DNA of 64,000 nucleotides, taken from the NCBI GenBank assembly GCA_001804125.1, contig MHFI01000036.1, positions 23,123 through 87,122 on the forward strand, read 5' to 3'. The notes beneath the pieces are model-generated. The model worked only from the letters and a program-made list of their open reading frames with translations, did not search any database and was not told where the DNA came from. Below are positions 1-64,000 of the stretch, piece by piece. Positions within the stretch are counted from its first letter, which is position 1. Each line of letters starts with the position of its first letter. The position numbers and the translations under genes are program-made. Origin of the DNA: Omnitrophica bacterium RIFCSPHIGHO2_02_FULL_51_18 (GTDB lineage Bacteria > Omnitrophota > Gorgyraeia > 2-02-FULL-51-18).

Positions 1-994
1 TCACCAAGAGCAGAATGACAAGCACGAGGTACCTGGTTGGCTCCAGTTTTTTATAAACGTCTTTCAAGGCTGTTCTGGCCAACACCGCCGGCGGAATCGC
101 AAAATACAGAAAAAGAACCGCAAAACCAGGCCATTCGCGGATAAACCATTGTTTTGGCAGGCCGACCCCCAGCCATTTGATGAATACGATTTCGGAAAGG
201 TTGACGTTTACGAGCGGCACGACTTTGTGAACATTCCAGACCTCGAAGGGTCCGAAGAAATTCCAGTTCGGGCCCCGTAAAAAAGTCCCCATGATGATGA
301 GCAGGATCCAAAGAATCCAGAAACCGAAAAGATAGGCGATGATCACGGCCCGGCGCGCCTTGTAACAGTAAAAGCCCGAATTAGCCGGGTCGCGGTCTAT
401 ATAGGGAATGGCGCACAGCCCGATAATGATAAAGGTGGGCAGAAGTACGCCTGCGATCCACGGGTCAAAGTAAACAAGCATCTCCTGCAGGCCCAAAAAG
501 TACCAGGGCGCTTTGCTGGGATTCGGCGAGACGGTCGGGTTGGCCGGTTCTTCCAGCGGCGCTTTGAGCCACAAGGACCAGATCACGAGCATGGCGCCAT
601 AGGCCAGCGCAATCACGAATTCGATGAATATGAGGTAAGGAAACACGAGCACCTTGTCGTTGGTTTCGAGCTGTTCAACGGTGGGCTCCCCTTTTTCAAT
701 GCGGCGGTCATTCTCCACCGCTTTTTTCATCGCGAACCAGGTGAAATATCCGAAGATAAACATGAGGCCGACGATCGGAACGTTGTCGGGGGTGCTTACG
801 ATCTTTCGGAAATGCTCATCCGTGAGGCCGATTCCGAAAAAGGCAAGAACCAAAAAAAGAGTCCCCAGACTCACCCATTTACTGGTGAGTTGCCGCGGAA
901 ATGTGACAAATAAAATAAACACAGCCGTCGCAAACGTAAAAATGGTAACGGGAGATGAGACAGCGTCGATGAGGTGCTCGAAGGAATCAAACAT
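1..994 (-). CDS. Cytochrome b C-terminal subunit (subunit IV-like) of a bc/b6f-type complex. The 3' end runs off the window start, so it is absent from the ORF track.
   Basis: My own translation of the minus strand from the ATG at 992-994 gives a polytopic membrane protein with a KAPWYFLGLQE (PEWY-like) motif typical of the cytochrome b C-terminal domain. It lies directly downstream of cytochrome b. Confidence 0.7.
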   Translation of the reverse strand, partial: MFDSFEHLIDAVSSPVTIFTFATAVFILFVTFPRQLTSKWVSLGTLFLVLAFFGIGLTDEHFRKIVSTPDNVPIVGLMFIFGYFTWFAMKKAVENDRRIEKGEPTVEQLETNDKVLVFPYLIFIEFVIALAYGAMLVIWSLWLKAPLEEPANPTVSPNPSKAPWYFLGLQEMLVYFDPWIAGVLLPTFIIIGLCAIPYIDRDPANSGFYCYKARRAVIIAYLFGFWILWILLIIMGTFLRGPNWNFFGPFEVWNVHKVVPLVNVNLSEIVFIKWLGVGLPKQWFIREWPGFAVLFLYFAIPPAVLARTALKDVYKKLEPTRYLVLVILLLV

Positions 995-1003
995 ACTTAG
1001 AAT

Positions 1004-1074
1004 GTCATCTCGAGGCCCGAAGGGCCGAGAGATCTCCTACGCGAAGGAGATTTCTCGCTTCGCTCGAAATGACA
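1004..1074. repeat. Copy A of the GTCATYTCGAG...CTCGAAATGAC double-hairpin intergenic repeat family (divergent copy).
   Basis: Sits between cyt b and the C-terminal subunit gene. It is an inverted repeat whose arms each contain a GC-rich hairpin (gcccgaagggc, cgaagcg). Confidence 0.55.
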
Positions 1075-1105
1075 AATAAGAAGGCATAAGCACAACTTTT
1101 TTATA

Positions 1106-1885
1106 TTACAACGGTCCACTAATACCTCCGTCCTTGCGAATTCTCCAGAAGTGCACGGACATCAGCACCACGACTACTGTTGGAATCGCCACGCAATGCA
1201 GGATATAAAACCGTAAAAGCGCGCCCGCTCCCACGAAGCGCCCGCCTAAAAGCGCGAAGCGTACATCGCTTCCGGAATGGATGAGTTGGATATCCCCGAT
1301 GGACAAAAGCGCCGCCCCCGGCCCCTCATGTCCCAGAAACGGAGTTGCACGCGCCATGTTGCTGCCCACCGTGATGGCCCACATAGCCAGCTGATCCCAG
1401 GGAAGCAGGTAGCCGGTGAAACTTAGGAGCATGGTTAATACCAGCAGAATGACGCCGATAACCCAGTTGAATTCACGCGGCGGTTTGTAGGAGCCGGTCA
1501 TGAACACGCGGAACATGTGAAGCCAGACGGTGATGATCATCGCGTGGGCCCCCCAGCGGTGGAGTTCCCGCATGATGCCGAACGGCACGTGCTCGCGAAG
1601 CGCCAGGATGTCGTTGTAAGCATATTCCACGGTTGGGCGGTAATAAAACATGAGAAGTATGCCGCTGACGACGAGCGTGAGAAACACGAAAAACGAAAGC
1701 CCGCCCGCGCACCAGGTGAAACCGAAGCGCGCGCCGGACTTTCTCACCTTGACCGGATGAAGGTGGAAGAAAACGTTGGTCATGACCGAGAGCGCACGGT
1801 CACGGTCCGAGGTCGAGTAACCGTGCCGGAACATGGACTTGTAGATCTGCGAGTCGGTGATGAATTTACTTAGGTTGAATTTCAT
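1106..1885 (-). CDS. Cytochrome b (b6-like N-terminal haem-binding subunit) of the bc/b6f complex.
   Basis: 259 aa, multiple transmembrane helices with conserved His pairs. Sits between the Rieske gene and the subunit IV gene. Confidence 0.85.
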
Positions 1886-1899
1886 TCAGCTCCTTCCTT

Positions 1900-2436
1900 T
1901 CAACATACCAAAAACGACTCGGGGTTATTCCACTCGCCTTTTTCTTGTTGGAACTTTTTACTTTTATCGATCAAGATTTGCCCGTCCTCGGTCAGCCCGA
2001 TGCGGTAGCGTTCCAGCGGCCGGGGGGCTGGGCCCTCAAAATTTATCCCGGTTTTGTAAAAACCGCTGCCGTGGCATGGACATTTAAATTTATTTTCATT
2101 CGTAAGCCAGTTGGGAGTGCAGCCTAAGTGAGTGCAGATCGTCGAAAGCGCATAAATCCCCTCCGCGGTCCGGACCATCCACACGCCGAATTTCTCTTTC
2201 CAACGTTCATCCACCCCTCCGACCTCATAATCATCCGGAAGGCCTGCCTTAAAGGAGGTGGGAGGTTCAAACACGACATTAGGAAAAAGGAAACGTAAGA
2301 CGATGGAAAGCGCGCCGCCGGTGGCCGCTCCGAAACTGACCCAGGCGAGACCAAACCATGAAAGGAATTTCCGGCGGTTCATCGTGGGCCCGCCTGCCGA
2401 CGCCGGTGTTGCGGGTATTTGTGGAATATCAGACAA
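1900..2436 (-). CDS. Rieske 2Fe-2S subunit with a Tat signal peptide.
   Basis: Twin-arginine RRKFL signal and the two Rieske boxes CTHLGC and CPCHGS. Confidence 0.85.
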   Translation of the reverse strand: MSDIPQIPATPASAGGPTMNRRKFLSWFGLAWVSFGAATGGALSIVLRFLFPNVVFEPPTSFKAGLPDDYEVGGVDERWKEKFGVWMVRTAEGIYALSTICTHLGCTPNWLTNENKFKCPCHGSGFYKTGINFEGPAPRPLERYRIGLTEDGQILIDKSKKFQQEKGEWNNPESFLVC

Positions 2437-2503
2437 TTAAGAATCCTTGTTTATGACGTACGAACATTGGAGCATTACATTTTAATGATGTTGTTTCAGA
2501 ATA

Positions 2504-3361
2504 TCAAGCTTGTCGTGCGCTCAAAACATCCAAGGCCGCCTGCCGAACCTTAAGGCTCTTGTCGGTCCTGGAAATTTTTCTCAAAGACTCGAAAGATTGC
2601 GTGTCGCCCACCAGCGCTATTCCTTTAATGGCGTTTATCATGATGTTTTCAACCTCTTCTTCACTCATCGCATGAGCGCTTAAGAGGCTTTGCCGCTCCA
2701 GCATCTGGAGAAGAAGCGGAAGCCCTGAAGGATCTCCCAGCCTTGCGAGTGCCAGCGCCGCGTTCCACCGGACATCGGTGACTTTGTCGTTAAGGAGAGG
2801 TCTTAAATGAGGGAGCGCTTCCCTGCTCCCGATGGCCCCGAGCACGTACGCCGCCGTTTTTTTTAAGCTTTCCTTTTCGTTTTTCAGAAAAGGCATGATG
2901 GCAGGCGCTGAAGAACCGGCTTTCACAGCGCCCAGCGCCCATAACGCATAAAGTTGGACGTCTTCGGAAGGGTCCCCGAGCGCTCGTGTCAGCGCCGCTT
3001 GAGAGACAGCGCTTCCAAAATGACTTAACGCGAGCGCCATGTAACTTCTTGTTTTAGGGTCATAACGGGAGACGTCTTCGAGGATGTGGATCATTTCCTG
3101 GACGAGCCCTTCCGATCGGATATTTTCCTTCCGGTGGTTTAGTTCGTTCGAAAGCTCATAGGCTTTCTGCCAGCGCCTTGAGGGCGAGCCGGTCTTGATG
3201 GCGGTAATCAGTGATTCCGGTGATTCCTGCTCATGCGTGAGAAACACCACCCCGCACAAAAGCACAGCCATGCCGACCGCGATGAGGAGCGGAAATACGA
3301 ACAAACCGAAAAATAGCTTTCTTTGGGTGTTTGGTTTGGAGGCTGTGTCAGAGGCGTTCAT
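2504..3361 (-). CDS. HEAT-repeat (PBS lyase-like) protein with an N-terminal membrane anchor.
   Basis: Repeated ...ALGxIGxxxALPxLxxLLxDxxxxVRxxAAxAL... units. Confidence 0.6.
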   Translation of the reverse strand: MNASDTASKPNTQRKLFFGLFVFPLLIAVGMAVLLCGVVFLTHEQESPESLITAIKTGSPSRRWQKAYELSNELNHRKENIRSEGLVQEMIHILEDVSRYDPKTRSYMALALSHFGSAVSQAALTRALGDPSEDVQLYALWALGAVKAGSSAPAIMPFLKNEKESLKKTAAYVLGAIGSREALPHLRPLLNDKVTDVRWNAALALARLGDPSGLPLLLQMLERQSLLSAHAMSEEEVENIMINAIKGIALVGDTQSFESLRKISRTDKSLKVRQAALDVLSARQA

Positions 3362-3364
3362 TCG

Positions 3365-4573
3365 TCAATCCCTAAGACTTAGACCCACCCAGACCGTGGT
3401 GAAAACCACCAGTGCCGTGATCATAAACGGCAGGCGAAAGCCGATCCCGAATAAAATCCCCCCCCACGTCGGGCCAATCACGCGTCCCAGCGCTGACAGG
3501 CCTTGCGCGGTACCCATCAAGGCGCCTATCCCCGAAGGCTGCGAATGTTTTGAGATCAGGCTGTTCAGCGTGGGTCCGTTCAAGCTTCCGCCGACGGCTA
3601 AGACGGCAAGATATAAAGAAAGTGTTTGAATGTTGCGAGCCAACGGGATGAGGGCCAGGCCTAGGGCCATCAAGAGACTGCCGGCGACGAACAGTTTTCT
3701 TTCCCCGAACGTTTTTTCAAGCATGCGGATAAGTCCGCCCTGTATGAATACCGCGATAAGCCCCATGATCGCAAATAGAATGCCGACATTTTCGGTGGTC
3801 AGCCCAAGTTGTCGGCTGCAGAAAAGCGGGAATGCGCTGTAGAGCGCGGAGTGCCCGACCGATATGAGAAGAAGGCTTATAAGGAGAGCTGTCAAGACGG
3901 AGTCTTTATTTTTTTTCGATAATGAACGCCAGAATTTTCTCGTAAAGATGCCTGCCCGGACAATTCTTTCGGCGTCACTGCTTTGGGAAAGCTTCACGGT
4001 TTCGGGGAGCCTGGTGAGTACAAGAAAGAAGCTTACGGTTGATAAAAATGCCGCAAAAAATCCGGGGACCGCGTACTTATTTTGGCCCATGTGAAAAAAA
4101 TCGGCCACACTTGAATGGATTAAAACCGCGGAGATCGCCGGGCCTATCACAAAACCGATGCCGAAAGCGGCGCCGATAAGCCCCATGCCTTTGGTTCTCT
4201 CCTCATGCGTTGTCACGTCGGCCACATAAGCCTGCGCGGTTGAAATATTGCCGCCCATGATGCCCGCAAGCACCCGGGAGACCAGAAGAAGCGCCAGTGA
4301 ATGCGACAGCGCAAAAAGGACGTAAGAGAGCGCCGAGCCGAGCGTGCTTAAAAGCATGATCGGCCGCCGGCCGAACCGGTCGGAGAGACTGCCCCAGAAT
4401 GGCGAAAATACAAGCTGTGCCAGGGAATACACGCTGTAAAGGAGCCCTATGGTGACGGCCGATGCTTGAAACTCGGAGGCATAAAAAGGAAGAAGCGGCA
4501 GTACAATGCCGAAGCCCATCAGGTCGATCAACACCACTAAAAACACCGTGAAAAGCGCCGATTTTTTATTCAA
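3365..4573 (-). CDS. MFS transporter (drug/H+ antiporter-like).
   Basis: 402 aa, 12 predicted transmembrane segments, MFS motif GRRPxxLLS. TTG start with a GGAGGAG ribosome-binding site. Confidence 0.8.
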   Translation of the reverse strand: MNKKSALFTVFLVVLIDLMGFGIVLPLLPFYASEFQASAVTIGLLYSVYSLAQLVFSPFWGSLSDRFGRRPIMLLSTLGSALSYVLFALSHSLALLLVSRVLAGIMGGNISTAQAYVADVTTHEERTKGMGLIGAAFGIGFVIGPAISAVLIHSSVADFFHMGQNKYAVPGFFAAFLSTVSFFLVLTRLPETVKLSQSSDAERIVRAGIFTRKFWRSLSKKNKDSVLTALLISLLLISVGHSALYSAFPLFCSRQLGLTTENVGILFAIMGLIAVFIQGGLIRMLEKTFGERKLFVAGSLLMALGLALIPLARNIQTLSLYLAVLAVGGSLNGPTLNSLISKHSQPSGIGALMGTAQGLSALGRVIGPTWGGILFGIGFRLPFMITALVVFTTVWVGLSLRD

Positions 4574-4585
4574 AAACTCCTCCTA

Positions 4586-4715
4586 TGTCATTCCCGCGCA
4601 AGCGGGAATCAGCACGTCATCCTAAGCCGCATAACAAACGTCATTCTGAACGAGCGAAGCGAGTGAAGAATCCCGTTTTTAGATCCTTCGGCGACTGCGT
4701 CGCCTCAGGATGACA
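4586..4715. repeat. Copy B of the GTCATYCTGAG...CTCAGGATGAC double-hairpin repeat family, with an extra 5' hairpin (attcccgcgcaagcgggaat) and a half-copy.
   Basis: Termini gtcattctgaacgagcgaagcg...gaagaatc CCGTTTTTAGA gatccttcggcgactgcgtcgcctcaggatgac. Lies between the helicase 3' end and the MFS start. Confidence 0.6.
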
Positions 4716-4763
4716 TACAGAGGACGGACCCGCCTTTTGTGTGGCGGGCGCGGGGATGACAGT

Positions 4764-6791
4764 TTAACTCAAATAAATTGTCTTTTCATTTCCGGTTTCT
4801 TCCTCCACTTCCAAATCGTCAACGACGTGGGACGGAAGCTCCTCGATGAACAAAGAGGGATGGTTGATCACGGTGCCTTCATTATAATCATAACGCGTCA
4901 TCGGGTGAACCAAAATCAGCTCTTCTTTGGCGCGCGTGACGGCCACATAAAAAAGCCGCCGTTCCTCCTCTATTTCTTCTTCACTTTCCATGGATTTGGC
5001 ATGGGGAAACTGGCCCTCGGAGAGCCCGATCACAAATACGGCGCGCCATTCGAGGCCCTTGGCCTGGTGGATCGTCGACAGAATAAGCTCGTCTTCGGGC
5101 TCATCGGGAGCGCCGCTTTCAAGAATGCTCTCCCCCTTAAAACTTTCGCGAAGCGTCACGTCCGCGAGAAACTCTTTCAGGTGCTTGTAGGTGTGCGCAA
5201 AATTCACAAGCTCTTTCAGGTCTTCGAGGCGGTCCCGGGCGTTTTCAAAATTCATAAGCACGTACTGATTGTAACCTTTGTCCAGCACCCGTTCGATCAG
5301 GACATCGGGACTGTCTTTCAGATCTTCCTTGATGAGGCTTTTGAAGGTTTTTTTGAAGCCCGAAAGGCCTTCCCTCACCCGGGGAGGCAGATTTTCCCCG
5401 AAGGAAGGCAAAGCCACCGGGCGGGGGTCCCCTTTTTCTTTTTCAACCAGGTTAAAAATTTTCTCCGCGTAACCGGCGCCGATGCCCGGCTGGAGCGTGA
5501 GCGCGCGTATCCACGAAAGCTCGTCCATCGGATTTAAAACAATCTTAAGATAGGCCAGCACATCCTTGATGTGCGCCTGCTCGAAGAAACGCACGCCGCC
5601 CCGGATCACGTAGGAAAGCCCGCGCTTGGCAAGTTCCATTTCCAGGTCCGCCGCCTGGTAACGCGCCCGGAAAAGAACCGCGATTTGTGAAAATTCCGCG
5701 CCCTGTTCGTGAAGCTCGCAGATTCTTTGCGCGACAAACGCCGCTTCCTGGCGATTGTCGCGAACCTTCACAAACTGGGGTGTCGTGCCTTCGTTTTTAA
5801 TGCTTTTGAGGGTCTTCGGAAATTGATGGACGTTGTGCTTGATGCTTTGATTGGCAAGCTCAAGAATGGGCTTCGTCGAGCGATAGTTGGTTTCCAGCTT
5901 GAATATTTTCGTGTTTTCGTAGTGCCCGGGAAAATCAAGGATATTTTTTATGTCCGCGGCGCGGAAAGAATAAATCGACTGCGCGTCGTCCCCGACGACG
6001 AGGATTTGCTTATGATGGCTTGAAAGGCTATAGATAAGCTCCTGCTGCAGGCGGTTGGTGTCCTGGTATTCATCGACGAGAATATGGCGGAACTGGCGCG
6101 TGAGGCGTTCGTGTATCTTCAAGGATTTCTGCAGGAGCTCCACCCACTTGACCAGCAGGTCATCATAGTCGAGGTTGTTTGTTTTTCTTTTCTTTTCGTT
6201 GTAGAGCGCCCTGATTTTTTCGAATTCCCGGATGAATGTCCCGAGATACGCGTAGCGGCCGGTGACAACTTCGGAGATTGATTTTTTTGCGTTCACGGAA
6301 AAACTTAAAATCGACTGGACGATGCCGGGCTTCGGAAAACGCGCTCCCACCGCCTGGATATTGAGTGATTTCACGCAAGCCTTTACCAGGTCGCGGCTGT
6401 CCTCCTCGTCGAGGATGCCAAAATCCTCTGAAAGCCCGATGGAGCGTCCGTACATCCTTAAGAGCCGGTTCCCGATATGGTGAAACGTGCCGCACCAGAG
6501 CCCTTTGGCTTTGGTTTTAAGCAGAAGCTCAACCCGGTTCCTCATTTCCTGCGCGGCTTTGTTCGTAAATGTGACGAGGAGTATCTCCTCGGGCCGGGCG
6601 CCTTTCTCCAAAAGATGGGAAACACGGTAGATCAGCGTCCGGGTTTTGCCGCTCCCCGCTCCGGCGAGCACGAGGCACGGCCCGTCGGCTTTCATCACGA
6701 CTTCAAGCTGCGACGGGTTCAGCTCCTTGGGGTAGTCAATCGTGAACTGCGCGGGAAACGCGGGAGTTTTTAAAACGTATTTTTTACTCAA
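4764..6791 (-). CDS. UvrD/Rep/PcrA family ATP-dependent DNA helicase.
   Basis: Walker A AGAGSGKTRTL, motifs VDEYQDTN, VGDDAQSIYSFRAA, LETNYRS and TIHQAKGLEW. 675 aa. Confidence 0.85.
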   Translation of the reverse strand: MSKKYVLKTPAFPAQFTIDYPKELNPSQLEVVMKADGPCLVLAGAGSGKTRTLIYRVSHLLEKGARPEEILLVTFTNKAAQEMRNRVELLLKTKAKGLWCGTFHHIGNRLLRMYGRSIGLSEDFGILDEEDSRDLVKACVKSLNIQAVGARFPKPGIVQSILSFSVNAKKSISEVVTGRYAYLGTFIREFEKIRALYNEKKRKTNNLDYDDLLVKWVELLQKSLKIHERLTRQFRHILVDEYQDTNRLQQELIYSLSSHHKQILVVGDDAQSIYSFRAADIKNILDFPGHYENTKIFKLETNYRSTKPILELANQSIKHNVHQFPKTLKSIKNEGTTPQFVKVRDNRQEAAFVAQRICELHEQGAEFSQIAVLFRARYQAADLEMELAKRGLSYVIRGGVRFFEQAHIKDVLAYLKIVLNPMDELSWIRALTLQPGIGAGYAEKIFNLVEKEKGDPRPVALPSFGENLPPRVREGLSGFKKTFKSLIKEDLKDSPDVLIERVLDKGYNQYVLMNFENARDRLEDLKELVNFAHTYKHLKEFLADVTLRESFKGESILESGAPDEPEDELILSTIHQAKGLEWRAVFVIGLSEGQFPHAKSMESEEEIEEERRLFYVAVTRAKEELILVHPMTRYDYNEGTVINHPSLFIEELPSHVVDDLEVEEETGNEKTIYLS

Positions 6792-6816
6792 GGGGGGAGC
6801 GCTGCTTATACGTAAC

Positions 6817-8457
6817 TCAGCAAGAGGACAGTTCCTTTACGAGCGCCGTCATGCTCCTTACGACGTGATTGGCCATTTCAATTTCGGAGGCATCAAAGTC
6901 CTTGTAAAAATTGATCGTGGAAATGTTCACGACTCCCAAAGGTTTTTCTTCCTCCAGAAGCGGGATGCAAAGAAGCGATTTAAGCCTGATCTCGGGCGCC
7001 TCCTCATGCCTCATGAACCGCGACAAGAGATTCATGCGGTTTGTCTCTTTTAGTTTTGTGATGGAGATGATCTTCGCCTCTTTTAACGCGAGGCCTGCGA
7101 TGCCTTCCCCCCATTTTACGGGGATCCCCGAAATCGGATAGACCTTGTAGCCTTTTGCGGCGCAGACTTTGAGCTCCCTGGCCGAGTCATCATACCTCAT
7201 GACCGAGGAACGCTCAGCCCCCAGAATGTTGATCAGAGACCCCAGACAAAAGTCGAGCACGGTGTTGAGGGGCTCGGCCGAGGCGCCTTTTTTCTTGAGC
7301 TCATCCAAGAGCAGTGTAAACTCGTCCTGTTTTTTTGTTTTCGTGAAAAGAATCGCGCTGACGAGCGCTTTGGAAATGGTTTGGCCCAGGCGTTGGTAAA
7401 ACTTGTAATTGGTTTTTCCGAAGAAATGCTCGAGGGGCGTTCCGATCAGCATAAAACCCGCCACTTCATGGAACTTTCGTATCGGCAAGACGAGGAATTC
7501 ACGCTGGATGTGCGGGCTTACCGCGTCGATAAGGCTCTTAGGGAGACTGCGGTAACCTTTAAAATGCTCAAATTTTTTGGATTCGTCGTAAAGCGCGTCC
7601 TGAAACTCCTTGGGCAGTTCCGAGGCGTAAAATGTCTCCAGGAAGCTGCACTCGGGCGAAGGCTGGGATTCCTGGTGATACACGGTCACCCGCTTCCTTT
7701 CTTCGTCAAACAATCCGAAGTAAACATTGGAGTAAGCCGGGCAGTTCAGCAACAGATGCTGGGTCACGATTTTTAGGAGCTTCGGCAGGTGCGGTTCGTT
7801 GTCAATGGCCTCGGCGAGTTTCTGGATGCGGGAAAGCTGATGCAGGCGGTTCTTAAGCTTGTGGTTGATGTTGTTGATCACCAACTGCATAGAACTCAGT
7901 TCTTTTGAGGTATGAAGGAACGCGAAATCCTTCGTTTTTGACAGCTCCTCGCGCAGGGACAGGTTTTCTTCCTGCAAGCCCCCGGTTATTTTCTGCATCT
8001 CTTTTTTGGCGGCTCGGAAGTAGCTGATCGCCAGCGCCGTCAGCCCTTCATTGTGAATTTCCTCGAGGTCTACGAGGATCTCGGGCAGTTTCGAGCGGTG
8101 GGGATAGGTTTCAAGAAACTCTGAGGCGCACACCTCCTCAAAAAGATGAAGCGAGATCATGACTTCTTCAAACGGGATACCGAGGCGGTAGAACGTCTCC
8201 CCTTTTTCGCTCAAAGTTTCCAGATATGCGTCGATCCGTCCTTCCTTGAGACAACCGATGAAATTCTCGACCAGTTCCCGGAAAGTTTTCCCGACTCTTT
8301 TTTCTGAGAAAAAAGCGCCACGGCCGAAATTGTCGAGGTAAAGCCTGGCCCAGCGCTCCGCGAGCGTCCCGGCCAACGGTGATAGAAAGCCGGCCTGTTC
8401 GATTAAAGCCGTTTCGAGGGTTTTGGATTCCGCGGTGGAAACTAAATTATCAGGCAT
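6817..8457 (-). CDS. GAF-domain sensor-like protein with no recognisable output domain.
   Basis: 546 aa. Two GAF-like regions plus an N-terminal helical domain. Assignment from composition and pattern only. Confidence 0.4.
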   Translation of the reverse strand: MPDNLVSTAESKTLETALIEQAGFLSPLAGTLAERWARLYLDNFGRGAFFSEKRVGKTFRELVENFIGCLKEGRIDAYLETLSEKGETFYRLGIPFEEVMISLHLFEEVCASEFLETYPHRSKLPEILVDLEEIHNEGLTALAISYFRAAKKEMQKITGGLQEENLSLREELSKTKDFAFLHTSKELSSMQLVINNINHKLKNRLHQLSRIQKLAEAIDNEPHLPKLLKIVTQHLLLNCPAYSNVYFGLFDEERKRVTVYHQESQPSPECSFLETFYASELPKEFQDALYDESKKFEHFKGYRSLPKSLIDAVSPHIQREFLVLPIRKFHEVAGFMLIGTPLEHFFGKTNYKFYQRLGQTISKALVSAILFTKTKKQDEFTLLLDELKKKGASAEPLNTVLDFCLGSLINILGAERSSVMRYDDSARELKVCAAKGYKVYPISGIPVKWGEGIAGLALKEAKIISITKLKETNRMNLLSRFMRHEEAPEIRLKSLLCIPLLEEEKPLGVVNISTINFYKDFDASEIEMANHVVRSMTALVKELSSC

Positions 8458-8461
8458 CGGT

Positions 8462-9241
8462 CTATGGCAGGCTTACAAGATCGCCGGGTTCTATTTCAGC
8501 GCGCGTGTATTCGGGAAGCACCAGCGCTGCCGAAAGGGTCGCTCGGAGTTTTTGGACCACGGCTTTGCCGACGAGGCGGCTGTCACGGACAACATTCAGG
8601 ACCGCCCCTTGCTTGATCCCGTCTTTCGATCCGGCATTGATAAGGATAAATCCGTAGTTTTTGTCCACGTGTTCGACTCGGGCCACATTGCCGGAAGATT
8701 TTTGGACCACAATCCGGCCCAGTTTCACGTCCGGGGCATCCGGGATACCTGTCCTGTCTTTCGCCTCCCCGCCCTCTTTGCGCTTGGCTCGGGGACCCGC
8801 ACCGGCTGCCTCGAGTTTTTTGAGGGTATCCACAAGGTCCTGCCTGTCCGCTTCCAGCCGGCTTATTTTTTTCGTCAGCTCGGAAATTTTATTTTCGTTC
8901 GCGAGGTTTTGCTGTTCCAGGCCGTCTTTTTCGCGCAGCGCTGAATCAAGCTTTAAAGCCAGCTCCCTCCCGCTTTCTTCGTAACCGGCCATTTCTTGTT
9001 CAAGCGAAGCGATTCGGGTGTTCAAATTTTTTTCGTTCTCCGCCTTGGCCCTGCCGAGGTCCTCCAGTTCCGCTTGGACTGCCGCAAGCTCGGCTATTTT
9101 TGTCCGGAGCTGGGTTTCTTTTTCAGCCCTTAATTTTATTTCATGTTGTTTTTGAGCGTGGGCGGAAAATAAGGCAAAACCAAGCAATGAAACGATGATA
9201 AAAAGCAGGATAAGAATGGGGTTTTGTTTATTCATGAGCAA
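8462..9241 (-). CDS. Secreted or membrane-anchored coiled-coil protein with a small C-terminal beta domain.
   Basis: N-terminal hydrophobic segment, then about 150 aa of heptad-rich sequence (KLRAEKETQLR...). Confidence 0.4.
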   Translation of the reverse strand: MLMNKQNPILILLFIIVSLLGFALFSAHAQKQHEIKLRAEKETQLRTKIAELAAVQAELEDLGRAKAENEKNLNTRIASLEQEMAGYEESGRELALKLDSALREKDGLEQQNLANENKISELTKKISRLEADRQDLVDTLKKLEAAGAGPRAKRKEGGEAKDRTGIPDAPDVKLGRIVVQKSSGNVARVEHVDKNYGFILINAGSKDGIKQGAVLNVVRDSRLVGKAVVQKLRATLSAALVLPEYTRAEIEPGDLVSLP

Positions 9242-9308
9242 TAGGATTTAAAATACATGAATTTACCGCAAAGCGCAACCTTAATATGGACTGACCCCGC
9301 CTCCTTTT

Positions 9309-9713
9309 TTAGAGGTGTTTCGCTTCATATTTCCAGAAATCGCTAGGGGAAATAATATCAATGTTTTGATAAGGGCTTATTTTTAATAAAGCTTTGTCTC
9401 CGGTGATGATGCATTGGCATTTACCGGAGACAGCAGAACCTAGAATGGGCGGATCTTCAGGATCTTCACAGGCGCTGTCGGGGACGTCCGCGGGGATGTA
9501 AATTGTGGACTTTATTTGTGTGATTTCTACGGCGCGTGCCGCCTCAAATGTAGAATAACGAAATTTTGTAATCAAAGTTTTTTGAAGCTCGTCAAGAATG
9601 TAGTCTGAAGTGACAAGTGTGTGATTGCGTCCGCAGTGTTCGAATAGCTCGGTGCAGGCGCCGTGCACAATGAAGCCGGCGATGAGCACGTTTGCGTCGA
9701 GTAAAATTCTCAC
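9309..9713 (-). CDS. PIN-domain toxin (TA system toxin component, PIN family).
   Basis: MRILLDANVLIAG... with acidic catalytic residues. Paired with the upstream RHH gene by a 4-bp overlap. Confidence 0.75.
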   Translation of the reverse strand: MRILLDANVLIAGFIVHGACTELFEHCGRNHTLVTSDYILDELQKTLITKFRYSTFEAARAVEITQIKSTIYIPADVPDSACEDPEDPPILGSAVSGKCQCIITGDKALLKISPYQNIDIISPSDFWKYEAKHL

Positions 9714-9928
9714 GAAACTCGATCAAAAACATCCTGATCTGTGTAAATGCCCTGCGCTTTGGCTTTTGGGACCATTTGGCTGCGAAGTGCGCGAAATTGA
9801 TGCACAAACAGATAGTCCTTAATGGATTGTCGAATCAGATCGCTGCGCGAAATCCCCTCTTCAGCTGAGAGAGCGTCTATTTCTTTTTTGACCTCTTTTG
9901 GAAGGCTAATGGTAATAATTTGTCTCAT
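9710..9928 (-). CDS. Ribbon-helix-helix (CopG-like) antitoxin.
   Basis: MRQIITISLPKEVKKEIDALSAEEGISRSDLIRQSI. The longer ORF-track start is an artefact of reading into the REP palindrome. Confidence 0.65.
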   Translation of the reverse strand: MRQIITISLPKEVKKEIDALSAEEGISRSDLIRQSIKDYLFVHQFRALRSQMVPKAKAQGIYTDQDVFDRVS

Positions 9929-9992
9929 GATTATCTCCTGTATTAAATAATAATACATAAAATGACTTATGTCAATAGATGATTTGATCACA

Positions 9993-10027
9993 GGGACACC
10001 CATTTTCCAATGGAAAATGGGTGTCCC
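9993..10027. repeat. REP-like perfect palindrome GGGACACCCATTTTCCAATGGAAAATGGGTGTCCC.
   Basis: 35-bp perfect hairpin with a plus-strand T-tract after it. One of three copies. Confidence 0.8.
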
Positions 10028-10049
10028 TTTTTGTGACTGTCACTCCCCT

Positions 10050-10088
10050 ATCTTGGCTGTCCTCGGCGGCTTCCTTGAGCATATCCCG
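10050..10088 (-). pseudogene. 39-bp remnant of an antitoxin gene (38/39 identity to 11353-11391 inside the relB-like antitoxin).
   Basis: Direct sequence identity: atcttggctgtcctcggcggcttcyttgagcatatcccg. Encodes ...IRDMLKEAAEDSQD on the minus strand. Confidence 0.55.
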
Positions 10089-10120
10089 TCGGATAATTTA
10101 TTTTTAAGGTCCACCTTGAG

Positions 10121-10525
10121 TCACTTTAAAATATTCAAAAATTCTGCCGGGGAGACGATCTTAAAATCTAGCCGCGGCGGAATTGTTTTTAAATCCAGAT
10201 CTCCTGTAACAATGTGACTTGCCTTTGCGCCCACAGCGCAGGCGATGAATTTGTCGTCACCGGGATCCCGCGAGATGGGTTGGGATAATCTTTGGTCGGA
10301 GATCATATAACAAATCTCCGGAAGAAGGGTTGGCCAGTCACGCTCAACAATGGGGCTCGTGCCTTTTTTACTGAATCTATCAATCACCTTAAGATACTCC
10401 TCATAAATGGACGGCGTTATGCACGCGGTAAACTTGACATCAAGCCAGGCATCAACAATACGGCCCGGGATTCCGCCAAAATAGATCCCTGAGATAAGGA
10501 CATTGGTGTCTAAAACGACTCTCAC
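10121..10525 (-). CDS. PIN-domain toxin (second copy, same family as 9309-9713).
   Basis: MRVVLDTNVLISGIYFGG... Overlaps the antitoxin by 4 bp. Confidence 0.75.
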   Translation of the reverse strand: MRVVLDTNVLISGIYFGGIPGRIVDAWLDVKFTACITPSIYEEYLKVIDRFSKKGTSPIVERDWPTLLPEICYMISDQRLSQPISRDPGDDKFIACAVGAKASHIVTGDLDLKTIPPRLDFKIVSPAEFLNILK

Positions 10526-10800
10526 TTTGATTCGGTTCTCACCTTACGAATGGCTTCTTTAACATCAGCCGGAGTGAGCCCTGCCTTCCTAGCCCAGGCT
10601 CTCGACTCTTTGACTAATTTTTTAGCTCTTTCAAGAGCGGGACGCTCGATCTTCTTTAGGATCACAGTGTCTTTCTCCCCCAGGACGATAAACTTCTCCC
10701 CTTGAGTGAGATGAAGCTTAAGCCGAATCGTCTGAGGTAACACTACCTGCCCTTTGGATGAAAGCATTGTAACTTCAAGGTGTTTCATGGATTCCTCCAT
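10522..10800 (-). CDS. AbrB/MazE-type (SpoVT-AbrB fold) antitoxin.
   Basis: SSKGQVVLPQTIRLKLHLTQGEKFIV swapped-hairpin motif. Confidence 0.65.
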   Translation of the reverse strand: MEESMKHLEVTMLSSKGQVVLPQTIRLKLHLTQGEKFIVLGEKDTVILKKIERPALERAKKLVKESRAWARKAGLTPADVKEAIRKVRTESK

Positions 10801-10864
10801 TTCTTACTGGTAAGAATACCATACCGGATGCTAAAATTCAAGTTTTTCTCTGGCTGGATTTGTG

Positions 10865-10911
10865 TAGAAAGTCAGTGGATTCGATGCGAGCGATGTCAAT
10901 ATTTAGGGACT
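10865..10911. repeat. Copy R1 of the 46-bp motif GGATTCGAKGYGAGCGATGTCAATATTYAGGGACTGRCCCCTAACC.
   Basis: 42/46 identical to 13668-13712. Contains TTGACA on the minus strand. Confidence 0.6.
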
Positions 10912-11002
10912 GGCCCCTAACCCACGTTTTTTAAGTTTTTGACAGAACGCCATTCCCCTCTTTCGTAGGAATCGAGCACCTTCGTTTTCTATACCTTCAT
11001 AC

Positions 11003-11263
11003 TTAGAGATTTTTGTAGGAGCCTTTTCTATTTTTTACCAAGAGGATATGAATTTGTTTTTCCTTTGTGTTTGGAGAATAGAGGATTCGGTAGTCCCCCT
11101 GCTGCACTCGGTATAGATTGTCTTTACCGGAGATTTTCTTGGTGCCGCTTGGAAATGGATTCTTAGAGAGGTCTTGGAAAACCTCTTTTATTTTTTTGAC
11201 ATCATAGGCTGGAATCTTATCGAGATCTTTGAAAATCTTTTTCTCATAAAAGATTTGGTACAT
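11003..11263 (-). CDS. RelE/ParE-family toxin.
   Basis: 86 aa ...LYRVQQGDYRILYSPNTKEKQIHILLVKNRK. Start overlaps the antitoxin stop. Confidence 0.7.
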   Translation of the reverse strand: MYQIFYEKKIFKDLDKIPAYDVKKIKEVFQDLSKNPFPSGTKKISGKDNLYRVQQGDYRILYSPNTKEKQIHILLVKNRKGSYKNL

Positions 11264-11514
11264 TACCGAATATTTCTCTTGGAGAGGTATTGATCAAACT
11301 CTTTTTGAGAGGCAAACTCGGCGGTTTTAAGCCTACCGCGGGCCATGGAAATATCTTGGCTGTCCTCGGCGGCTTCTTTGAGCATATCCCGGATGGCTTT
11401 GGCAATAAAGAAGTTCATTTTGATACCGTGATTTTCACAGTATACGGATAATTTATTTTTAAGATCCACTGGAATCCTGGCGGCCAAAAAAACTTGTTGG
11501 GCATGAACGGCCAT
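11263..11514 (-). CDS. Antitoxin partner of RelE (RelB/DinJ or RHH-like).
   Basis: 83 aa. Position and 1-bp overlap with the toxin. Confidence 0.55.
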   Translation of the reverse strand: MAVHAQQVFLAARIPVDLKNKLSVYCENHGIKMNFFIAKAIRDMLKEAAEDSQDISMARGRLKTAEFASQKEFDQYLSKRNIR

Positions 11515-11589
11515 TGCGTATCTCCTTTGTTATATTATGATATAAAGATATATCATATTATCGTTCGCTTGTCAATACATCCATGGTGT

Positions 11590-11771
11590 TTTTTAATTCA
11601 GGGGACACTATACATAATTCAGACTCGCACAACCCCCTGCCTTTTCTTCGGTCCCGGCTTTGCCTTCTTCAAAGGCCTCTTTTTTAATTCAGGGGACACT
11701 ATACATAATTCAGACTCGCACAACCCCCTGCCTTTTCTTCGGTCCCGGCTTTGCCTTCTTCAAAGGCCTCT
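11590..11771. repeat. Tandem 91-bp direct duplication (2 units) covering the last 20 codons of the RAYT gene, its stop and the REP-like terminal sequence.
   Basis: Units 11590-11680 and 11681-11771 are identical by eye. Confidence 0.85.
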
Positions 11772-12438
11772 TGATCAGCCTTTCCAGCTTTTCAACGAAG
11801 CTCCCGTCTCCGAGCGGCCTTCCCGTCTTTGCGTACTTGTCCAGCATATCAGATTCTTTATCTATGCCTGATCTTAGAAAATTGTTCCAATCACGAATTT
11901 CAAGATCCAAGAAACACCTCGAGAGTATGGGATCGGAGCTTCCTAAGACATGCGCCGCAGCACTCGACCATTTATAATCGTGTGCGTTTTTAGCTATTCC
12001 TGCCTTCACCGGATTATTCTCTACATAGCGTACGGCGGCATAAAGGTAATTTTCATCCATCGGAAAACTTGAAAATCGTCCTTGAAACAGATACCCTCTC
12101 CACCCTCCTCTAAAATTTATCATCCGCGAGTACAATCGGTGAGTTTCTGCAAAGGCTCTGCAAAAGGTCTCCTTATCCGATGGCACAGCCACAAAATGAA
12201 CATGGGTGTCCATTAGACACCAAGCCCAAATACTGACTTCGTTGATCTTAAGATGTTTTTGTAGGATATTCAGATAGGCAGATTTGTCCTCATCCGAAAA
12301 GAACACAGGCTGATTTCTGTTCCCTCGCTGAATGACATGATGGGGAATGTTTTCTGCGACGACACGCGCTATACGAGCCATACCTTGGGATATTACTCGC
12401 AGGAGGACGATTGGTCAATAATTAAGTATAGTGTCCCC
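11601..12438. mobile_element. RAYT/IS200-like element bounded by 13-bp perfect inverted repeats GGGGACACTATAC.
   Basis: IRs at 11601-11613 (and the duplicate 11692-11704) and at 12426-12438 (reverse complement). Encloses the Y1 transposase gene. Confidence 0.65.
11710..12381 (-). CDS. REP-associated tyrosine transposase / IS200-like Y1 (HuH) transposase.
   Basis: HuH motif HVHFVAV and a downstream catalytic Tyr region (YxxxY). 223 aa. Confidence 0.8.
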   Translation of the reverse strand: MARIARVVAENIPHHVIQRGNRNQPVFFSDEDKSAYLNILQKHLKINEVSIWAWCLMDTHVHFVAVPSDKETFCRAFAETHRLYSRMINFRGGWRGYLFQGRFSSFPMDENYLYAAVRYVENNPVKAGIAKNAHDYKWSSAAAHVLGSSDPILSRCFLDLEIRDWNNFLRSGIDKESDMLDKYAKTGRPLGDGSFVEKLERLIKRPLKKAKPGPKKRQGVVRV

Positions 12439-12448
12439 GAAATCGAAG

Positions 12449-12742
12449 TTAAGCTGCTCTTAGAGCTTCTAGGATCGCATCGGGACGCTTGGCGGCAATG
12501 GCTAAAAGTGCGCGCGCAGCTCCTTCGGGATAAGTTCGTCCCTGTTCCCAATTCCGCAAAGTTGCGGGGCTCACGCCGATAAAACGAGCAAATTCAGATT
12601 GGGATACATGGAGTTTTCTCCGTACCGCCTTCAGTCGGATGGGTTCAAACCGAATCACCCGCCCGGGTTTGTGTTTACCCGCACGAATAGCCCGCGCCTG
12701 GTTAATGCTCCTAAGCAGGTTTTTAAAACCTAGTTCTTTCAT
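12449..12742 (-). CDS. higA: HigA-like HTH (XRE family) antitoxin.
   Basis: HTH: LHVSQSEFARFIGVSPATLRNWEQGR. Lies downstream of the toxin, which is the HigBA gene order. Confidence 0.65.
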   Translation of the reverse strand: MKELGFKNLLRSINQARAIRAGKHKPGRVIRFEPIRLKAVRRKLHVSQSEFARFIGVSPATLRNWEQGRTYPEGAARALLAIAAKRPDAILEALRAA

Positions 12743-13059
12743 AATACCCCCTTTACCACGTAAGCGCTCAAAACTTTCAATTGGTGTTTGGTCAAATCCC
12801 CTTGTTTGCTCTTTTCATAGGCATAGATCATGTAAAGCCGCTCGGTTGAGAAACAATAGTAAATCACTCGGATGCCGCCGCTTTTGCCTTTTCCCTTTTT
12901 GCCCGAGCGCCACCGGATCTTACGCAAACCTCGCCCGCCGGGAATAAGATCGCCGGCCTTCGGATTTCCCGCCAACGCGGTTTGCAAACCCCAGTACTCT
13001 TTCTCACTCAATAATTCACAAATAAGCTTCGTGAATACCGTGGTTTCTATAAATTGCAT
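12739..13059 (-). CDS. higB: HigB/RelE-family toxin.
   Basis: 106 aa with GGIRVIYY..ERLYMIYAYEKSKQGDLT. The toxin-first gene order is typical of HigBA. Confidence 0.65.
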   Translation of the reverse strand: MQFIETTVFTKLICELLSEKEYWGLQTALAGNPKAGDLIPGGRGLRKIRWRSGKKGKGKSGGIRVIYYCFSTERLYMIYAYEKSKQGDLTKHQLKVLSAYVVKGVL

Positions 13060-13074
13060 CTTAGCCGTCTAAAG

Positions 13075-13101
13075 CAAGTATACGCTATCAGCGTATACTT
13101 G
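13075..13101. promoter_or_regulatory. Candidate HigBA operator: 12-bp perfect inverted repeat CAAGTATACGCT-atc-AGCGTATACTTG.
   Basis: Lies 16 bp upstream of the higB start. Confidence 0.5.
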
Positions 13102-13138
13102 TCAAGTGAGGTTGTAATTTCATATATAAACCATAATG

Positions 13139-13372
13139 CTAAGTCGTGTACTGCGCGGCGTAAGTATCAAGCAGTGTTCGAATGATTTTTTGATAGGGGG
13201 CGTGATATTTACGCGCCGTTTTCTTAAAGAACCGAACACTTGATTTGCTCAACACCATCGTAACTTTCACCGGCTCTTCCTTGAAGGCCAGCTTCTCAGG
13301 CGGAGGCAGAAAGTCCTTGATGATACGAAGCTTACCTATGGGTTCATTCGTGTATTTTATTTTGTGATTCAT
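13139..13372 (-). CDS. brnA: BrnA-type antitoxin.
   Basis: FLPPPEKL...VTMVLSKSSVRFFKKTARKYHAPYQKIIRTLLDTYA matches the BrnA family pattern. Confidence 0.6.
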   Translation of the reverse strand: MNHKIKYTNEPIGKLRIIKDFLPPPEKLAFKEEPVKVTMVLSKSSVRFFKKTARKYHAPYQKIIRTLLDTYAAQYTT

Positions 13373-13447
13373 AAATCCCCTTTCCTCTGCGCCAATAACC
13401 GGCTCCAAAGATACGGATTGCGTTCGCCCGATAAGTGAAACGTACTG

Positions 13448-13504
13448 TTAAAACACCCTCTCCGACCTGGCCGAAACATCAGGTTCCCACTCAAAATGCG
13501 TCAT
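13448..13504 (-). pseudogene. Truncated brnT toxin remnant (18 codons, MTHFEWEPDVSARSERVF-stop).
   Basis: My own translation. The MxFEWD..K start is characteristic of BrnT (DUF497). No ORF of 60 aa or more is present where brnT should lie. Confidence 0.4.
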
Positions 13505-13544
13505 AATCTCACAACTAATGAAGAGTATACATCATATATGGTAA

Positions 13545-13566
13545 TTTTACCATATAAATTTATGGA
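13545..13566. promoter_or_regulatory. Candidate BrnTA operator palindrome TATATGGTA-n4-TACCATATA, next to a TATACT -10-like box.
   Basis: 9-bp perfect inverted repeat directly upstream of the brnT remnant. Confidence 0.45.
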
Positions 13567-13667
13567 ACTTAATATGGACTGATCGGCTTGGGATGACCCT
13601 TAACTCTTTCCTTTGAAAGAAAACTCGAGATGACAGAGGAGGACCTGTGGCGACTAAACTATTGCGC

Positions 13668-13712
13668 GGATTCGAGGTGAGCGATGTCAATATTCAGGGA
13701 CTGACCCCTAAC
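13668..13712. repeat. Copy R2 of the 46-bp GGATTCGA...GGGACTGACCCCTAACC motif.
   Basis: See R1. Located at the island boundary, just downstream of the SBBP gene stop. Confidence 0.6.
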
Positions 13713-13720
13713 CGTTTTCT

Positions 13721-16030
13721 CTAATTCCCGGCGATATGGAGCGGGTCGGAAATGCTTGCGCCCTCCGATAATTCCACGACAAAGCCTTCGTCGCCGCCGC
13801 TGTAGGTACCTTGGAAGGCAGTGACGGGCGTCTCCCAATCGGTGGTATTCGGAGAATACCCGCCGGCGTATATTTCGCTGCCATCGACAGCCAGAGATCT
13901 GACATAGTCGTTACCCACACCGCCTAACCAGTGGCCCCCGTTAAGAGTAGGAGTAGTGCCGTCAGCGATTTTCACGACGAAGCCTTCAGCACCGCCGCTG
14001 TGGTTACTGCCCGACTGGAAAGGGACACTCTCCCAACTGGTGGTACTGCCAGAATACCCGCCAGCGTATATTTCATCGCCGTTGACAGCCAGATCGTAAA
14101 TTGCATCACCACCTGTGCCGCCCAACCACTGGCGCCAGTTAAGAATGGGGGCAGCGCCGTCAGCGATCTCCACAACAAACCCCTCCCAGCTGCCGCTGAA
14201 ATTACCCTGAGAGGGGTTAACAGGTGTCTCCCAACCAGCGGAATTGTCAGAATATCCGCCGGCGTATATTTCATCGCCGTTAACAGCCAGGGCTCGAACT
14301 GAATCACTGCCTGTGCCACCTAACCACTGGCGCCAGTTAAGAACGGGCCAGGGACTGCCCTCAACAATCTCCGCGACAAAACCTTCGCGGCCGCCGCTGT
14401 AGTCACCCCCGTAGCTTGTGAAATTATCCCAATTAGTGGATTGGGAAGAATACCCACCGGCGTATATTTCATCACCGTTAACAGCCAGTGCATCAATAGA
14501 ATCATCACCACCTGAGCCGCCCAACCATTGGGCCCATGCAATAGCGGGTGTAGCGCCGTCAGCGATTTCCACGACAAAGCCTTCCATTCCTCCGGAACCC
14601 CCGTAGTCGCCTCGGAAGTAGGTTTCACCCCCCCACGTGTCGCTACCTTCAGAATCCCCGCCGGCGTATATTTCATCGCCGTTAACAGCCAGGGCTTGAA
14701 CTGAATCTTGACCTGCGCCGCCTAACCACAGGCCCCAGCCAATGGTGGGGACAGCGCCGTCAGCGATTTCCACGACAAAGCCTTCGTTGATACCGTTGAA
14801 TGGCTCTTGGAAGGCGGGACCATCCCAACTGTTGTCACTGGTCGAAGACCCGCCGGCATAAATTTCATCGCCGTTGACGGCCAGGGCGTAAACTCCATCA
14901 TTACCCGATCCACCCAACCACTGACCCCAGTTAATTGTGGGGGTAGCGCCGTCTGCGATCTCCACGACAAAGCCTTCGGTGCCGCTGCTGTGGGTGCCCT
15001 TAAAGGAGGCGAGACTATCCCAATTGGAAGCGTTACCGGACCACCCGCCGGCATAAATTTCATCGCCGTTGACGGCCAGGGCGTAAACTCCATCATTACC
15101 CGATCCACCCAACCACTGACCCCACTGCAAGGTCGGGTCAATGAGGAGTGGGTAGGCGGACAAAGGCTCGTGGATGGAAAGAAGGAGTGTTCGTTCATCC
15201 AGAAGGACGGGGTCTACTTTTTTCTGCGCGCCGTCCGCCGTCCAGTAGAGAAAGGGTTTGATGCGGGCCACAAGCTCATCTTTTTCAATAGCGACCCCTT
15301 TGGGGAGCGCTTTCCGCACTGTGTCGATGAGTTCCCGCCTTTTTTTGGTGTCTCTCGGGTCAATGCCCTGGATATTGACGATCGCCTTTTGGTAGATGCC
15401 CACAGAGCCGTCTTCGTCTTTTTTGAATTTGAATATCTTGGGATAAGAAGCTCTCCCGGCCGAAAGAGACCAGACATACTGAGTCACGTCATTGTGGTTC
15501 GGCCTTTTGGCGTAGAGCCATTCATTAAGAACTACTTCCCCTTCCCCTGTCCTGCCCTGGGCGTAGGCAATGGCGTCCGTGGGGCGCTCGTAAACCAGCC
15601 AGTCGCGGTTAGGGGCGCTAAAAACTCTTTGAGTGAATGGCTGGCCGGTATTCTTGAGGGTAAGGTCAAAAGAGACTGTTTCCATGCCAAGTTCAAGCAG
15701 GGTGCGTTGTTTCACGGTGGTGGAGAGAGTGTCGAATAAGGTGCGGATTTTAACGAAAACATTTTTTTGTCCGGGCGCTCTCCTAATGGCGAGCTCGCTC
15801 GTAAAGCCCGTGCCGCTGGGACCCTGCTCTATTCTTTCCGCGGAGACGATACGGCCATTCATTAGGCTTTGTTTTTCGTCCATGAGGCGTAGGGCGGATA
15901 CGAGTTCCTGTGAGAGCCCCGGCAGTGACAAAGGCAGGAGCGCCTCAGGCCCCGCCGCGACAAGATTTGCCTTGACGATGAGTAGCGAACCGAGCGCCAC
16001 TAGCCACAAGACAGCTTTTCTTTTATGCAT
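13721..16030 (-). CDS. Secreted SBBP beta-propeller repeat protein (8 repeats), a candidate pilus-associated adhesin.
   Basis: Signal peptide. Repeated WGQWLGGSGNDGVYALAVNGDEIYAGG units. Lies at the distal end of the T4P gene cluster. Confidence 0.7.
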   Translation of the reverse strand: MHKRKAVLWLVALGSLLIVKANLVAAGPEALLPLSLPGLSQELVSALRLMDEKQSLMNGRIVSAERIEQGPSGTGFTSELAIRRAPGQKNVFVKIRTLFDTLSTTVKQRTLLELGMETVSFDLTLKNTGQPFTQRVFSAPNRDWLVYERPTDAIAYAQGRTGEGEVVLNEWLYAKRPNHNDVTQYVWSLSAGRASYPKIFKFKKDEDGSVGIYQKAIVNIQGIDPRDTKKRRELIDTVRKALPKGVAIEKDELVARIKPFLYWTADGAQKKVDPVLLDERTLLLSIHEPLSAYPLLIDPTLQWGQWLGGSGNDGVYALAVNGDEIYAGGWSGNASNWDSLASFKGTHSSGTEGFVVEIADGATPTINWGQWLGGSGNDGVYALAVNGDEIYAGGSSTSDNSWDGPAFQEPFNGINEGFVVEIADGAVPTIGWGLWLGGAGQDSVQALAVNGDEIYAGGDSEGSDTWGGETYFRGDYGGSGGMEGFVVEIADGATPAIAWAQWLGGSGGDDSIDALAVNGDEIYAGGYSSQSTNWDNFTSYGGDYSGGREGFVAEIVEGSPWPVLNWRQWLGGTGSDSVRALAVNGDEIYAGGYSDNSAGWETPVNPSQGNFSGSWEGFVVEIADGAAPILNWRQWLGGTGGDAIYDLAVNGDEIYAGGYSGSTTSWESVPFQSGSNHSGGAEGFVVKIADGTTPTLNGGHWLGGVGNDYVRSLAVDGSEIYAGGYSPNTTDWETPVTAFQGTYSGGDEGFVVELSEGASISDPLHIAGN

Positions 16031-16043
16031 GGCTCCCCTTTCT

Positions 16044-16079
16044 TTCCCCTTAATAATAGATCACGGGGACACCCATTTT
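16044..16079. repeat. REP-like perfect palindrome GGGGACACCCATTTTCCATTGGAAAATGGGTGTCCC.
   Basis: 36-bp hairpin in the spacer between two co-directional genes. May act as a terminator. Confidence 0.8.
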
Positions 16080-16106
16080 CCATTGGAAAATGGGTGTCCC
16101 TTCTTG

Positions 16107-16871
16107 TTAAGAATAGTTCAGCAGGTACCCGCAGTAATATTTATCGGTCGTGCCATTATAGGTCAGCGTGATGATATCGACCTTGCCCGCGCCCGAGAGC
16201 GTGGGGGCCGCCGCGCCGCCGGGCCACGAGACATTGCCCGGCCAGGTGATGGTCCACGAACCCGCGCCGCCCTGCCGTATCGTGAGGAGGTACCGTCCGC
16301 CGTCGACCGGGTTCGAAAGCGTAACCGTGCGGTTACCCGGGATCGTGACGTACTGAACATTCCCGTTATTCCAATTCACCTCGACCGGCTCCGTATCGCC
16401 CAACGTGTGTTTAGTCGAGTTGTACTGCCCCTCGACCAGAATGTTGCCGCTAAATGAGCTGGCGGCGGATCTGACATTGAAGTTGTCCATGACCCAGCCG
16501 TTTGTGCCGTCTCCTCCCCAGAACCTCAAATTTTGTGTTGCCCCCGCGTCACCGTCGAACCCAACGTCAAACGCCCCCGCGCCGCCCCCGAATTCTCCCA
16601 TAAGAATTGTGTCGCCGTCGGAGGAGGCGATTCTCACATTTCCCGAGACATCGAGTTTGCTGGCCGGCGTCGTCGTCCCGATTCCGACGTTGCCGGTCGA
16701 GGTGGCGAGCACTGTCTTGTCGGTTGAGGAGAGTTCTTTATAATTTCCGTAGGGCGAGGGGTAATAGGCGGTGATTTCAACCTCTTCGGCGAGGGCGCCG
16801 GGCGCGATGAAAATGAAAGACAGTAAGAGCGCCGCCGGTGCGTTAAGAAAAAGACGGTTTATTTTTATCAT
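16107..16871 (-). CDS. Secreted Gly/Thr-rich protein with a tail-fibre-like NVGIGTTTPASKLDV motif.
   Basis: Signal peptide MIKINRLFLNAPAALLLSFIFIAPGALA. No enzymatic motifs. Confidence 0.45.
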   Translation of the reverse strand: MIKINRLFLNAPAALLLSFIFIAPGALAEEVEITAYYPSPYGNYKELSSTDKTVLATSTGNVGIGTTTPASKLDVSGNVRIASSDGDTILMGEFGGGAGAFDVGFDGDAGATQNLRFWGGDGTNGWVMDNFNVRSAASSFSGNILVEGQYNSTKHTLGDTEPVEVNWNNGNVQYVTIPGNRTVTLSNPVDGGRYLLTIRQGGAGSWTITWPGNVSWPGGAAAPTLSGAGKVDIITLTYNGTTDKYYCGYLLNYS

Positions 16872-16893
16872 TGGAAATACCTCCTTAATCTTT

Positions 16894-17316
16894 TTAAAGG
16901 CCGATAGACCGGCATACCACTGTTCTCAGGTCCGTTGTTGCGTCTACCTTGCTTATGGTGATAAAAACATCATCCGCCGCTGTTTGTGCCGCATCCGCCG
17001 TATCCGTGTCAAGATCGATGTAGTAAACCACCGGACTCGGCGGCCAATCCGGGTCCGTAAAATCCCCCCCTGATGACCCGGGGGGCACCTGGTTTCTCCT
17101 TATTCGCTCGAAGGCGTCCACCATCCCCGACTGCGCGCGGTAGTAATTCCTTACACGTGCTCCGACGACCGATTCGGTCACTTTTCTCTGCTGAAAACCG
17201 GTGTCGACGGCGAATAGGGCGCTGAGGGTGAAGAGAAACAGCATCATTATCGCGAAGATCATCGCGACGCCTCGTTGGCTGCGTATCTTAGCTTGCTGAC
17301 GCATGTGCGGTGACAT
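16894..17316 (-). CDS. PilX-like minor pilin / pilus assembly protein.
   Basis: N-terminal hydrophobic helix GVAMIFAIMMLFLFTLSALFAV. Position in the pilin gene string. Confidence 0.5.
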   Translation of the reverse strand: MSPHMRQQAKIRSQRGVAMIFAIMMLFLFTLSALFAVDTGFQQRKVTESVVGARVRNYYRAQSGMVDAFERIRRNQVPPGSSGGDFTDPDWPPSPVVYYIDLDTDTADAAQTAADDVFITISKVDATTDLRTVVCRSIGL

Positions 17317-17902
17317 TCCTTTTAAGGATAACGGTCCTGGTCGGGGACCCTGCCTTTGCGGCCAATTGTATCCTGATCGTGTTACTGTTCACCTGAGTGA
17401 AAGAAGTCTGCGCGGGGTCAAGCCTTAGAGTGGGTCCGACCTCATCATCCGCCGCGCCCGCTGAATTACCACTCTCTCCACCGGGCCCGGCGGCGCCTTT
17501 AGTCCAATAAAGCCTGCGTTCACCGCTGCCGTCAATGAATATGTATTTCACCCAAGTATCGTCCCCGGTATCCATAGTTCCGATAGGCTGTCCACCTGCT
17601 GTCGTATTGGGGGTCCCGTCTAATTTATAATCCCAGCGAAGCTTAAGCTGGGCGCTCACGGTGTCGTTTGCCTGGGGGCCCCCATCCCCCACCTCCACCA
17701 AGTTGGCGTTAGCCACCTTCCTTGCGATATGGTCCAGCGCGGTATAAGATTCGACAAGCCCTATGTTGGCTTGACCGCTGACTAGATTGCGCGCGCCCGA
17801 AATATAAACGGTGCTGGCCCCCAAAGCGACTACGGACAAGAGCCCAATCGAAATCAGGAGCTCCGCCAAAGTCAATCCCGCTTCACTTGTCGATCTTACC
17901 AC
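17288..17902 (-). CDS. Minor (pseudo)pilin with a prepilin N-terminal methylation motif.
   Basis: GLTLAELLISIGLL (G/xTLxE). Confidence 0.6.
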   Translation of the reverse strand: MVRSTSEAGLTLAELLISIGLLSVVALGASTVYISGARNLVSGQANIGLVESYTALDHIARKVANANLVEVGDGGPQANDTVSAQLKLRWDYKLDGTPNTTAGGQPIGTMDTGDDTWVKYIFIDGSGERRLYWTKGAAGPGGESGNSAGAADDEVGPTLRLDPAQTSFTQVNSNTIRIQLAAKAGSPTRTVILKRNVTAHASAS

Positions 17903-18240
17903 GAGGTGGTTGCCTCCACCTTCTTATAATCCTTCCCGCCCACCGGAAATGTTTGGAAGCGGTTGGTATAAGTCGTCAGGCCAATGGTCGAGTCGTTGTC
18001 CGCCACAGTATCGTTCCAGGTGTCTTCCCCCCAGGTTTGATAGACCGTGTCTAGTTTTGTTTGGGCGCTTTGGTAGGAGACCGCGCTTTCAGGCTTTGTA
18101 TAGCGGCCGGCGTTAACAAATGCCGCGTAAAGACCCGCGCCCGCAATAGACAGGATAGTCCCGGCGACGAGGATCTCGAGCAGAGAGAAGCCCTTTTGAT
18201 GACGGCGGCGGTTGAAGATTTTTTTGGCGTTCTTTGTCAT
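17896..18240 (-). CDS. Minor pilin (PilV-like).
   Basis: KGFSLLEILVAGTIL prepilin motif. Confidence 0.65.
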   Translation of the reverse strand: MTKNAKKIFNRRRHQKGFSLLEILVAGTILSIAGAGLYAAFVNAGRYTKPESAVSYQSAQTKLDTVYQTWGEDTWNDTVADNDSTIGLTTYTNRFQTFPVGGKDYKKVEATTSW

Positions 18241-18608
18241 GTTTGCGTTATCTGTCCGGTTGCGTAGGTCATGGTAAACGTTGTGGTTGTGCTTCCTACC
18301 GTGCGCGACATCTCGGAGATGGCCGTACCGACGGATGTGATCGTGTAATAAACGGGACTTGCCAAGTCCGTGTTGAGATTAGTGTTTATGGTAGCTACGG
18401 GAGGATTTGAACCGCCGTCCCAGAAAGCGCCTCCGTTGTTGAGGGCATAGATCTTTTGGGCCGTGTATAGGATGTTGAGGTAGGTGTACGGCTCATTTTG
18501 GTAGGAGCGCTCGATCTGCCCGGTGTAAATCGGCACCGCAGCCCCAGCCATGACCGCCAAAATAGCCAGAACGACCAACACCTCAACAAGCGTAAATCCT
18601 TTTAGTTT
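18237..18608 (-). CDS. Type IV pilin (second pilin; start taken at MKLKGFTLVEV).
   Basis: GFTLVEVLVVLAILAV class III signal. Confidence 0.7.
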   Translation of the reverse strand, partial: KLKGFTLVEVLVVLAILAVMAGAAVPIYTGQIERSYQNEPYTYLNILYTAQKIYALNNGGAFWDGGSNPPVATINTNLNTDLASPVYYTITSVGTAISEMSRTVGSTTTTFTMTYATGQITQT

Positions 18609-18722
18609 CATCGGATACATCCACCTAATCAAGAGTATACAGCGAGAAAATGTATAATTCAACGAGCAACACTAATAAATATTATGTGAAAATTATCAAC
18701 GGCACACACAACGCCAGTCAAA

Positions 18723-18764
18723 CAAACAGGACGTAACACCTCAAAAGGTATCACGTCCTGTTTG
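18723..18764 (-). terminator. Rho-independent terminator downstream of pilA.
   Basis: Minus strand: CAAACAGGACGT-loop-ACGTCCTGTTTG followed by TTTGACTGG. Confidence 0.55.
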
Positions 18765-18790
18765 TGGCAAAAAACTCGGTAATGAATTCT

Positions 18791-19237
18791 CTATACCAAC
18801 TTGCCTGCCCCTACCAATGTGTATCCTGTGGCCGTACAGCTGAGAGTCACCGTGTCACCCGCCACTAGCGGTGCAACTGCGCCAGCGGCTACGCAATTCC
18901 AAGTAGTTGCGGAGGTAGCGTCTAGTGTGTAGGTGAAGTTAGGTACTTGACCCGCCGCCGCGGTATTGGGATTATAATCTATTAAAGTAAACGTCGCGCC
19001 CGTATAAGAGTTAGGGTTTGTCGTATTTGTTTGATAGTAAACCCCCATAGCGGCCTTAACCACGTCCAGGTGATCGATAGCTTCCTTTTTGTAACCTTTC
19101 ATTTTTTGATTGGCTAGAATAGGAACAACCGCCGCGGCGATTACACCCAGCACCACTAACACTATTAAGATTTCGACGATGGTGAAGCCTTTTATCCCCA
19201 GTTTCCTTTTTTTACCAAGGATTTTTGATATTGACAT
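18791..19237 (-). CDS. pilA: Major type IV pilin PilA.
   Basis: Leader MSISKILGKKRKLGIKG then FTIVEILIVLVVLGVIAA. Has its own promoter and terminator. Confidence 0.8.
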   Translation of the reverse strand: MSISKILGKKRKLGIKGFTIVEILIVLVVLGVIAAAVVPILANQKMKGYKKEAIDHLDVVKAAMGVYYQTNTTNPNSYTGATFTLIDYNPNTAAAGQVPNFTYTLDATSATTWNCVAAGAVAPLVAGDTVTLSCTATGYTLVGAGKLV

Positions 19238-19280
19238 ACACCCCCCTTTTTAAGAGTAAAACATGCTTATTTCTACTTAG

Positions 19281-19309
19281 AATATATCATTAAAGATAAT
19301 TAAAGTCAA
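19281..19309 (-). promoter_or_regulatory. Sigma70-like promoter for pilA (TTGACT-17-TATATT).
   Basis: Read on the minus strand. Strong GGGGGG ribosome-binding site 7 nt before the ATG. Confidence 0.45.
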
Positions 19310-19317
19310 GAAATACT

Positions 19318-20532
19318 TTAATGAATCGCCTCACTTAGAGAAAACATGGGGACAAAAAGAGCATAGGCAATGATACCTACAAAAGCGCCAACAATGATCA
19401 GGACCAACGGCTCGACTAAAATGCCGATGCGCGTGCTTAACGTGTCGACTCTTTCTGCATAAAATTCAGAGGCCTTGGAGATCATAGCGGGCAGACTGCC
19501 GCTCTCTTCCCCTATCGTGACAAGCTGGATAAACATGGGTGAGAAGATGGGATCCGTTTGAAGACTGGCCGAAAGCGTCTGCCCCCGCTGGATCCCTTTT
19601 GTTGCGGCAAGGAACGCGTTCTCAAAAACAGAATTGCCGGCGGCGCGTGATGCGATCTCAAGGCTTTGAATCAAATTCACGCCGCTTTTTATCAAGGTCG
19701 ACAAGATGATGCAGATCCTTGCGTGAATAAAATCATTCAGGCCTTCTCCCAGCACCGGGACGAGCAATAGAAGCCGATCCAACTGCCGGCGGCCCACGGA
19801 AGTCGAAATGTATTTCTTCGATAAGAAAAAAAGGCCGATGGCCATAAACGCGATGAAAAAAATATAATGCTGGATTACGGTGCTAATGTTGATGATCGCC
19901 ATCGTAAGCGGCGGAAGCTTAGCGTTAAATTGTGAGAATATTTTCTGGAATATCGGTATGATCCGTAACATGAAAAGGAGCAAAACACCCACAGAGCAAA
20001 TCACGAGAATGCAGGGGTAAATCAACGCCGATATTATCTTTTTCATCAGAAGATGATTGGACTTGACATTCTTGGCCAGCTCTTTTAAGACCATGGGCAC
20101 GGAACCGCTCGTCTCCCCCGCCTCTACAAGGAATAACCAAAGTTTCGGAAAATGTTTTGGATGCCTGGCCATGCTGTCCTTAAGGGTCGAGCCCGCCCTT
20201 ATGTTCGAGATGATCGCGCCGATCACTTCGTTCATCCTTTGACTTTCCGTTAAAAGAGCGATAATTTCGAGTGACCTTACGAGCGGAATCCCCGCTTCTA
20301 GAAGCATGGCAAGCTGGTCCAAAAAGAACAAAGTATCCTCGGACCTTATCCTGCGACGGCGCAGTTTCCGCCGGCGGGAAGGGTCCGAAGCGCTCCCCAG
20401 CGAAGCCAGCTTTATGACAAGAAGTCCGCGGTTTTGAAGAGCTGTTACGGCTAGACGTTCACTCTCTGCCTCTTGGATCCCTTGAACCATTTCGCCCGAT
20501 GAGGCGCGGGCGTTGTAATTATAGACGGGCAT
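19318..20532 (-). CDS. pilC: Type IV pilus platform protein PilC (GspF family).
   Basis: 404 aa, two T2SSF domains, three transmembrane helices. Confidence 0.85.
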   Translation of the reverse strand: MPVYNYNARASSGEMVQGIQEAESERLAVTALQNRGLLVIKLASLGSASDPSRRRKLRRRRIRSEDTLFFLDQLAMLLEAGIPLVRSLEIIALLTESQRMNEVIGAIISNIRAGSTLKDSMARHPKHFPKLWLFLVEAGETSGSVPMVLKELAKNVKSNHLLMKKIISALIYPCILVICSVGVLLLFMLRIIPIFQKIFSQFNAKLPPLTMAIINISTVIQHYIFFIAFMAIGLFFLSKKYISTSVGRRQLDRLLLLVPVLGEGLNDFIHARICIILSTLIKSGVNLIQSLEIASRAAGNSVFENAFLAATKGIQRGQTLSASLQTDPIFSPMFIQLVTIGEESGSLPAMISKASEFYAERVDTLSTRIGILVEPLVLIIVGAFVGIIAYALFVPMFSLSEAIH

Positions 20533-20552
20533 GGGGCAGCCTTTTTGATTGC

Positions 20553-22277
20553 TTAAGCGGTTTCATAGCCGCCTGAAAGCGTGACACGGAATATCTCTTC
20601 CAAAGATGTCTCACCCTCGATAACTTTTTGATAGCCGCTCTCTTCGAGTGTCTTCATGCCCGCCTTACGCGCCTCGGCCCGGATGTGGACCAAAGAGGCC
20701 CTCTGTGTAACGAGTTCCTGAATGCGCTCGTTGATGACCATGATCTCATAGATCGCGGTCCGTCCGCGGTACCCTGTGTGGGAGCAGTGATCGCAACCCT
20801 TCGTTTTATAAAGCGTCTTTTTTTCGACTTGCAGTAATTTTGGCAATTGCGATGCGGAAGGCTCATAAGACTGTTTGCATTTTTGACAGAGACGGCGTAC
20901 AAGCCTTTGTGCCACTATCATGAGAAGTGAGTTCGAGACAAAAAAGGGCTCAATGCCGATATCGATCAGGCGGTTCAGCGTGGAGCAGGCATCATTGGTG
21001 TGCAGTGTGCTGAACACGAGATGCCCCGTCATCGCCGCGCGGATGCAGACTTGCGCTGTTTCGGCGTCCCGGATTTCGCCCACTAAAATTATGTCGGGGT
21101 CCTGCCGCAGGAACGCCCGAAGGCCTGAGGCGAATGTGAGACCGATCTGGGGTTTTACCTGAACCTGATTCACGCCTTCCAATTGGTATTCGACGGGGTC
21201 TTCAACGGTCAGGATATTTTGGCCGGAAGATTTGATGTCGTTTAATGCCGCGTAAAGCGTGGTGGTCTTACCGCTTCCGGTGGGTCCGGTGATGAGGATG
21301 AGGCCGTAGGGTTTTCGAATAACGCCGCGAAACTGTTTCAACTCGTGAGCCTCGAAACCCAGCGTGCCCAGGTTAAGCGAGACAGCCTCGCGGTCTAGGA
21401 TGCGCAGAACCATTTTTTCTCCGTGCACCGTCGGGATGGTCGATACGCGGAAATCCACAGTCCGGTTCTCGATCGTGGCCCGGAAGCTGGCATCCTGAGG
21501 GAGCCTTTTCTCGGCGATGTCCATGCGGGACAGGATCTTAAGGCGTGAAATCAAGGGCAATTGCATGGATTTGTCGGGCGCGGGCACTTCATGCAATACC
21601 CCGTCAATGCGGAAACGCAGGTTCAATCGGCCCGGAAAAGGCTCGATGTGGATATCGCTTGCGCGTTCCTTGATGGCCTGGCGTATCAGAAGGTCTGTCA
21701 GTTTGATCACCGGCGTCTTGCCGGCGCTGGCCACCAGGCTGTCCAGCGAAAGCGGCTCATCGGCGCCTTCTTCCACAACTGCGACCGGAGCGTCATAAGA
21801 GGCTTCGACGGCTGATTGCAGCATCCCCCCTTCCCCGTAAAATCCGTCGATTCCCGTTTGTATGTCGGAAGGAGTGGCAATGATGCGAGTGATATGACAG
21901 CCCGTGATTTTTCTTAAATTATCCAAAACCACGATGTCCGTGGGGTCCGCGATCGCGACCGTGAGAGAATTTTCGTGGCGGTATAAGGGCAGTACCCTGT
22001 GTTTTCGGGCGGTTTCCTCCGGAAGCAATTTATTTAAGTTTTGCTCGGCCGCGGGTTTTAAAAGCCCGCTTTCAAGAGACGCGTAAGGGATGTTCATTTG
22101 CTGGCCGAGCGTGGCGGCCACGTCTTTTTCCGTGATGGCGCCAAGCTCCATCAGGATTTGTCCGATCAGCTGGCCGGGGCTTTCTTTTTGAGCTTCCAGC
22201 GCTTTTTCTATTTGTGACGGCGTGACAACCCCGTTTTTTAATAAGATCTCGCCGAACCTAAGGTACTCTCTGCGCAT
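20553..22277 (-). CDS. pilB: Type IV pilus assembly ATPase PilB (GspE family).
   Basis: N-terminal T2SE_N domain, Walker A GPTGSGKTTT, tetra-Cys zinc motif CQKC...CDHC. Confidence 0.9.
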   Translation of the reverse strand: MRREYLRFGEILLKNGVVTPSQIEKALEAQKESPGQLIGQILMELGAITEKDVAATLGQQMNIPYASLESGLLKPAAEQNLNKLLPEETARKHRVLPLYRHENSLTVAIADPTDIVVLDNLRKITGCHITRIIATPSDIQTGIDGFYGEGGMLQSAVEASYDAPVAVVEEGADEPLSLDSLVASAGKTPVIKLTDLLIRQAIKERASDIHIEPFPGRLNLRFRIDGVLHEVPAPDKSMQLPLISRLKILSRMDIAEKRLPQDASFRATIENRTVDFRVSTIPTVHGEKMVLRILDREAVSLNLGTLGFEAHELKQFRGVIRKPYGLILITGPTGSGKTTTLYAALNDIKSSGQNILTVEDPVEYQLEGVNQVQVKPQIGLTFASGLRAFLRQDPDIILVGEIRDAETAQVCIRAAMTGHLVFSTLHTNDACSTLNRLIDIGIEPFFVSNSLLMIVAQRLVRRLCQKCKQSYEPSASQLPKLLQVEKKTLYKTKGCDHCSHTGYRGRTAIYEIMVINERIQELVTQRASLVHIRAEARKAGMKTLEESGYQKVIEGETSLEEIFRVTLSGGYETA

Positions 22278-22286
22278 CGGGCCCTT

Positions 22287-23954
22287 TTAGCGGTTCCATT
22301 TCACAGTCTTCGGGTCCATTTCATTGAGCGCTTGAGCGATGCGCTTGTTACGCTCGGCCGGCAGGGAAAGTTTCGTGACAGGTTCTTTGGGTCCGGCCAA
22401 AACAGCTTCCAGGCTCCTGTCCATTTCCTCCCCTATAAACTGATCGAGCATGCGCTTGACCGCAAGGTCTTTTGCGTAAACGGTCTGTTTCCGGGACTCA
22501 CCCGGGCGGACGATGTGGGGCGTGATAAATATAAGAAGCTCCCGATCGACGCCGTCACTTTCGTCGTAGCGGAACGCATAGCCCAGGATCGGGATCTTTC
22601 CCAAAAACGGAATCCTTTTCTTGAGCGAAATTTCACTCGTGTCAAGCAGGCCCCCGATCACAAGCGTCTCATGGTTGTTGACCCTGACCAGCGTGCGTAT
22701 GGAGCGGCGTGTGGGGTCCAGAAAAATACTGGAAAAAAACGAGGAAGGCGCCACCGTGGTAACGGTCGGCTCCAAAAATAAGGCGACCGAATCGTCTTCA
22801 TTGATTTGAGGCGTCATTTTGAGGTCGATTCCCACCTGCGTCCTTTCCGCCTGATTGGCACTTGTGACCGCAGTGCCTTCCGCGGTCGTGGTGGTGGCGG
22901 TGTTCGCGATCGCGGCGTCCGTGATGAGTTTAATTGTGGCCGCTTCGTTGTTGAGTGTCAGAACCCGAGGCCTGGAAAGGATCTTCGTGTCATTGTCGGA
23001 GATAATCATATGCAGGGTAGCCGTGAAATTCGCGGCGCTAAATGTGCCGAGCGTCAAGGATTCCTGCGTGGGATCCGGCGCGTCCTCGTCCCCTATGCGG
23101 TTTCGGGTCTGAAACCGTTTGCTCAAAAAATTTTCAGTGAACGGAAAACCGGTGGTCCTCGATCCGGCCGTAAAAGTGGCCAGCGCCCCGTCCGTCCCTC
23201 CCCACTCGACCCCCAGATCGCTGATCAAGTCCTTTTTGACTTCCATCAAGTAAACCTCCAACAACACTTGAGGGGTCGGCACGTCTATTTTTTCAATCAC
23301 TTGCGCGATCTGTCTCAGTTTCTCGGGCGTGTCCGTAACAATGAGGCTATTGGTGTTTAAATCGAGCGTCACTTTTCCGCTTTCCGATAAAAGGCTTGCG
23401 ACGAGCTGGTCCACGCCGCGTTGCGTGCTTGATTTGGAAGAAGGAAACTGCTGAGAACTCGTGCCGGATCCGGTACTGCCTTGTGAGCCGGATGCCAGCT
23501 CAGCCGCCCGTGTCAGGTCGAAGACGGTTTTTTGGCCGCCGATGTCCAGGGGCGAGGTGGAGAGCCGCATGTATTTCAAGAAAAAAACCCGGGTCTGGAG
23601 CTTCTTGGAGGTGGAATTGGCCGGGTACACCACAAAAATATTGCTCCCCTCGGCCTGGTAGTACTCCAGATTGTTCGCCGTCATCAGACTCTCCAACGCG
23701 TCTTTCACGGTCACGTTTTCGAAGTAAACCGTCACGGTTTTCAGTTCCACTTCGCTTGAGGCTACGAAATTGAGACCGGATTGCTGTGAGAATATCTTGA
23801 GCAGCTGCTTCAAGGTGACGTTTTCGAAATCAAGCGAAACAAGCTGTTGGGCGGCTTTTTCCGGCGCTTCTTGCGCGATTGCCGAAAACCCGGCTGAAGC
23901 ATGGAGGGAAAAACACAAAAGCGTCAAAGCCTGAGCAAACCGGCGGCGTCTCAT
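22287..23954 (-). CDS. pilQ: Secretin PilQ.
   Basis: Signal peptide, N domains, C-terminal secretin motif VIGGLLDTSEISLKKRIPFLGKIPILGYAFR. Confidence 0.85.
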   Translation of the reverse strand: MRRRRFAQALTLLCFSLHASAGFSAIAQEAPEKAAQQLVSLDFENVTLKQLLKIFSQQSGLNFVASSEVELKTVTVYFENVTVKDALESLMTANNLEYYQAEGSNIFVVYPANSTSKKLQTRVFFLKYMRLSTSPLDIGGQKTVFDLTRAAELASGSQGSTGSGTSSQQFPSSKSSTQRGVDQLVASLLSESGKVTLDLNTNSLIVTDTPEKLRQIAQVIEKIDVPTPQVLLEVYLMEVKKDLISDLGVEWGGTDGALATFTAGSRTTGFPFTENFLSKRFQTRNRIGDEDAPDPTQESLTLGTFSAANFTATLHMIISDNDTKILSRPRVLTLNNEAATIKLITDAAIANTATTTTAEGTAVTSANQAERTQVGIDLKMTPQINEDDSVALFLEPTVTTVAPSSFFSSIFLDPTRRSIRTLVRVNNHETLVIGGLLDTSEISLKKRIPFLGKIPILGYAFRYDESDGVDRELLIFITPHIVRPGESRKQTVYAKDLAVKRMLDQFIGEEMDRSLEAVLAGPKEPVTKLSLPAERNKRIAQALNEMDPKTVKWNR

Positions 23955-24295
23955 AGGTCCTCCTCTTTTTTCATACGAAGTAAAATAATTTTACCATTTT
24001 CCGTGAGCGTGACGGCATTCTTTTCGATGGCCGTTACTTGGGCGTTTCCCACCCGGCCGCCCACCCCTACCACCGCTTCGCCGATGACTGCCTGCGGTTT
24101 TTCGCTGTTCCAGACAATGCCTTTTAAAAGCGGCTGTTCCATTTGGATGGGCGCTGTTTGCCGGTTTTCTGCGTCGGACGGCGCGGCCGACGCGGGTTTT
24201 TGAAAAGGGTCCCTGAATTGCCGGCCTGTGTATTCCAGAGCGTCGCAGGGAGCCGCAAAAAACAAGCAGATGAGAGAAATAATCAAGCGGCTCAT
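23951..24295 (-). CDS. pilP: PilP-like pilot/alignment lipoprotein.
   Basis: 114 aa, signal peptide, position between pilO and pilQ, 4-bp overlaps. Confidence 0.55.
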   Translation of the reverse strand: MSRLIISLICLFFAAPCDALEYTGRQFRDPFQKPASAAPSDAENRQTAPIQMEQPLLKGIVWNSEKPQAVIGEAVVGVGGRVGNAQVTAIEKNAVTLTENGKIILLRMKKEEDL

Positions 24296-24858
24296 GAAAA
24301 GATTTTCCTAAGCGGCTCCGAAGGGTAATAAACGCTGACCGAAAGCGACGCGTTCAACGCAGGCTGTTCACCGGCGCTTTCGGCAAACCGCAAACTCAGG
24401 CCGGAGAGCCTTATCTGAGGCACGGCCTGCTCCACGCGGCTCATAAAATCCCCCAGCGCATGGTATTGGCCCCTGGCGGTGACGCTCAAGGACACTTTGT
24501 CATAGTCGGGGAAACGGCTCTCCCCCCGCGGCGCGAACGAAGTGATTTCCACTCCTGTCTCTTTGGCGACGCCGTTTAGGGTGTCCACCACCCATGACAC
24601 GTCCCGGGTGTTTGCAAAAAAAGAGCTGTATTTTTTTAGCCCGTTTTCAAGCCTGATGAGCCCTGCCAGTGAGTCCCGCTTCAACTCGATGTTTTGCGAC
24701 TCTTTCTTCAGCGCTTTTATTTTTTGAAGATCGGGCGTTACGACAAAGTGTCCCCCGGCCCACAGGCCTATGGCGCCGAATAAGACGGCGGCCAGGGCCA
24801 GGCGGTGATGCCCGGCCATCTTCAACGCTTGTTTAAGCAGTGCGTCAGCATCAAGCAT
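24292..24858 (-). CDS. pilO: PilO-like inner-membrane alignment protein.
   Basis: Single N-terminal transmembrane helix, coiled coil, position. Confidence 0.6.
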   Translation of the reverse strand: MLDADALLKQALKMAGHHRLALAAVLFGAIGLWAGGHFVVTPDLQKIKALKKESQNIELKRDSLAGLIRLENGLKKYSSFFANTRDVSWVVDTLNGVAKETGVEITSFAPRGESRFPDYDKVSLSVTARGQYHALGDFMSRVEQAVPQIRLSGLSLRFAESAGEQPALNASLSVSVYYPSEPLRKIFS

Positions 24859-26398
24859 GGCGGTTCGTTCCTTCCAGCGAAAATGTCATCGTCGCTTCCG
24901 TTTTTACCCGGGTCTTTTGGGCGGATGAAATTTTGATGTCGTCGAGTCCGTTCATGAGACCGGGGCTTTTCCTGAGTTCCGCAACCCATCGATTCAGATT
25001 TTGAAGGCCATCCTCGGATTCCGCCGCAAACATTTGGCCTTCGAGCATAAGAGAAAAGACGCGCTGATCGTTCGGGGCCTCCGCATCGGAATAGGCCAGC
25101 GCAGTCAGGTAAATATTGTCATGGATCATTCGGGCCACCTCACCCATTTTTTGCGTAACATACACCTTTTGGCCGAAAAGAACAGCCAGTGTTTTTTGCT
25201 TTTGCAGGAGCTCCGTTTGCGCGGTTTGGATGCTCTCGTCGGAAAGCTCCAAGCCGGCTAAAATCGCGGGCTTCGGGAGCGCCGCCGTCTGAGCCTGCAG
25301 TTCTTTTTTTTGCGTGCCGAGGCTGGAAAACAACAGCCCATGAATCACGAGGAACACCGCACCCAACCCCAAGGCTTCGTAGGATAAACAACGTTTAAAC
25401 GCGGCGGTCGAAGCCGGCGTCTGCTCGTTTTTCAGCGCCTCCCCTGCCGCCAAATTGGCTGTTTTGGCCGTGCGCTTCAAGCGGGTTTTGCGCAGTGCCA
25501 GGCCGAGCAAAACGGCCAGCGCCGGACCCAGGTTCGGAAAACCTTTAAGCCGCGTGCCGGGAACCGGGGTTTCGATCGGCAGATCAAAGTCCGCTTTTAT
25601 GTTTTTCAAGAGTTCCGGAAATTCGACTTTAGGGGAGATAAAAAAAACAAATTTTTCGACGGTTTCATTTTTGTAATTTTTAGCAAAATAATCGAGCGAT
25701 AACTGGATCTCCGTGCGCAAAGACGGATAATCCGGTTGTCCCTCGTTGGCCACGGGCAGCACGAAGTCCCTTTGCAACAGAATCATGCCCTCTCTGGCCA
25801 GCAGAATGTCGGCCGCGCCGTCTTCCTGCAGGTCGACGAGCGCCAGCGTGTCGGAGAGCTTGGCGCCGCCGCCCGAAAAACGGTAAGTCCGGATGAGCGG
25901 AAACGCCGCCGGCTCCACGGAAACCGAGAGCGCTCCTTCCCTGTAAAGAAAGCTCAATAAGTGATCGACAATGGCTTTTCTGGCCGCATAAAATACGACA
26001 CTCATTTGTTTTTCTTTTCTGACGGCAGAAATTTCCGCGTTGTGGTAGAGGTCCCGGATATCCGACGGCAGATATTTCTGCGCTTCAAAGTACGCGGATT
26101 GCCGCCGCTCGCTTTTGGGCAGTACCGGCATCTGAAAAAAACGTATCAGCGTATCGGCGCCGGAGAGCGCCACAAAAACTTTTTTGCCCTTGACCGGGAT
26201 TTTTTGGACGGCGGCTTTCAACGCTTCGCCCAGATTCAGCGCGTCGAACTGAGCAAAGCTGTCGGTATTTTCTATTTTTTTTATGCTCACTTCCGCAAAA
26301 TCCGCCAATTGATGACTTCCGCCGATGTTTTGCGTTATCTTCGCAACGCTGATACGGTTGGTCCCCACATAGATGTTGACCGACGGCGTGAATATCAT
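24851..26398 (-). CDS. pilM: Fused PilM (actin-like ATPase fold) and PilN protein.
   Basis: 515 aa. N-terminal 330 aa are PilM-like. An internal transmembrane helix ALGLGAVFLVIHGLLF is followed by a PilN-like coiled coil. Confidence 0.7.
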   Translation of the reverse strand: MIFTPSVNIYVGTNRISVAKITQNIGGSHQLADFAEVSIKKIENTDSFAQFDALNLGEALKAAVQKIPVKGKKVFVALSGADTLIRFFQMPVLPKSERRQSAYFEAQKYLPSDIRDLYHNAEISAVRKEKQMSVVFYAARKAIVDHLLSFLYREGALSVSVEPAAFPLIRTYRFSGGGAKLSDTLALVDLQEDGAADILLAREGMILLQRDFVLPVANEGQPDYPSLRTEIQLSLDYFAKNYKNETVEKFVFFISPKVEFPELLKNIKADFDLPIETPVPGTRLKGFPNLGPALAVLLGLALRKTRLKRTAKTANLAAGEALKNEQTPASTAAFKRCLSYEALGLGAVFLVIHGLLFSSLGTQKKELQAQTAALPKPAILAGLELSDESIQTAQTELLQKQKTLAVLFGQKVYVTQKMGEVARMIHDNIYLTALAYSDAEAPNDQRVFSLMLEGQMFAAESEDGLQNLNRWVAELRKSPGLMNGLDDIKISSAQKTRVKTEATMTFSLEGTNRHA

Positions 26399-26440
26399 GT
26401 TACTGAGGTTTCATTAAATAGTTGCTCCTCAGTAAGTGGA

Positions 26441-26809
26441 TCAACGGTCGCTCTCCAGCACAAATTCAGGTTTGACGATGGGCTCTGAAGGAAACGGAAA
26501 CGTGGCTACTTCGTAAACTCCGGCCAGGGTCCTTTTGACAGCCTGGCCGGCGCCGTGAATAGGTCCCCAGGTGATGGCGGCAAGAAAGTTCTGTTCGCTC
26601 GCCACCGATTCCACTCCTTTCGGCAGATCCAACCAGCCGAACGCAACGTTGGACAACCCGCGGCCAAGTTTTTTGCCCGCACCGCTTCCGTAGTCCTCCC
26701 TGGCGATGTCACTCGGGGAGTTTTCAGTCATCGCGCACACGGAACCCGCCGCGACCGTAAAAACGACCAGCGCCGCAAAAAAGCTTTTATGAATAAGATG
26801 CCGGCTCAT
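26441..26809 (-). CDS. Small secreted protein resembling the exosortase-associated TIGR04073 family.
   Basis: Signal peptide. GRGLSNVAFGWLDLPKG motif. Confidence 0.4.
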   Translation of the reverse strand: MSRHLIHKSFFAALVVFTVAAGSVCAMTENSPSDIAREDYGSGAGKKLGRGLSNVAFGWLDLPKGVESVASEQNFLAAITWGPIHGAGQAVKRTLAGVYEVATFPFPSEPIVKPEFVLESDR

Positions 26810-26831
26810 GATTTCCTCCTATGTTTTAAGT

Positions 26832-27428
26832 TTACTTATCCTGTTCATCTTCCTCGTCATCCCCCTCTTCCTCACCCTCTTCGGTGCCGGGGGGCTCAAG
26901 ACCGGGTTCCGGGCCGGATTCGGGCCCTGCGGCGGCAGGCGCCTGCTCCAGACTTTTAAAAAATTCGTTGGGTGACATCGTTTTCAAGGCGTCTTTGAAT
27001 TTATCGATTTCCTCCTGCGTGATCGCGCTTTCTATCTCTGGGCATTTATTCAGGACTTTTTCGTCGATATAAATCGGACAGCGCGCTCTGACGGCCAGTG
27101 CCAGCGAATCCGAAGGCCTGGCATCCAGCGAAAGGGTCTTGCCCCCGCACTCGATGTAGATGAGCGCATAGTAACTGCTGTCGTGCAGGTCGCTGATGAC
27201 AACCTTGTTTATTTTTGCGCCGAGCGCTTCCAGAACGTTGATCACAAGATCATGCGTCAGGGGCCTGGGAAATTTTTCCCCCTGCATCTCAAGCGCAATC
27301 GCGTTTCCCTCGTTGACGCCGATCCAAATGGGAACCAGACGCGTCTTTTCCAAATCCTCCAGCACCACTACATATTGTGGAAGCGGGAAGAGCGGCGTAA
27401 TAGAAGATATCTTAGCTTCTTTAATCAT
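26832..27428 (-). CDS. Bifunctional nuclease family (BFN/DUF151) protein with an acidic C-terminal tail.
   Basis: PIWIGVNEGNAIALE...RPLTHDL...YYALIYIE...DARPSDSLALAVRARCPIYI. Confidence 0.7.
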   Translation of the reverse strand: MIKEAKISSITPLFPLPQYVVVLEDLEKTRLVPIWIGVNEGNAIALEMQGEKFPRPLTHDLVINVLEALGAKINKVVISDLHDSSYYALIYIECGGKTLSLDARPSDSLALAVRARCPIYIDEKVLNKCPEIESAITQEEIDKFKDALKTMSPNEFFKSLEQAPAAAGPESGPEPGLEPPGTEEGEEEGDDEEDEQDK

Positions 27429-27453
27429 AAATCTCTTTTTTCAATAACCTATT

Positions 27454-28104
27454 CTAACGTTTAAGCGCTAAATTATCAAGGCCGTTTCGTCTAGAAATCC
27501 GTTTGACCCACACGCCTCTTTTTTCGCTCTGAGCTTTTTTTTGAGCGTTTTTTAGCAGCGCATAGTAACGCATGTTGGGAGGATAAGGTTTTACGCGCGC
27601 CAGCCCTTCCCGAACCAAACGCAAATTTACAAATTCTCCGCTTGGCAAATAAACATAAGCCAGCGTGCGGCCGTATTTATCTTTTATTTCTGCGTCCAAT
27701 TCGAGAAACACCGGTTGTCTATCTAAAAGCTGTTTCAAAAAATGGGCAGCCTCCTTTCCGAAGGCGTCAACAGGCCCTTTCCAGGGCTGGTATTCGGGCG
27801 CATCGATCCCGATGAGCCGGATCCTTTCCCCCGTCTCAAGCTCGAAGGTGTCTCCGTCGATGACCCAATGAACGATGCCTGAACGCCTCTGCGTGTTTTC
27901 GGGCGCGGCCTGCGAGTGGACATCCCCAAAAGAAAAACCAAGAATAGAGACAACGAAAAGACAGGAGACGAGCCGGGATGGGGCAGTCCGATCAAAAAGC
28001 CTCAGACTGCTATTCGATTTCGATGACGGAATCAAGACCGCCGTACGGATTGGGTTCCAGGTGGTCGTTGAACGGGTCCGTCGTCCATAGTCCGTCAACG
28101 ACAA
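27454..28104 (-). CDS. Secreted thermonuclease (SNase / micrococcal nuclease family).
   Basis: DGDTFEL..GERIRLIGIDAPE...GRTLAYVYL..GEFVNLRLVREGLA. Confidence 0.75.
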   Translation of the reverse strand: MSLTDYGRRTRSTTTWNPIRTAVLIPSSKSNSSLRLFDRTAPSRLVSCLFVVSILGFSFGDVHSQAAPENTQRRSGIVHWVIDGDTFELETGERIRLIGIDAPEYQPWKGPVDAFGKEAAHFLKQLLDRQPVFLELDAEIKDKYGRTLAYVYLPSGEFVNLRLVREGLARVKPYPPNMRYYALLKNAQKKAQSEKRGVWVKRISRRNGLDNLALKR

Positions 28105-29092
28105 ATTTATACCGGTATTTGCCGGGATCCAGGAACACTCTTTTTTGCCAAACCCCTTCTTCCGTCCTCCACAGAAGCGATTCCTGGGATAGGCTCCAGC
28201 GGTTGAAGTCGCCCACCAGATGCACTTCCCTGGCCTCGTGCGCTTTTAACACAAAATCCCGGATGCGGTTCGACGGAAGCTCGAAGCGGGCACCGTTTGC
28301 ATTTAAGTCGGCGGGAGTGTCGGCCGTGATGCGCTCAAGGAGCTCCCGGACGGCCGCCCGATAGTCCTCGGCGCCTTTGGAAAGGCGATCGTAATGCAAA
28401 ACCGACCGACCCTTGGCCTGGGATTCGCGAATCGCGACGGTTTGACGGATCCCGTTTTTCAAAATGTGCTCTCCAAACGCGTTTGCGATTTCTCCCAGCA
28501 TGTGTTTGGCAAATCTCGTGCGCAAATCGACAAGCGTCGGCAAGGCATATACGTGCGGCGTGTGCTGGAGCTTTACTCGAATCAGCTCAATCATGCTGAG
28601 GAGTTTGCTCACTCCCAGGAGCGAAAACGAACCCAGTTCAATGGGCACAACAACGGTTTGCGAGGCCCTCAGCGCATTGAAGGTCAGAAAACCCAGGCTG
28701 GGCGGGCAGTCAATCACGGCGAATTCATAAGGAAATGAAAGCGTCTGAAGCGCCCGGTAAAGTTTTGAAACGGATTCATCCTTGTGGGTCAGCTCCTGTT
28801 CAATCGTGCTTAACAGAAGATGTGAAGGGGCCAAATCAAGCATCTCCTCTACCGGCAAGATCACGTCCTCCAGAAAATGTTTTCTTTTTTCGTTCTGCTC
28901 AGTCAGCACATTGTAGATGGAGTTCTCGACTTTGTCGCTGCGAATACCCAAACCCGACGTCGCATGGGCCTGAGGATCGAGGTCAATCAGGAGGGTTTTT
29001 TTGCCCAGGTGGGCGAGGCTTGCCGCGATATTGATCGCGGAAGTAGTCTTACCGCACCCTCCCTTTTGATTGGACAACGCAATCACATGCAT
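28010..29092 (-). CDS. ParA/MinD-family ATPase with a C-terminal CBM48 (AMPK-beta-like glycogen-binding) domain.
   Basis: Deviant Walker A NQKGGCGKTT. C-terminus VHLVGDFNRW...GKYRYKFVVDGLWTTDPFN...GGLDSVI matches CBM48. Confidence 0.7.
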   Translation of the reverse strand: MHVIALSNQKGGCGKTTSAINIAASLAHLGKKTLLIDLDPQAHATSGLGIRSDKVENSIYNVLTEQNEKRKHFLEDVILPVEEMLDLAPSHLLLSTIEQELTHKDESVSKLYRALQTLSFPYEFAVIDCPPSLGFLTFNALRASQTVVVPIELGSFSLLGVSKLLSMIELIRVKLQHTPHVYALPTLVDLRTRFAKHMLGEIANAFGEHILKNGIRQTVAIRESQAKGRSVLHYDRLSKGAEDYRAAVRELLERITADTPADLNANGARFELPSNRIRDFVLKAHEAREVHLVGDFNRWSLSQESLLWRTEEGVWQKRVFLDPGKYRYKFVVDGLWTTDPFNDHLEPNPYGGLDSVIEIE

Positions 29093-29093
29093 T

Positions 29094-29942
29094 TTAGATA
29101 GGGACGACCTGCAAGTCTCGGATAAAAACGGTGTCTCCGGGCTTGTTTTCAGTGTCTTTGGAGCCGACGTCAAAACGCAGGCTCGCCACATTTTCCTCGT
29201 CAAACTTACCTTCGGTGTGGTAGATCGGAATTTCCGCCCGTTGCCAGTCGGTCGTCAAAGAGGCCGGAAAAGGATACGTGCGGCCCTTCGGAAAAGCGGA
29301 GAGATTGCCGCTGTCCTTTATGGAAAAGGCGATGTTTTCTCCGCCTCGGCCGCCCTTGGCGTAAAACACGATTTTGGCCCCCTTGAGGTTTAGCGCCGAA
29401 CGGAAGAAAAGATTGGCCCTTGCAAAAGGGGCCACGGAGCTGTTCACCAGCGTGAGGCTCGACTTGTCCTTGGAGCTCTGAAGCTTGGCCGCGCCCTCGA
29501 ATATAAAATCCTGCATGGAGAACGTATCACCGTATTTAATCTGCCACGCACTTTCTGACGACGCGTCCGTGGAAACCGGGTTCTCGTCCTCCGCCGGCGC
29601 GCGCGAAGCGGAATAAAGGCGGGCGTGTTTCTCGTCAATCACTTTAACGTCAACAAAAACACGCTTCGCGGAAAACAAGCTGAAGGCCGCCAAAAGCATC
29701 GCGACTGAACTGATGACCCAGGGCAGGGTCGAAGAGAGCCTGGGTTTTTCAATGACTTTGATGACAAGCGGCTCGTCGTATCTTTTGAGTTTCTCGGGGC
29801 CTGAGAAATAGATGTCGGCCAGTTGCTGCTGCGTCATCTCATAGGGACTTTTCTTGGCGGGAGCCCCCGGATCCCCGGATCCTTCCTTCTTCGAGAATTC
29901 CTTGGCGCTGGCTTTGAGCGACTCGATCAATTTACTCATCAA
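29094..29942 (-). CDS. Membrane-anchored protein with a C-terminal beta-rich (possible carbohydrate-binding) domain. Candidate ParA partner.
   Basis: Single transmembrane helix LPWVISSVAMLLAAFSLF. Directly abuts the ParA-like gene. Confidence 0.35.
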   Translation of the reverse strand: MMSKLIESLKASAKEFSKKEGSGDPGAPAKKSPYEMTQQQLADIYFSGPEKLKRYDEPLVIKVIEKPRLSSTLPWVISSVAMLLAAFSLFSAKRVFVDVKVIDEKHARLYSASRAPAEDENPVSTDASSESAWQIKYGDTFSMQDFIFEGAAKLQSSKDKSSLTLVNSSVAPFARANLFFRSALNLKGAKIVFYAKGGRGGENIAFSIKDSGNLSAFPKGRTYPFPASLTTDWQRAEIPIYHTEGKFDEENVASLRFDVGSKDTENKPGDTVFIRDLQVVPI

Positions 29943-30171
29943 TCAGATGGTTCTCCCTTAAAACGGTCTCTGTTTTCAAGATGGCTTTTTTTAATTCCAA
30001 AAAATGGGACACGTTGATCGCCAGGCCTTTGCCGGTGGGAATTTTCTCCTCCCCTTCCTTGAGGGTCGTGTACACACGTAAGTCCACGAGGTCATAGCCT
30101 TTGAATTCGTTGATTTGGACACGCACTTCTTCAAACTTATTTTTGGGAAAGCTGGCGACCAACTGGTTCAT
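29932..30171 (-). CDS. PC4-like (YdbC-type) single-stranded DNA-binding small protein.
   Basis: EVRVQINEFKGYDLVDLRVY...PTGKGLAINVSHFLELKKAI pattern. Confidence 0.45.
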   Translation of the reverse strand: MNQLVASFPKNKFEEVRVQINEFKGYDLVDLRVYTTLKEGEEKIPTGKGLAINVSHFLELKKAILKTETVLRENHLIDE

Positions 30172-31304
30172 GATGGAACCCTCTCCTCGTTTAGAATTTC
30201 AACAGCTTCTTTAAACTCCGGGGTTTGTGGCTCCTGGCCTTTCCGGAATTCTTCCAGTTTTTTGATCCTCTGGTCCAGTTTTTTAAAGCTCTTGTCGCTC
30301 ACATCGTCGTATTTTTCCTGGGTCTTGCCCAGCAATTCGCCCACGTCTACGAAGCGTTTCTTGAAATTTTCATAGTCATCCAAAAATTGTGTGATGAGCT
30401 TGAGAATTTCATAGGTCGATTTCTTAAAGAAAAAATTATCATAAGCCTGGCGGATGATGGACAGTATTCCGTACAGCGAGTAGGGTGAAGCCAAAAGTAC
30501 TTTTTGGGACAGCGCTTCATCCATAAGCTCGGGCGCCGTCCGGTGAATAAAACCGAAGATCTGCTCGTTCGGGATAAAGAGGATCACGTAGTCCAGTGTT
30601 TGTTCTTCCGGGTTGATGTAGTCTCTTTTTTTTAGTTCCCGGATCCTGTTTTTTACGTCTTTTATAAAATCGCCGAGAGTGCGCTCTTTTTCATTTTTGT
30701 CTTCGGTGTCCATAAACGCCTGGTAGTTGTTCAGAGGGAATTTGACGTCCATATAAACTTTGTGCTGGTCCGGCAGCGGAAAAACAAAATCCGGGCGTGT
30801 GGAAACAGTCTCCTGCGTTTTTTCTTTGAAATAATGAAAGCCTTCGCTGAAGCCCGCGGCGCGTAAAATATCTTCGGCCATCTTTTGGCCCCACTGCCCT
30901 CTGAGCTGGTTGTTGCCGATGACAGCGCCTAGTTTCTGGGTGGTTTCGGAAAGGCTGCGGGTCGCAACCGCGGTTTGCGCAAGCTTTTCGTCGAGACTTG
31001 CAAATTTATAAATCCTGTCCGCTTCAAATTCGCGGATCAGCTTTGTGATGCGCTCGAGCTCTCTTGTCAGATGGTCCACATGATGCTCAACCGCCTGTTT
31101 ATTCTGCTCGAGGAGCGCCTTCGACTTAAACTGCTCATCGATGAAGCGCTCATTGGCAGTCTGCACGAATTTTTCAGACTCTTGCTTCAAACGGGATTCA
31201 ATTTCGAGGAAGTGTTTTTGGATTCGCGATTGAATACAAAGAAGAAAAAAAACAATGACGGCGCCGATCACCACACAGGTCAGCGCGACCAGGATCGGAT
31301 TCAT
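30168..31304 (-). CDS. rmuC: DNA recombination protein RmuC.
   Basis: N-terminal transmembrane helix, long coiled coil, RmuC C-terminal domain. Confidence 0.75.
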   Translation of the reverse strand: MNPILVALTCVVIGAVIVFFLLCIQSRIQKHFLEIESRLKQESEKFVQTANERFIDEQFKSKALLEQNKQAVEHHVDHLTRELERITKLIREFEADRIYKFASLDEKLAQTAVATRSLSETTQKLGAVIGNNQLRGQWGQKMAEDILRAAGFSEGFHYFKEKTQETVSTRPDFVFPLPDQHKVYMDVKFPLNNYQAFMDTEDKNEKERTLGDFIKDVKNRIRELKKRDYINPEEQTLDYVILFIPNEQIFGFIHRTAPELMDEALSQKVLLASPYSLYGILSIIRQAYDNFFFKKSTYEILKLITQFLDDYENFKKRFVDVGELLGKTQEKYDDVSDKSFKKLDQRIKKLEEFRKGQEPQTPEFKEAVEILNEERVPS

Positions 31305-31493
31305 TTAGAACTTTTTATTACGGCTGCGGCTGCTTCTGGCTTTGCGGCGCTTGATTTCGCTGGGTTTCTCGTAATGCTTGCGGGCCTTCAGCATTTTTAA
31401 AATGCCTTCGCGCTCTATTTTTTTCTTGAAACGCCTGAGCGCCTTTTCAAGCGGCTCGTTGGGCCCCACTTCGACTTTTGACATGAAACTCAA
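31305..31493 (-). CDS. rpsU: 30S ribosomal protein S21.
   Basis: 62 aa, basic: KALRRFKKKIEREGIL...KRRKARSS. Confidence 0.85.
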   Translation of the reverse strand: MSFMSKVEVGPNEPLEKALRRFKKKIEREGILKMLKARKHYEKPSEIKRRKARSSRSRNKKF

Positions 31494-31531
31494 TTACTCC
31501 TTTCTACAACACCCTCAAGGACTTAGGTAAA

Positions 31532-32569
31532 TTACGCCTGGATTATAGTCTTATTCGAATTCAGTGTCAACAGATTCAGCCTTCTGTGGGCGACAAGGGA
31601 GTTTGGGAGGTGAATTTGAAGCGTTTTTTTGGTTTCAGAATGAAGGATATCGAGAATCGCTGAAATATGAGAAAGCTCGATGCGTTTTAGATGGCCTTGG
31701 ATTTTTTGAATCGCCTGCACAATCACTTCACGCTGAAGGGCCAAGGGATATTTTTTAAGCTTTTCCACGCGAAGCGTGACACCCCCCTGTTTTTTGACTC
31801 CGCGGCACCGCTTAAAAACCTTAAGCGCTGTTTTTTCCAAAAATTCTTGAATGTCGCGGCTGATGATCTGCAGATTCGCCAGGGACTTTTTGATGCCGGG
31901 GTTGTAGTCGCGCGCGAGGATTTTTAATAAATCGTGCCTTACCCGGTTTCTGGCAAACATTCGATCCGTATTGGTCTTGTCCGTACAGAAATAAACCCCG
32001 TTCCTTTTTAAAAATAATTTTAAATCCCGCTTTTCCACATCCAGTAATGGCCGGATGAGCTTAAACCGGCCTTGATTTCTCTTGGCGGGAATGCCGCACA
32101 AACCCTTGACCCCCGATCCGCGCAGGATACGAAGCAGCACGGTCTCGGCCTGGTCATCCAGCGTGTGAGCGGTGACGATGCAACGGCTTTTGGTTTTGAA
32201 GGCCACTTTTTCTAAAAATTCATAGCGCTTGATGCGGCCTGTTTCCTCAAGGGATCGTTTCAGGCGCTTGGCTTCTCTTTTTAGATTGATTTTTACGGAA
32301 TAAAAAGGAAGCGAAAGTTCCCGGCAGAGCTGCTTGACCCTGGTCTCGTGTTCCCCGGATGCTTTTGGGACAAAGCCGTGATTCACGTGCGCCACCGTGA
32401 GCTTAAGAGAATATTTTCGTCTCAACAGAACGAAAAGTTCCATGAGGGCGACGGAGTCCGGGCCGCCTGAGACGGCCAGGACCAGGGAATCATTTTTCTT
32501 GAATAAACCATGCCGCTGGTTGCAGATCTCGAGGGATTGGATCAGATTCTTGGCGGATTTCATGTTCAC
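31532..32569 (-). CDS. tilS: tRNA(Ile)-lysidine synthetase TilS.
   Basis: PP-loop SGGPDS. 345 aa. Confidence 0.85.
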   Translation of the reverse strand: MNMKSAKNLIQSLEICNQRHGLFKKNDSLVLAVSGGPDSVALMELFVLLRRKYSLKLTVAHVNHGFVPKASGEHETRVKQLCRELSLPFYSVKINLKREAKRLKRSLEETGRIKRYEFLEKVAFKTKSRCIVTAHTLDDQAETVLLRILRGSGVKGLCGIPAKRNQGRFKLIRPLLDVEKRDLKLFLKRNGVYFCTDKTNTDRMFARNRVRHDLLKILARDYNPGIKKSLANLQIISRDIQEFLEKTALKVFKRCRGVKKQGGVTLRVEKLKKYPLALQREVIVQAIQKIQGHLKRIELSHISAILDILHSETKKTLQIHLPNSLVAHRRLNLLTLNSNKTIIQA

Positions 32570-32652
32570 GTCATCCTGAGCGCCGGAGGCGCGAAGGATC
32601 CCGTTTTTGAGATTCTTCGTCCGCCAAAGAACATGGCGGACTCAGAATGACA
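32570..32652. repeat. Copy C of the GTCATCCTGAG...CTCAGAATGAC double-hairpin repeat.
   Basis: gtcatcctgag[cgccggaggcg]cgaaggatc CCGTTTTTGA gattcttcg[tccgcc...ggcgga]ctcagaatgac. Abuts the tilS start. Confidence 0.7.
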
Positions 32653-32669
32653 GTAATGGGGTGGGATAA

Positions 32670-33197
32670 CTAATAGACAAAAATATAAGTCGCTTTGCTT
32701 GAGGCCGGATCATATTCCACATCCACTTCCGTGCCGGCGGCCAGCGACTTCATGTCCCGGTCTTTTTCACCGTCCGTGATGTCGGTGGTTTCATCCACCT
32801 TCACAGTGAGAATCTTTTGGTTTGTGTCGTTTTCGGTCTCACCGTAAAGCTTGACGGTGATCGTTTTAGCGGTTTCGTCCATCGTCGTGACTTCGCCCGA
32901 AATAAACTCAAGGTTTTCCGTATTGACGATTTCCTCGGAGGGCGCCGCACTTTCAGCGGGGGCGGGCGTCTCCGCCGCGGATTGCGCCGGCGCTTCGGCC
33001 GGGACTGCGGGCGGAGTTGCGGCTTCCGGTTGGGAAGCGGCAGGTTCTTGAGGCGCCGCCGGTTCCGGAGACGGGACGGCCGTCTCCTCCGAAACCACGG
33101 GTTCCGACGCGGCCGGCGTCTGGGCCTCTTCGGCATAAAGGTTATAAGCCGTTAAATAAAAAGAAGATAGGAAAGCAACAAGCAACCATTTTTTCAT
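32670..33197 (-). CDS. Secreted protein with a Pro/Ala/Glu-rich linker and a small C-terminal beta domain.
   Basis: Signal peptide. Low-complexity PEPAAPQEPAAS region. Confidence 0.45.
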   Translation of the reverse strand: MKKWLLVAFLSSFYLTAYNLYAEEAQTPAASEPVVSEETAVPSPEPAAPQEPAASQPEAATPPAVPAEAPAQSAAETPAPAESAAPSEEIVNTENLEFISGEVTTMDETAKTITVKLYGETENDTNQKILTVKVDETTDITDGEKDRDMKSLAAGTEVDVEYDPASSKATYIFVY

Positions 33198-33292
33198 ATT
33201 GTGCGGCTCCAGTAAATTTTAATTTGAAAGGGCATTATACCAAGTTTCCGCCAAATGTCAAAGATGCATGATTATGACTGGAATAAGTAAAA

Positions 33293-33344
33293 GGGGACAC
33301 CCATTTATTAATAAGTTACGATTCATAAATAAATGGGTGTCCCC
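33293..33344. repeat. REP-like palindrome GGGGACACCCATTTATT-loop-AATAAATGGGTGTCCCC with A/T tracts on both sides (bidirectional terminator-like).
   Basis: 17-bp perfect arms. Located just downstream of the stop of the 33383-35740 gene. Confidence 0.75.
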
Positions 33345-33382
33345 TTTTGTGCTAAGGGCATAATCATGTGACAGGGGTGAGT

Positions 33383-35740
33383 TTATGAGCGGCCCAGTTT
33401 GGCCAAAACAAGATCTAAATTCTTCTGAGCGGTTTTGTTATCAGGATTGAGTCTTAAAGCTTCGGAAAAATGGGCCGCAGCTTCCTCCAGTTTACCCAGC
33501 CGAAATAAAATAACGCCTAAGTGGGTATGGATTTCCGGTAAATTGGGATCGAGCCGCAGTGCTTCCGTATAGAAAGCGATCGCTTCCGATACCTTGCCCC
33601 TCTGAAAGGCTTCACTGCCCAGGGAACCGTATGCTTGTGCAAGACCGGACCCGGGTGTGGATGCTTTGTTCTCGGGGCTGCTCAATACCTCCCCCCTGTG
33701 GGATTGAGACGAATCCGATTCGCCCGAATAAAGCACAGGCTGTGTTTGAGCGCTATCTGATTCAGCTGTGTTGTTTTGGCTGACAGTGGGCGCTGGTTCA
33801 GCAACAAGAACAAATCGGGACGCGGCTGTTGTCTGCGTCGATAGAGAAATAAATCCCGTTGGAGCCGTATTGGAAACAGGAGCTTCTGTGACAGGTGTTA
33901 CTGGAGCAGAAGGAGCCGGTTCAGGTGCCGGGGGTTGAGGAGGTGGAGCAAGCGAAGCTTCAGGAAACACGGGAAGCGGTTCCGGTGTTGACAATGGGGG
34001 CGCTAAAGGCTGCGAAACTGCCGGTGGGGGCGCATCCGCATTGGACAGCGCAATTTTAACCGCGTCTTTTCCTATTAGACGCTGGCCGGAAAGGGTCTGG
34101 CCTTTCAATATTCCTTCCGTATCCCCCGCTTGAAAGATAGATTTTGATTCCTTCCAAGGAGTCCAAGATTCTTTGAAATAACACAAAAGATCATTAGACC
34201 CGTTTTTATCCACATCCTTGACCGTGCACCCGGTCCAGCTTGCCTCATTGCCTGTTCGCCCGAAAGTAAGTGAATCCATGTTGATTTGGGTTGCCGCGTT
34301 AAACTTTTCGGTCGAAAGAATGGCTACGGCGACTTCTTTTTCATTCGGCCGAATGAGGTTTTGCGAAGAGCCTGGATCAATATCCATCGTAATCGTTGTC
34401 ACGGGAAGAATCGAATACCTTAACAGCATTAAATCAGCGCCCCTTGAAGCGCTTTTCTTATCCTGACCGCCCGCCGGTTTTCTCACGCCCGTCACATAAA
34501 CATCTGTCCCAACCGCCTCCACCGCCAAAGCATTTTCCAGTTGGTTAGTTTCACCCTCGACGTGCGCGGCAAGAATGGACCCATAATCCTTATCTACTTC
34601 CAGAAGAAAAGCATCTTCATTATGCCTGGGGGTTTCCCCCTTCTTGTACTCTGCAATGCCGGCGACATAGAGCCTGTCTTTCCCGGCGGCGATTCCCAAT
34701 GCCCATCCATTGTCTGCCGGGCCGTCCGCAGCAGGCGATTGAGCGAGCCATTCGGTTTCCCAGACCCGATCGCCATTTTGGTCATATTTCAACAGTAAAA
34801 TGTTTCCCTCGCTGCTTTTTGTGCTTTTTTTGCCCGAGGTAAGATAAAGACAGCCATCGTCGGAAGCGGCCACATCCACCTTAATGCCATGCGTGATGCC
34901 GCTCACAGCCTCTAAAGGCTGAAGCTGGGTGGAAACACTCCCCCTCCATACTTGGTTTCCCGAGGAATCATATTTCCAGAGCGTGGGACTCAGGGGCAGT
35001 GCGTTGAATTCGACGTTCTTTTCAATGGCGCTTGTAAAGCCAACTACGTAAACGCAGCCGTTCAGCATAGCAAGCTCCGTTCCCGCACTTTTATTCATTT
35101 CACCCGGATCGCCCAATATCCTGGACCATAAAAGACCGCCGTTTGAATCATACTTTGCGAGAACAGCCGTAACATTATGGGCGCCGCTTGATGCGTGGCC
35201 CGCAGCGTAAATGACTGTTGAGTTTTTTTCTTCAGCGGCAATAACCGCTCGAAATACCTCTTCCTTTTGTGCAGGGTAAAATTCGCTGTGCACGACCCAA
35301 AGAGGTTTGACAGCCGCGGCCGCGTTTAGAGGAAATTTCGCCAAGACACCTGAGAGTTGTTCTTTATTTTTCTTCCCGCTTGTGCGTACGAGGCTGGAAC
35401 CAACAACGTACAACCCTTCATTGGCGGCAGCCATATCGGTAAATGCGGAAGAAACCTCAATAGAGGCCTTTTGATCGTCGGACCAGACAAAGTTTGATAC
35501 GGGTTGTTCAGCGGGCGGCATGGCGTAAGACACCACAAGCAGCTTCGAATCCGCAGCTGTGCCCGCTATATGCAGGCGGCCGCCGCCGAATTTAACCGCA
35601 TGGCCCGACTGGTTGCCGGAACCGCCGTAAAACAACGCTTTCTCGTACTCAAGCTCCGTATCCGCCTGTGCGTGCCTGCCAAAAATCAGGCCTAGGGCCC
35701 CCACCAAACCTATCATAAGAAGTATCTGCTTTTTCATCAT
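33383..35740 (-). CDS. Large secreted beta-propeller protein with C-terminal TPR repeats.
   Basis: Signal peptide. TPR AIAFYTEALRLDPN...AAAHFSEALRLNPDN. Pro-rich linker. Confidence 0.55.
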   Translation of the reverse strand: MMKKQILLMIGLVGALGLIFGRHAQADTELEYEKALFYGGSGNQSGHAVKFGGGRLHIAGTAADSKLLVVSYAMPPAEQPVSNFVWSDDQKASIEVSSAFTDMAAANEGLYVVGSSLVRTSGKKNKEQLSGVLAKFPLNAAAAVKPLWVVHSEFYPAQKEEVFRAVIAAEEKNSTVIYAAGHASSGAHNVTAVLAKYDSNGGLLWSRILGDPGEMNKSAGTELAMLNGCVYVVGFTSAIEKNVEFNALPLSPTLWKYDSSGNQVWRGSVSTQLQPLEAVSGITHGIKVDVAASDDGCLYLTSGKKSTKSSEGNILLLKYDQNGDRVWETEWLAQSPAADGPADNGWALGIAAGKDRLYVAGIAEYKKGETPRHNEDAFLLEVDKDYGSILAAHVEGETNQLENALAVEAVGTDVYVTGVRKPAGGQDKKSASRGADLMLLRYSILPVTTITMDIDPGSSQNLIRPNEKEVAVAILSTEKFNAATQINMDSLTFGRTGNEASWTGCTVKDVDKNGSNDLLCYFKESWTPWKESKSIFQAGDTEGILKGQTLSGQRLIGKDAVKIALSNADAPPPAVSQPLAPPLSTPEPLPVFPEASLAPPPQPPAPEPAPSAPVTPVTEAPVSNTAPTGFISLSTQTTAASRFVLVAEPAPTVSQNNTAESDSAQTQPVLYSGESDSSQSHRGEVLSSPENKASTPGSGLAQAYGSLGSEAFQRGKVSEAIAFYTEALRLDPNLPEIHTHLGVILFRLGKLEEAAAHFSEALRLNPDNKTAQKNLDLVLAKLGRS

Positions 35741-35756
35741 GAGTCAGGGCGGCGGC

Positions 35757-37475
35757 TTATGGAAGCGCCGATTTTTTAAGCAATTTCATGAATTCATCGG
35801 CCGGCACGGGCCTGCTGATGAAGTAACCTTGGATTTTGTCGCATTGGTAATTTCTTAAAATTTCGAGCTGTTCATAGGTTTCAACGCCTTCGGCGATCAC
35901 CTCCAGGTTCAAGCTATGGGCCATCGCGATGATCGCGGTCACAATCGCGGCATCGTCGGCGTTTCTTGTCAGCTGGCGGACAAATAAACGGTCAATCTTG
36001 ATGATATCCAGCGGGAACCGTTTCAAATGGCTTAAGGAAGAATAGCCGGTCCCAAAGTCGTCAATGGCGATTTTGGCGCCCATGGCTTTAAATTCGCGGA
36101 GTGTCTTGGAAATCATGTTAGGCCGTTTCATCAGCACATGTTCGCTGAGCTCCAATTGGATTTTTTTTACGTCTTCCCGTGTTTTTGCCAGTAAACTTTT
36201 CAATTGTTTGATCAAAAGCTCCTCTTCGAGCTGAGGGCCCGAGATGTTCAGTGAAAGGCATAGGTGGCCAAACCCCTCTTGTGTCCAGGTTTTCATCTGC
36301 CCGACCGCCGTTTCAAACACCCACTCGTTGATCGGGACCACGAGCCCTATTTCTTCGGCAAGCGGAATGAATTCCATCGGGGCAATGAGTCCCAGCTCCG
36401 GATGGTTCCAACGCACGAGCGCTTCCGCTCCCGTGATGCGGCCCGTTTTAAGGTCCGTTTGCGGCTGGTAATGGACGACCAGCCGTCCCTCCTGCAGAGC
36501 ATGGCGCAGGCTGTTCTCAAGCCCCAAGCGTTCCAACGCCTTGGAATTCATCGAAGAAGAGTAGAGCTGGCAGCTGTTGTGCGAAGCTTGTTTGGCCCGG
36601 TGCATCGCGGTGTCGGCGTTTTTCATGAGGCTTTCCGCGTCCTCCCCATCGTCCGGATAAATGCTGATTCCCATGCTGACGCCCATCACGATTTCGCGGT
36701 CATTGACGTAAAATGGGTCCTTGAACGAAGAGAATATTTTATCGGCCGTTTCTACCGCTTCGTGCGTATGCTGGACCACACTGAGAAGGATGATGAATCC
36801 ATCGCCGCTGATGCGCGTGATCGTGCAGGTCTCCGGGAGACTTTTGGCGATCCGGCGCGCCGTTATTTTCAATAAGTCGTCCCCTGCGCCGTGCCCCAGC
36901 GTGTCGTTGATCCGCTTGAAATTGTCCAGGTCGATGGAAATGACCGAAACCAGGTGATTGCTGCCGCGCGCTTGCGTGACGGCCTGGTTCAACCGGTCCA
37001 CGAAAAGAACACGGTTGGGCAGTCCGGTCAGCGAGTCATAATATTCCAGATAATTGATGTGCTGCCGGAGGTTTTCCTGGTATTTTTTTCTTCCGATGGC
37101 ATACCGTAAAACGCGCGGAAGAATTTCAAGACCCCTCAAGTCTTTTAGAAGATAATCCTGCGCCCCTTTGCGCACGGCTTCGAGCGCCATTTCTTCGTCG
37201 ACTAAATGGGAGACAATCACGATGGGGGTCTTGGGAAACAGCGATTGCAGTTCGCAAAACGTGTTTAAGCCCTTGCTGTCGGGCAGGTTCAAATCCGTGA
37301 TGATTACATCCACGTCCTTCGTTTTCAAGAGCTCCTGCGCCGCTTTCAAGCTGTGAACGGTCTGGATGTCATAGGAGGCGTTTTTTTCCGCTTTTAAAAT
37401 TCGTTGGATGATATGAGCGTCTTCGGGGTCGTCTTCAATTAAAAGAATTAGCAAAGAGAGATTCATGCCTGGCAC
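35757..37475 (-). CDS. Response regulator with REC-GGDEF-EAL architecture (degenerate GGDEF, EAL intact).
   Basis: REC DxxD...D. GGDEF site reads SGDGF. EAL motif EALVRW present. Confidence 0.75.
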   Translation of the reverse strand: MPGMNLSLLILLIEDDPEDAHIIQRILKAEKNASYDIQTVHSLKAAQELLKTKDVDVIITDLNLPDSKGLNTFCELQSLFPKTPIVIVSHLVDEEMALEAVRKGAQDYLLKDLRGLEILPRVLRYAIGRKKYQENLRQHINYLEYYDSLTGLPNRVLFVDRLNQAVTQARGSNHLVSVISIDLDNFKRINDTLGHGAGDDLLKITARRIAKSLPETCTITRISGDGFIILLSVVQHTHEAVETADKIFSSFKDPFYVNDREIVMGVSMGISIYPDDGEDAESLMKNADTAMHRAKQASHNSCQLYSSSMNSKALERLGLENSLRHALQEGRLVVHYQPQTDLKTGRITGAEALVRWNHPELGLIAPMEFIPLAEEIGLVVPINEWVFETAVGQMKTWTQEGFGHLCLSLNISGPQLEEELLIKQLKSLLAKTREDVKKIQLELSEHVLMKRPNMISKTLREFKAMGAKIAIDDFGTGYSSLSHLKRFPLDIIKIDRLFVRQLTRNADDAAIVTAIIAMAHSLNLEVIAEGVETYEQLEILRNYQCDKIQGYFISRPVPADEFMKLLKKSALP

Positions 37476-37598
37476 GCCCTTTTCCTAAAGTGAGATTTAA
37501 CTCAATCCTACACAGGGAGTCTACATTACTAAGTAATAATAATCAAGTTTAAGTTATTTTAAGTGATTATCACGCCTCTCTGAGAAGCGCACCACACT

Positions 37599-37690
37599 GT
37601 CATTCTGAGGTCGCCGCAGCGACCGAAGAATCTCGTTTTTAAGATTGAGATCCTTCGTCGGTCGCCTGCGGCGACCTCCTCAGGATGACA
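37599..37690. repeat. Copy D of the GTCATTCTGAG...CCTCAGGATGAC double-hairpin repeat.
   Basis: gtcattctgag[gtcgccgcagcgac]cgaagaatc TCGTTTTTAAGATTGA gatccttcg[tcggtcgcctgcggcgacc]tcctcaggatgac. Lies between the tRNA and the regulator gene. Confidence 0.7.
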
Positions 37691-37752
37691 CAGGGTGTGT
37701 TTTTCGGATAAGCGTGGGTCAAAGAAGCGAATGGAAGAACCCGAAGAAGTTA

Positions 37753-37827
37753 TGGCGGTGAGTGGATTTGAACCACTGACATGCGATTTATGATACCGCT
37801 GCTCTAACCAGGCTGAGCTACACCGCC
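37753..37827 (-). tRNA. tRNA with a CAT anticodon (Met, or possibly lysidine-modified Ile2).
   Basis: Manual cloverleaf: 7-bp acceptor stem fully paired, U33, anticodon CAT, A37, T-loop TTCAAAT, discriminator A. No encoded CCA. Confidence 0.75.
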
Positions 37828-37833
37828 GAAAAA

Positions 37834-38931
37834 TCAATTTTTCATTGTCTTATCGATCCAGCCTCCCCCCAAAATACGGGGGCCGTCATAGATCACGGCG
37901 GCTTGACCGGGCGTCACCGCTTTTTGCGGAACCTCGAATGTGACTTCCGCTTCGTAATCAGAAATCAGTTTCGAAATAAACCCGGCTGTTTTGTCGTGGC
38001 GGGACCTTATTTTAATTAAGACTTTTCCCTTTTTGGGCCCCAACTGCCAGTTAAGGCGATTGACGATCATTCGATCGGAATAGAGGTCTGTTTCGCGCCC
38101 GATCACTACCGTGTTTTGTTTGGGATCCACAGAGGTCACAAAATACGGGTCCGTGCCGGTGACGCGTATTCGTTTTCGCTGACCAATCGTAAATTCATGG
38201 CTCCCCTCATGAAGCCCAACTTCGCGCCCGTCTTTATTTTTAATGGGGCCCTTGCCCGGAAGTCTGTCCGGAGCGGCTTGCCGGACAAAATCAGTGTAGC
38301 TTGTCTTCACAAAACAGATTTCCTGGCTGTCGGGCTTGTCGAACACTCTTAGTCCCAGTTTTTCGGCGAGGGCGCGGACTTCTTTCTTTTGGAGTTCTCC
38401 GATGGGAAGCAGTGTTTTGGAAAGCTGATCCTGGTCAAGCCCAAAAAGCACATAGGACTGGTCTTTGGAAAGGTCCAGGCCTTCGAAGATAAAATACCGC
38501 TTGAGGCCCTCGTCATATCCGATCCGGGCATAATGGCCCGTCGCGACGGCGCTGGCGCCAAGCTCGCGGGCTTTGTCGAGCAGAATCCCGAATTTGATCG
38601 TGCGGTTGCATTCAATGCAGGGGTTGGGAGTGCGGCCGGCGAAGTATTCGTCCACAAAATAATCGATCACTTTTTCTTTAAAATCCGATGACAGGTCCAT
38701 CACGTAGTAAGGAATGCCTATTTTTCGGGCCACGGCGCGCGCGTCGTCGATATCACGCAAGGAACAGCAACCCTTGGATTTTTCATCGCGGCATTCGCCG
38801 CTCGTCCAGGTTTTGATCGTGACGCCTATCGGCTCAAAACCCTTTTGTTTTAAGAGGGCGGCGGAGACAGAGCTGTCGACGCCTCCGGACATGGCGACAA
38901 TGACGCGTTTATTTTCCGCGCGGGAAATCAT
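37834..38931 (-). CDS. mnmA: tRNA-specific 2-thiouridylase MnmA.
   Basis: PP-loop SGGVDSS. 365 aa. Confidence 0.85.
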   Translation of the reverse strand: MISRAENKRVIVAMSGGVDSSVSAALLKQKGFEPIGVTIKTWTSGECRDEKSKGCCSLRDIDDARAVARKIGIPYYVMDLSSDFKEKVIDYFVDEYFAGRTPNPCIECNRTIKFGILLDKARELGASAVATGHYARIGYDEGLKRYFIFEGLDLSKDQSYVLFGLDQDQLSKTLLPIGELQKKEVRALAEKLGLRVFDKPDSQEICFVKTSYTDFVRQAAPDRLPGKGPIKNKDGREVGLHEGSHEFTIGQRKRIRVTGTDPYFVTSVDPKQNTVVIGRETDLYSDRMIVNRLNWQLGPKKGKVLIKIRSRHDKTAGFISKLISDYEAEVTFEVPQKAVTPGQAAVIYDGPRILGGGWIDKTMKN

Positions 38932-38953
38932 AAGAGGAGGTTTGAAAAGTTAC

Positions 38954-39136
38954 TCAGTTACTCTTTTTGTCTTCTTTGGGGCTTTGGGAATCGCCGGAGG
39001 ATTCCTTGATGGATTTCTTGAATTCCCGAATGCCTTCCCCAAGGCTTTTGCCGATCTCGGGCAGGCGGCTGGCCCCGAAAAGAAGCAAACAGACAAGCAA
39101 AATAACCAGAAGTTCCGAAAAACCGATTCCAAACAT
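38954..39136 (-). CDS. tatA: Twin-arginine translocase TatA/E.
   Basis: [33 protein letters not shown]. Confidence 0.85.
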
Positions 39137-39169
39137 AGGAATATAGCGTACTCCCTTTTCAGAAGACTG

Positions 39170-40156
39170 TCAACGCACGCGGTCGAGACAGTGGTAAGCG
39201 AGGTTCTGAAGGCTTTCTTTGCAGCGGGACTCTCCGATCACGCTTAATTCAATCAGCGCCTCCTCGAGGTAGCCCCTGGCTTTTGCCATGGCCCGGTCCA
39301 CGGATTTTGTCTCCAGCGCCAGATTTTTTATTTCTTCGAAAAGAACCGGCGCCGCCTCTTCCATCCGCTTAAAAAGAGACCGGCGTTCGGTCTCTTTCAG
39401 TGTTTGAAAAAGATACAGCGCCGGCAGTGTGACGTCGTTTTTTAAGATGTCCAAACCGGTGGTCTTGCCCAGCGCTTCGGTGGTGCCGACGATATCGAGG
39501 CAGTCGTCCACGATCTGGAACGCCATTCCGAGGTTATACCCGACCCGGCCCATTTTTTCTACGCGCGGCATCGCCATGCCGGAAAAGTAAGCGCCCCCCA
39601 TGCACGCGGCCTGGAAGAGTGCGGCGGTTTTCTGGCGGATGATTCTCAGGTAGGTGTCTTCGCTCATCAGGAAATCATTCCGTTTTTCAATCTGTTTCAT
39701 TTCGCCTTCACACATGGTGCGGGCGCACTCAGCCAGCGCTTCGTAGAGCCGCACATTTTTGAAGCCGGCGAGAATCACGAACGCCTTCGCATACAGATAG
39801 TCCCCGGACACGATGGAGATTTCTCTCCCCCATTTTGAAAACACGGACGGCTGGTTCCGGCGAAGCTCGGAATTATCGATGACGTCATCGTGAATCAACG
39901 TCGCGGTGTGCAAAAGCTCGATCAAGACCGCGAGCTTGATCACCTCAGGGTTGGCGGTTCCCTCAAGCTTGGAGGAAAGAATCGTGAGCGCGGGCCTCAA
40001 AAACTTTCCCGTCATCTTTAAAAGGTGCTCGTGTATTTCCTGAATCAGCGGGTCGTGGGAAGCAAGCTCCTTTTTTAAAGCGCTTGCAAACACCGATAGA
40101 TCCGCTTCGATCGGCGCGTAGATTTCCTTGAGCGTGGGTTTTTTAAGAAGCGTCAC
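39170..40156 (-). CDS. Polyprenyl diphosphate synthase (IspB-like).
   Basis: Asp-rich motifs LIHDDVID and IVDDCLD. Confidence 0.8.
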   Translation of the reverse strand: MTLLKKPTLKEIYAPIEADLSVFASALKKELASHDPLIQEIHEHLLKMTGKFLRPALTILSSKLEGTANPEVIKLAVLIELLHTATLIHDDVIDNSELRRNQPSVFSKWGREISIVSGDYLYAKAFVILAGFKNVRLYEALAECARTMCEGEMKQIEKRNDFLMSEDTYLRIIRQKTAALFQAACMGGAYFSGMAMPRVEKMGRVGYNLGMAFQIVDDCLDIVGTTEALGKTTGLDILKNDVTLPALYLFQTLKETERRSLFKRMEEAAPVLFEEIKNLALETKSVDRAMAKARGYLEEALIELSVIGESRCKESLQNLAYHCLDRVR

Positions 40157-41217
40157 AGGTTAATGTCCGTGAGACCGTTATGAAGCCCTTCGGAGCTCGA
40201 GAGTAAGAACTGCCCGGTTTTATTTTCTTCGATGAACACCGCATCAATCCCTTCTTCTTTGTGACGCTCGATAAATTCGTAGCCTTTTTCGGGCCCCAGA
40301 ATAAAAAAAAGGTGACTCAAAAGATTGGCAAACGCAATATTTTCCGCGATGACGGTCACACCGGCGACAGGGTTCACCCCGGAAATCGGCGGCCACCCTG
40401 TCTTTGGGTTTATGACTAGCGGGTAGCGGTTGTTTTTATAAATAAAAAACTCTTCATAATCTCCTGCGCTGGAGGCAGCCCTCTCCGCGTCGAGTTGGAG
40501 CACGGCCGCGTATTCATCGATTTTGCGCGGATGATCAATGCCGAATCTCCAATAACGGCCTTCCTGCGCAAGACCTACCCAGCGGGTGCTTTCTCCCACC
40601 TTGATCATCGCGGAAGTGACGCCCTGGCTTTTGAGCTGTAACAGCGCCTTGTCAGCCGCGTACCCCCGTGCGGGGTCGTCCACGTTGATCCGGATGCCTT
40701 CTTTTTGCAATGCCAGTGTTTTGGCTTCCGGATCCAGAAGCACTTGGATATAACCCATCTTCGACAGTGCCATTTGAACGGCTTCCTGGGAAGGCGGCTC
40801 GCTTTTTTCTTTGGCCGTCCTCCAAAGCTCCCTTAAGGGAACGTCCGTAATGTCAAAAGCGCCGTCGGATATTTTGGAAAGCCTTAAAGATTCCCGGATC
40901 ACAAAAAAAGTGTCCTCATCCAGCACGACCGTTTCACCGGGGGCGGCATGATTGATCTTCCAGATGACGCTCGTTTCATTTTCGCCGTACATTTTATTCG
41001 CGATACTTTCGAGGGTCTCAAAGGCCTTGTCGACCAGATACGAGTTTCTTTCCAGAGACAGGCCGCCGCTGTAAAAAATCGTGATTGTAAACGCGGTGCC
41101 CATGATATTCCGAGAGCGCTCAATTTGCTTCTGGCCCAGATAGTCGGCGCCGGTCAATGCCACGCAAAGACCGAGCGACAAGAAAGCCCGGAATGCGGCC
41201 TTAAAAATTTTTACCAT
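40153..41217 (-). CDS. apbE: FAD:protein FMN transferase ApbE.
   Basis: Signal peptide, ApbE family pattern. 354 aa. Confidence 0.7.
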   Translation of the reverse strand: MVKIFKAAFRAFLSLGLCVALTGADYLGQKQIERSRNIMGTAFTITIFYSGGLSLERNSYLVDKAFETLESIANKMYGENETSVIWKINHAAPGETVVLDEDTFFVIRESLRLSKISDGAFDITDVPLRELWRTAKEKSEPPSQEAVQMALSKMGYIQVLLDPEAKTLALQKEGIRINVDDPARGYAADKALLQLKSQGVTSAMIKVGESTRWVGLAQEGRYWRFGIDHPRKIDEYAAVLQLDAERAASSAGDYEEFFIYKNNRYPLVINPKTGWPPISGVNPVAGVTVIAENIAFANLLSHLFFILGPEKGYEFIERHKEEGIDAVFIEENKTGQFLLSSSEGLHNGLTDINL

Positions 41218-42476
41218 TTTTCAAAAGCCTTCAGTGTTTTTTCAAATTCATGCTCCGTGTGGGCGCCGGAAACAAAGCTTGTCTCATAGGCCGACGGCGG
41301 AGTGTAAATCCCGTATTTTAGCATTTTATGGAAAAATTTCTTGAATTCTTTTGTGTCGGATTTCAAAACCGTGCTGAAATTGACGGGTTTTTGACCGCAG
41401 AAAAAGAGGCTAAACATGGACCCGGCGCTTTGGATCACGGCGCTCTTTTTTTTCATCCGGAGTATTTCTTGCGCCTGTCTCAGGAAAGCGCCGGTTTTTT
41501 GATTGAGCGTGCGGTAAAACTCCCTGGACAATCTTGAAAGCACCGCGCGGCCGGCGACCATCGAGATCGGGTTGCCCGAAAGTGTGCCTGCCTGATAGAC
41601 CTTGCCCGTGGGTGAAAGGGCGCTCATAATTTCCTTCTTGCCTCCAAACGCGCCCACGGGGAGGCCCCCGCCGATGACTTTTCCGAGGAGGGTAAGGTCG
41701 GGGGTGATTCCATAAAGTTCTTGTGCGCCGCCGTAGCCTACGCGGAATCCCGAAATCACCTCGTCAAAGATGAGGAGCGCTCCCGCTTGTTTCGTTTTTT
41801 TCCTTAAGCTTTTCAGGAATTCCTCTCGGGCGGGCACCACGCCCATATTCCCCGCGATCGGCTCTACAATCACACACGCGGTGTCTTTTGCATTTTTAAA
41901 AAATGACTCCAACTGCTCAAGGTTGTTGTATTCCAGCACCGTCGTAAGCGCTGCCAGCTCTTCCGGAATCCCCGCCGAATCGGGCGATCCGAAAGTGGCA
42001 AGACCGCTCCCCGCTTTGACAAGCAAACTGTCCGTGTGGCCGTGGTAGCATCCTTCGAATTTCACGACTCTTTTCCGCCTGGTCACGCCGCGTGCCAAAC
42101 GCAGGGCACTCATGACGGCTTCGGTCCCGGAGCTTGTGAATCTTAACTGTTCGATGGACGGGAATGCTTTTTTAATCTCCCGGGCCAACGCCGTCTCATA
42201 TTCAGTGACGGTGCCGAAACCCGTGCCTTTTCGCGCCTGCTCTCTGATGGCCCGGGTCGTTGCCTCCTCGGCGTGTCCCAAAAGAATCGCGCCCCAGGAG
42301 AGGCAGTAGTCGACGTAACGCTTCTTGTGGTGGTCGAAAAGATAAGGCCCTCTTCCCCGCTCCATGAAGACAGGTTCTCCGCCCACCGCTTTAAACGCCC
42401 GGACAGGGCTGTTCACACCGCCGGCAATGTGTTTTTGGGCTTCTTTCCAAGCACGACTCATTTGGCGATTTTCCAT
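41211..42476 (-). CDS. hemL: Glutamate-1-semialdehyde 2,1-aminomutase.
   Basis: Class III aminotransferase. 421 aa. Sits in the hem cluster. Confidence 0.85.
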   Translation of the reverse strand: MENRQMSRAWKEAQKHIAGGVNSPVRAFKAVGGEPVFMERGRGPYLFDHHKKRYVDYCLSWGAILLGHAEEATTRAIREQARKGTGFGTVTEYETALAREIKKAFPSIEQLRFTSSGTEAVMSALRLARGVTRRKRVVKFEGCYHGHTDSLLVKAGSGLATFGSPDSAGIPEELAALTTVLEYNNLEQLESFFKNAKDTACVIVEPIAGNMGVVPAREEFLKSLRKKTKQAGALLIFDEVISGFRVGYGGAQELYGITPDLTLLGKVIGGGLPVGAFGGKKEIMSALSPTGKVYQAGTLSGNPISMVAGRAVLSRLSREFYRTLNQKTGAFLRQAQEILRMKKKSAVIQSAGSMFSLFFCGQKPVNFSTVLKSDTKEFKKFFHKMLKYGIYTPPSAYETSFVSGAHTEHEFEKTLKAFEKW

Positions 42477-43435
42477 TTTAGGATATCTTTCGCCCAGTAA
42501 CTGATGATAAAGCTCGCACCCGCCCTTTTCATCGAAAGATGCGTTTCATAAACCAACTTCTTTTCATCGATCCACTTCTGCCGCGCGGCCGCTTTAATCA
42601 TCGAATACTCGCCGCTGACGCTGTAGCAGCCGACGGGGCACGAAAATTTTTCCTTGATCTGATAAATAATATCTCCGTAGGCCAGCGCGGGCTTTACAAG
42701 AATCATGTCAGCGCCTTCCTCAAGGTCTGTTTGCACTTCCCGCAGTGCCTCGCGGCTCTGTGAAAAGTTCATCTGGTAGCTTGAGCGGTCGCCGAAGCTC
42801 GGGACGCTTCCGGCGGCCTCCCTGAAAGGCGCATAGAATGAAGAGGCATATTTGACGGCGTGGGACAAAATCGGCGTGTGCTCAAAACCGTTGGCTTGAA
42901 GCGCCCGGCGGATGACAAGGATTCGTCCGTCCATCATGTCGGAAGGTGCCAAGACGTCGGCCCCGGCGCCGGCGTAAGACACCGCTATTTTGGCGAGTGT
43001 TTTCAGCGTCGCATCATTTTGAATTCGTCCGTCCCGAACGTGTCCACAGTGGCCGTGCTCCAAGTATTCACAGAGGCACACATCGGCGATCACGAGAATC
43101 TTGGGGCATTTTTTCTTAATGGCGGCGACGGCGCGTTGAACAATCCCCTTTTTGGCAAACGCCTGCCGCCCGCGTGTGTCCTTTTTGGCTGGGATTCCGA
43201 AAAGAATCACGGAAGAGACTCCGAGCGATTCCAGCGCCTTGGCTTCTTCCAGCAGTGTGTTGAAAGACCACTGGAATTGGCCCGGCATGGATGCAATGGC
43301 CGCGGGACTTGATAAATTTTCCCCGATAAAAAGAGGCTGGATCAAATCCTTGGATAAAAGCGCATGTTCTTCTATCAAACTGCGTAGTTTCGGATTTTCC
43401 CTAAGCCTTCGCAAGCGAACGAGCGGGTATTTCAC
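42458..43435 (-). CDS. hemB: Porphobilinogen synthase.
   Basis: ALAD family. 325 aa. Confidence 0.85.
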   Translation of the reverse strand: MKYPLVRLRRLRENPKLRSLIEEHALLSKDLIQPLFIGENLSSPAAIASMPGQFQWSFNTLLEEAKALESLGVSSVILFGIPAKKDTRGRQAFAKKGIVQRAVAAIKKKCPKILVIADVCLCEYLEHGHCGHVRDGRIQNDATLKTLAKIAVSYAGAGADVLAPSDMMDGRILVIRRALQANGFEHTPILSHAVKYASSFYAPFREAAGSVPSFGDRSSYQMNFSQSREALREVQTDLEEGADMILVKPALAYGDIIYQIKEKFSCPVGCYSVSGEYSMIKAAARQKWIDEKKLVYETHLSMKRAGASFIISYWAKDILKWKIAK

Positions 43436-44968
43436 CTAGTGACCTTTCTTCACGGAATGCCGGATGGCGTCCACAAGCCCGTCGATCGTAAATATTTTGG
43501 CCTGGCAACGGGGGTTTAACCCGTAGCTTCTCAAAGCCTTCGACGTGACTGGGCCAATACTGGCAAACCGCGTGTTTTTTGCAATCCTTTTGACATTCTT
43601 AAGCCGAAGTATTCTAACAAAATGGTCTACGGTTGACGAGCTTGTGAATGTCACAAAATCCACGGAACCCCGGAGCAAAACCTCTTGGATCGTCTTCGGG
43701 CGGGTTTTGGAAATTTTTGTCCGATAACCCGTGATCCGTGTGACATTCGCGCCTAATTTTTTAAGCCCCTGCTCGAGTTCAGGCGGTGCTGCGGAAGCGC
43801 GCACGAGGAGAAAATTTTTTCCGTAAACCGGGATCCTTTGTTTCCTGAACTCGTCAACAATCGCCGAAGTTTCGAACCGCTCAGGCATGAGATCGCTCCG
43901 AAGCCCGTACCGTTCCAGCCACTTCCCGGTTTCGGGGCCCACGCAGGCAATGCGGATCCCCTTCAAGGAGCGCGCATCTTTTTTATGGCTGCCATGGAGG
44001 CGGTTAAAGAACGCTTCGACGCCGTAAGTGCTCGTGAACACCATCCACTCATAACGGGAGATGGAGCGTATGGATTCATCCATTTCCCTGAAGTTCCGCA
44101 AGGGCGCTATTTCAATCGTCGGAAATTCCAAGACCTCCGCACCCAGCTCTGTCAACTTGTCGGTGAGCGCGCCTATTTTGTCTCGCGTGCGTGTCACAAC
44201 GATCTTTTTTCCGAAAAGAGGCAATTTTTCGTACCAAGAAAGCTGGTTTTTAAGCGAAACCACCTCTCCGACAATGATGATTGCCGGCGCTTTTAATTTT
44301 TTCTTTTTGACTTTGCCCGCGATATCGGAAAGCGTGCCGTCGCAAGAGCGCTGTTTCGGGAGCGTGCCCCATTCAATCACGCAAGCTTTCGTCGCGGCGG
44401 ACATGCCGGCCCGGACAAGCTGCCGCGCAATCTTTGCCAGATTGTAAAAACCCATGTAGATCACGAGCGTCCCTTTTGAGGCGGCTATTTTATCCCATGG
44501 GACGGAATCGAGATTTTCGTCATGGGCCCTGTGGCCGGTCAGGAATGTGACAGACGCGCTGTGTTTCCGGTGCGTCAGCGGAATACCCGCGTAGGCGGCA
44601 CAGGCCGTGGCGCTGGTGACGCCGGGGATGACTTCAAAAGGGACTTTGTGATGGTGAAGATAAAGCGCCTCTTCCCCCCCTCTCCCGAAAAGATAAGGGT
44701 CCCCGCCCTTTAACCGCACGACCTTTTGGCCTTTCCGGGCAGCCTGAATAATCATCCGGTTGATTCTTCTTTGTGAATAGGGGTGATAACGAAATCGTTT
44801 GCCGACACAAATGGTTTTTGCCGAAGCCTTGACGTGCTTCAGATGTTCGGGATTTGCCAGCGTATCGTAAACAACGAGGTCCGCCTCTTTTAAGCGGTGA
44901 TGGGCTTTCAGCGTCAAAAGCTCCGGGTCACCCGGCCCGGCGCCGACCAGCGAGACTTTCCCGGTCAT
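43436..44968 (-). CDS. Bifunctional uroporphyrinogen-III C-methyltransferase / uroporphyrinogen-III synthase (CobA-HemD fusion).
   Basis: N-terminal VSLVGAGPGDPELLT (SUMT). C-terminal 250 aa are HemD-like. Confidence 0.8.
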   Translation of the reverse strand: MTGKVSLVGAGPGDPELLTLKAHHRLKEADLVVYDTLANPEHLKHVKASAKTICVGKRFRYHPYSQRRINRMIIQAARKGQKVVRLKGGDPYLFGRGGEEALYLHHHKVPFEVIPGVTSATACAAYAGIPLTHRKHSASVTFLTGHRAHDENLDSVPWDKIAASKGTLVIYMGFYNLAKIARQLVRAGMSAATKACVIEWGTLPKQRSCDGTLSDIAGKVKKKKLKAPAIIIVGEVVSLKNQLSWYEKLPLFGKKIVVTRTRDKIGALTDKLTELGAEVLEFPTIEIAPLRNFREMDESIRSISRYEWMVFTSTYGVEAFFNRLHGSHKKDARSLKGIRIACVGPETGKWLERYGLRSDLMPERFETSAIVDEFRKQRIPVYGKNFLLVRASAAPPELEQGLKKLGANVTRITGYRTKISKTRPKTIQEVLLRGSVDFVTFTSSSTVDHFVRILRLKNVKRIAKNTRFASIGPVTSKALRSYGLNPRCQAKIFTIDGLVDAIRHSVKKGH

Positions 44969-45945
44969 GAGCGCGCCTCCCTCAAAAGCCTGCCCGCGCC
45001 TTTTTTTAAAAGTTTTTTCGCAAGGATTGCCGCTAATTTCTCGGATTGGGAAGCCGGTCCTCGGATCTCTCCGGTTACGGCCGCTTCGGAGCGCGTGGAA
45101 AAAACGGCCGCTCTGATGCGGATTTTATTTTGCCGAATCTCTGACAATATCCCGACCGGCACCCGGCAGCCGCCCCTTAATTCTTTGAGAAACCTTCTTT
45201 CGGCGCAAACCTGCATTTTTGTCCGCGGGTCGTTGAGGGGTTTGAGAAGCCGGATGAGCGTGCGGTCGCTTTTTCGCGTTTCAATCCCAAGTGCGGCTTG
45301 CCCGACAGCCGGCATTACCTCTTTCAAAGGAATAGGCACGGCGAAGTTCAGGTACTTTTTAAGGCGTTTAAGCCCTGCCTTTGCGACGACCGCCGCCGCG
45401 TATTTTTTTCCATGAATCACTTTTCTAACGCGCGTGTCCAGATTGCCCCGGATATCCGCGAGACACAGGTCAGGCCTTATGAGCTGGATCTGTCGTTTTC
45501 TTCTGGGGCTTCCGGTGCCGACGACCGCATTTTTTGGAAGCGTCTGGAGCGTGTAGCGGCGCTTGGAAATCAAAACATCGCCGGGGTCCAGGCGCTTCGG
45601 AAACGCGGCCAGGCAAAGGCCCTTGGGAAGCTCTGTCGGCAGGTCCTTCAGACTGTGCACGGCGATATCCACCCTATTTTTTAAAAGCGCTTCCTCAATT
45701 GCTTTCGTGAAGACGCCCACTTGGAATTCATCCCCCCGGGTCTGAATGACTACCAGCCGGAATGAAAGCTTGGGGTATTTTTTTTCAAGCTTCCTTTTAA
45801 TCTCACCGGCCTGCGCCATCGCAAGCAGGCTCCCGCGCGTTCCCACTCTCACGACTTTCTTCGCGGCCGGTTTTCTCAAACGAAGCGCTCCTTTGACAGC
45901 CACCCCATGAAATGCTGGGTCTGAGCGTGGATCAGGCGAAAGCAT
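44965..45945 (-). CDS. hemC: Hydroxymethylbilane synthase. True start is probably downstream of the ORF-track start.
   Basis: VRVGTRGSLLAMAQA. Confidence 0.85.
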   Translation of the reverse strand: MLSPDPRSDPAFHGVAVKGALRLRKPAAKKVVRVGTRGSLLAMAQAGEIKRKLEKKYPKLSFRLVVIQTRGDEFQVGVFTKAIEEALLKNRVDIAVHSLKDLPTELPKGLCLAAFPKRLDPGDVLISKRRYTLQTLPKNAVVGTGSPRRKRQIQLIRPDLCLADIRGNLDTRVRKVIHGKKYAAAVVAKAGLKRLKKYLNFAVPIPLKEVMPAVGQAALGIETRKSDRTLIRLLKPLNDPRTKMQVCAERRFLKELRGGCRVPVGILSEIRQNKIRIRAAVFSTRSEAAVTGEIRGPASQSEKLAAILAKKLLKKGAGRLLREARS

Positions 45946-46904
45946 TCTTCCAGCTGGCTCTTCCGGAGGGCCAGGTTCTGGTCAGCGATATTTTTCAAGT
46001 CGTCCACATTGTACAGGTAGACGTTGTCCAGCTTCTCGATGGCCGCATCCACGTTTCTGGGAACGGCGATGTCAATGATGAAAAGCGGTTTTTCATGCCG
46101 GGCGCGCATCCAGGCGCGCGCCTGTCTTTCCTGAATGAGCACGAACGGAGCCAGCGTGGATGTAATCAAAATGTCGGTCTCCTTGATCCGGCCCTCATAG
46201 GCTTCATAGGAAAGCGCTTCGCCGCCAAGCGCCTGGGCCAGGCCTTCGGCCCTGTCGAGATGACGGTGCGAAACAATCATGGATTTTGCGCCTTTAGAAA
46301 CCATGGCCTTCCCGACTTGGCCGGCCATCTCGCCGGTTCCGATGATCATCACGCGCGCGTTCCGGAGATTTTCGAATATTTTTTCGGCCAGCTCCACCGC
46401 CACGGACGCCACGCTGACTTTTCCGGCTCCGATGTCCGTGTGAGTCCTTAAATTTTTCGCGACTTTAAGCGAGCGCTGGAAGAGGGTGTTCAGCACCTTG
46501 CCGGTCTGGCGGATCTTATGGGCTTCCAGGTAAGCATCCTTCACCTGGCCTAGTATCTCCGTTTCTCCCAGCACCATCGAATCAAGGCCCGAGGCCACGG
46601 AAAAAAGATGCTCCACGGAGTCCGGCTGTTTAAACACATAAAGATTGTTCTCGAAGTCAGCCAGGTCGATGTTCGAATAGTCGCTCAAAAACTTTTTGGC
46701 GCGAACCACGGATTCCTGGTTGTTTCGGCCGACCCCATAGAGTTCCGTGCGGTTGCAGGTGGAAAGGAGCACTCTTTCGTCAAAGATGCGCTCTGCTTCG
46801 AGACGCTTCAAGATATCCGCGGCCTTGTGTTTCGGAATGCTCAAACGCTCGCGGATTTCCAGAGGGGCGGTTTTGTGGTTTAGGCCGAGGACCGTGATCT
46901 CCAT
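45876..46904 (-). CDS. hemA: Glutamyl-tRNA reductase (start taken at MEITVLGL).
   Basis: ITVLGLNHKTAPLEIRERLS. Confidence 0.85.
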   Translation of the reverse strand: MEITVLGLNHKTAPLEIRERLSIPKHKAADILKRLEAERIFDERVLLSTCNRTELYGVGRNNQESVVRAKKFLSDYSNIDLADFENNLYVFKQPDSVEHLFSVASGLDSMVLGETEILGQVKDAYLEAHKIRQTGKVLNTLFQRSLKVAKNLRTHTDIGAGKVSVASVAVELAEKIFENLRNARVMIIGTGEMAGQVGKAMVSKGAKSMIVSHRHLDRAEGLAQALGGEALSYEAYEGRIKETDILITSTLAPFVLIQERQARAWMRARHEKPLFIIDIAVPRNVDAAIEKLDNVYLYNVDDLKNIADQNLALRKSQLEECFRLIHAQTQHFMGWLSKERFV

Positions 46905-46906
46905 GC

Positions 46907-47743
46907 CTAAAATCCCCTGTGAAAACCCGAAGGCGCGTAAATCGAGCTTAGGAGCGTGATGAAGAGGAAAATAAAAATGAACACGGTGCCCATCGCGATT
47001 TTTTGGCCGCGCCGCAAAGCGCTCAAGCGAAACGAAAGAATCGTCCAGTACATGAGGCAGGTCAAAAATGAGAGAGACACTTTTGGGTCTTTCAGGATTT
47101 CCAGAAACTCTTTCATCTGGCGGGCCCATATAAAACCGCTGGCGATGCCGAGCGAAAAAAGAACCACGCCCGCCGATAAAGACACGAAATGCAGACGGTC
47201 CAGCGTGTCAAGCGAAGGAAGCTTTAAAAACGCCGGCCCCGGGTGCTTGGATTTAAGCTGCGCGGACTGCAAGAGATACATCAGCGCTGAGGACACCGAC
47301 ACAATCAAACTCGTGAAACCGCTTAAGATGAGCCCGGTGTGGATCCAGAGCCAGCCCGGCAGGTGCGTCATCAATGCCGCCGGTTGTTTTTGATGGGCCA
47401 GCAGGACCGCTAAAAAGCAAAAAACAAGCACAATAGGCAATGAGAAAAGGAGCAAGAACCGCGTTTTCGCGCGCCATTCGACCGCGAACGAAATGGCGAT
47501 CATCAAAAACGAAACAACCTCGAGGTATTCGGCAAGCGTCGTGATTGAAAAATGGGGATTTTGTATGAAAGAGGATGGCAAGAGCGCCCCGTGGAACAAA
47601 ATGCTTCCGAACACGACAAGCTTTGCGGGCCTGTAAAGCGCCTCGCTTTGGAGCTCAAAGCTTAAAAAATAAAGCACGGCGCCTGCCAAGTACCCGAAAA
47701 AAACCGTTAAGAGAAGATAGGTCGTCATAACAGCCGCTCCCAT
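46907..47743 (-). CDS. Cytochrome c assembly family (CcsA/HemX-like) membrane protein.
   Basis: 8 transmembrane helices, W-rich. Sits upstream of hemA, as hemX does in Firmicutes. Confidence 0.6.
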   Translation of the reverse strand: MGAAVMTTYLLLTVFFGYLAGAVLYFLSFELQSEALYRPAKLVVFGSILFHGALLPSSFIQNPHFSITTLAEYLEVVSFLMIAISFAVEWRAKTRFLLLFSLPIVLVFCFLAVLLAHQKQPAALMTHLPGWLWIHTGLILSGFTSLIVSVSSALMYLLQSAQLKSKHPGPAFLKLPSLDTLDRLHFVSLSAGVVLFSLGIASGFIWARQMKEFLEILKDPKVSLSFLTCLMYWTILSFRLSALRRGQKIAMGTVFIFIFLFITLLSSIYAPSGFHRGF

Positions 47744-48555
47744 CGGCTGAATTCTTTCGGATCCATTTGAAAGCTGTGACGTTTATCGGGGAATTTTCCG
47801 TTTTTGACCTCTTTTGAAAAACGGCTGACGGCTTTTTCAAAAATCAACCGGCCCTCCGCGTATCGTTTTACGTGCAGCGGCTTGAATCGGGTGAAGAGGC
47901 CCACGAGGTCATGAAACACGAGCACCTGCCCGTCGCAAAAACGCCCGGCGCCGATGCCGATGGTCGGAACTTTAAGTGTTTTTGTGATGACCCTGGACAG
48001 AGGGCCGGGGATGCATTCCAATAGAACCGCAAACGCGCCGTGTTTTTCAAAAAAATGCGCTTGCTTGAAAATAGTGAGGGCGCTTTCCGCGCTTTTACCG
48101 CGAACCTTAAAACCTGATTTTGGATCCACGGTCTGCGGGGTCAAGCCCACATGCCCCATGACCGGAATTTTATAACGGACGAGCTTCCTTAAAATTTCGG
48201 GGGTTTTTCTTCCCCATTCGAGCTTCACCGCGTCGCAGCGGGCTTCCTCGATGAACCGCTGGGCCGACTCGAGCGCATGCGCGGCGCCTTTGGTAATTCC
48301 GCTTAAAGGCAGGTCCCCGATAAGTTTTGCGCGCCGGGTGCCGCGCCTTACGGCTTTGGCATGGTGAATCATCTCATCCATCGTGACGCCGGTCGTCGTG
48401 GGGTAGCCCAGCACCACCATTCCCACGGAATCGCCCACCAGCACGAAATCCACTCCCGCCGCATCTAAAATTTCGGCGGTCGGCGTGTCGTAGGCGGTGA
48501 CCATCACCCATTTTTTGTGCCGCTTCTTTTGGCGGATAAACTCTTGGGTATTCAT
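47725..48555 (-). CDS. panB: 3-methyl-2-oxobutanoate hydroxymethyltransferase.
   Basis: WVMVTAYDTPTAEILDAAGVDFVLVGDS. Confidence 0.85.
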   Translation of the reverse strand: MNTQEFIRQKKRHKKWVMVTAYDTPTAEILDAAGVDFVLVGDSVGMVVLGYPTTTGVTMDEMIHHAKAVRRGTRRAKLIGDLPLSGITKGAAHALESAQRFIEEARCDAVKLEWGRKTPEILRKLVRYKIPVMGHVGLTPQTVDPKSGFKVRGKSAESALTIFKQAHFFEKHGAFAVLLECIPGPLSRVITKTLKVPTIGIGAGRFCDGQVLVFHDLVGLFTRFKPLHVKRYAEGRLIFEKAVSRFSKEVKNGKFPDKRHSFQMDPKEFSRWERLL

Positions 48556-48564
48556 CTGGTGGGG

Positions 48565-49443
48565 TTAAGGCTTTATGTTTGAATGACTTACAATATCAGG
48601 AATCAACTCTTCCCAGCCGATGGCCATCAGATGCACTCCCTGGACCTGGGATTTGACGGCTTCAATGATTTCACAGGCGATCCGAACGCACTCTTTTTTG
48701 GGGTCTTGCGTTCCCTCAAGCCTTCTAATCATTTGAGTCGGAATAAAAATACCCGGAATCTTTTCGTTCATAAAGTTGGCCATTTTGGCGGACTTAAGCA
48801 GGAGGGTGCCGGCCAGCACCGGCACTTTAAACCCTTCGGTGTGGTAGCGGTCCATGAACTTTTTAAACCGGCCCAGATCAAAAACACCCTGGGTCTGGAA
48901 AAAATCGGCGCCCCTTTCGATTTTCTTCCGGGTTTTGGCGATTTCAACATCCAGATTATCCACGCAAGGATTCATCGCGGCACCCACCCAAAATTGGGGA
49001 GCGCCGTCCAACCGATGACCCGTCATGTCAAACCCTTCGCCCAGTTTCTTGATGACTGAAATAAAATCGGCGGAGTCCACGTCGAATACAGGTTTTGCTT
49101 CCGGGTGATCGCCGATCGTGATCGGGTCACCGCTCAAAACCAGCACATTGGATATTCCCAACACCGACGCCGACAAAAGGTCGGACTGAAGCGCAATGCG
49201 GTTTTTATCGCGGCAGGTCATTTGCATGATCGGCTCGATGCCAAAATCCTTTAAGAGGTGACAGGCGGCGATCGAGCCCAGTTTCATCAAGGCGCTTTGC
49301 TGGTCCGTAACATTGGCCGCATGCACGTTATTTTTCAGGTAAGCCGCTTGCTTGAAGAACGATTCAAGGCGAGTGCCTTTTGGCGGACCGAGCTCCGCGG
49401 TCACGACAAAACGCGGCCGTTTAAGGGTTTCAGCAAATTCCAT
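48565..49443 (-). CDS. metF: Methylenetetrahydrofolate reductase.
   Basis: MTHFR family pattern. 292 aa. Confidence 0.75.
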   Translation of the reverse strand: MEFAETLKRPRFVVTAELGPPKGTRLESFFKQAAYLKNNVHAANVTDQQSALMKLGSIAACHLLKDFGIEPIMQMTCRDKNRIALQSDLLSASVLGISNVLVLSGDPITIGDHPEAKPVFDVDSADFISVIKKLGEGFDMTGHRLDGAPQFWVGAAMNPCVDNLDVEIAKTRKKIERGADFFQTQGVFDLGRFKKFMDRYHTEGFKVPVLAGTLLLKSAKMANFMNEKIPGIFIPTQMIRRLEGTQDPKKECVRIACEIIEAVKSQVQGVHLMAIGWEELIPDIVSHSNIKP

Positions 49444-50278
49444 TCATGGACTCTCTGATTTTCTGGAGCGTTATCAGGTTTTTAATCAGCATCACGTTGG
49501 TAACGGGTCCGACGCCGCCGGGAACCGGGCTTAAGTACGAGGCCCGCGCCCTGGCCGGCTCAAATTCAATATCGCCGACGAGCTTTCCGGCCACCCTATT
49601 TTCCCCGACATCAATGACCATCGCGCCTTTTTTGATCCATTTCCCCTTGATGATATTGGGTTTGCCGACGACGGCCACGACAATATCCGCCTGGGAGATA
49701 TGGGATTCTATATTTTTTGTCCGGGCATGGCAAACCGTTACGGTGGCCAATCGATCCATGAGCAAAATGGCGGTTGGTTTTCCCACCAGGTCACCGTGGC
49801 CGACGACGACGGCCTTTTTGCCTGCGAGGTTCGGCATTTTGGACTCAATCAGCGCGAGCACCGCATTGGCCGTAGGAGAAAAAACCCCAAAGTGACTTTT
49901 TAAAAACGTGCGCCCTTCCACGTCTTTTAAGATATGAATGTTGCTCAGAACGTTGGTCGGACTGAGGCGCCCGGGCAAGGGGGAAAACACCAGGATGCCG
50001 GTGATCCGGGGACTATCGTTGAGCTTCCTGATTTTTTCGATCACCGCGCTTTCGGACTCATTTTCCGGAAATAGATTGGGCGCCCATCGGATACCCATTT
50101 TTTTCAAGGTCCGGCCCAGATAACTGGAATACAAAACGGTGTCTTTAGCCCGTCCCACCTGAATCGTTGCCAGCGCAAGCTCCCCATGTTCGGCTTTTAT
50201 CTGCCTGATTTGACGTGCCGCCGAGTCTAGGTAGTTTTCGGCGATCGCCTGTCCCTTAAGAAGCTGCGCGCCTGCCAT
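49430..50278 (-). CDS. folD: Bifunctional methylene-THF dehydrogenase/cyclohydrolase.
   Basis: 282 aa FolD pattern. Confidence 0.85.
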   Translation of the reverse strand: MAGAQLLKGQAIAENYLDSAARQIRQIKAEHGELALATIQVGRAKDTVLYSSYLGRTLKKMGIRWAPNLFPENESESAVIEKIRKLNDSPRITGILVFSPLPGRLSPTNVLSNIHILKDVEGRTFLKSHFGVFSPTANAVLALIESKMPNLAGKKAVVVGHGDLVGKPTAILLMDRLATVTVCHARTKNIESHISQADIVVAVVGKPNIIKGKWIKKGAMVIDVGENRVAGKLVGDIEFEPARARASYLSPVPGGVGPVTNVMLIKNLITLQKIRESMNGIC

Positions 50279-50861
50279 ATCCCAAGTCCTTTATAATTTT
50301 ATTTTTGGTGCGAGAACAATCCTTCTCAAGTTTGGCAAGGCAGGCCTCCCCTTTTTCGGCGCAGCGGCGGTCTTGAATGCTTTTCAAGTTTATTTCCGCA
50401 TTCCACCGGCCCGCTCGAAACGCGGCTTCCAGCAAGATGGCCGCTTCGGCCAAATCACTCGCAAGCCAGCGGCCCGTGCGGGGAATCTCACGTTGGGCGG
50501 CGCGAAGCGCTTCGCAGGAAAGCGCGCAGATTTTGAGCGGCACCCGCGCACTTTTTTTTAAAGCATTTTGATAGACCCGGCTCTTTTTGTCTTTTTTCCT
50601 GACTTTTAAAAAATTTAAAAACGCTTTGGCATCTTCGGCGGCAAGCGTTAACAACTCAAGTCGTATTTTTTTTATTTTTTTTAAATGACGCGCAAACTGC
50701 CTATTAAACGCCTTTTTCTGATTGATTCCGGCCGTCATCTCAAGAAGCGCCGTGCCTAGGGCGGCTGTGATTGCCGCCGCGCTCCCCCCTCCGGGAGTCA
50801 TTGAGGATGAGGCGAGGCGGTTTAGGAAACTTTCCAGCGTGTGCTTCGAAAAAGATCTCAA
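50256..50861 (-). CDS. Cyclodeaminase/cyclohydrolase (FTCD C-terminal domain, FchA-like).
   Basis: MTPGGGSAAAITAALGTALLEM. Confidence 0.65.
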   Translation of the reverse strand: MRSFSKHTLESFLNRLASSSMTPGGGSAAAITAALGTALLEMTAGINQKKAFNRQFARHLKKIKKIRLELLTLAAEDAKAFLNFLKVRKKDKKSRVYQNALKKSARVPLKICALSCEALRAAQREIPRTGRWLASDLAEAAILLEAAFRAGRWNAEINLKSIQDRRCAEKGEACLAKLEKDCSRTKNKIIKDLGYGRRAAS

Positions 50862-50863
50862 AC

Positions 50864-52024
50864 CTATTTACCCATTCCGACCCGTTGTGTCTGCTGGAAC
50901 ACTTTTCCTTCGGTACGGATGGAAGGCGCGATAATGAGCTCGGTGAGCTGTAATTCCCTGATACTTTGTGCGCCGACATTGCCCATGCAGGTTTGCAGCG
51001 CACCCATCAGGTTTTGAGTACCGTCGTCCAACCGGGCAGGCCCAAAAAGGATCTCTTCAAGCGTGCCCGTCGTTCCCACGTGGATGCGCGTTCCCCTTGG
51101 AAGATTGGCGTGGGGCGTGGCCATGCCCCAGTGAGTGCCGCCGCCCGGTGCCTCCTTGGCCCGGGCGAACGCCGAACCTACCATCACCGCATCGGAGCCG
51201 CAGGCGAACGCCTTGCAAATATCGCCGCCGGTGCTCATTCCGCCGTCCGCGATGATCGGCACGTATTTTCCGTTTTTTTTGTAGTAGAAATCACGCGCGG
51301 CGGCCGCATCGCAAATCGCGGTGACCTGAGGCACGCCCAACCCCAAAACGCCCCGTGTCGTGCAGGCGGCGCCGGGCCCGATACCGATGAGCAGAGCGGC
51401 CGCGCCGGTGTCCATGAGTTCAAGCGTCGTTTGGTAAGTCACGCAGTTTCCGATGATAACGGGAATTTTCACCCTTTTGCAGAATTTATAGAAATCCAGT
51501 GTCTTGTATTCCGTCGAGAGGTGGCGCACGGTGGTCACGGTGGACTGCACGATAAAAACGTCGCAACCGGCGTCCTGCGCGATTGTTCCGAAGATTTGAG
51601 CGCGCTGCGGGATGCTCGAAACACAGACCACGCCCCCTTTCTTTTTAATCTCCTTGATCCGTCTTGTGACCAGTTTTTCTTGAATGGGCTGCTTGTAAAG
51701 GGCCTGGAGCAGGCGCGTGGATTCCTCAAAGCTGGCGTTGGCTATTTTCTTGAGGACTTCGGAAGGATTTTCATAGCGTGTTTGCACGCCCTCGAGATTT
51801 AAACACGCGATGCCTCCCATTTTGGACATCCGGACGGCAAAATTTACATCGACGACCCCGTCCATCGCGGAGGCGATGATCGGCACGCGGAATTTTTTCT
51901 TCCCCACCTGCCAGGAGGTGTCCACTTCATTCGGGTTGATTGTCACCAAACCAGGCACCAGCGCTATTTCATCAAACCCGTAGCAACGCCGCGCTTTCCT
52001 TCCCCGCCCTAGCCACATTCCCAT
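50864..52024 (-). CDS. IMP dehydrogenase / GMP reductase family protein lacking the CBS pair.
   Basis: IMPDH TIM barrel, catalytic Cys loop, ADGGMSTGGDICKA. Confidence 0.7.
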   Translation of the reverse strand: MGMWLGRGRKARRCYGFDEIALVPGLVTINPNEVDTSWQVGKKKFRVPIIASAMDGVVDVNFAVRMSKMGGIACLNLEGVQTRYENPSEVLKKIANASFEESTRLLQALYKQPIQEKLVTRRIKEIKKKGGVVCVSSIPQRAQIFGTIAQDAGCDVFIVQSTVTTVRHLSTEYKTLDFYKFCKRVKIPVIIGNCVTYQTTLELMDTGAAALLIGIGPGAACTTRGVLGLGVPQVTAICDAAAARDFYYKKNGKYVPIIADGGMSTGGDICKAFACGSDAVMVGSAFARAKEAPGGGTHWGMATPHANLPRGTRIHVGTTGTLEEILFGPARLDDGTQNLMGALQTCMGNVGAQSIRELQLTELIIAPSIRTEGKVFQQTQRVGMGK

Positions 52025-52039
52025 AGATAATCTCTCTCT

Positions 52040-52126
52040 AATGAGATCCTTCGTCGACGCTTGGGCGTCTCCTCAGGATAAATTCGCGCGGGCGACTTGA
52101 CGTCGCTTCGCTCCGTAAGTCGCGCG
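52040..52126. repeat. Copy E: half-copy (GATCCTTCG...CCTCAGGAT) of the double-hairpin repeat plus an adjacent GC hairpin.
   Basis: gatccttcg[tcgacgcttgggcgtc]tcctcaggat, then gcgcgggcgactt...aagtcgcgcgc. Confidence 0.55.
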
Positions 52127-52131
52127 CTCAT

Positions 52132-52620
52132 TTAAAATGATTTTTTGATTTCAGGCCCTGCATCTTCCAGCACAGGCTCCGTGGTGTCCGTCGCGGCGCC
52201 CACAGCCCCGCTCACGACTTGATTCACGGCCGGAATGGGCGCCGTGACGGCCTTGGCAGCCTGTCCGGCGGTTACCAGCACGTCCTGGACCGCTTGTCCG
52301 ACCGCAAACGCCTCGTCTTTCGGCTGGGCGGCCCCGGTCTTCGTGATTTTTGTGATGCGCACATCGCCCTTGGGGTCCACCAACGTAAAATCAACCAGAT
52401 CGTGTCGGTTGATCCCCTTTAAAAGCCCGGGCGAGGTGACTAAAAATTCCGTTTCATTGCCCCCCACAAAACCCTGAATGGGCTTATGCTTGATCGTCAC
52501 GCGGGAATAAACCGGGTCGGAACTGATCACTTCGCCGTTTCCCTCCAGTGTTTCGGCAGAAAACACATAACCGCTTAAGAATAAAGTGGTAAGAGTAAGG
52601 AAAGAGACTGTTTTTTTCAT
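52132..52620 (-). CDS. Secreted small protein, possibly CusF-like (metal-binding OB fold).
   Basis: Signal peptide. VTIKHKPIQGF...TEFLV...GDVRITKI pattern. Confidence 0.35.
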   Translation of the reverse strand: MKKTVSFLTLTTLFLSGYVFSAETLEGNGEVISSDPVYSRVTIKHKPIQGFVGGNETEFLVTSPGLLKGINRHDLVDFTLVDPKGDVRITKITKTGAAQPKDEAFAVGQAVQDVLVTAGQAAKAVTAPIPAVNQVVSGAVGAATDTTEPVLEDAGPEIKKSF

Positions 52621-52674
52621 GAAAAACTCCGTGGTTGAAGCAAGTATTTTATCAGATTAGGTTAAAAAATGACA

Positions 52675-52712
52675 ACAAAAAACCCGGGCTCTCTCGTTGA
52701 AAACCCGGGTTT
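52675..52712 (-). terminator. Rho-independent terminator after groEL.
   Basis: Minus strand: AACCCGGGTT-loop-AGCCCGGGTT followed by TTTTTTG. Confidence 0.65.
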
Positions 52713-52731
52713 CTTTCGTATCTTTTATCTC

Positions 52732-54366
52732 TTAATACATTCCGCCGCCCATTCCGCCCCCCGGAGGCATCGCCGGCATGGCCGACTTATTCTCCTCGGG
52801 AAGATCGGTGATAAGCGACTCCGTCGTCAACAGAAGCGCCGCGATGGAAGCTGCGTTCTGCAAGGCGGTACGGGTCACCTTGGCGGGATCGATAATACCC
52901 GCATCAATCAGGTCTTCGTATTTGTCCTTATCGGCGTTGTAGCCGATATTGCCCGTTTCATTCTTCACTCTGTCCACGACAACGTCGCCGACTGCGCCCG
53001 CGTTGAACGCGATTTGGCGAAGGGGTTCATCAATAGCCCGCTTGACAATCTGGGCGCCGACGAGCTCATCGCCTCTAAGGTCCATCTTTTCGAGCCCCTT
53101 GCTTGAACGAATGAGCGCGACGCCGCCGCCGGCGACAATTCCCTCTTCCACGGCTGCGCGGGTCGCGTGGAGCGCATCTTCAACTCTCGCCTTCTTTTCC
53201 TTCATTTCAGTTTCGGTGGCCGCACCGACATTGATCACAGCTACGCCGCCGGCGAGTTTGGCCAAACGTTCCTGGAGCTTTTCCTTGTCATAATCCGAAT
53301 CGGAGTCTTCGATCTGCTTCTTGATCGTAGCAATGCGGCCGTTGATATCGGCCGTTTTGCCGCCCCCTTGGATGATCGTGGTGTTTTCCTTGTCGATCGT
53401 GACGCGCTTGGCGCGGCCGAGATCTTCGACACGGACGTTCTCAAGCTTGATTCCGAGATCTTCGGTGATCGCTTTGCCGCCCGTAAGCACCGCGATGTCC
53501 CCCAACATCTCTTTGCGGCGGTCCCCGTATCCGGGTGCCTTGACCGCGCAGACTTGGAGCGTGCCGCGTAATTTATTCACGACGAGCGTTGCCAGCGCCT
53601 CCCCTTCGGTGTCTTCGGAGATGATGAGAAGCGGTTTGCCGCCCTTAGCGACCTTTTCAAGGATCGGCAGGAGGTCCTTCATCGAGGAAACCTTCTTTTC
53701 CTGGATCAGGATATAGGCATCCTCAAGCGTTGCTTCCATGCGATCCGGATCCGTCACAAAATACGGTGAAAGATAACCCTGGTCAAACTGCATGCCCTCC
53801 ACGACATCGAGTGTCGTTGCGGTTGATTTGGCTTCTTCCACGGTGATGACGCCGTCTTTTCCGACTTTTTCCATTGCCTGGGCGATCAAATCGCCGATTT
53901 CGCCGTCATTGTTTGCCGCGATTGAGGCGACCTGCGCGATTTCCTTCTTGCCTTTGATGGGCTTGGATAGTTTCTTCAGATTTTCCACAACCTGTTCAAC
54001 CGCCCGCTCAATCCCGCGCTTTAAGGCCATGGGGTTGGCGCCGGCCGTGACGTTCTTCAGGCCCTCGCGGAAGATCGCTTCGGCCAGGACCGTCGCGGTG
54101 GTGGTTCCATCACCGGCATTGTCACTGGTCTTTGTGGCAACTTCTTTGACCATTTCGGCGCCCATATTTTCATAAGGGTCCTTGAGCTCAATTTCCTTGG
54201 CAACGGTCACGCCGTCCTTGGTGATCGTAGGTGAGCCAAATTTCTTATCGATGCAGACGTTGCGGCCCTTGGGCCCCAGCGTCACTTTGACTGCGCGAGT
54301 CAGCTGTTCGACGCCTCGGAGCACCGAGCGGCGTGCTTCATCGCTGTATAGTAGCTGCTTTGCCAT
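52732..54366 (-). CDS. groL: Chaperonin GroEL.
   Basis: 544 aa, C-terminal GGGMGGGMY. Confidence 0.95.
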
Positions 54367-54423
54367 TTTTAAACCTCCTCCTAATTAGAATTAGATGAAA
54401 TGTCTATCCGCTTTCCGTCGGGC

Positions 54424-54726
54424 TCATTTAAGAATTGCCAAAATGTCATCTTCTTTGATGATCAGGTAGTCGCCTGCGCCGATTTTGACTTCGGTGCCGG
54501 CATATCTTCCGAAAAGGACCTGGTCATTCACCTTCACTTCAAGCGGAGTCACTTTCCCATCTTCGGCCACACGGCCTTTGCCGATGGCGATCACTTTCCC
54601 GCGCTGTTGCTTCTCTTTGGCTGTGTCCGGAATCACAATGCCCCCGGTTGTTTTCTCTTCAGCTTCAAGCGGCTCCACCAAAACTCTATCGCCTAAAGGC
54701 TGGATCTTTGCGTTGCTCATTCTCAT
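54424..54726 (-). CDS. groS: Co-chaperonin GroES.
   Basis: 100 aa, [10 protein letters not shown]. Confidence 0.95.
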
Positions 54727-54749
54727 TCCTCCTGTTCAAAATTGCTTCA

Positions 54750-54776
54750 TTAGCACTCATCTGACTTGAGTGCCAG
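54750..54776. promoter_or_regulatory. CIRCE (HrcA operator) TTAGCACTC-N9-GAGTGCCAG upstream of groES.
   Basis: Matches the consensus TTAGCACTC-N9-GAGTGCTAA with 2 mismatches in one half. Confidence 0.7.
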
Positions 54777-54784
54777 CAGGCTAG

Positions 54785-54812
54785 ATTGTATAGATTACCG
54801 GGATTTTGTCAA
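54785..54812 (-). promoter_or_regulatory. Sigma70-type promoter (TTGACA-16-TACAAT) for groESL.
   Basis: Read on the minus strand, immediately 5' of CIRCE. Confidence 0.55.
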
Positions 54813-55580
54813 GAATTTTTTTGAATTTTTTTGATAGGTCTGATAGGTGAAAAGGATACCCTGAAGGGTCAACATCGGGTCGACTTTATGAATGGAACGG
54901 CAGTAATCAGACATAAACCTGGCGTAACCCCCGGTGGCGATGACCACCGGCTTAAACTGCTCATGTTTTTTGATCTCATCGACGACCCGGTCACAGAGTC
55001 CCCCTATTCCGAAGCTGCAACCGGCCCGGATGCTTTCAACCGTATCGGCGCCCAGGATGCTTTTGGGGTGTAAAAGCCGGGTCTTGGGGAGCAGTGCCGT
55101 CCGCTGGAATAACGCCTCGAGGCTTATTTCAATGCCCGGCGCAATCACACCTCCCAGGTACTCTCCTTTGCGGGAGACCACATCAAATGTGATCGCGGTG
55201 CCGAAATCAATCACAATGGCTTCTTTCTTATATTTTTGGAAGGCGGCCAACGCGTTCATCAGGCGGTCCATGCCGACTTGTTTCGGGTTTTTATATTTAT
55301 TAAGGATCGGCGCTTGAATATCCCTGCCGATTAGCAATGTCCGGAGGCCGAGTTTCTTGGGGATTTCTTTCTTTAAGAAGGAGCCGACCGGCGGCACGAC
55401 GCTGGCTATCACCACCGCGCTTATTTTCTTAAGCGGAAAATGGGCGCGAAGTACACTCAAGACCCGGGTTTTATAATGCCGGGCAGCGACGCGGCGGAAT
55501 TTTACGAGCTTCCTTCCGGAAAAAAAGGCGAATAATACGCTCGTGTTGCCGACGTCGACCGCGAGCAGGTTATTTTTCAT
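54795..55580 (-). CDS. coaX: Type III pantothenate kinase.
   Basis: Start taken at MKNNLLAVDVGNTSV. Confidence 0.8.
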   Translation of the reverse strand: MKNNLLAVDVGNTSVLFAFFSGRKLVKFRRVAARHYKTRVLSVLRAHFPLKKISAVVIASVVPPVGSFLKKEIPKKLGLRTLLIGRDIQAPILNKYKNPKQVGMDRLMNALAAFQKYKKEAIVIDFGTAITFDVVSRKGEYLGGVIAPGIEISLEALFQRTALLPKTRLLHPKSILGADTVESIRAGCSFGIGGLCDRVVDEIKKHEQFKPVVIATGGYARFMSDYCRSIHKVDPMLTLQGILFTYQTYQKNSKKFLTKSR

Positions 55581-56535
55581 GCTGAACGTCACCCGCGAGT
55601 ATTTTTTCCTGGAGCCCCGAATCTGTCCGGATCCACAACGCGCCTTCCTTGTCGATTCCGACCGCAGTCCCATGGATTTTCCGGCCCAGCACGGTCGCGG
55701 TCACCCGCTTCCCGGAAGTGGACGAGAACTCCTCCCATTTTTTAGCCAGCGCCTCAAACTCCCCTTTTTTTAACTGGAGGTAGTCCGATTCAAATGTCTC
55801 AAGAAGCGTTTGACTGATTTCGATGCGCGACTGCCAGGTCCCCGTGATTTCCTTGAGAGAGGTGGCACCTTTCACGAGTTCCCCGGGGTCCGCGTTGACA
55901 TTGATTCCGATGCCGACGACGATAAAATTGACCCTGTCCGGCTCAGAACTCATTTCTGTCAAAATACCACAAAGTTTTTTTTCATGGAACAAAACATCGT
56001 TCGGCCATTTGATATGAAAACGGCGTCCTGTCAATAACCGCAGCGTCTTTACCACCGACACCGCTGCCATCAATGTCACTTTGGACACTCCTGCGGGTGA
56101 CAAATCAGGTCTTAAGAGGACGGAGAACAGTATATTTTTGTACTTCGGAGAGACCCAGGCACGGCCGAGGCGTCCCCGCCCTTGGGTTTGATGCTCGGCA
56201 AATACGCACACGCCCTCTTTCAAGCCTTCTTCCCCGAGGTGAAAAACCGCATCATTGGTGGACCGGGTTTCTTCATAAGAAATAATCTGCCTTCCGATGA
56301 ATTTGGTTTTGATCCCTGCGGACAACTCGTCCGGAAGCATGCGGTCGGGAATGCCCAGAAGCCGGTACCCCAGATGCGGCCCGGCGCCGATTTCATAACC
56401 CAGGTTTTTCAAAACCTGGATTTCTTTCCAGACGGCGGAACGCGAGACTTTAAGTTTTTTTGAAATTTCCTCCCCCGAGACAAACTGGCCTTTTTGATCC
56501 CTCAAAGATTTCAAGACGGCGCTGTCTTTGGCCAT
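55570..56535 (-). CDS. birA: Biotin-protein ligase / repressor BirA.
   Basis: N-terminal HTH, GRGRLGRAW. Confidence 0.8.
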   Translation of the reverse strand: MAKDSAVLKSLRDQKGQFVSGEEISKKLKVSRSAVWKEIQVLKNLGYEIGAGPHLGYRLLGIPDRMLPDELSAGIKTKFIGRQIISYEETRSTNDAVFHLGEEGLKEGVCVFAEHQTQGRGRLGRAWVSPKYKNILFSVLLRPDLSPAGVSKVTLMAAVSVVKTLRLLTGRRFHIKWPNDVLFHEKKLCGILTEMSSEPDRVNFIVVGIGINVNADPGELVKGATSLKEITGTWQSRIEISQTLLETFESDYLQLKKGEFEALAKKWEEFSSTSGKRVTATVLGRKIHGTAVGIDKEGALWIRTDSGLQEKILAGDVQHEK

Positions 56536-56536
56536 T

Positions 56537-58543
56537 TTATGCCGCCTTTGCGTGTTTGGGGATTTTCACGCTTTTTTCTTTTTCCAGCTTCTTTTGCAGG
56601 GTCTTGATCTGGTCGCGTAAAAAGATCGCCCGTTCAAATTGGAGGCTCCGTGCGGCCTCTTCCATCTCGGCCTCGAGATCGCTTAAGACCTGCATCACGT
56701 CTTCTACCCCCTCCCGGAGGCCCGCCGTCTCCTTTACAATTTCTCTGGCTTTTTTAACGGCCTCGATCCCCTCCCTTACTTCTTTCTGGATGCTCGTGGG
56801 CGTGATATGATTTTTTTTGTTGTACTCAGTCTGGATCTTACGGCGCCGCTTGGTTTCCTGAAGGGTGTTTCTCATAGATTCCGTCACCGTGTCGGCGTAT
56901 AGGATGACCTGGCCGTTTACGTGTCTGGCGGCCCGGCCCGCAACTTGGATCAGGGAAGTCTGGCTTCTTAAAAAACCCTCCTTGTCAGCGTCAAGAACGA
57001 CCACCAAAGAAACCTCCGGCAGATCGATGCCTTCCCTGAGAAGGTTGATTCCCACCAGGCAGTCAAATTTTCGGAGCCGTAGGTCCCTCAAAATCTCCAC
57101 ACGTTGGATCGCGTCAATCTCCGAATGAAGGTATTGGACGCGGATGCCCGTTCTTTTCAGATAATCCGCGAGCTCTTCGGACATGCGCTTCGTGAGCGTG
57201 GTGACGATCACGCGTTCTTTGTCCTTCGCGCGTTTTTTCACTTCTTCCACGAGGTCATCGATTTGTCCCTTCGTCGGGCGGACCTCGATCGGCGGGTCTA
57301 AAAGACCCGTCGGGCGTATGATCTGTTCTACGACTTGGGACGATTTTTTGGCTTCGTACACGGCAGGCGTGGCCGACACGAAAACCACTTGTTTGGCAAA
57401 CGCCTCAAATTCTTCGAAACGCAGAGGCCGGTTATCCAGCGCCGACGGAAGCCTGAAGCCGTATTCGACGAGCGTCTCCTTGCGGGCGCGGTCGCCGAAA
57501 TACATGCCGCGGATCTGCGGGACCGTGATGTGCGATTCGTCGATCACGGTCAGGAAATCCTCCGGGAAATAATCCATGAGGCAGTAAGGGCGCGACCCAG
57601 GCTCGCGCCCCGTGAGGGTGCGGGAATAATTCTCAATGCCCGAACAAAATCCAAGCTCGCGCATCATTTCCATGTCATAGCGCGTTCTTTGCTCCAGACG
57701 CTGGGCCTCCAGAAGCTTATTTTGTGAGTGAAGCTCTTTTAAACGCTCCTCAAGCTCTTTTTCAATGCCAGGCAAAGCGCGCGTAAGCCTTGTTTCGGTG
57801 GTTACAAAGTGTTTGGCCGGATAAATGGCGCTGGATTCAAGCGTGTGAAGCGTTTTTCCGGTCAGTGGATCCATGCGCGAAAGCCTTTTGATTTCATCCC
57901 ACTCGTATTCAATGCGGATCGCGGTCTCTTCATAGGCCAGAAAGACCTCCACCACGTCTCCGCGGACCCTGAACGTGCCGCGCTTGAAATCAATGTCATT
58001 TCTCTGGTATTGGATATCCACAAGCTTTCTTAAGAGCTCCTCGCGCGGAAATGCCTGCCCGGACCTCACAAACACCAAAAACTCCGAATATTCGGCCGGC
58101 GAACCCAGGCCGTAAATAGCCGATACGGAGGCGACGACGAGGCAGTCCCGCCGTGAGAGAAGCGAGCTCGTCGCGCGAAGCCTCAGGCGGTCGATGTCCT
58201 CATTGATGGAGGAATCTTTTTCGATATAGGTGTCGGTGACCGGGAGGTAAGCCTCGGGCTGATAATAATCGTAGTAGCTCACGAAGTATTCCACCGCATT
58301 TTCCGGGAAGATGTCTTTGAATTCGCTGTACAGCTGAGCGGCAAGCGTCTTGTTGTGGGACATCACGAGTGTCGGACGGTTTAAGCGGGCAATCACGTGC
58401 GCCATTGTGAAAGTTTTTCCGCTGCCGGTGACGCCCAAAAGCGTCTGATAGCGCTCGCCGGCGGCGAGGGCTTTCGTGAGCTTTTCAATAGCCTGAGGCT
58501 GGTCCCCTTTTGGGGTCATTTTTGAGCGGATTTTAAAATTCAT
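56537..58543 (-). CDS. uvrB: Excinuclease ABC subunit B.
   Basis: [12 protein letters not shown], helicase motifs, C-terminal UVR domain. Confidence 0.9.
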
Positions 58544-58548
58544 AAGTT

Positions 58549-58632
58549 TTTCTAGCGTTTAGCGTAGAGCGTATAAGAAAATCAAAGTACTTCTTATCTC
58601 TGTCTCTACGCTCCACGCTAAACGCTCTACGC
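58549..58632. promoter_or_regulatory. Array of inverted heptad repeats (AGCGTnn x3 ... nnACGCT x4) around an AT-rich core, upstream of uvrB.
   Basis: tagcgtttagcgtagagcgta ... ctacgctccacgctaaacgctctacgct. Confidence 0.5.
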
Positions 58633-58637
58633 TATCT

Positions 58638-59489
58638 TTACCCTACGATATCCAGCGAAATGTCAATCGAAAGCGCGTGGTGCGTCAGCGCACCCACGGA
58701 GATTCTTTCAACGCCGGTCTCGGCGTAGTCGAGCACATTGTCAATCGTGATGCCGCCTGAGGCCTCGAAAAGAACCTTGCTTTGCGCTCTTTTTCTTAAA
58801 TTCACCGCTTCGCGCACCATTTCGACCTTCATATTGTCCAGCAGGATGTAATCAACGGGTGCTTTCAGGGCTCCTTTGAGTTCCATGAGGTTTTTTACTT
58901 CAACGCCGATGATTGTGCGCTTTAAAACAGAACTCTTAAGCCTCGAAACCGCCGAGGCGATCGGTTCCTTGCGAAGAATCCTTAAGTGATTGTCTTTGAT
59001 GAGCGCCTGGTCGTATAGTCCCATCCGGTGGTTCATGCCGCCGCCGGTGGCGACCGCATACTTTTCAAATAGTCTCAGGCCCGGCGTGGTTTTGCGCGTG
59101 TCGAGGATATTGGCTTGCGTATTTTTCACCTTTTCCACAAATTCACGCGTGCGTGTGGCGACTCCCGAAAGATGCGCCAGGAAATTGAGCGCCGTGCGCT
59201 CGGCAATGAGGAGCGCCGCGGCCGAGCCCTCGAGGTAGGCCACTTCCCGGTTTTTTTCGATTCTTTCCCCGTCCCTCGCCACCGGAAGGAAACGCAGGTT
59301 TTCATCGGTAAGACGGAACACGCGTTCGGCGATCTGAATGCCGCACAAAACGCCGGACTGTTTGAATTCGATATCGGCCTTGACCGAGAGGTTCTTCGGA
59401 ATGATCGAGGAGGTGGTGATGTCTCTCGATCCCACGTCCTCCTTCAACGCGAGTTTTACGAGTGGGTCAATCTGGCTTGTTTGAAGCAT
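58638..59489 (-). CDS. nadC: Nicotinate-nucleotide pyrophosphorylase.
   Basis: 283 aa QPRTase pattern. Confidence 0.85.
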   Translation of the reverse strand: MLQTSQIDPLVKLALKEDVGSRDITTSSIIPKNLSVKADIEFKQSGVLCGIQIAERVFRLTDENLRFLPVARDGERIEKNREVAYLEGSAAALLIAERTALNFLAHLSGVATRTREFVEKVKNTQANILDTRKTTPGLRLFEKYAVATGGGMNHRMGLYDQALIKDNHLRILRKEPIASAVSRLKSSVLKRTIIGVEVKNLMELKGALKAPVDYILLDNMKVEMVREAVNLRKRAQSKVLFEASGGITIDNVLDYAETGVERISVGALTHHALSIDISLDIVG

Positions 59490-59503
59490 TATTTAATGAA
59501 ACC

Positions 59504-62227
59504 TCAGTAGGTGAGAACTTTCAGGTTTTCCAAGAGGCGTTTCTTGCGGTTCTCGAGTTCTTCCGCTTTCCTCTGCTCCCGCTCCACGATTTCCTTCGGT
59601 GCCTTCTTCACGAAATCCTCGTTCCGGAGGCGCCCCTGAAGCCCGCGGATCATTTTCTCCACATCCAGAAGCGCGCACTCGATACGCTGGCGCTCCATTT
59701 GCGTGTCGATGAGGCCCGAAAGCACCACGTAGGTTTCCACGCGGCCGATATTCGCAACCGCCGATTCTTTCGGGCGCTTGACGTTTTTGCCGATCTGAAG
59801 TGAGGACACTTTGGCCATCTGCACGATGTAAGTGGAATAGTTTTTCAAAATTTTCATTTCACGGTCACGCGCAGTTTTGACGGCCACGGTCACCCGTTCC
59901 TTGGGATTGATCTGCCAGGCGGAGCGCACGTTCCGAATGGCTTGGATTTCACTGATGACGAGCTCCGCTTCGGCCTCGATTTTCGTGTCAATGCGTTTCT
60001 TGTCCAGCTTCGGCCACGCGCTTGTCATGATCGATTCGCCCCTATGGGGGATCTTCTGCCAGACTTCTTCGGTGATGAACGGCATGAAAGGATGCAGGAG
60101 CTTGAGCGTTTTATCGAGCACCTCGCAGAGCGTCCACTGCGTTCCCTCGGATCGGATGCCGGGCTTGGCCAGTTCCACGTACCAGTCGCAAAAATGGTGC
60201 CAGAAAAAATCGTACAGCGTGGAAATCGCTTCATTAAACCTCAGTTTTTCCAGGCTGTCGGTCACGTTGAAGATGGTTTGATTCAGGCGGCTTAAGATCC
60301 AGCGGTCAAATGGGCCGAGCAGCGTGATTTTTGGCGCTTGATTGCTTTTAAGGCAGGAGTGAATTATTTTTTTATCCAGGTTCATGATCACAAACCGCGA
60401 CGCGTTCCATACCTTGTTCGCAAAATTCCGGCCCACCTCAAATTTTTCCTTGGAGGCGTACACGTCCTGCCCCTCCGCCGTGATTGAAATGATTCCGTAG
60501 CGGAGCGCGTCGGCGCCGTATTCGTCGATGATGTGAATGGGGTCGACGGCGTTCCCGAGTGACTTTGACATCTTCGCACCCGTCTGGTCCCTCACGATGC
60601 CGTGGATGTAGACTTCCTTAAAAGGCTCTTTACCCATAAATTCGTGTCCGGCTATCATCATGCGGGCGACCCAAAAGAATATAATTTCATAACCGGTGAC
60701 AAGGCACGAGGTTGGGTAAAAAAACTTAAGCTCCTCACTTTTCTCGGGCCATCCCAGGGTCGAGAACGGCCAAAGCCAGGAAGAAAACCAGGTATCGAGC
60801 ACATCCGGGTCCTGCACAAGTTCCGCGTTGCCGCAAACAGGGCATTTTTTAGGCGTCTCGCGGGAGACAACCATGCCGGGTTCGGTATAAATTTTTGAAT
60901 CCTTGGGGGTCTTAGGCGGAGTCCCTTTTGAGCGGCAAGACTCACAGGTCCAGACCGGAATGCGGTGACCCCACCAGATTTGACGGGAAATGCACCAATC
61001 CTTGATATGGTTCATCCAGTCGAGATACACCTTGGTCCAGCGCTTCGGCGTAAACGTGGTTTTTCCTTCCTTGACAGCCGCAATCGCGGGCTTTGCCAAA
61101 GACTTCATACGCACAAACCACTGGGGCGACAAATAAGGTTCGATGACGGTCTGGCAGCGATAACAGTGTCCGACCGCATGCACGTGCTCCTTCATCTCAA
61201 GCAGAATCCGCCTGTCTTCAAGCTCCGAGACAATCTTCTTTCGCGCCTCAAAGCGGTCCAGCCCCTTATAGGGCCCGGCATTTTCATTCAACGTGCCGTC
61301 GGGATTCAGGATATTTACGTATTCAAGTCCGTGCTTCTCGGCGAGATTGAAATCCACGGGATCGTGCGCCGGGGTAATTTTAAGCGCGCCGGTGCCGAAT
61401 TTCGGGTCAATCAGGTCGTCTTGGATAATCGTCAGGCGGCGGTTCAATAAAGGCAGCAAGGCTGTTTTGCCTTCCAAATGCCTGTAACGCTCGTCCCCCG
61501 GATGATAGCCCACCGCCGTGTCGCCGAGCATTGTTTCGGGCCGCGTCGTGGCAATCGTGACATGCTGGTCTGTGCCCTCAATCGCGTACTTCAAATAATA
61601 AAGGTGGCCGGTGATTTCCTTATGCTGCACTTCTTCGTCAGAAAGCGCCGTCTGGCAGCGCGGGCACCAATTGATGATGTATTTACCGCGGTAGATGAGC
61701 CCCTTCTCATAAAGCCGGACAAAAACTTCGCGCACCGCCTTTGAGAGCCCTTCATCCATCGTGAATCTTGTGCGTTCCCAGTCGCAGGAACAGCCGATTC
61801 GGTGGAGCTGGCGGATGATCGTATGGCCGTACTTCTCGCGCCATTTCCAAACGCGCTTTAAAAATTCTTCCCGGCCCAGCGCCTGGCGCGACAATCCTTC
61901 TTCCTTCAAGGATTTCTCAACCACGTTTTGCGTGGCAATCCCGGCGTGGTCCGTGCCCGGGACCCACAGCGTTTCAAAACCCTGCATGCGCTTATGACGG
62001 ACCAGAATATCCTGAAGCGTGTTGTTGAGCGCATGGCCCATATGGAGTATTCCCGTGATATTCGGCGGCGGAATCACGACCGTATAAGGCTTCTTCTTTG
62101 ATTTGAAGGAGGCGGAAAAATAGCGCTTGGAAAGCCACTGCTGGTACCAAGCCTTTTCAACTTGTTTGGGACTGTAGACCTTTGAAAGCGCGTCGGGCGG
62201 GGGGTTCGTGCGGTTCTGGGTATTCAT
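59504..62227 (-). CDS. valS: Valyl-tRNA synthetase.
   Basis: HMGHALN (HIGH) and KMSKS motifs, C-terminal coiled coil. Confidence 0.95.
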   Translation of the reverse strand: MNTQNRTNPPPDALSKVYSPKQVEKAWYQQWLSKRYFSASFKSKKKPYTVVIPPPNITGILHMGHALNNTLQDILVRHKRMQGFETLWVPGTDHAGIATQNVVEKSLKEEGLSRQALGREEFLKRVWKWREKYGHTIIRQLHRIGCSCDWERTRFTMDEGLSKAVREVFVRLYEKGLIYRGKYIINWCPRCQTALSDEEVQHKEITGHLYYLKYAIEGTDQHVTIATTRPETMLGDTAVGYHPGDERYRHLEGKTALLPLLNRRLTIIQDDLIDPKFGTGALKITPAHDPVDFNLAEKHGLEYVNILNPDGTLNENAGPYKGLDRFEARKKIVSELEDRRILLEMKEHVHAVGHCYRCQTVIEPYLSPQWFVRMKSLAKPAIAAVKEGKTTFTPKRWTKVYLDWMNHIKDWCISRQIWWGHRIPVWTCESCRSKGTPPKTPKDSKIYTEPGMVVSRETPKKCPVCGNAELVQDPDVLDTWFSSWLWPFSTLGWPEKSEELKFFYPTSCLVTGYEIIFFWVARMMIAGHEFMGKEPFKEVYIHGIVRDQTGAKMSKSLGNAVDPIHIIDEYGADALRYGIISITAEGQDVYASKEKFEVGRNFANKVWNASRFVIMNLDKKIIHSCLKSNQAPKITLLGPFDRWILSRLNQTIFNVTDSLEKLRFNEAISTLYDFFWHHFCDWYVELAKPGIRSEGTQWTLCEVLDKTLKLLHPFMPFITEEVWQKIPHRGESIMTSAWPKLDKKRIDTKIEAEAELVISEIQAIRNVRSAWQINPKERVTVAVKTARDREMKILKNYSTYIVQMAKVSSLQIGKNVKRPKESAVANIGRVETYVVLSGLIDTQMERQRIECALLDVEKMIRGLQGRLRNEDFVKKAPKEIVEREQRKAEELENRKKRLLENLKVLTY

Positions 62228-62239
62228 GAGTTACTGAGC

Positions 62240-63808
62240 TCAGTAAGGTTTGATAAGTTTGTATTCGATCGCGTCCACAAGCGCTTCCCAGCTGGCGTCA
62301 ATGATGTTGCTGGAAACACCGACGGTGGTCCAGATTTTTTTATCATCCCTGGATTCGATGATCACGCGCACTTTGGCGGCCGTGCCGGCTTCGGAATTCA
62401 CGACACGCACCTTGTAGTCGTCCAGATGAATTTCCTGCACCTGCGGATAAAAAGGCAACAGCGCTTTTTTCAAAGCCGTATCGAGCGCGTTCACGGGGCC
62501 GTCACCCTCGGCTTGAGCATAATTCTCTTCTTTCCCCACGATGAGCCTGACTTTGGCGGTTGCATTTGGGTTTTTATCGGCAATATTTTCGGCAAGAACT
62601 TCAACTTTTTTGAACTCAAAAAATTTTTTTCTTTTTCCGGTCACTTCGCGAATCAAGAGCTCAAAACTGGCCTCGGCGGATTCATACTGGTAACCCTCGT
62701 TCTCTTTTTCCTGGACCCTTTGAAGGATTTTACGGGTTTCCGGGGATTCTTTTTTTAATTCAATGTCGAGTTCCTGCGCCCTCAGCATGATGTTGGTTTT
62801 CCCGCCAAGCTCCGACACGAGAAACCGGCGGCGGTTTCCCACCACCGAAGGCTCAATGTGTTCGTAGGTTTCCGGATTCTTCATCACCGCGTTGATATGC
62901 ACGCCCCCCTTGTGCGCAAAAGCGCTTTGGCCCACATAAGGCTGGTTTTTGGGCAGCAGCATGTTGCCGATTTCGCTCACGAACCTTGCAACTTCCGTAA
63001 ACTCTTTGAGTTTTTGCGGCGCGAGACAGGAAAACCCGAGTTTCAGCTGAAGATTGGCGACGATGGACAGTAAATCCGGATTTCCGCAGCGTTCCCCAAA
63101 ACCGTTGATCGTGCCCTGCACCTGCGTGACGCCGGCCTCCACGGCCGCGACCGCGTTCGCGATGCCAACCCCGCAGTCGTTGTGCGTGTGAATGCCGAGG
63201 GGATGCCCCCAATGCGCGTGCACGTCGGAAACAATCTTTCCGACCTTGGACGGCAGGCTGCCGCCGTTGGTATCACAAAGCACCAAAACCGAAGCGCCGG
63301 CTTCCATCGCGGCCTGAATCGTCTTGAGGGCATAAGACGGGTTATGTGTATAACCGTCAAAAAAGTGCTCGGCGTCATAGACCACTTCTTTGCCTTTGGA
63401 CTTGAGAAACTTAATGGAATCATGGATCATGCGGATATTTTCCTCCAAGTCCGTCTTAAACACTTCCTTCACGTGCATGTCCCAGCTTTTTCCGAAGATC
63501 GTGATGACTCTTGTTTCGGCGGCAATCAGTCCGCGCAGATTATCGTCTTCGGAGGCTTTCGTATGCGGCTTGCGCGTTGAACCAAACGCGACGATCTGGG
63601 AATTTTTTAATTTTATTTTTTTGACCCGGTTAAAAAATTCGATGTCCTTGGGATTGGCGCCCGGCCAGCCGCCTTCAATGAAATGAAAACCAAGCTCATC
63701 AATTCTCTGGGCGACGAGAAGCTTGTCCTGCACGGAAAAGGAGATCCCTTCGCTCTGTGAACCGTCCCGTAACGTCGTGTCATAAACCTGAATTTTTCGC
63801 TGAGTCAT
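62240..63808 (-). CDS. cimA: Citramalate synthase (LeuA-type II, CimA-like).
   Basis: VYDTTLRDGSQSEGISFSV..IEGGWPGANPKD. About 520 aa. Confidence 0.7.
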   Translation of the reverse strand: MTQRKIQVYDTTLRDGSQSEGISFSVQDKLLVAQRIDELGFHFIEGGWPGANPKDIEFFNRVKKIKLKNSQIVAFGSTRKPHTKASEDDNLRGLIAAETRVITIFGKSWDMHVKEVFKTDLEENIRMIHDSIKFLKSKGKEVVYDAEHFFDGYTHNPSYALKTIQAAMEAGASVLVLCDTNGGSLPSKVGKIVSDVHAHWGHPLGIHTHNDCGVGIANAVAAVEAGVTQVQGTINGFGERCGNPDLLSIVANLQLKLGFSCLAPQKLKEFTEVARFVSEIGNMLLPKNQPYVGQSAFAHKGGVHINAVMKNPETYEHIEPSVVGNRRRFLVSELGGKTNIMLRAQELDIELKKESPETRKILQRVQEKENEGYQYESAEASFELLIREVTGKRKKFFEFKKVEVLAENIADKNPNATAKVRLIVGKEENYAQAEGDGPVNALDTALKKALLPFYPQVQEIHLDDYKVRVVNSEAGTAAKVRVIIESRDDKKIWTTVGVSSNIIDASWEALVDAIEYKLIKPY

Positions 63809-63844
63809 TGTGTCACTTTCGCGCAAGCAAGAACCAAATGACAA

Positions 63845-64000
63845 TTATTTTCCAAGTTTAAACTTGTCGTGCAAGAGCCTGACGGCCTTCTCCGCATCGG
63901 CTTGCTTGACGACGCAGGAAATCTTGATTTCGCTCGTGGAGATCATCTCGATATTGACCTTGTTTTTACCGAGTGTTTCAAACATCGCCGCGGCCACGCC
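63845..64000 (-). CDS. lysC: Aspartokinase, C-terminal ACT region only (partial at window edge).
   Basis: Own translation ...[38 protein letters not shown]-stop. Confidence 0.55.

Follow-up and report, generated by a model that had tools for sequence, protein, structure and literature searches.

The window analysed here, a 64-kb stretch of DNA from a bacterium that has not been cultured and is known through metagenomes alone, carries five repeat sites (A to E), all intergenic and located between minus-strand genes. One separates the genes for cytochrome b and subunit IV, another is found 6 nt from the probable ATG of tilS, and a third is 62 nt from a tRNA-Met gene, in agreement with the spacers between co-directional genes, and the same neighbours, named in a preliminary description of this DNA. 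That description took the sites to be five dispersed copies of a double hairpin, namely a long inverted repeat with embedded palindromes. Its motifs were found at all five sites and were clearly enriched: GTCATYCTGAG, with at most one mismatch, gave 9 matches against 1.66 expected, a number reached in none of 100 shuffles, and CGAAGRATC gave 7 matches in the window against 1.83 expected. A structure-based detector returned 9 complete units, compared with about 0.6 per shuffled window. These data demonstrate that the dispersed repeats are real and far beyond chance. The repeated object, however, is a single hairpin unit rather than a double hairpin, and the five sites hold 9 complete and 2 degenerate units, arranged at four of the five as inverted pairs with the tags outside (HH pairs).

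The basic unit is one hairpin that reads (T/C)GTC, AT-NNN, GA, a variable GC-rich apical hairpin, GA, N'N'N'-AT and C. All 9 complete units in the window carry the (T/C)GTC tag, a stem beginning with AT and the 3' C, and a tag-free scan of the window still found [TC]GTC at 8/8 units of the GA type. In each of these eight, both G.A steps and the 3' C are kept and the 5-bp stem is perfectly complementary. Base pairing occurs inside each arm, ATYCT with AGRAT, and not between arms, so that what had been read as outer termini and inner segments paired across the element are the two sides of one stem, and the supposed long inverted repeat is two independent hairpins, each preceded by a conserved GTC tag that stays unpaired and followed by a C. 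The motif of the window's subtype can be written TGTCATYCTGAG...CGAAGRATC.

Coordinates of the units are given below with, in brackets, the range without the leading base. At site A, the left unit (1003–1034 (1004–1034), plus strand) is T-GTC-ATCTC-GA-[GGCCCGAAGGGCC]-GA-GAGAT-C, with the triplet variant CTC/GAG, and the right unit (1049–1074 (1049–1073), minus strand) is T-GTC-ATTTC-GA-[GCGAAGC]-GA-GAAAT-C, with a minimal GCGAAGC apex. The spacer (1035–1048), TCCTACGCGAAGGA, has self-complementary ends, and the HH pair is enclosed by the stop codon of cytochrome b (1106) and the ATG of subunit IV (about 996). Site B (4586–4715) contains four units. B1 (4586–4610 (4587–4610), plus strand), TGTCATTCCCGCGCAAGCGGGAATC, is a perfect dRS3/NTS-like hairpin with an 8-bp stem and a 4-nt loop; together with 3 nt of its 3' flank, it matches the Neisseria NTS consensus (dRS3 / CGTC-1 type) at 25 of 28 positions. 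It is followed by a degenerate plus-strand half-unit (4615–4639; CGTCATCCTAAG...), of which only the 5' half is present. Unit 3 (4639–4672 (4640–4672), plus strand), C-GTC-ATTCT-GA-[ACGAGCGAAGCGAGT]-GA-AGAAT-C, and unit 4 (4682–4715 (4682–4714), minus strand), T-GTC-ATCCT-GA-[GGCGACGCAGTCGCC]-GA-AGGAT-C, form an HH pair across the spacer CCGTTTTTA (4673–4681).

Site C is a heterodimer of a left unit (32569–32600 (32570–32600), plus strand), C-GTC-ATCCT-GA-[GCGCCGGAGGCGC]-GA-AGGAT-C, and a right unit (32611–32652 (32611–32651), minus strand), T-GTC-ATTCT-GA-[GTCCGCCATGTTCTTTGGCGGAC]-GA-AGAAT-C, which fold as two separate hairpins around the spacer CCGTTTTTGA. Site D likewise has a left unit (37598–37632 (37599–37632), plus strand), T-GTC-ATTCT-GA-[GGTCGCCGCAGCGACC]-GA-AGAAT-C, and a right unit (37649–37690 (37649–37689), minus strand), T-GTC-ATCCT-GA-[GGAGGTCGCCGCAGGCGACCGAC]-GA-AGGAT-C, of which an identical copy occurs in a second assembly. 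Because the right apex is almost the same as the left one, this pair can alternatively fold as a single long hairpin (-35 kcal/mol, z = -8.9). At site E, a single minus-strand unit (52045–52079), ATCCT-GA-[GGAGACGCCCAAGCGTCGAC]-GA-AGGAT-C, has ATTT in place of (T/C)GTC and is thus probably a decayed copy; the remainder of the 52040–52126 interval is a different palindrome. Against the earlier picture of motifs common to all copies, site A is a stem variant (ATCTC/GAGAT and ATTTC/GAAAT), the unit at site E lacks the GTC tag, and only three of the five sites have the central CGTTTTT.

With DNA parameters, every arm folded as predicted. The C-G or T-A match at the variable stem position is kept in every arm, and in 185 units from many phyla this Y/R position was C/G in 96, T/A in 85 and mismatched in 4 (3 C/A and 1 T/G). 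Stem triplets, of six types, were exactly complementary in 139 of 161 distinct units, and HH pairs outnumbered pairs with the tags inside by 27 to 6. As previously described, the apical palindromes vary from copy to copy yet remain self-complementary; the commonest apex is GCGNAGC, an exceptionally stable DNA mini-hairpin. These results support a structural constraint on the family with true compensatory change, as the preliminary description had proposed. Taken together, its observations are partly confirmed and its interpretation is partly supported, with the idea of a dispersed REP/MITE-like family borne out.

The anatomy of the units matches that of an already described family, the CGTC/TGTC-tagged REPs (NTS/SRM, the latter standing for Ssn-related motifs), for which a partner nuclease, Ssn, is known, so that the repeats are not a new kind of element. 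The preliminary description called the mobilising activity not evident; for this family the literature provides a recognising enzyme. Ssn is a small GIY-YIG nuclease that binds NTS/SRM as single-stranded DNA and cuts upstream of the repeat (Chenal 2025, Nat Commun, PMC11893778); its determinants are GTC and the 3' C, the loop can be replaced or extended, and RNA is left untouched (PMC11893778). The repeats share with that system an oriented hairpin in which an unpaired, conserved GTC precedes the palindrome and a C follows it, a length inside the published 20–50 nt, a dispersed intergenic location, an apex tolerant of replacement or extension, and small single-domain GIY-YIG genes flanked on both sides. 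They differ in that 8 of the 9 window units combine a tandem G.A step with long apical stems (11–23 nt between the G.A steps), and the window contains no ssn or other GIY-YIG gene. The published SRM search pattern matched 0/9 window units, which places the tandem-GA, long-apex subtype outside that formal definition. We found this subtype in Chloroflexota, Patescibacteria/CPR, Acidobacteriota, Nitrospirota, Bacillota and others, while Chenal et al. put the emphasis on Pseudomonadati.

The CGTC-1 to CGTC-4 superfamily, which includes Neisseria dRS3 and takes in Rickettsia RPE-4 and RPE-6, is characterized by a CGTC or TGTC tag that stays unpaired, by AT at the start of the stem and by a predominance of HH dimers (Di Nocera, De Gregorio and Rocco, BMC Genomics 2013, PMC3733652). 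The window units agree with it in the tag, in the first stem pairs A-T and T-A, in the short unpaired 3' tail, in dominant HH dimers with common heterodimers, and in an intergenic position between co-directional genes with no flanking transposase gene. In contrast to the published stems of 8–9 bp and loops of 4–5 nt, the window units have extended apical hairpins, except for B1 and the right unit of A (the latter when its G.A steps are taken as part of the stem); their tail is C(T/C)N rather than the consensus CCA, and the superfamily has been reported in 5 phyla, mainly alpha-proteobacteria.

The link to the nuclease was re-derived here independently of the literature. Eighty metagenomic loci were retrieved by similarity to GIY-YIG proteins (Pfam PF01541 matches) alone, and units were scored within 250 nt of the gene. 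Units were present within this distance at 65 of the 80 loci, with a density of 5.7 per kb near the gene versus 0.25 per kb elsewhere; at the other 15 loci the structure-based detector found none. The window's subtype accounted for 177 of the 217 units at these loci, the tandem GA/GA occurred in 214 of the 217, and the commonest layout was plus unit, gene, minus unit (24 of the 48 loci with units on both sides). Conversely, among 120 genome loci retrieved by the repeat, three GIY-YIG genes were found, each with units on both flanks. No Ssn-like gene was nearby at the remaining 117 genome loci or at any of 120 repeat-fetched viral loci, a scarcity that is expected of dispersed non-autonomous copies and is not positive evidence.

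In another reading, the hairpins are selected chiefly as RNA in polycistronic transcripts, where they would attenuate or terminate transcription, act on 3' ends or mRNA stability, or give rise to small RNAs. The attenuator, mRNA-stability and small-RNA versions, suggested earlier, found no specific support, and we consider this reading unlikely. All five sites lie where they would be co-transcribed, the hairpins are stable, and similar hairpins occur in two Rfam sRNA models (FtrB, SpF44). The scores of the latter were sub-threshold, however, and no Rfam family matched the repeats. No terminator-like site was detected on either strand, the T5 tract being on the non-transcribed strand, and, as sites B and E show, a unit may be oriented with or against transcription. 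The mismatched Y/R cells show no G-U bias, and the commonest apex is one stable as DNA. Effects on 3'UTRs are documented for E. coli REPs. Many REPs are argued to be transcribed (Di Nocera et al., PMC3733652); against this, the unpaired GTC tag and 3' C, kept in many phyla, are what an enzyme that binds DNA and leaves RNA untouched depends on. Moreover, in line with the presence/absence difference between orthologous spacers that the preliminary description had proposed to look for, three close relatives (89–92% cytochrome b identity) lack the pair between cytochrome b and subunit IV, the spacer measuring 111 nt here and -4, 2 and 21 nt in the relatives, so that the pair does not count among conserved regulatory parts of the operon.

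Classical REP/REPIN elements moved by a RAYT-type (TnpA-REP) Y1 (HUH) transposase are highly improbable as an explanation, even though the window encodes a Y1_Tnp protein (11710–12381; PF01797, E = 1.6e-8). That protein scored 49.4 bits against the REP-associated tyrosine transposase model NF047646, below the cut-off of 80. Y1 transposases recognise single-stranded DNA hairpins bearing a 5' tetranucleotide, and the window units resemble GTAG REP/REPINs in such a tag, in inverted doublets and in intergenic copies dispersed far from a usually single-copy, itself repeat-flanked enzyme gene. The tag, however, is YGTC and not GTAG, and the partner, a GIY-YIG nuclease rather than an HUH tyrosine transposase, differs in fold and chemistry. 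The Y1 gene in the window is flanked by GGGGACACTATAC inverted repeats of the GGGGWSAS 'TIRYT' type, and its ends, GGGGACAC, are unrelated to the units, as had been noted before. No RAYT homologue occurred at any of 120 repeat-bearing loci, and a CGTC-flanked tyrosine transposase gene was found in no species (Di Nocera et al., PMC3733652). The subterminal hairpins of IS200/IS605 share an imperfect hairpin with an adjacent short guide or cleavage sequence and one-strand processing of single-stranded DNA, but the window units have no associated Y1 TnpA or TnpB, are much smaller than an IS and for the most part contain no gene. It is also very unlikely that the repeats are inert relics, decaying palindromes from an earlier invasion that now lack both activity and a partner enzyme in this genome. 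In favour of this, ssn is absent from the window, the tag is missing at site E and one of the site B units is reduced to a half; Ssn is encoded by only 81% of SRM-rich genomes (Chenal et al., PMC11893778), and CGTC families have been proposed to be going extinct (Di Nocera et al., PMC3733652). Nevertheless, the intact features of all eight GA-type units are unexpected if they had long been neutral, the apices diverged with self-complementarity retained, and the insertion is recent enough to be missing in relatives at 89–92% cytochrome b identity.

We therefore favour, with a probability of roughly 0.8, the reading that the window repeats are CGTC/TGTC-tagged REP (NTS/SRM) units, mostly in HH inverted pairs, recognised by Ssn as single-stranded hairpins. 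The anatomy, the covariation, the subtype-to-GIY-YIG link and one insertion polymorphism were observed in this analysis, while binding and cleavage of such units by Ssn would carry over from the literature on Ssn homologues. In single-stranded DNA, each unit would fold alone into a 5-bp stem (A-T and T-A first), a tandem G.A/A.G and a variable apical stem-loop, with (T/C)GTC unpaired 5' and C unpaired 3' of the stem. By the published biochemistry of Ssn homologues, a single-domain GIY-YIG nuclease of about 90 aa would bind this hairpin in single-stranded DNA alone, on the strand with the tag and not on the other, and would nick a few nucleotides upstream of the tag, with GTC governing cleavage, the 3' C governing binding and the apex dispensable. 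We infer that an Ssn is encoded in the source genome and is responsible for spreading the units; no GIY-YIG nuclease is known to carry out transposition. The gene-less pairs would be non-autonomous relatives of a unit-ssn-unit cassette that inserted between genes in this lineage. At present they would most likely act by marking single-stranded DNA, during replication, repair or DNA uptake, for cleavage by Ssn, and any influence on the transcripts in which they lie would be a secondary one.

The two conserved motifs of the preliminary description were present at all five repeat-bearing intergenic sites of the window. GTCATYCTGAG, with up to one mismatch, occurred nine times against 1.66 expected, a count reached in 0/100 shuffles, and CGAAGRATC occurred seven times against 1.83 expected. 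Site A (1004-1074) separates the stop codon of cytochrome b from the start (ATG) of a Cytochrom_B_C/subunit IV-like gene. Site B (4586-4715) is flanked by genes for an MFS transporter and a UvrD-like helicase, site C (32570-32652) by tilS (PP-loop family) and a gene for a small secreted protein, site D (37599-37690) by tRNA-Met and the gene of a GGDEF-EAL response regulator, and site E (about 52040-52080) by genes of the IMPDH-family and CusF-like types. Exact-sequence queries with cytochrome b and TilS had no matches, probably owing to different start codon calls. Nearly all long ORFs of the window and all genes flanking sites A-E are on the minus strand, so that all five sites lie in spacers between co-directional genes, as had been described. 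Sites D and E were invariant among identical assemblies of the same organism. At 52080-52130, adjoining the tagless unit of site E, we observed a distinct GC-rich palindrome (GCGCGGGCGACTT ... AAGTCGCGCGC; central sequence, GCGAAGCG).

The repeats had been described as double hairpins, with GTCATYCTGAG as the outer terminus and CGAAGRATC as the inner segment of one long inverted repeat. This geometry had to be revised, as the two motifs pair within one arm, and the repeated unit is a single hairpin consisting of (T/C)GTC, AT-NNN, GA, a variable apical hairpin, GA, N'N'N'-AT, and C. In every arm of the window, Y = C is accompanied by R = G and Y = T by R = A, and the arms of one site are often unlike each other. 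A structure detector (GTC, an exact 5-bp stem, a 3' C, and two further Watson-Crick, G-U, or G.A pairs) found nine units and one probable false match at 58515 in the window, against about 0.6 in shuffled windows. A tag-blind scan recovered the same eight units with tandem G.A steps (GA-type), all carrying [TC]GTC, plus site E, whose tag is ATTT. Folding with DNA parameters gave the predicted 5-bp stem, 2x2 GA/GA internal loop, and apical stem for each arm (z, -2.0 to -4.5), and z values of -3.3 to -8.9 for whole sites. Site C is a heterodimer that folds into two hairpins, while the apices of site D are near-identical and can alternatively fold into a single long hairpin. Four units are present at site B; the first of them (B1, 4586-4610, plus strand) is TGTCATTCCCGCGCAAGCGGGAATC, with an 8-bp perfect stem and a 4-nt loop. 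We concluded that the window repeats are real and structure-constrained. A reading of CUGA...GA as a hammerhead ribozyme or kink-turn was dropped upon inspection, as core positions are missing.

A search of 185,579 species genomes with the pattern GTCATYCTGAG-N(5-35)-CGAAGRATC gave at least 120 stretches, with 185 units among the matches listed. These matches covered Nitrospirota, Chloroflexota, Acidobacteriota, Bacteroidota, Patescibacteria/CPR, Bacillota, Desulfobacterota and "delta-proteobacteria", Omnitrophota, Melainabacteria, Rickettsiales, Coxiellaceae, and others, and at least 120 stretches with units were found in IMG/VR viral contigs. The tandem-G.A subtype appears to have reached most bacterial phyla, CPR among them, as well as viral contigs. 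Among the 185 units listed, the Y/R positions were C/G in 96, T/A in 85, and mismatched in 4; the base 5' of GTC was T in 142 and C in 31, the base 3' of ATC was T in 143, and the commonest apex, CGNAG, which forms a GC-GNA-GC mini-hairpin, was present in 65. Pairs of units among the matches listed were oriented with tags outside in 27 cases and with tags inside in 6, with spacers of variable length.

The anatomy of the units was compared with that of the CGTC-tagged REPs (PMC3733652), which carry an unpaired terminal tag, CGTC (variants TGTC and CCTC), at one end of a palindrome, a stem of 8-9 bp beginning with A-T and T-A pairs, a loop of 4-5 nt, and a short unpaired 3' tail with the consensus CCA; inverted dimers with the tags outside (HH) predominate, no transposase is associated, and Neisseria dRS3 and Rickettsia RPE-4/6 are members (PMC3733652). 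All nine complete window units have such a tag (TGTC in six and CGTC in three) and the A-T, T-A stem start, and the pairs in the window are HH in 4/4 cases, with no RAYT in the 120 repeat loci among the matches listed. The 3' tail has a conserved C after the stem in all units, then T or C, and then a variable base, compared with the CCA consensus. The stem and loop dimensions of the CGTC-tagged REPs fit only B1 and the second unit of site A (1049-1074, minus strand), which has eight positions, including two G.A, and a 5-nt loop. The other seven window units, unlike these REPs, have 11-23 nt between the two G.A steps, and these nucleotides form a second stem. The commonest form of the subtype outside the window, with the CGNAG apex, does have the REP dimensions. 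The idea of a MITE/REP-like element was right in outline. When the repeat sequence itself was used for a literature search, only primers and bla-TEM were retrieved.

The same comparison extended to the 28-nt NTS (CGTCATTCCCGCGMAVGCGGGAATCYRG, with dRS3 inside) and its SRM relatives, which flank ssnA, a small GIY-YIG gene (PMC11893778). Binding of SsnA to the hairpin is restricted to single-stranded DNA and to one strand, and SsnA cuts upstream of it; the three bases 5' of the palindrome control cleavage, the C after the palindrome controls binding, and the NTS loop tolerates removal, replacement, or extension into a longer stem (PMC11893778). Strand-specific binding and cleavage of ssDNA, with none on dsDNA or RNA, is reported for four Ssn homologues only, and in N. 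meningitidis, the Ssn system reduces transformation by NTS-flanked DNA (PMC11893778). B1 is identical to the NTS consensus at 25 of 28 positions, and the window units and the 185 outside units among the matches listed share the NTS/SRM determinants, namely the upstream GTC and the C right after the palindrome. In nature, the apex of the units varies freely while GTC, the G.A steps, and the 3' C are invariant, a pattern that agrees independently with the SsnA mutational map. None of the nine window units matched the published SRM pattern, HGTCWYN(0-2)YYVSBRHN(0-5)WNVSBRGN(0-2)RNCYNB (PMC11893778), which does not accommodate the G.A step or the long apices; B1 departs from the pattern at the tail only, and the sole match in the window, inside a gene at 36170, is spurious. 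Taken together, these comparisons indicate that the window repeats are CGTC/TGTC-tagged REPs, equivalent to Ssn-related motifs, and of a kind already known.

The association with GIY-YIG genes was also recovered independently of the published work on Ssn. Unbiased clustering of the ORFs located up to 1.5 kb from a unit in the 120 loci listed gave no recurrent neighbor except three GIY-YIG genes; this small gene occurred in three of the 120 loci, with units on both sides in 3/3. An alignment of the three proteins alone was then used to fetch 590 relatives on metagenome contigs, the best 80 of which were kept. Among these best 80 of 590, a unit lay within 250 nt of the GIY-YIG gene in 65 loci (upstream in 53, downstream in 60), and unit density was 5.7 per kb near the gene vs 0.25 per kb in the rest of the flanks, a 23-fold difference. 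The commonest layout, in 24 of 48 loci with units on both sides, was a plus unit, the gene, and a minus unit, that is, an HH pair with the gene as the spacer. In these GIY-YIG-selected loci, GA/GA was present in 214 of 217 units, and the exact subtype of the window accounted for 177/217 units in 59/80 loci. When units were defined only by GTCAT-NNN-GA ... GA-NNN-ATC, the triplets were exact complements in 139 of 161 distinct units and fell into six types. The proteins match Pfam GIY-YIG (PF01541; E = 5e-17 and 3e-16), and nothing informative was obtained from sequence searches of NCBIfam and PDB. No GIY-YIG/ssn gene was detected by tblastn in the 64-kb window, whose source organism is known only from metagenome contigs, and no Ssn-like gene was found in the 120 viral loci with units among the matches listed. 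By analogy with SsnA, the units are most likely recognized as ssDNA hairpins by an Ssn-type GIY-YIG nuclease. In a Cyclobacteriaceae chromosome (L030, 3300-3800, minus strand), the GIY-YIG gene has a minus unit followed by a plus unit on each side, and the gene is split over two reading frames, representing either a pseudogene or a sequencing error.

A RAYT was considered as a partner of the units, since the window encodes a Y1_Tnp/RAYT-like gene (11710-12381, minus strand). The YGTC tag of the window units differs from the GTAG type of RAYT-associated REPs and REPINs, and a tblastn search with the window Y1 transposase gave no match in the 120 repeat loci listed. The protein scored 49.4 bits against the NCBIfam REP-associated tyrosine transposase, below the cut-off of 80. 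Its gene is flanked by inverted GGGGACACTATAC repeats at 11601-11613 (+), 11692-11704 (+), and 12426-12438 (-), which fit the "TIRYT" class, in which RAYT-like genes lie between inverted repeats that bear a GGGGWSAS motif (PMC3733652). These TIRYT-type ends bear out the earlier remark that the termini of the two repeats are unlike, and confirm that the hairpin units and the Y1 system are unrelated. An action of the hairpins at the RNA level, as an attenuator, an mRNA stability element, or a small-RNA gene, had also been proposed and is not supported by our data. No terminator-like call was obtained at any site on either strand, the spacer T5 tract is on the plus strand, which is the non-transcribed one as the flanking genes are all on the minus strand, and units are oriented both with and against the direction of transcription. 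In any mRNA that contains them, the hairpins will nevertheless form and may exert local effects on decay or translation, but such effects leave the cross-phylum conservation of the unpaired tag unexplained. In an Rfam search of the window, tRNA alone reached the gathering threshold, with only chance-level matches at permissive thresholds. The FtrB (Francisella) and SpF44 (Streptococcus) families aligned below threshold to units at 4590-4609 and 4625-4716, and these "sRNA" families may themselves contain SRM/CGTC-type repeats.

Several further features were observed around the Y1 gene. Its 3' end, together with GGGGACACTATAC, is tandemly duplicated over about 91 bp (11595-11772, as 11595-11681 and 11686-11772), and is single-copy in three other assemblies of the locus (L001, L003, and L004). 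A direct repeat of about 37 nt (GCGATGTCAATATT[T/C]AGGGACTG[G/A]CCCCTAAC) is present at 10888-10925 and 13678-13714, and the copies may be the boundaries of an inserted island; the 2.8-kb stretch between them contains the Y1 transposase, a RelE/HTH pair, and ParE-like genes, and adjoins two PIN/antitoxin pairs. A 769-aa protein encoded at 13721-16030 (minus strand) has about seven internal repeats (WLGG.G.D...ALAVNGDEIYAGG), mutually about 70% identical at the DNA level. A type IV pilus/type II secretion-like cluster at 16894-23954 (minus strand) includes T2SSF (19318-20532), a T2SSE ATPase with an MshEN domain (20553-22277), a secretin (22287-23954), and several small proteins with prepilin-like N-termini, as judged by eye. 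Should Ssn-type systems target imported DNA, this cluster would be of relevance.

Comparison of the cytochrome b/subunit IV spacer with its orthologs revealed the presence/absence polymorphism that the preliminary description had called for as a check. The window spacer is 111 nt, including the 72-nt pair, while three contigs with cytochrome b homologues 92, 90, and 89% identical, which share the gene order HEAT, Rieske, cytochrome b, subunit IV, and multihaem, have spacers of 21, -4, and 2 nt, respectively, and no unit. The nearest cytochrome b homologues from named genomes, at about 75% identity, belong to Planctomycetota and Acidobacteriota MAGs and are not decisive for the affiliation. No target-site duplication was seen by eye at the pair boundaries. 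A relative with 80% cytochrome b identity (L218) has a 67-nt spacer with unrelated hairpins; two perfect ones were observed at 3286-3354, ACCGCCACTG...CAGTGGCGGT and TCCCGGC...GCCGGGA, and the palindromes that have colonized this spacer therefore differ among lineages. Both the layout with the gene as spacer and the insertion polymorphism lend support to, without proving, the idea of mobile elements driven by a GIY-YIG enzyme. As a tentative extension, to which we would give about three chances in ten, the HH pairs could be gene-less miniatures of a hairpin-ssn-hairpin cassette that moves by means of a GIY-YIG ssDNA nuclease, within a family far larger than reported.

To our knowledge, the GIY-YIG nuclease fold has not been described as a driver of DNA transposition in prokaryotes. 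Our data are consistent with mobility driven by such an enzyme, without amounting to proof, and if this were true, it would define a bacterial transposon class built on that fold. The published SRM pattern completely misses a very widespread subtype with tandem G.A steps and long apices, so that surveys based on it probably undercount both the family and its taxonomic range. A formerly unexplained repeat, even within a respiratory operon, thereby becomes annotatable as putative recognition sites of a known type of ssDNA nuclease.

What the first reader, a model, noticed from the sequence alone, without database searches (positions are those of the whole stretch)
9271..13712. Toxin-antitoxin island of about 4.3 kb with five TA modules and a RAYT, bounded by a 17-18 bp direct repeat
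Between the PIN gene at 9309 and the SBBP gene stop at 13721 lie five modules. They are PIN-RHH (9309-9928), PIN-AbrB (10121-10800), RelE/ParE plus antitoxin (11003-11514), HigB-HigA (12449-13059), and BrnA with a truncated BrnT (13139-13504). The RAYT element, an antitoxin gene fragment and a REP palindrome sit among them. The flanking genes are housekeeping: a helicase with a GAF protein on one side and the T4P cluster on the other. A near-perfect direct repeat AAC(C)TTAATATGGACTGA occurs at 9269-9291 and 13567-13589, exactly at the two edges, as expected for attL/attR of an integrated element or a recombination-generated cassette array. No integrase is present, so the island may be a decayed integrative element, or a TA hotspot assembled by REP/RAYT-mediated recombination.
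Basis: partly seen in the sequence, partly recalled or inferred. Interest (0 to 1): 0.6.

Follow-up and report, generated by a model that had tools for sequence, protein, structure and literature searches.

The report
Plasmid-type toxin-antitoxin islet in Omnitrophota
A 4.4-kb stretch of foreign, low-GC DNA carrying five small toxin-antitoxin gene pairs and a transposase sits between a pilus operon and core genes of an uncultured Omnitrophota bacterium; it is real and flanked by a short repeat, but it is an ordinary kind of accessory islet.

Summary
Window 9.3-13.7 kb carries four intact type II TA operons (RHH-PIN, AbrB-PIN, antitoxin-ParE, HigB-like/NadS), one decayed BrnT/BrnA pair and a RAYT-like Y1 transposase. 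An exact 15-bp direct repeat (9280-9294, 13568-13582) lies at both edges. Such a match arose in 1 of 20,000 simulations.

Relatives with 72-79% identical GAF protein keep the same gene order but have only 67-123 bp at this site. The islet has GC 0.445 against 0.52-0.53 in the flanks. It is therefore a lineage-specific insertion.

Two modules have 83-85% nucleotide relatives lying together on a plasmid-like contig (integrase, two RepA, iterons, ParA).

At least five structural haplotypes exist among near-identical strains: IS256-like insertions, a second RAYT, loss of modules, and a 91-nt copy-number change.

The attL/attR reading is unproven. No integrase, tRNA target or empty site was found. 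A second 46-nt repeat pair is interleaved with the 15-mer pair and shares its GGGGTCAGTCC core.

Best reading: stepwise build-up and decay of plasmid-type addiction modules at a variable site. It is a new member of a known kind, of low to moderate interest.

The parts
9280..9294 (.). Left copy of the exact 15-bp direct repeat CTTAATATGGACTGA. It lies 15 nt past the PIN1 stop and 45 nt upstream of the 257-aa gene start. With its flank it reads GGGGTCAGTCCATATTAAG on the - strand.
9309..9713 (-). PIN-domain toxin 1 (VapC-like)
   Evidence: Pfam PIN_3 59.8 bits, TIGR00305 43.9 bits. 84.5% nt identity to the module on plasmid-like L025.
9710..9928 (-). RHH (CopG) antitoxin 1. It overlaps the PIN1 start by 4 nt. 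A TTGACA-17-TATTAT promoter-like site lies at 9975-9947.
9992..10028 (.). Perfect 18+18 palindrome (REP-like hairpin). A second copy lies at 16065-16101.
   Evidence: z = -6.1
10025..10049 (.). Motif AGGGGAGTGACAGTCACAAAAAGGG (- strand). It is the common junction sequence and the insertion point of the IS256-like element in other strains (AAAAA duplicated in L016).
10049..10114 (-). Internally deleted, 3'-truncated fragment of a second copy of the 83-aa antitoxin gene
   Evidence: (D7, D9)
10121..10525 (-). PIN-domain toxin 2
   Evidence: Pfam PIN_3 72 bits. Cut to 5 codons in strain contig L007.
10522..10800 (-). AbrB/MazE-fold antitoxin 2
10877..10922 (.). Copy A of the 46-nt repeat D6 (91% identical to 13668-13713). 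It contains GGGGCCAGTCCCTAAATATT on the - strand.
11003..11263 (-). ParE/RelE-fold toxin
   Evidence: Pfam ParE_toxin 34 bits. 82.6% nt identity to L025.
11263..11514 (-). 83-aa antitoxin partner of ParE. It has no significant family hit. The same pairing is conserved on L025.
11589..11770 (.). Perfect 2 x 91-nt tandem duplication covering the 3' end of the Y1 gene and its right inverted-repeat arm. Strain contig L001 has one copy.
11687..12443 (-). RAYT-like Y1 (HUH) transposase element: a 223-aa gene at 11710-12381 flanked by 24-nt inverted arms (11687-11710 and 12420-12443, 88% complementary)
   Evidence: Pfam Y1_Tnp 35 bits; NCBIfam REP_Tyr_transpos 49 bits, below the cut-off of 80
12449..12742 (-). 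HTH antitoxin (NadS family, HigA-like)
12739..13059 (-). HigB-like RelE-fold toxin, upstream of its antitoxin. A TTGACA-17-TATACT promoter-like site lies at 13105-13077.
13139..13372 (-). BrnA-like RHH antitoxin (77 aa), apparently intact
   Evidence: Pfam BrnA 20 bits, below the cut-off. The family partner is BrnT in L027.
13373..13504 (-). BrnT toxin remnant: the first 9 codons joined out of frame to the last 32 or so codons
13568..13582 (.). Right copy of the 15-bp direct repeat. It lies 139 nt downstream of the 769-aa gene stop and 6 nt outside the brnTA promoter homology.
13668..13713 (.). Copy B of the 46-nt repeat D6. It starts 8 nt after the stop of the 769-aa gene.

Best explanation
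This is a lineage-specific accessory islet of about 4.4 kb in an Omnitrophota chromosome. It lies at the variable end of a type IV pilus and adhesin operon.

It consists of self-contained type II toxin-antitoxin operons of the kind that plasmids use as addiction modules. Four are intact and one has an inactivated toxin. There is also a RAYT-like Y1 transposase element and several gene fragments.

The modules most likely came from a plasmid pool. They accumulated by several recombination events, not one, and are being reshuffled and lost in the population through IS256-like and Y1-transposase elements and local deletions and duplications.

The 15-bp direct repeat is a real junction scar from one of these events: a duplicated target or crossover sequence. 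The related 46-nt repeat marks another event.

In function, each operon is inferred to be an autoregulated pair of stable toxin and labile antitoxin. Such a pair penalises loss of its own DNA, and this would explain why such cassettes persist and pile up once inserted.

Shown: gene content, insertion relative to relatives, deviant composition, plasmid relatives, population haplotypes and non-random repeats. Inferred: direction of transfer, order of events, TA activity and what made the repeats.
For: - Two strong sigma-70-like promoters lie upstream of modules.
- Synteny: L009 (GAF 79% identical) and L010 (72%) have T2SSE, T2SSF, pilins and adhesin-like genes, then the 254/252-aa coiled-coil gene, GAF, UvrD, MFS, HEAT and Rieske. 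Only 67 and 123 bp occupy the site. The coiled-coil proteins are orthologous at 44% and 33% identity.
- Composition: islet GC is 0.445 against 0.523 and 0.532 in the flanks. GC3 is 0.41-0.56 against 0.57-0.72.
- Plasmid link: contig L025 carries Phage_integrase, RHH-PIN (84.5% nt identity to 9988..9305), RepA_C, iterons, antitoxin-ParE (82.6% nt identity to 11556..11003), a second RepA_C, HU and ParA. Its GC is 0.467.
- Stepwise history and turnover: an antitoxin gene fragment, a BrnT deletion and interleaved repeat pairs.
- Five structural haplotypes occur among contigs that are at least 99.8% identical elsewhere.
- The repeat is not chance.
- Literature: RelE/StbE and HigAB are typical cargo shared between chromosomes and plasmids in Omnitrophota (bioRxiv 10.64898/2026.05.20.726742).
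Against: - No conspecific contig lacking the islet was found, so the insertion is dated only to after the split from relatives with 79% identical GAF protein.
- The host of L025 is unknown, and the direction of transfer (plasmid to chromosome or the reverse) is not shown.
- Only two of the five modules have a documented plasmid relative.
- A single 15-bp repeat exactly at both outer edges is what a one-step site-specific integration would leave.
- No toxin or antitoxin activity was tested.
Confidence: 0.6

Rival explanations
1. This is a single decayed integrative element. The whole 4.3 kb entered in one site-specific recombination event, with the 15-mer as the att core (attL = 13568-13582, attR = 9280-9294). 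The integrase was later lost or acts in trans.
For: - An exact 15-bp direct repeat lies at both outer edges and is non-random.
- Both copies lie just outside the cassette homology.
- Homology with relative L009 starts inside the left copy, at 9286.
- The plasmid-like relative L025 encodes a tyrosine recombinase next to one of the modules.
- In sample ERZ27254845, contigs L019 and L005 meet at a branching node that ends at 9293.
Against: - No integrase lies within about 10 kb and there is no tRNA or tmRNA target.
- The 15-mer is absent from L025 and from relatives.
- No empty site or circular junction appeared among 9 contigs carrying PIN1 or in the metagenome scan.
- The D6 pair is interleaved with the 15-mer pair and shares its core.
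- Gene fragments inside the islet indicate several events.
- The inferred branch at 9293/9294 is 1 nt inside the repeat, which is not where a recombinant between the two repeat copies would branch.
Confidence: 0.2
2. This is a cassette array serviced by a trans-acting recombinase, similar to integrons or pdif modules. The motif family GGGGYCAGTCC(N0-4)ATATT at four module boundaries is the crossover site at which TA cassettes are exchanged between plasmids and chromosome.
For: - All three matches to GGGGTCAGTCC (up to 1 mismatch) in the 64 kb are in the islet, in one orientation and at module boundaries. About 1 match is expected in the whole window.
- None occurs elsewhere in 22 fetched loci.
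- The left repeat copy looks like a chimera: the D6 left arm (GGGG plus core) joined to the right arm of the other 15-mer copy.
- L025 also has an exact 23-bp repeat upstream of each of its two TA modules.
Against: - Only four sites exist, two of them 110 nt apart, and four other module boundaries lack the motif.
- There is no hairpin or attC-like fold (z about 0) and no dif-like 11-6-11 symmetry by inspection.
- The motif is absent from L025 and from GTDB species genomes.
- The chimera argument rests on 4 extra matching bases and was made post hoc.
Confidence: 0.1
3. The repeats have nothing to do with mobility. The modules arrived by independent illegitimate events, and the 15-mer is a duplicated regulatory or promoter-proximal sequence, or a coincidence.
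For: - The left copy lies in the promoter region of the 257-aa gene, 45-59 nt upstream of its start.
- The right copy abuts the palindromic brnTA operator region and shares CCATAT with it.
- The repeats are short.
Against: - Only 1 of 20,000 simulations reached a 15-nt match between the two boundary segments.
- The right copy lies outside the promoter homology conserved with L027.
- The shared core with D6 is unexplained by regulation.
Confidence: 0.08

Closest known systems
Chromosomal clusters of type II toxin-antitoxin loci in variable regions or genomic islets (for example TA-rich islands of Mycobacterium tuberculosis; general knowledge) and TA cargo shared between plasmids and chromosomes in Omnitrophota (bioRxiv 10.64898/2026.05.20.726742)
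   Same: - Several unrelated type II TA operons (VapBC-like, ParE/RelE, HigBA-like, BrnTA) are packed head to tail in a low-GC segment that relatives lack.
- Mobile-element genes and pseudogenised members are present.
- Plasmid homologues exist.
   Different: The islet is very small (4.4 kb) and consists almost purely of TA modules. It has no integrase. It is bounded by a 15-bp direct repeat, with a second related repeat pair interleaved.
TA cassettes in chromosomal integrons (Vibrio superintegron) and pdif modules of Acinetobacter plasmids, which also carry higBA and brnTA
   Same: TA operons behave as discrete cassettes that are swapped between replicons. A short recurring sequence sits at some cassette boundaries.
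   Different: - No IntI lies nearby and there are no attC hairpins.
- The repeats are direct and not Xer-like inverted pairs.
- The motif is found at only four sites.
REPtrons (RAYT genes flanked by inverted REPs) and IS200/IS605 Y1 transposases
   Same: - There is a 223-aa HUH/Y1 protein with HVH and Y-x-x-N-P motifs.
- It is flanked by inverted 24-nt arms.
- A second RAYT-like gene in other strains is associated with the hairpin at 9992-10028.
   Different: - The score is below the NCBIfam RAYT cut-off.
- The flanking arms are not palindromic and are not dispersed in the available sequence.
- There is no TnpB.

Membership tests
Type II toxin-antitoxin operons (five modules) | Adjacent small toxin and antitoxin genes on one strand, overlapping or nearly abutting | tested here: met
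   The gene pairs overlap by 1-4 nt: 9710/9713, 10522/10525, 11263/11263 and 12739/12742.
Type II toxin-antitoxin operons (five modules) | Toxin belongs to a recognised toxin fold above the family threshold | tested here: met
   PIN_3 scores 59.8 and 72 bits (cut-off 27), ParE_toxin 34 (cut-off 23) and PF06296 RelE 28.3 (cut-off 27). The exception is BrnT, which is disrupted.
Type II toxin-antitoxin operons (five modules) | Antitoxin carries a DNA-binding fold (RHH, AbrB, HTH) | tested here: met
   RHH_1, MazE/AbrB and HTH_3/NadS are above their cut-offs. The 83-aa ParE partner and BrnA are below their cut-offs.
Type II toxin-antitoxin operons (five modules) | Toxin arrests growth and the cognate antitoxin neutralises it | not testable with these tools
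   This needs expression experiments.
BrnT/BrnA | A BrnA-family antitoxin paired with an intact BrnT ribonuclease | tested here: not met
   BrnA is intact, and its 83%-identical homologue pairs with a 93-aa PF04365 BrnT. BrnT here retains 9 N-terminal and about 32 C-terminal codons, out of frame.
Integrated site-specific element (genomic island with attL/attR) | Direct repeats at both ends | tested here: met
   An exact 15 bp lies at 9280-9294 and 13568-13582.
Integrated site-specific element (genomic island with attL/attR) | Integrase or recombinase encoded in or next to the element | tested here: not met
   None lies in the islet or within about 10 kb on either side.
Integrated site-specific element (genomic island with attL/attR) | Empty site with one repeat copy, or an excised circle, in related genomes or populations | tested here: inconclusive
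   Relatives lack the islet, but their intergenic DNA is too diverged to show an attB. No empty site appeared in conspecific contigs.
Integrated site-specific element (genomic island with attL/attR) | Deviant base composition | tested here: met
   GC is 0.445 against 0.52-0.53, and GC3 is lower in every islet gene.
Integron cassette array | attC hairpin sites between cassettes and a nearby intI | tested here: not met
   The repeats do not fold, there is no integrase, and Rfam found nothing.
RAYT / REPtron | Y1 HUH transposase scoring as REP-associated tyrosine transposase | tested here: inconclusive
   Pfam Y1_Tnp is above its cut-off at 35 bits (cut-off 23). NCBIfam REP_Tyr_transpos scores 49.4 bits, below its cut-off of 80.
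RAYT / REPtron | Gene flanked by REPs in inverted orientation | tested here: met
   The arms at 11687-11710 and 12420-12443 are 24 nt long and 88% complementary.
RAYT / REPtron | REPs are imperfect palindromes dispersed in many copies in the genome | tested here: not met
   The arms do not form hairpins. There are only three copies, all at the gene itself, in 64 kb. Only part of the genome could be examined.

The most novel reading that the evidence does not exclude
The motif GGGGYCAGTCC(N0-4)ATATT, found only at four module boundaries of the islet, may be the crossover site of a trans-acting tyrosine recombinase carried by plasmids like L025. That would define a cassette-exchange system without hairpins or an adjacent integrase. 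It would shuttle toxin-antitoxin modules between plasmids and chromosomes in Omnitrophota.
Probability: 0.07. Interest if true: 0.6.

Novelty: new member of a known kind. Interest (0 to 1): 0.25.

Why it matters
The islet gives a clean, small example of how plasmid addiction modules settle in a chromosome of an uncultured, small-genome phylum. Public metagenomes already hold five structural variants of it. The locus could therefore serve as a natural marker for strain tracking and for measuring rates of gain and loss of TA modules, IS elements and RAYT elements. It does not change what is known about TA systems or genomic islands, unless the boundary motif proves to be a recombination site.

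Tried and rejected
- A GTDB genome scan with the GAF protein found no relative. A scan with the D6 core pattern gave 0 hits.
- A JGI metagenome scan with the left junction returned only a short contig of the window type.
- blastn of the islet against PLSDB gave no match.
- Rfam returned only sub-threshold rliE hits on the palindrome.
- The only tRNA is at 37.7 kb, so there is no tRNA target.
- PADLOC gave no defence-system hit beyond generic HTH matches.
- I considered that D6 is a relic of an antitoxin gene. In one frame two of its four substitutions are synonymous, and a VLDSYERGEW-like peptide precedes copy A. Pfam gave no support, so this stays a conjecture.
- A resemblance of D6 to Tn3-family terminal repeats (GGGG...TAAG) was seen by eye only. 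All copies are direct, so I rejected it.
- A dif/Xer-like reading of the repeats was rejected because they lack arm symmetry (inspection only).
- The low-GC stretch at 18.6-20.4 kb is not a second TA islet; it holds pilin and T2SSF genes.
What lies downstream of it in L007 and L008 is therefore unknown.

Full report
**1. What is there**

The organism is an Omnitrophota bacterium. GAF and PIN homologues are named Candidatus Omnitrophica / Omnitrophica bacterium RIFCSP. All genes from 4.7 to 17.3 kb are on the - strand.

Between the 257-aa coiled-coil gene (8462-9235) and a 769-aa repeat protein (13721-16030) lie the following features:

| Coordinates | Feature | Evidence |
|---|---|---|
| 9309-9928 | PIN_3 toxin + RHH antitoxin | |
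| 9992-10028 | Perfect 18+18 palindrome | |
| 10049-10114 | Fragment of an antitoxin gene | |
| 10121-10800 | PIN_3 toxin + AbrB/MazE antitoxin | |
| 11003-11514 | ParE toxin + 83-aa antitoxin | |
| 11710-12381 | 223-aa Y1 transposase with 24-nt inverted arms | |
| 11589-11770 | Perfect 2 x 91-nt tandem duplication | |
| 12449-13059 | PF06296 RelE-fold toxin followed by a NadS/HTH antitoxin (HigBA order) | |
| 13139-13504 | BrnA-like antitoxin + BrnT remnant | |

An 83%-identical BrnA in another organism (L027) is preceded by an intact 93-aa PF04365 BrnT. Alignment to it shows that the window's BrnT lost about 41 codons and is frameshifted. Strong sigma-70-like promoters precede the HigB-like and RHH genes.

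**2. The repeat**

The repeat is an exact 15-mer, CTTAATATGGACTGA, at 9280-9294 and 13568-13582 (17 of 18 positions with one indel). It has no other copy in the window or elsewhere in the 22 fetched loci. I defined the two boundary intergenic segments independently of the repeat (73 and 216 nt). A shared 15-mer between them arose in 1 of 20,000 first-order Markov simulations. The repeat is not chance.

**3. It is an insertion**

Two relatives whose GAF protein is 79% (L009) and 72% (L010) identical keep the order T2SSE, T2SSF, pilins, adhesin-like genes, coiled-coil gene, GAF, UvrD, MFS, HEAT, Rieske. They have only 67 and 123 bp where the islet lies. Their coiled-coil proteins are full-length orthologues. 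More distant relatives (57-60%) have a different neighbourhood.

Islet GC is 0.445 against 0.523 and 0.532 in the flanks. Every islet gene has a lower GC3 (0.41-0.56) than the flanking genes (0.57-0.72). The adhesin-like genes next to the islet also differ between relatives: a 769-aa repeat protein here, and one to three Peptidase_S74/PTL_trimer proteins there. The islet therefore sits at an already variable end of the pilus operon.

**4. Where the modules come from**

A PIN homologue with 80% identity lies on JGI contig L025 (7.6 kb). That contig encodes a Phage_integrase-family recombinase, RHH-PIN, RepA_C, iteron-like repeats, the 83-aa antitoxin with ParE, a second RepA_C, HU and ParA. It is a plasmid-like replicon.

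Its RHH-PIN module is 84.5% identical in nucleotides to window 9988..9305. Its antitoxin-ParE module is 82.6% identical to 11556..11003. Its GC is 0.467. Another RHH-PIN relative (L026) is a solitary chromosomal module.

A preprint reports RelE/StbE and HigAB among the typical protein clusters shared between Omnitrophota chromosomes and circular mobile elements (10.64898/2026.05.20.726742). A companion preprint lists TA and T4P genes as minor cargo of hypervariable loci in the phylum (10.64898/2026.06.07.730766).

**5. The islet is being remodelled now**

Contigs from other samples are at least 99.8% identical in the flanks but differ in structure.

- L002, L015, L013 and L019 have the window's arrangement over the parts they cover.
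- L001 has one 91-nt unit instead of two.
- L007 follows the window up to 10511. PIN2 is cut to five codons there. A 1.14-kb IS follows (333-aa transposase, weakly IS256-like), then a second RAYT-like gene of 213 aa (30% identical to the first).
- L008 leaves the window at 11686/11685, exactly at the outer end of the Y1 element's right arm. It continues into the same IS in inverted orientation, a 91-aa ORF and the second RAYT.
- L016 has the same left junction. Its IS is flanked by a duplicated AAAAA and rejoins the window at the palindrome. The ParE and AbrB-PIN modules are absent in that strain.

All haplotypes keep the outer modules. None lacks the islet.

**6. Why a single attL/attR pair is not enough**

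A second repeat pair, D6 (46 nt, 91%; 10877-10922 and 13668-13713), is interleaved with the 15-mer pair. Reading the - strand from the pilus side, the order is D6-B, 15-mer, D6-A, 15-mer.

With its flank, the left 15-mer reads GGGGTCAGTCCATATTAAG. D6 reads GGGG[T/C]CAGTCCCT[G/A]AATATTGAC. All three matches to GGGGTCAGTCC (up to 1 mismatch) in the 64 kb lie at these sites, where about one is expected in the whole window. No further copy occurs in the other loci.

Neither repeat folds. Neither is present in L025 or in relatives. No recombinase lies within about 10 kb, and there is no tRNA target.

Both 15-mer copies lie just outside the cassette homology. Homology with L009 begins inside the left copy, at 9286. 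This fits a junction sequence. Whether it is an att core, a target duplication or a microhomology cannot be decided.

**7. An unresolved hint**

In ERZ27254845, contig L019 (window type, 10507..9153) and contig L005 share exactly the 141-mer 9293..9153. That is a branching node of the k=141 assembly graph. No variant at 9152 was seen in any contig. Another sequence may therefore enter at 9294, one base inside the repeat. This is an inference from contig ends only.

**8. Verdict**

The att-site claim and the idea of assembly by RAYT are not established, although transposable elements clearly remodel the locus.

The most likely account is stepwise accumulation, decay and reshuffling of plasmid-type addiction modules at a variable site. 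The repeats are junction scars. This is a new example of a known kind of feature.

Noticed in passing
L007:15529-16668; L008:14363-15502 (inverted); L016:~90-1195: A 1.14-kb insertion sequence encodes a 333-aa transposase with an N-terminal CxxC. It is weakly IS256-like (37 bits, below the cut-off) and has terminal repeats GGGGTTGG.../...CCAACCCC. It is present in three strain contigs in two orientations and absent from the window. In L016 it is flanked by a duplicated AAAAA at window ~10025-10029.
   Followed up: partly
L008:15853-16494; L007:16686-17324: A second RAYT-like Y1 gene (213 aa; REP_Tyr_transpos 70 bits, below the cut-off of 80; 30% identical to the window's) is flanked by GGGACACCC / GGGTGTCCC. 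These are the two halves of the window palindrome at 9992-10028. The palindrome may be an empty REP doublet of this element. Both contigs end at this gene.
   Followed up: partly
window 16065-16101: A second copy of the 18+18 palindrome (1 mismatch) lies in the gap between the 769-aa and 254-aa genes, outside the islet.
   Followed up: partly
window 8590-9044 (inside the 257-aa coiled-coil gene): There is a dense patch of polymorphism next to the islet. L005 has 19 differences in 8682-9044 and one in the next 8 kb. Other contigs carry different subsets, and several contigs end inside the patch. This looks like mosaic recombination tracts or diversifying selection in the coiled-coil segment.
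   Followed up: partly
It is built of units of about 66 aa (198-nt period). Relatives carry one to three Peptidase_S74/PTL_trimer (tail-fibre-like) proteins in the same slot after the minor pilins. This is a variable adhesin-like cargo position of the T4P operon.
   Followed up: partly
L025:673-695 and 2556-2578: The plasmid-like contig has an exact 23-bp repeat, TTTGTTTAGAAATCTATCCAATT, upstream of each of its two TA modules. Each module is followed by a RepA_C paralogue, and iteron-like repeats lie at 2318-2400. This looks like a duplicated backbone unit with the TA module swapped.
   Followed up: no
window 11589-11770: The perfect 91-nt tandem duplication (3' end of the Y1 gene plus its right arm) is polymorphic. 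There are two copies in the window, L002 and L007, and one in L001.
   Followed up: yes
L005:1 / L019 end (window 9293..9153): Two contigs of one sample overlap by exactly k = 141 and end or start at 9293, one base inside the left repeat copy. This implies an unseen variant at this position.
   Followed up: partly
window 10877-10922 and 13668-13713: On the - strand, one frame of the D6 repeat reads VRGQSLNIDIA[H/R][L/I]ES. Two of the four substitutions are synonymous. Copy A is preceded by a peptide like VLDSYERGEWRSVKNLK. It may be a relic of a lost gene, but it has no family match.
   Followed up: partly
window 18600-20400: A second low-GC stretch (0.42-0.47) covers a 148-aa gene and the T2SSF (PilC-like) gene of the pilus cluster. 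It has no TA genes.
   Followed up: no

What the first reader, a model, noticed from the sequence alone, without database searches (positions are those of the whole stretch)
9993..33344. REP-like perfect palindromes sharing the GGGGACAC core with the RAYT transposase inverted repeats
Three near-identical palindromes (9993-10027, 16044-16079, 33293-33344; arms GGGGACACCCATTTTCC / GGAAAATGGGTGTCCCC) sit in intergenic positions downstream of genes. The copy at 33293 has flanking A- and T-tracts like a bidirectional terminator. The only transposase in the window, a Y1/HuH REP-associated tyrosine transposase at 11710-12381, is bounded by 13-bp perfect inverted repeats GGGGACACTATAC that share the GGGGACAC core. 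This is the arrangement expected for a REP/RAYT (REPIN) system, in which a domesticated or single-copy RAYT maintains a dispersed family of palindromes. Here the palindromes appear as unusually long perfect singlets rather than short doublets.
Basis: partly seen in the sequence, partly recalled or inferred. Interest (0 to 1): 0.6.

Follow-up and report, generated by a model that had tools for sequence, protein, structure and literature searches.

The report
Hairpin repeats of a Y1 nuclease
Three long perfect DNA hairpins in this Omnitrophota genome are inverted copies of the end-repeat of a tyrosine (HUH/Y1) transposase-like gene, but the best-matching gene lies outside the window, and the Y1 gene inside it is a separate, already described "TIRYT" element.

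Summary
All six arms carry GGGACACCCATTT. The Y1 gene at 11710-12381 is flanked by GGGGACACTATAC inverted repeats.

The gene is not a canonical RAYT: it scores 49 bits on NCBIfam, below the cut-off of 80. It is a TIRYT/"TIRtron" (Di Nocera 2013; TnpAY1 subclass 2.1, Quentin 2018). Its repeat, AATTC-N-GGGGACAC-NNN-ACTTAATT, recurs around five homologues, does not fold, and shares only 7-8 nt with the palindromes.

The palindrome arms match, over 15-16 nt, the terminal inverted repeats of a second Y1 gene that is 30% identical to the first. That gene was found on metagenome contigs from the same samples, one of them contiguous with window sequence. Its flank, GTGACNGTCAC-N4-5-GGGACA-NN-CATTTT, is conserved around orthologues in two other Omnitrophota contig sets.

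The palindromes are therefore best read as gene-less inverted dimers of that end-repeat, analogous to REPINs, sitting in terminator positions. Copy number is low: six exact copies were detected across the window and the MAG contigs the scans reached. Mobilisation by the enzyme is inferred, not shown. This is a new member of a known kind.

The parts
9992..10028 (.). Palindrome copy 1. Two GGGACACCCATTTTCCA arms (17-bp stem, 3-nt loop). It lies between the stop of the PIN toxin gene (10121) and the promoter of the next toxin-antitoxin operon.
   Evidence: -19.5 kcal/mol, z -6.8; promoter TTGACA-17-TATTAT at 9975-9947(-)
10033..10043 (.). Mini-palindrome GTGACTGTCAC, 5 nt from the foot of copy 1. 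The same composite (GTGACNGTCAC, a short A/T spacer, then GGGACACCC) flanks the second Y1 gene and its orthologues.
   Evidence: it is the only GTGACNGTCAC in the window; composite seen in L048, L051, L052, L057, L025
16066..16100 (.). Palindrome copy 2, 94% identical to copy 1 over 49 nt including flanks. It lies 6 nt after the stop of gene 16107-16871(-) and 35 nt before the ATG of gene 13721-16030(-).
   Evidence: D10; -18.8 kcal/mol, z -7.5
33289..33348 (.). Palindrome copy 3: AAAAGGGGACACCCATTTATT...AATAAATGGGTGTCCCCTTTT. It is shaped like a bidirectional terminator. It lies 39 nt after the stop of gene 33383-35740(-) and 28 nt before a 12/12 sigma-70-like promoter.
   Evidence: I4; -21.8 kcal/mol, z -9.1; the same 50-nt element occurs in three other places in the same MAG (L020 twice, L023)
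11710..12381 (-). TIRYT-type Y1/HUH gene of 223 aa (OGW82472.1). Motifs: HUH = THVH, then LFQGRF, with the catalytic Tyr in RYVENNP.
12420..12443 (.). 5' terminal inverted repeat of the TIRtron (ATTTCGGGGACACTATACTTAATT in gene orientation). It abuts a promoter-like site at 12418-12390.
   Evidence: (I8/I9)
11687..11710 (.). 3' terminal inverted repeat of the TIRtron. It overlaps the stop codon.
11589..11679 (.). Extra copy from a perfect 91-bp tandem duplication (ORF 3' end plus 3' repeat, with a second repeat copy at 11596-11619). It is polymorphic among strains.
   Evidence: (D5)

Best explanation
The window holds two related but separate things.

(A) A TIRtron. This is a single TIRYT-type Y1/HUH gene (TnpAY1 subclass 2.1, Bertels RAYT group 1). 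It is bounded by the family-typical terminal inverted repeat AATTC-N-GGGGACAC-NNN-ACTTAATT.

(B) Three copies of a low-copy family of perfect palindromes. Their arms, GGGACACCCATTT(TCC), are the terminal inverted repeat of a second, sister Y1 gene ('Y1-2', 30% identical). That gene was found in metagenome assemblies from the same samples but lies outside the window.

Each palindrome is structurally the two ends of such an element joined head to head without the gene. That makes it an analogue of a REPIN or of a 'double-foot REP'.

Inferred mechanism: on single-stranded DNA the arms snap into a 17-22-bp hairpin. The Y1 enzyme recognises the conserved foot (GGGACA-NN-CAT, with the nearby GTGACNGTCAC) and cuts and rejoins at the adjacent A/T tract. 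This occasionally copies the hairpin to new intergenic sites.

The hairpins lie between a stop codon and the next promoter, and copy 3 has A/T tracts on both sides. They probably double as transcription terminators or insulators.

Shown: the sequence identities, the positions and the conservation of the flanks. Inferred: binding, cleavage, mobility and terminator activity.
For: 1. Arm-to-repeat identity. The Y1-2 gene (L048 12716-13354; L051 3065-3706) is preceded by GTGACTGTCAC-AGAAA-GGGACACCCAAT-ATG. It ends in AAAATGGGTGTCCCC followed about 13 nt later by GTGACAGTCAC. Its 3' repeat therefore equals the arms of copies 1 and 2 over 15-16 nt.
2. Conserved flank. Orthologues at 55% and 62% identity in two other Omnitrophota contig sets sit in the same place, after the Mg-chelatase/ComM-like gene. 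They carry GTGACAGTCAC-T4-5-GGGACA(CC/TG/GG)CATTTT at their ends: both ends in L052, the 3' end only in L057.
3. Independent recovery. L025 (60% GC) was retrieved by the palindrome pattern alone and also has GTGACAGTCAC next to the foot.
4. Dispersal in the same MAG. L020 and L023 are contigs of the same MAG. They add 3 exact-stem copies plus variants whose change is mirrored in both arms, keeping the stem perfect (GGGGACAGCCAT/ATGGCTGTCCCC and GGGGACAGGCAT...), and a palindrome with TIRYT-like arms (GGGACAGTTCACTTATTAATT).
5. Link to the window genome. L048 is 99.97% identical to window 22060-10511 and then runs through an IS into Y1-2. L016 places the same IS and a palindrome half-site directly against the end of the window's TIRtron.
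6. The window's TIRYT repeat recurs around homologues (both ends in L028, L032, L038 and L040; upstream only in L043). The central triplet differs between loci but is the same at both ends: TAT, ATC, GAT, ACG, ATC. This matches the published GGGGWSAS motif.
7. The two Y1 families are homologous over their full length (hhalign probability 99.9%).
8. All three window copies lie between a stop codon and the next gene's start; copies 1 and 3 are followed by strong promoter matches (11/12, 12/12) and copy 2 only by a weak one (9/12).
Against: - No enzyme-DNA interaction or transposition event has been observed.
- Y1-2 is not in the window or in the deposited MAG proteins (ENA assemblies only). Its physical link to the window runs through a multi-copy IS in short-read assemblies and could be chimeric.
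- Copy number is low. There are none in the 20 kb around the Y1-2 orthologues in L052 and L057, so proliferation is not a general property of the family.
- A G-rich foot flanked by A/T tracts is what any bidirectional terminator looks like, so part of the resemblance (GGGG plus tracts) may be functional convergence.
- Copies 1 and 2 lack a T-tract on the coding strand, which weakens the terminator role for them.
- Because both Y1 genes share GGGGACAC, the window's TIRYT could also act on the palindromes.
Confidence: 0.55

Rival explanations
1. One reading: the window's own Y1 gene (11710-12381) is the enzyme that maintains the palindromes, recognising the shared GGGGACAC foot.
For: The 7-8-nt foot sits at the outer end of both the gene's repeats and the palindrome arms. 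GGGGWSAS is the conserved part of TIRYT repeats. Copies 1 and 2 lie 1.7 and 3.7 kb from the gene. In L016 a palindrome half-site abuts the TIRtron end. One palindrome in the same MAG has TIRYT-like arms, GGGACAGTTCACTTATTAATT.
Against: Beyond the foot the sequences differ: TAT-ACTTAATT against CCA-TTTTCC. A different Y1 gene matches over 15-16 nt plus the flanking GTGACNGTCAC. Four of five TIRYT homologue loci show no such palindromes within about 10 kb on either side, and L040 has only GGGGACGG-footed ones.
Confidence: 0.2
2. The palindromes are ordinary intrinsic (bidirectional) terminators or RNA-stability hairpins that spread by local duplication. Their resemblance to Y1 end-repeats is coincidental, or the Y1 genes merely landed inside such hairpins.
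For: All three lie just after a stop codon, and copies 1 and 3 just before a strong promoter match. Copy 3 and the L020/L023 copies have A4/T4 flanks, two of them bracket a tRNA-Leu gene, and one sits between convergent genes. The terminator scan picks up copies 1 and 2 on the + strand.
Against: Terminators are not expected to keep an identical 13-nt stem across organisms of 41-60% GC. They are also not expected to flank Y1 genes in inverted orientation in three Omnitrophota contig sets and, as GGACACCCATTT, in Gammaproteobacteria. Copies 1 and 2 have no T-tract on the strand that is transcribed. Rfam has no match.
Confidence: 0.15
3. The palindromes are operators for a dimeric DNA-binding regulator, for example an antitoxin or a Y1 protein acting as a repressor, rather than substrates for DNA cleavage.
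For: Copies 1 and 3 end 17 and 28 nt upstream of strong -35 boxes. The TIRYT 5' repeat directly abuts a -35 box in the window, L040 and L043.
Against: The stems are far longer (17-22 bp) than typical operators. The downstream genes are unrelated: a toxin-antitoxin pair, a repeat protein and a 175-aa protein. No candidate regulator was identified.
Confidence: 0.07

Closest known systems
TIRtron / TIRYT (Di Nocera et al. 2013, PMC3733652), equivalent to TnpAY1 subclass 2.1 (Quentin et al. 2018, PMC6006769) and RAYT group 1 (Bertels et al. 2017, PMC5581495)
   Same: A RAYT-like Y1/HUH gene of about 220-240 aa, bounded by non-hairpin terminal inverted repeats carrying GGGGWSAS (here GGGGACAC). It is low-copy. 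Some genomes hold moderately abundant families of these repeats arranged as singles, dimers or clusters.
   Different: This example is from Omnitrophota, and no C-terminal HTH domain was detected by Pfam. The dispersed dimers match the repeats of a sister gene rather than those of the window's gene. Quentin et al. reported no REP-like sequences for subclass 2.1.
REP / RAYT (REPtron) and REPINs (Nunvar 2010; Bertels & Rainey 2011; Ton-Hoang 2012; structure 4er8)
   Same: A domesticated-looking Y1 nuclease whose flanking repeats also occur dispersed in intergenic DNA. Inverted doublets form long hairpins. Copies lie downstream of genes, and some orthologues hold a conserved chromosomal position next to the ComM-like gene.
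   Different: There is no GT[AG]G foot and the single arms are not themselves palindromic. Copy number is in the single digits to tens rather than hundreds. Both proteins score below the RAYT equivalog cut-off (49 and 70 bits against 80).
IS200/IS605 TnpA elements
   Same: The same HUH/Y1 catalytic fold family (Pfam Y1_Tnp). Action on single-stranded hairpin DNA is presumed.
   Different: The motif is Y-x3-NP, not Y-x3-Q. The protein is longer. It has terminal inverted repeats instead of subterminal hairpins. There is no tnpB partner, and the gene was seen in only one genomic context.
REP-targeting insertion sequences
   Same: An IS256-like IS (333-aa transposase) was found three times exactly at the A/T tract at the foot of these repeats (L016, L048, L051).
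   Different: It is a different IS family and was seen only on metagenome contigs. Target specificity is inferred from three junctions.

Membership tests
RAYT / REPtron | The protein reaches the NCBIfam REP_Tyr_transpos (NF047646) cut-off of 80 bits | tested here: not met
   Window gene 49.4 bits; Y1-2 70.4 bits
RAYT / REPtron | HUH motif, catalytic Tyr and class-2 Y-x3-NP signature | tested here: met
   THVH at residues 59-62 and RYVENNP at 118-124. H60, H62, Y119, N123 and P124 are invariant across 22 homologues. The best PDB hit of the family profile is TnpA-REP 4er8, E=3e-6.
RAYT / REPtron | The gene is flanked by REPs, i.e. self-folding hairpins with a 5' GT[AG]G foot, in inverted orientation | tested here: not met
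   The flanks at 11590-11625 and 12414-12449 have a folding free energy of 0 and carry no GTAG
RAYT / REPtron | The flanking repeats belong to the same family as an abundant dispersed repeat (typically more than 100 per genome) | tested here: not met
   The window gene shares only 7-8 nt with the palindromes. Six exact-stem palindromes were found across the window and the other MAG contigs reached by the scan. The whole genome was not available.
TIRYT / TIRtron (TnpAY1 subclass 2.1) | A RAYT-like gene bounded by terminal inverted repeats that are not hairpins and carry GGGGWSAS | tested here: met
   GGGGACAC at both ends. The same architecture appears in L028, L032, L038 and L040, and upstream only in L043. 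The motif is defined.
TIRYT / TIRtron (TnpAY1 subclass 2.1) | Subclass signature: about 238 aa, HuH NHVH, FQ or W[EQ], and Y[IV]E.NP-type Tyr motif | tested here: met
   223 aa with THVH, LFQGRF and YVENNP. The family consensus is NHVH, LWQGRF and YVERNP (compared with Table 1). The authors' own HMMs could not be run.
TIRYT / TIRtron (TnpAY1 subclass 2.1) | C-terminal HTH-like domain (Bac_DnaA_C, HTH_23 or HTH_28) | tested here: inconclusive
   Pfam reports only Y1_Tnp at residues 11-123. A conserved C-terminal region is present (W165, GRPLG 187-191) but is not assigned to any family.
IS200/IS605 | TnpA of about 150 aa with Y-x3-Q, subterminal hairpins, and multiple near-identical copies | tested here: not met
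   The motif is YVENNP, the protein is 223 aa, and the ends are inverted repeats rather than hairpins. All 7 contigs carrying the exact protein share one context.
REPIN-like non-autonomous element of the second Y1 gene | Two inverted copies of the gene's own end-repeat, separated by a short spacer, dispersed in the same genome | tested here: met
   The arms equal the Y1-2 3' repeat over 15-16 nt. Copies occur in the window (3) and in L020/L023 of the same MAG. Assignment of Y1-2 to the same genome rests on L048.
REPIN-like non-autonomous element of the second Y1 gene | Mobilisation or cleavage by the cognate Y1 enzyme | not testable with these tools
   This needs biochemistry or population sequencing
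Intrinsic terminator | GC-rich stem followed by a U-tract on the transcribed strand, downstream of a gene | tested here: inconclusive
   Copy 3 has T-tracts on both strands. Copies 1 and 2 have one only on the + strand, which is antisense to all neighbouring genes.

The most novel reading that the evidence does not exclude
GGGACA-NN-CAT(TTT), often paired with GTGACNGTCAC, may be a deeply conserved recognition module of TIRYT-type Y1 nucleases across phyla. It is seen in Omnitrophota Y1-2, in gammaproteobacterial subclass 2.3 genes next to purA, and possibly in Clostridia. If so, subclasses 2.1 and 2.3, published as lacking REPs, would have cognate repeat families after all. Those repeats would be co-opted as bidirectional terminators and used as landing pads by an IS256-like element.
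Probability: 0.35. Interest if true: 0.55.

Novelty: new member of a known kind. Interest (0 to 1): 0.4.

Why it matters
TIRYT/subclass 2.1 is the largest and least understood branch of the RAYT-like Y1 nucleases, and no substrate has been tested for any member. This locus offers a concrete, short, conserved candidate substrate: GGGACACCCATTT hairpins plus GTGACNGTCAC. It also offers two sister enzymes with distinguishable end-repeats in one population, which makes specificity experiments straightforward. It further suggests that the reported absence of REP-like partners for subclasses 2.1 and 2.3 may reflect search criteria (a GTAG foot and self-folding single repeats) rather than biology. 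For genome annotation, it shows that these hairpins are not just generic terminators.

Tried and rejected
- Literature search for the motif as a string returned only unrelated primer sequences.
- Rfam on the whole window found only one tRNA, so the palindromes match no known RNA family.
- Single-sequence PDB searches for both Y1 proteins found nothing. Only the family profile reached 4er8.
- Viral-contig scans for either Y1 family yielded 2 and 0 relatives and were of no use.
- The genome-collection scan did not contain the source genome. It gave 11 stretches in gammaproteobacterial and Clostridia MAGs.
- Walking along the source contig beyond the window was limited to 10 kb (L033). No further copies were found there.
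- L013 at first looked as if it held a second TIRYT copy. That gene is the C-terminal fragment of the 769-aa repeat protein.
- The '116-aa' cluster member (P0126) is only an alternative gene call at the same locus.
- I considered the TIRYT repeats as hairpins and rejected it: they do not fold.
- I searched for degenerate palindrome copies in the window and found none.


Full report
**1. What is in the sequence**

The window holds three perfect palindromes:
- Copy 1: 9992-10028.
- Copy 2: 16066-16100.
- Copy 3: 33289-33348.

All six arms contain GGGACACCCATTT exactly. Allowing up to 2 mismatches gives 8 hits where 1.66 are expected. As single-stranded DNA the three fold at -19.5, -18.8 and -21.8 kcal/mol, with z-scores of -6.8 to -9.1.

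Copies 1 and 2 are 94% identical over 49 nt, including the flanks GATCAC... and ...TTYTTGT (D10). Copy 3 shares only the outer 13-14 nt and the TTTTGTG flank. It has A4 and T4 tracts and a different AT-rich interior. A relaxed search found no degenerate copies.

All genes in the region are on the minus strand. Each palindrome lies between the stop codon of one gene and the start of the next; copies 1 and 3 are followed by a strong promoter match:
- Copy 1 is followed by TTGACA-17-TATTAT at 9975-9947.
- Copy 3 is followed by a 12/12 promoter match at 33261-33234.
- Copy 2 is 6 nt after a stop codon and 35 nt before an ATG; only a weak (9/12) promoter match overlaps it.

**2. The Y1 gene in the window**

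ORF 11710-12381(-) encodes 223 aa. It hits Pfam Y1_Tnp at 35 bits. It scores only 49.4 bits against the NCBIfam RAYT model, whose cut-off is 80. It keeps the HUH motif (THVH) and the Tyr motif RYVENNP, both invariant in homologues.

Its ends are the inverted repeats 12420-12443 and 11687-11710, with the core GGGGACACTATAC. These repeats do not fold on their own (free energy 0).

The protein belongs to a very large family of about 220-aa proteins, with more than 6,400 hits, many from Omnitrophota and Rokubacteria. In homologue loci at 56-74% identity the gene is flanked by the same architecture, AATTC-N-GGGGACAC-NNN-ACTTAATT. This is seen at both ends in L028, L032, L038 and L040, and upstream only in L043. 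The upstream repeat sits about 50 nt before the ATG, and the downstream repeat overlaps or closely follows the stop codon. The central triplet differs between loci but is the same at both ends of each: TAT, ATC, GAT, ACG, ATC.

This is the published TIRtron/TIRYT class. Di Nocera et al. 2013 describe RAYT-like genes flanked by terminal inverted repeats that share GGGGWSAS. In some genomes they found moderately abundant families of these repeats, arranged as singles, dimers or clusters. Quentin et al. 2018 place most TIRYTs in TnpAY1 subclass 2.1 (median 238 aa; NHVH; FQ or W[EQ]). That subclass equals Bertels' RAYT group 1, and they report no REP for it.

The family profile is closer to E. coli TnpA-REP (4er8, E=3e-6) than to ISDra2 TnpA (E=0.1).

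**3. Source organism**

Exact look-ups identify the source as the MAG Omnitrophica bacterium RIFCSPHIGHO2_02_FULL_51_18. The Y1 protein is OGW82472.1, annotated as hypothetical.

**4. The better partner for the palindromes**

Contig L048 (ENA k141_2442114) is 99.97% identical to window 22060-10511. It then continues through an IS256-like IS into a second Y1 gene. Contig L051 holds the complete gene, 213 aa.

This 'Y1-2' is 30% identical to the window's protein. It scores 70 bits on the RAYT model. It is homologous over its full length to the TIRYT family (hhalign probability 99.9%).

Its flanks are:
- 5': GTGACTGTCAC-AGAAA-GGGACACCCAAT-ATG.
- 3': ...TTGAAAATGGGTGTCCCC-TCTTGTGTTTCTT-GTGACAGTCAC.

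The reverse complement of the 3' repeat, GGGGACACCCATTTTC, is identical to the arms of copies 1 and 2 over 15-16 nt. The GTGACNGTCAC mini-palindrome is also found 5 nt from the foot of copy 1, at 10033-10043, and nowhere else in the window.

Y1-2 homologues (133 hits; all source-given names but one generic 'bacterium' label are Omnitrophota) were examined in two other contig sets:
- L052-L056 (55% identical): GTGACAGTCAC-TTTTT-GGGACATGCATTTT at the 5' end and GTGACAGTCAC-TTTTT-GGGACACCCATTTT at the 3' end.
- L057 (62% identical): GTGACAGTCAC-TTTT-GGGACAGGCATTTT at the 3' end.

In both, the gene follows the Mg-chelatase/ComM-like gene. A conserved position of this kind is typical of vertically inherited RAYT-like genes.

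Locus L025 (60% GC) was retrieved by the palindrome pattern alone. It also has GTGACAGTCAC next to the foot. Y1-2 is not encoded in the window.

**5. Is the family dispersed?**

The genome-collection scan did not contain this genome.

The metagenome scan returned 8 stretches with GC from 41 to 60% and variable loops. Two of them, L020 and L023, proved to be other contigs of the same MAG. They carry three more exact-stem copies of the copy-3 type:
- Two bracket a tRNA-Leu gene.
- One abuts the stop of a minus-strand gene.

L023 also holds three variant palindromes:
- GGGGACAGCCATTTAA (lying between convergent genes) and GGGGACAGGCATAAAGG. The changes are mirrored in both arms, so the stems stay perfect.
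- AGGGACAGTTCACTTATTAATT, whose arms look like TIRYT-type repeats.

Four of the five long perfect hairpins in L023 begin with GGG(G)ACA[CG].

Further copies or half-sites appear next to IS elements in L016 and L051.

The family is therefore real and dispersed, but low-copy. Six exact-stem copies were detected in the parts of the MAG that could be searched, and three of those are in this window. No copies lie in the 10 kb beyond the right edge of the window. None lie within 20 kb of the Y1-2 orthologues in L052 and L057.

**6. Interpretation**

Each palindrome is the two ends of a Y1-2-type unit joined head to head without the gene. It is an inverted doublet of a non-palindromic 13-17-nt end motif. 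This is analogous to a REPIN or to Quentin's 'double-foot REP'.

By analogy with IS608 TnpA and E. coli TnpA-REP, I infer the following steps. These analogies rest on established knowledge, with the relevant papers listed.
- The hairpin forms on single-stranded DNA.
- The enzyme reads the conserved foot.
- It cuts and rejoins at the adjacent A/T tract.

None of these steps is shown here.

The position of the copies, and the A/T tracts of copy 3, argue that the hairpins also serve as terminators or insulators. Copies 1 and 2 lack a T-tract on the transcribed strand, so this is uncertain for them.

The window's TIRYT shares the GGGGACAC foot, so cross-recognition cannot be excluded.

**7. Wider pattern**

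This is a side observation that supports a link between Y1 genes and the motif. The genome scan hits in Pseudohongiella-like and other gammaproteobacterial MAGs read TTTAAAGGACACCCATTT...AAATGGGTGTCCTTTAAA.

In three contigs (L004, L006, L010) this palindrome lies 170-210 nt downstream of a Y1 gene: 364-374 aa in L004 and L006, next to purA; only the C-terminal end is held in L010. The full-length genes carry the exact subclass 2.3 signature (NHYH, WEGRF, YVDLNP) and have two half-sites upstream. One upstream site reads GGACACCCATTTTTCCAGCGGA, close to the window arm GGACACCCATTTTCCAATGGA.

Quentin et al. found no REP-like sequence for subclass 2.3.

**8. Verdict**

This is a new member of a known kind, namely TIRtrons and their end-repeat families, found in Omnitrophota. 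Interest is moderate, mainly because it supplies a well-defined candidate substrate for a large, biochemically untouched branch of Y1 nucleases.

Noticed in passing
window 11589-11770: A perfect 91-bp tandem duplication covers the last 61 nt of the TIRYT ORF, the 3' repeat and 7 nt of flank, with TT microhomology at the junction. It is polymorphic in the population: present in L048 and L049, absent in L012, L014, L015 and L047.
   Followed up: partly
L016 840-2000; L048 11570-12700; L051 1595-2700: An IS256-like IS sits in three different contexts. Its 333-aa transposase has a zinc finger and scores below the NCBIfam cut-off. Its ends read GGGGTTGGGTTAATTAAAT and GGGGTTGGATAAATAAAT. Each insertion is exactly at the A5/T5 tract beside a GGGACACCC foot or a GTGACNGTCAC. 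In L016 it abuts the window's TIRtron, with an AAAAA target duplication. This looks like a repeat-targeting IS.
   Followed up: partly
L051 329-1600: A palindrome copy at L051 ~1553-1590 is hemmed in by two different ISs. A 405-aa Transposase_mut (IS256-family) element cuts into its left foot, and the 333-aa IS sits at its right foot.
   Followed up: no
L004 3040-5460; L006 2080-5130; L010 1-673: Subclass 2.3-type Y1 genes (next to purA in L004 and L006; truncated by the contig end in L010) in gammaproteobacterial MAGs are followed by a GGACACCCATTT palindrome 170-210 nt downstream; L004 and L006 also show upstream half-sites and further clusters. The literature reports no REP-like partner for subclass 2.3.
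   Followed up: partly
window 10877-10922 and 13668-13713: A 46-nt repeat (91% identical) holds a small hairpin, TTAGGG..CCCTAA, followed by a TTGACA box. It lies in front of two toxin-antitoxin modules. A strain variant in L013 reads GGGGTCAG, which fits GGGGWSAS, so these may be degenerate solo TIRYT ends. Metagenome contigs break at this repeat.
   Followed up: no
window 9309-13408: A toxin-antitoxin island holds four modules (RHH-PIN, MazE-like/PIN, ParD-like/ParE and RelE-like/HTH) with the TIRtron in the middle. A 40-nt fragment of the antitoxin gene is repeated at 10049-10088 and 11352-11391.
   Followed up: no
window 13721-16030: A 769-aa protein with no family match is built of about seven repeats of roughly 198 nt (66 aa).
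   Followed up: no
L020 12431-12664: Two copies of the 60-nt copy-3-type palindrome bracket a tRNA-Leu(gag) gene in another contig of the same MAG.
   Followed up: partly
L040 5594-5639 and 7116-7152: In another Omnitrophota MAG (GCA_026387315.1), two long perfect palindromes with GGGGACGGTTCT arms lie within 5 kb of a TIRYT homologue. The foot differs from GGGGWSAS at one position.
   Followed up: no
L001, L007, L009: Clostridia/Eubacteriales MAG contigs also carry GGACACCCATTT...AAATGGGTGTCC palindromes. In L001 and L007 they are nested inside a second palindrome, GAGACAAA.../...TTTGTCTC. No Y1 gene was detected in the 8 kb held.
   Followed up: no
window 12200-12212: The HUH motif region of the TIRYT gene itself (MDTHVH = ATGGACACCCATGTTCAT) contains GGACACCCAT. 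The same holds in the L032 homologue. This is probably coincidence.
   Followed up: no
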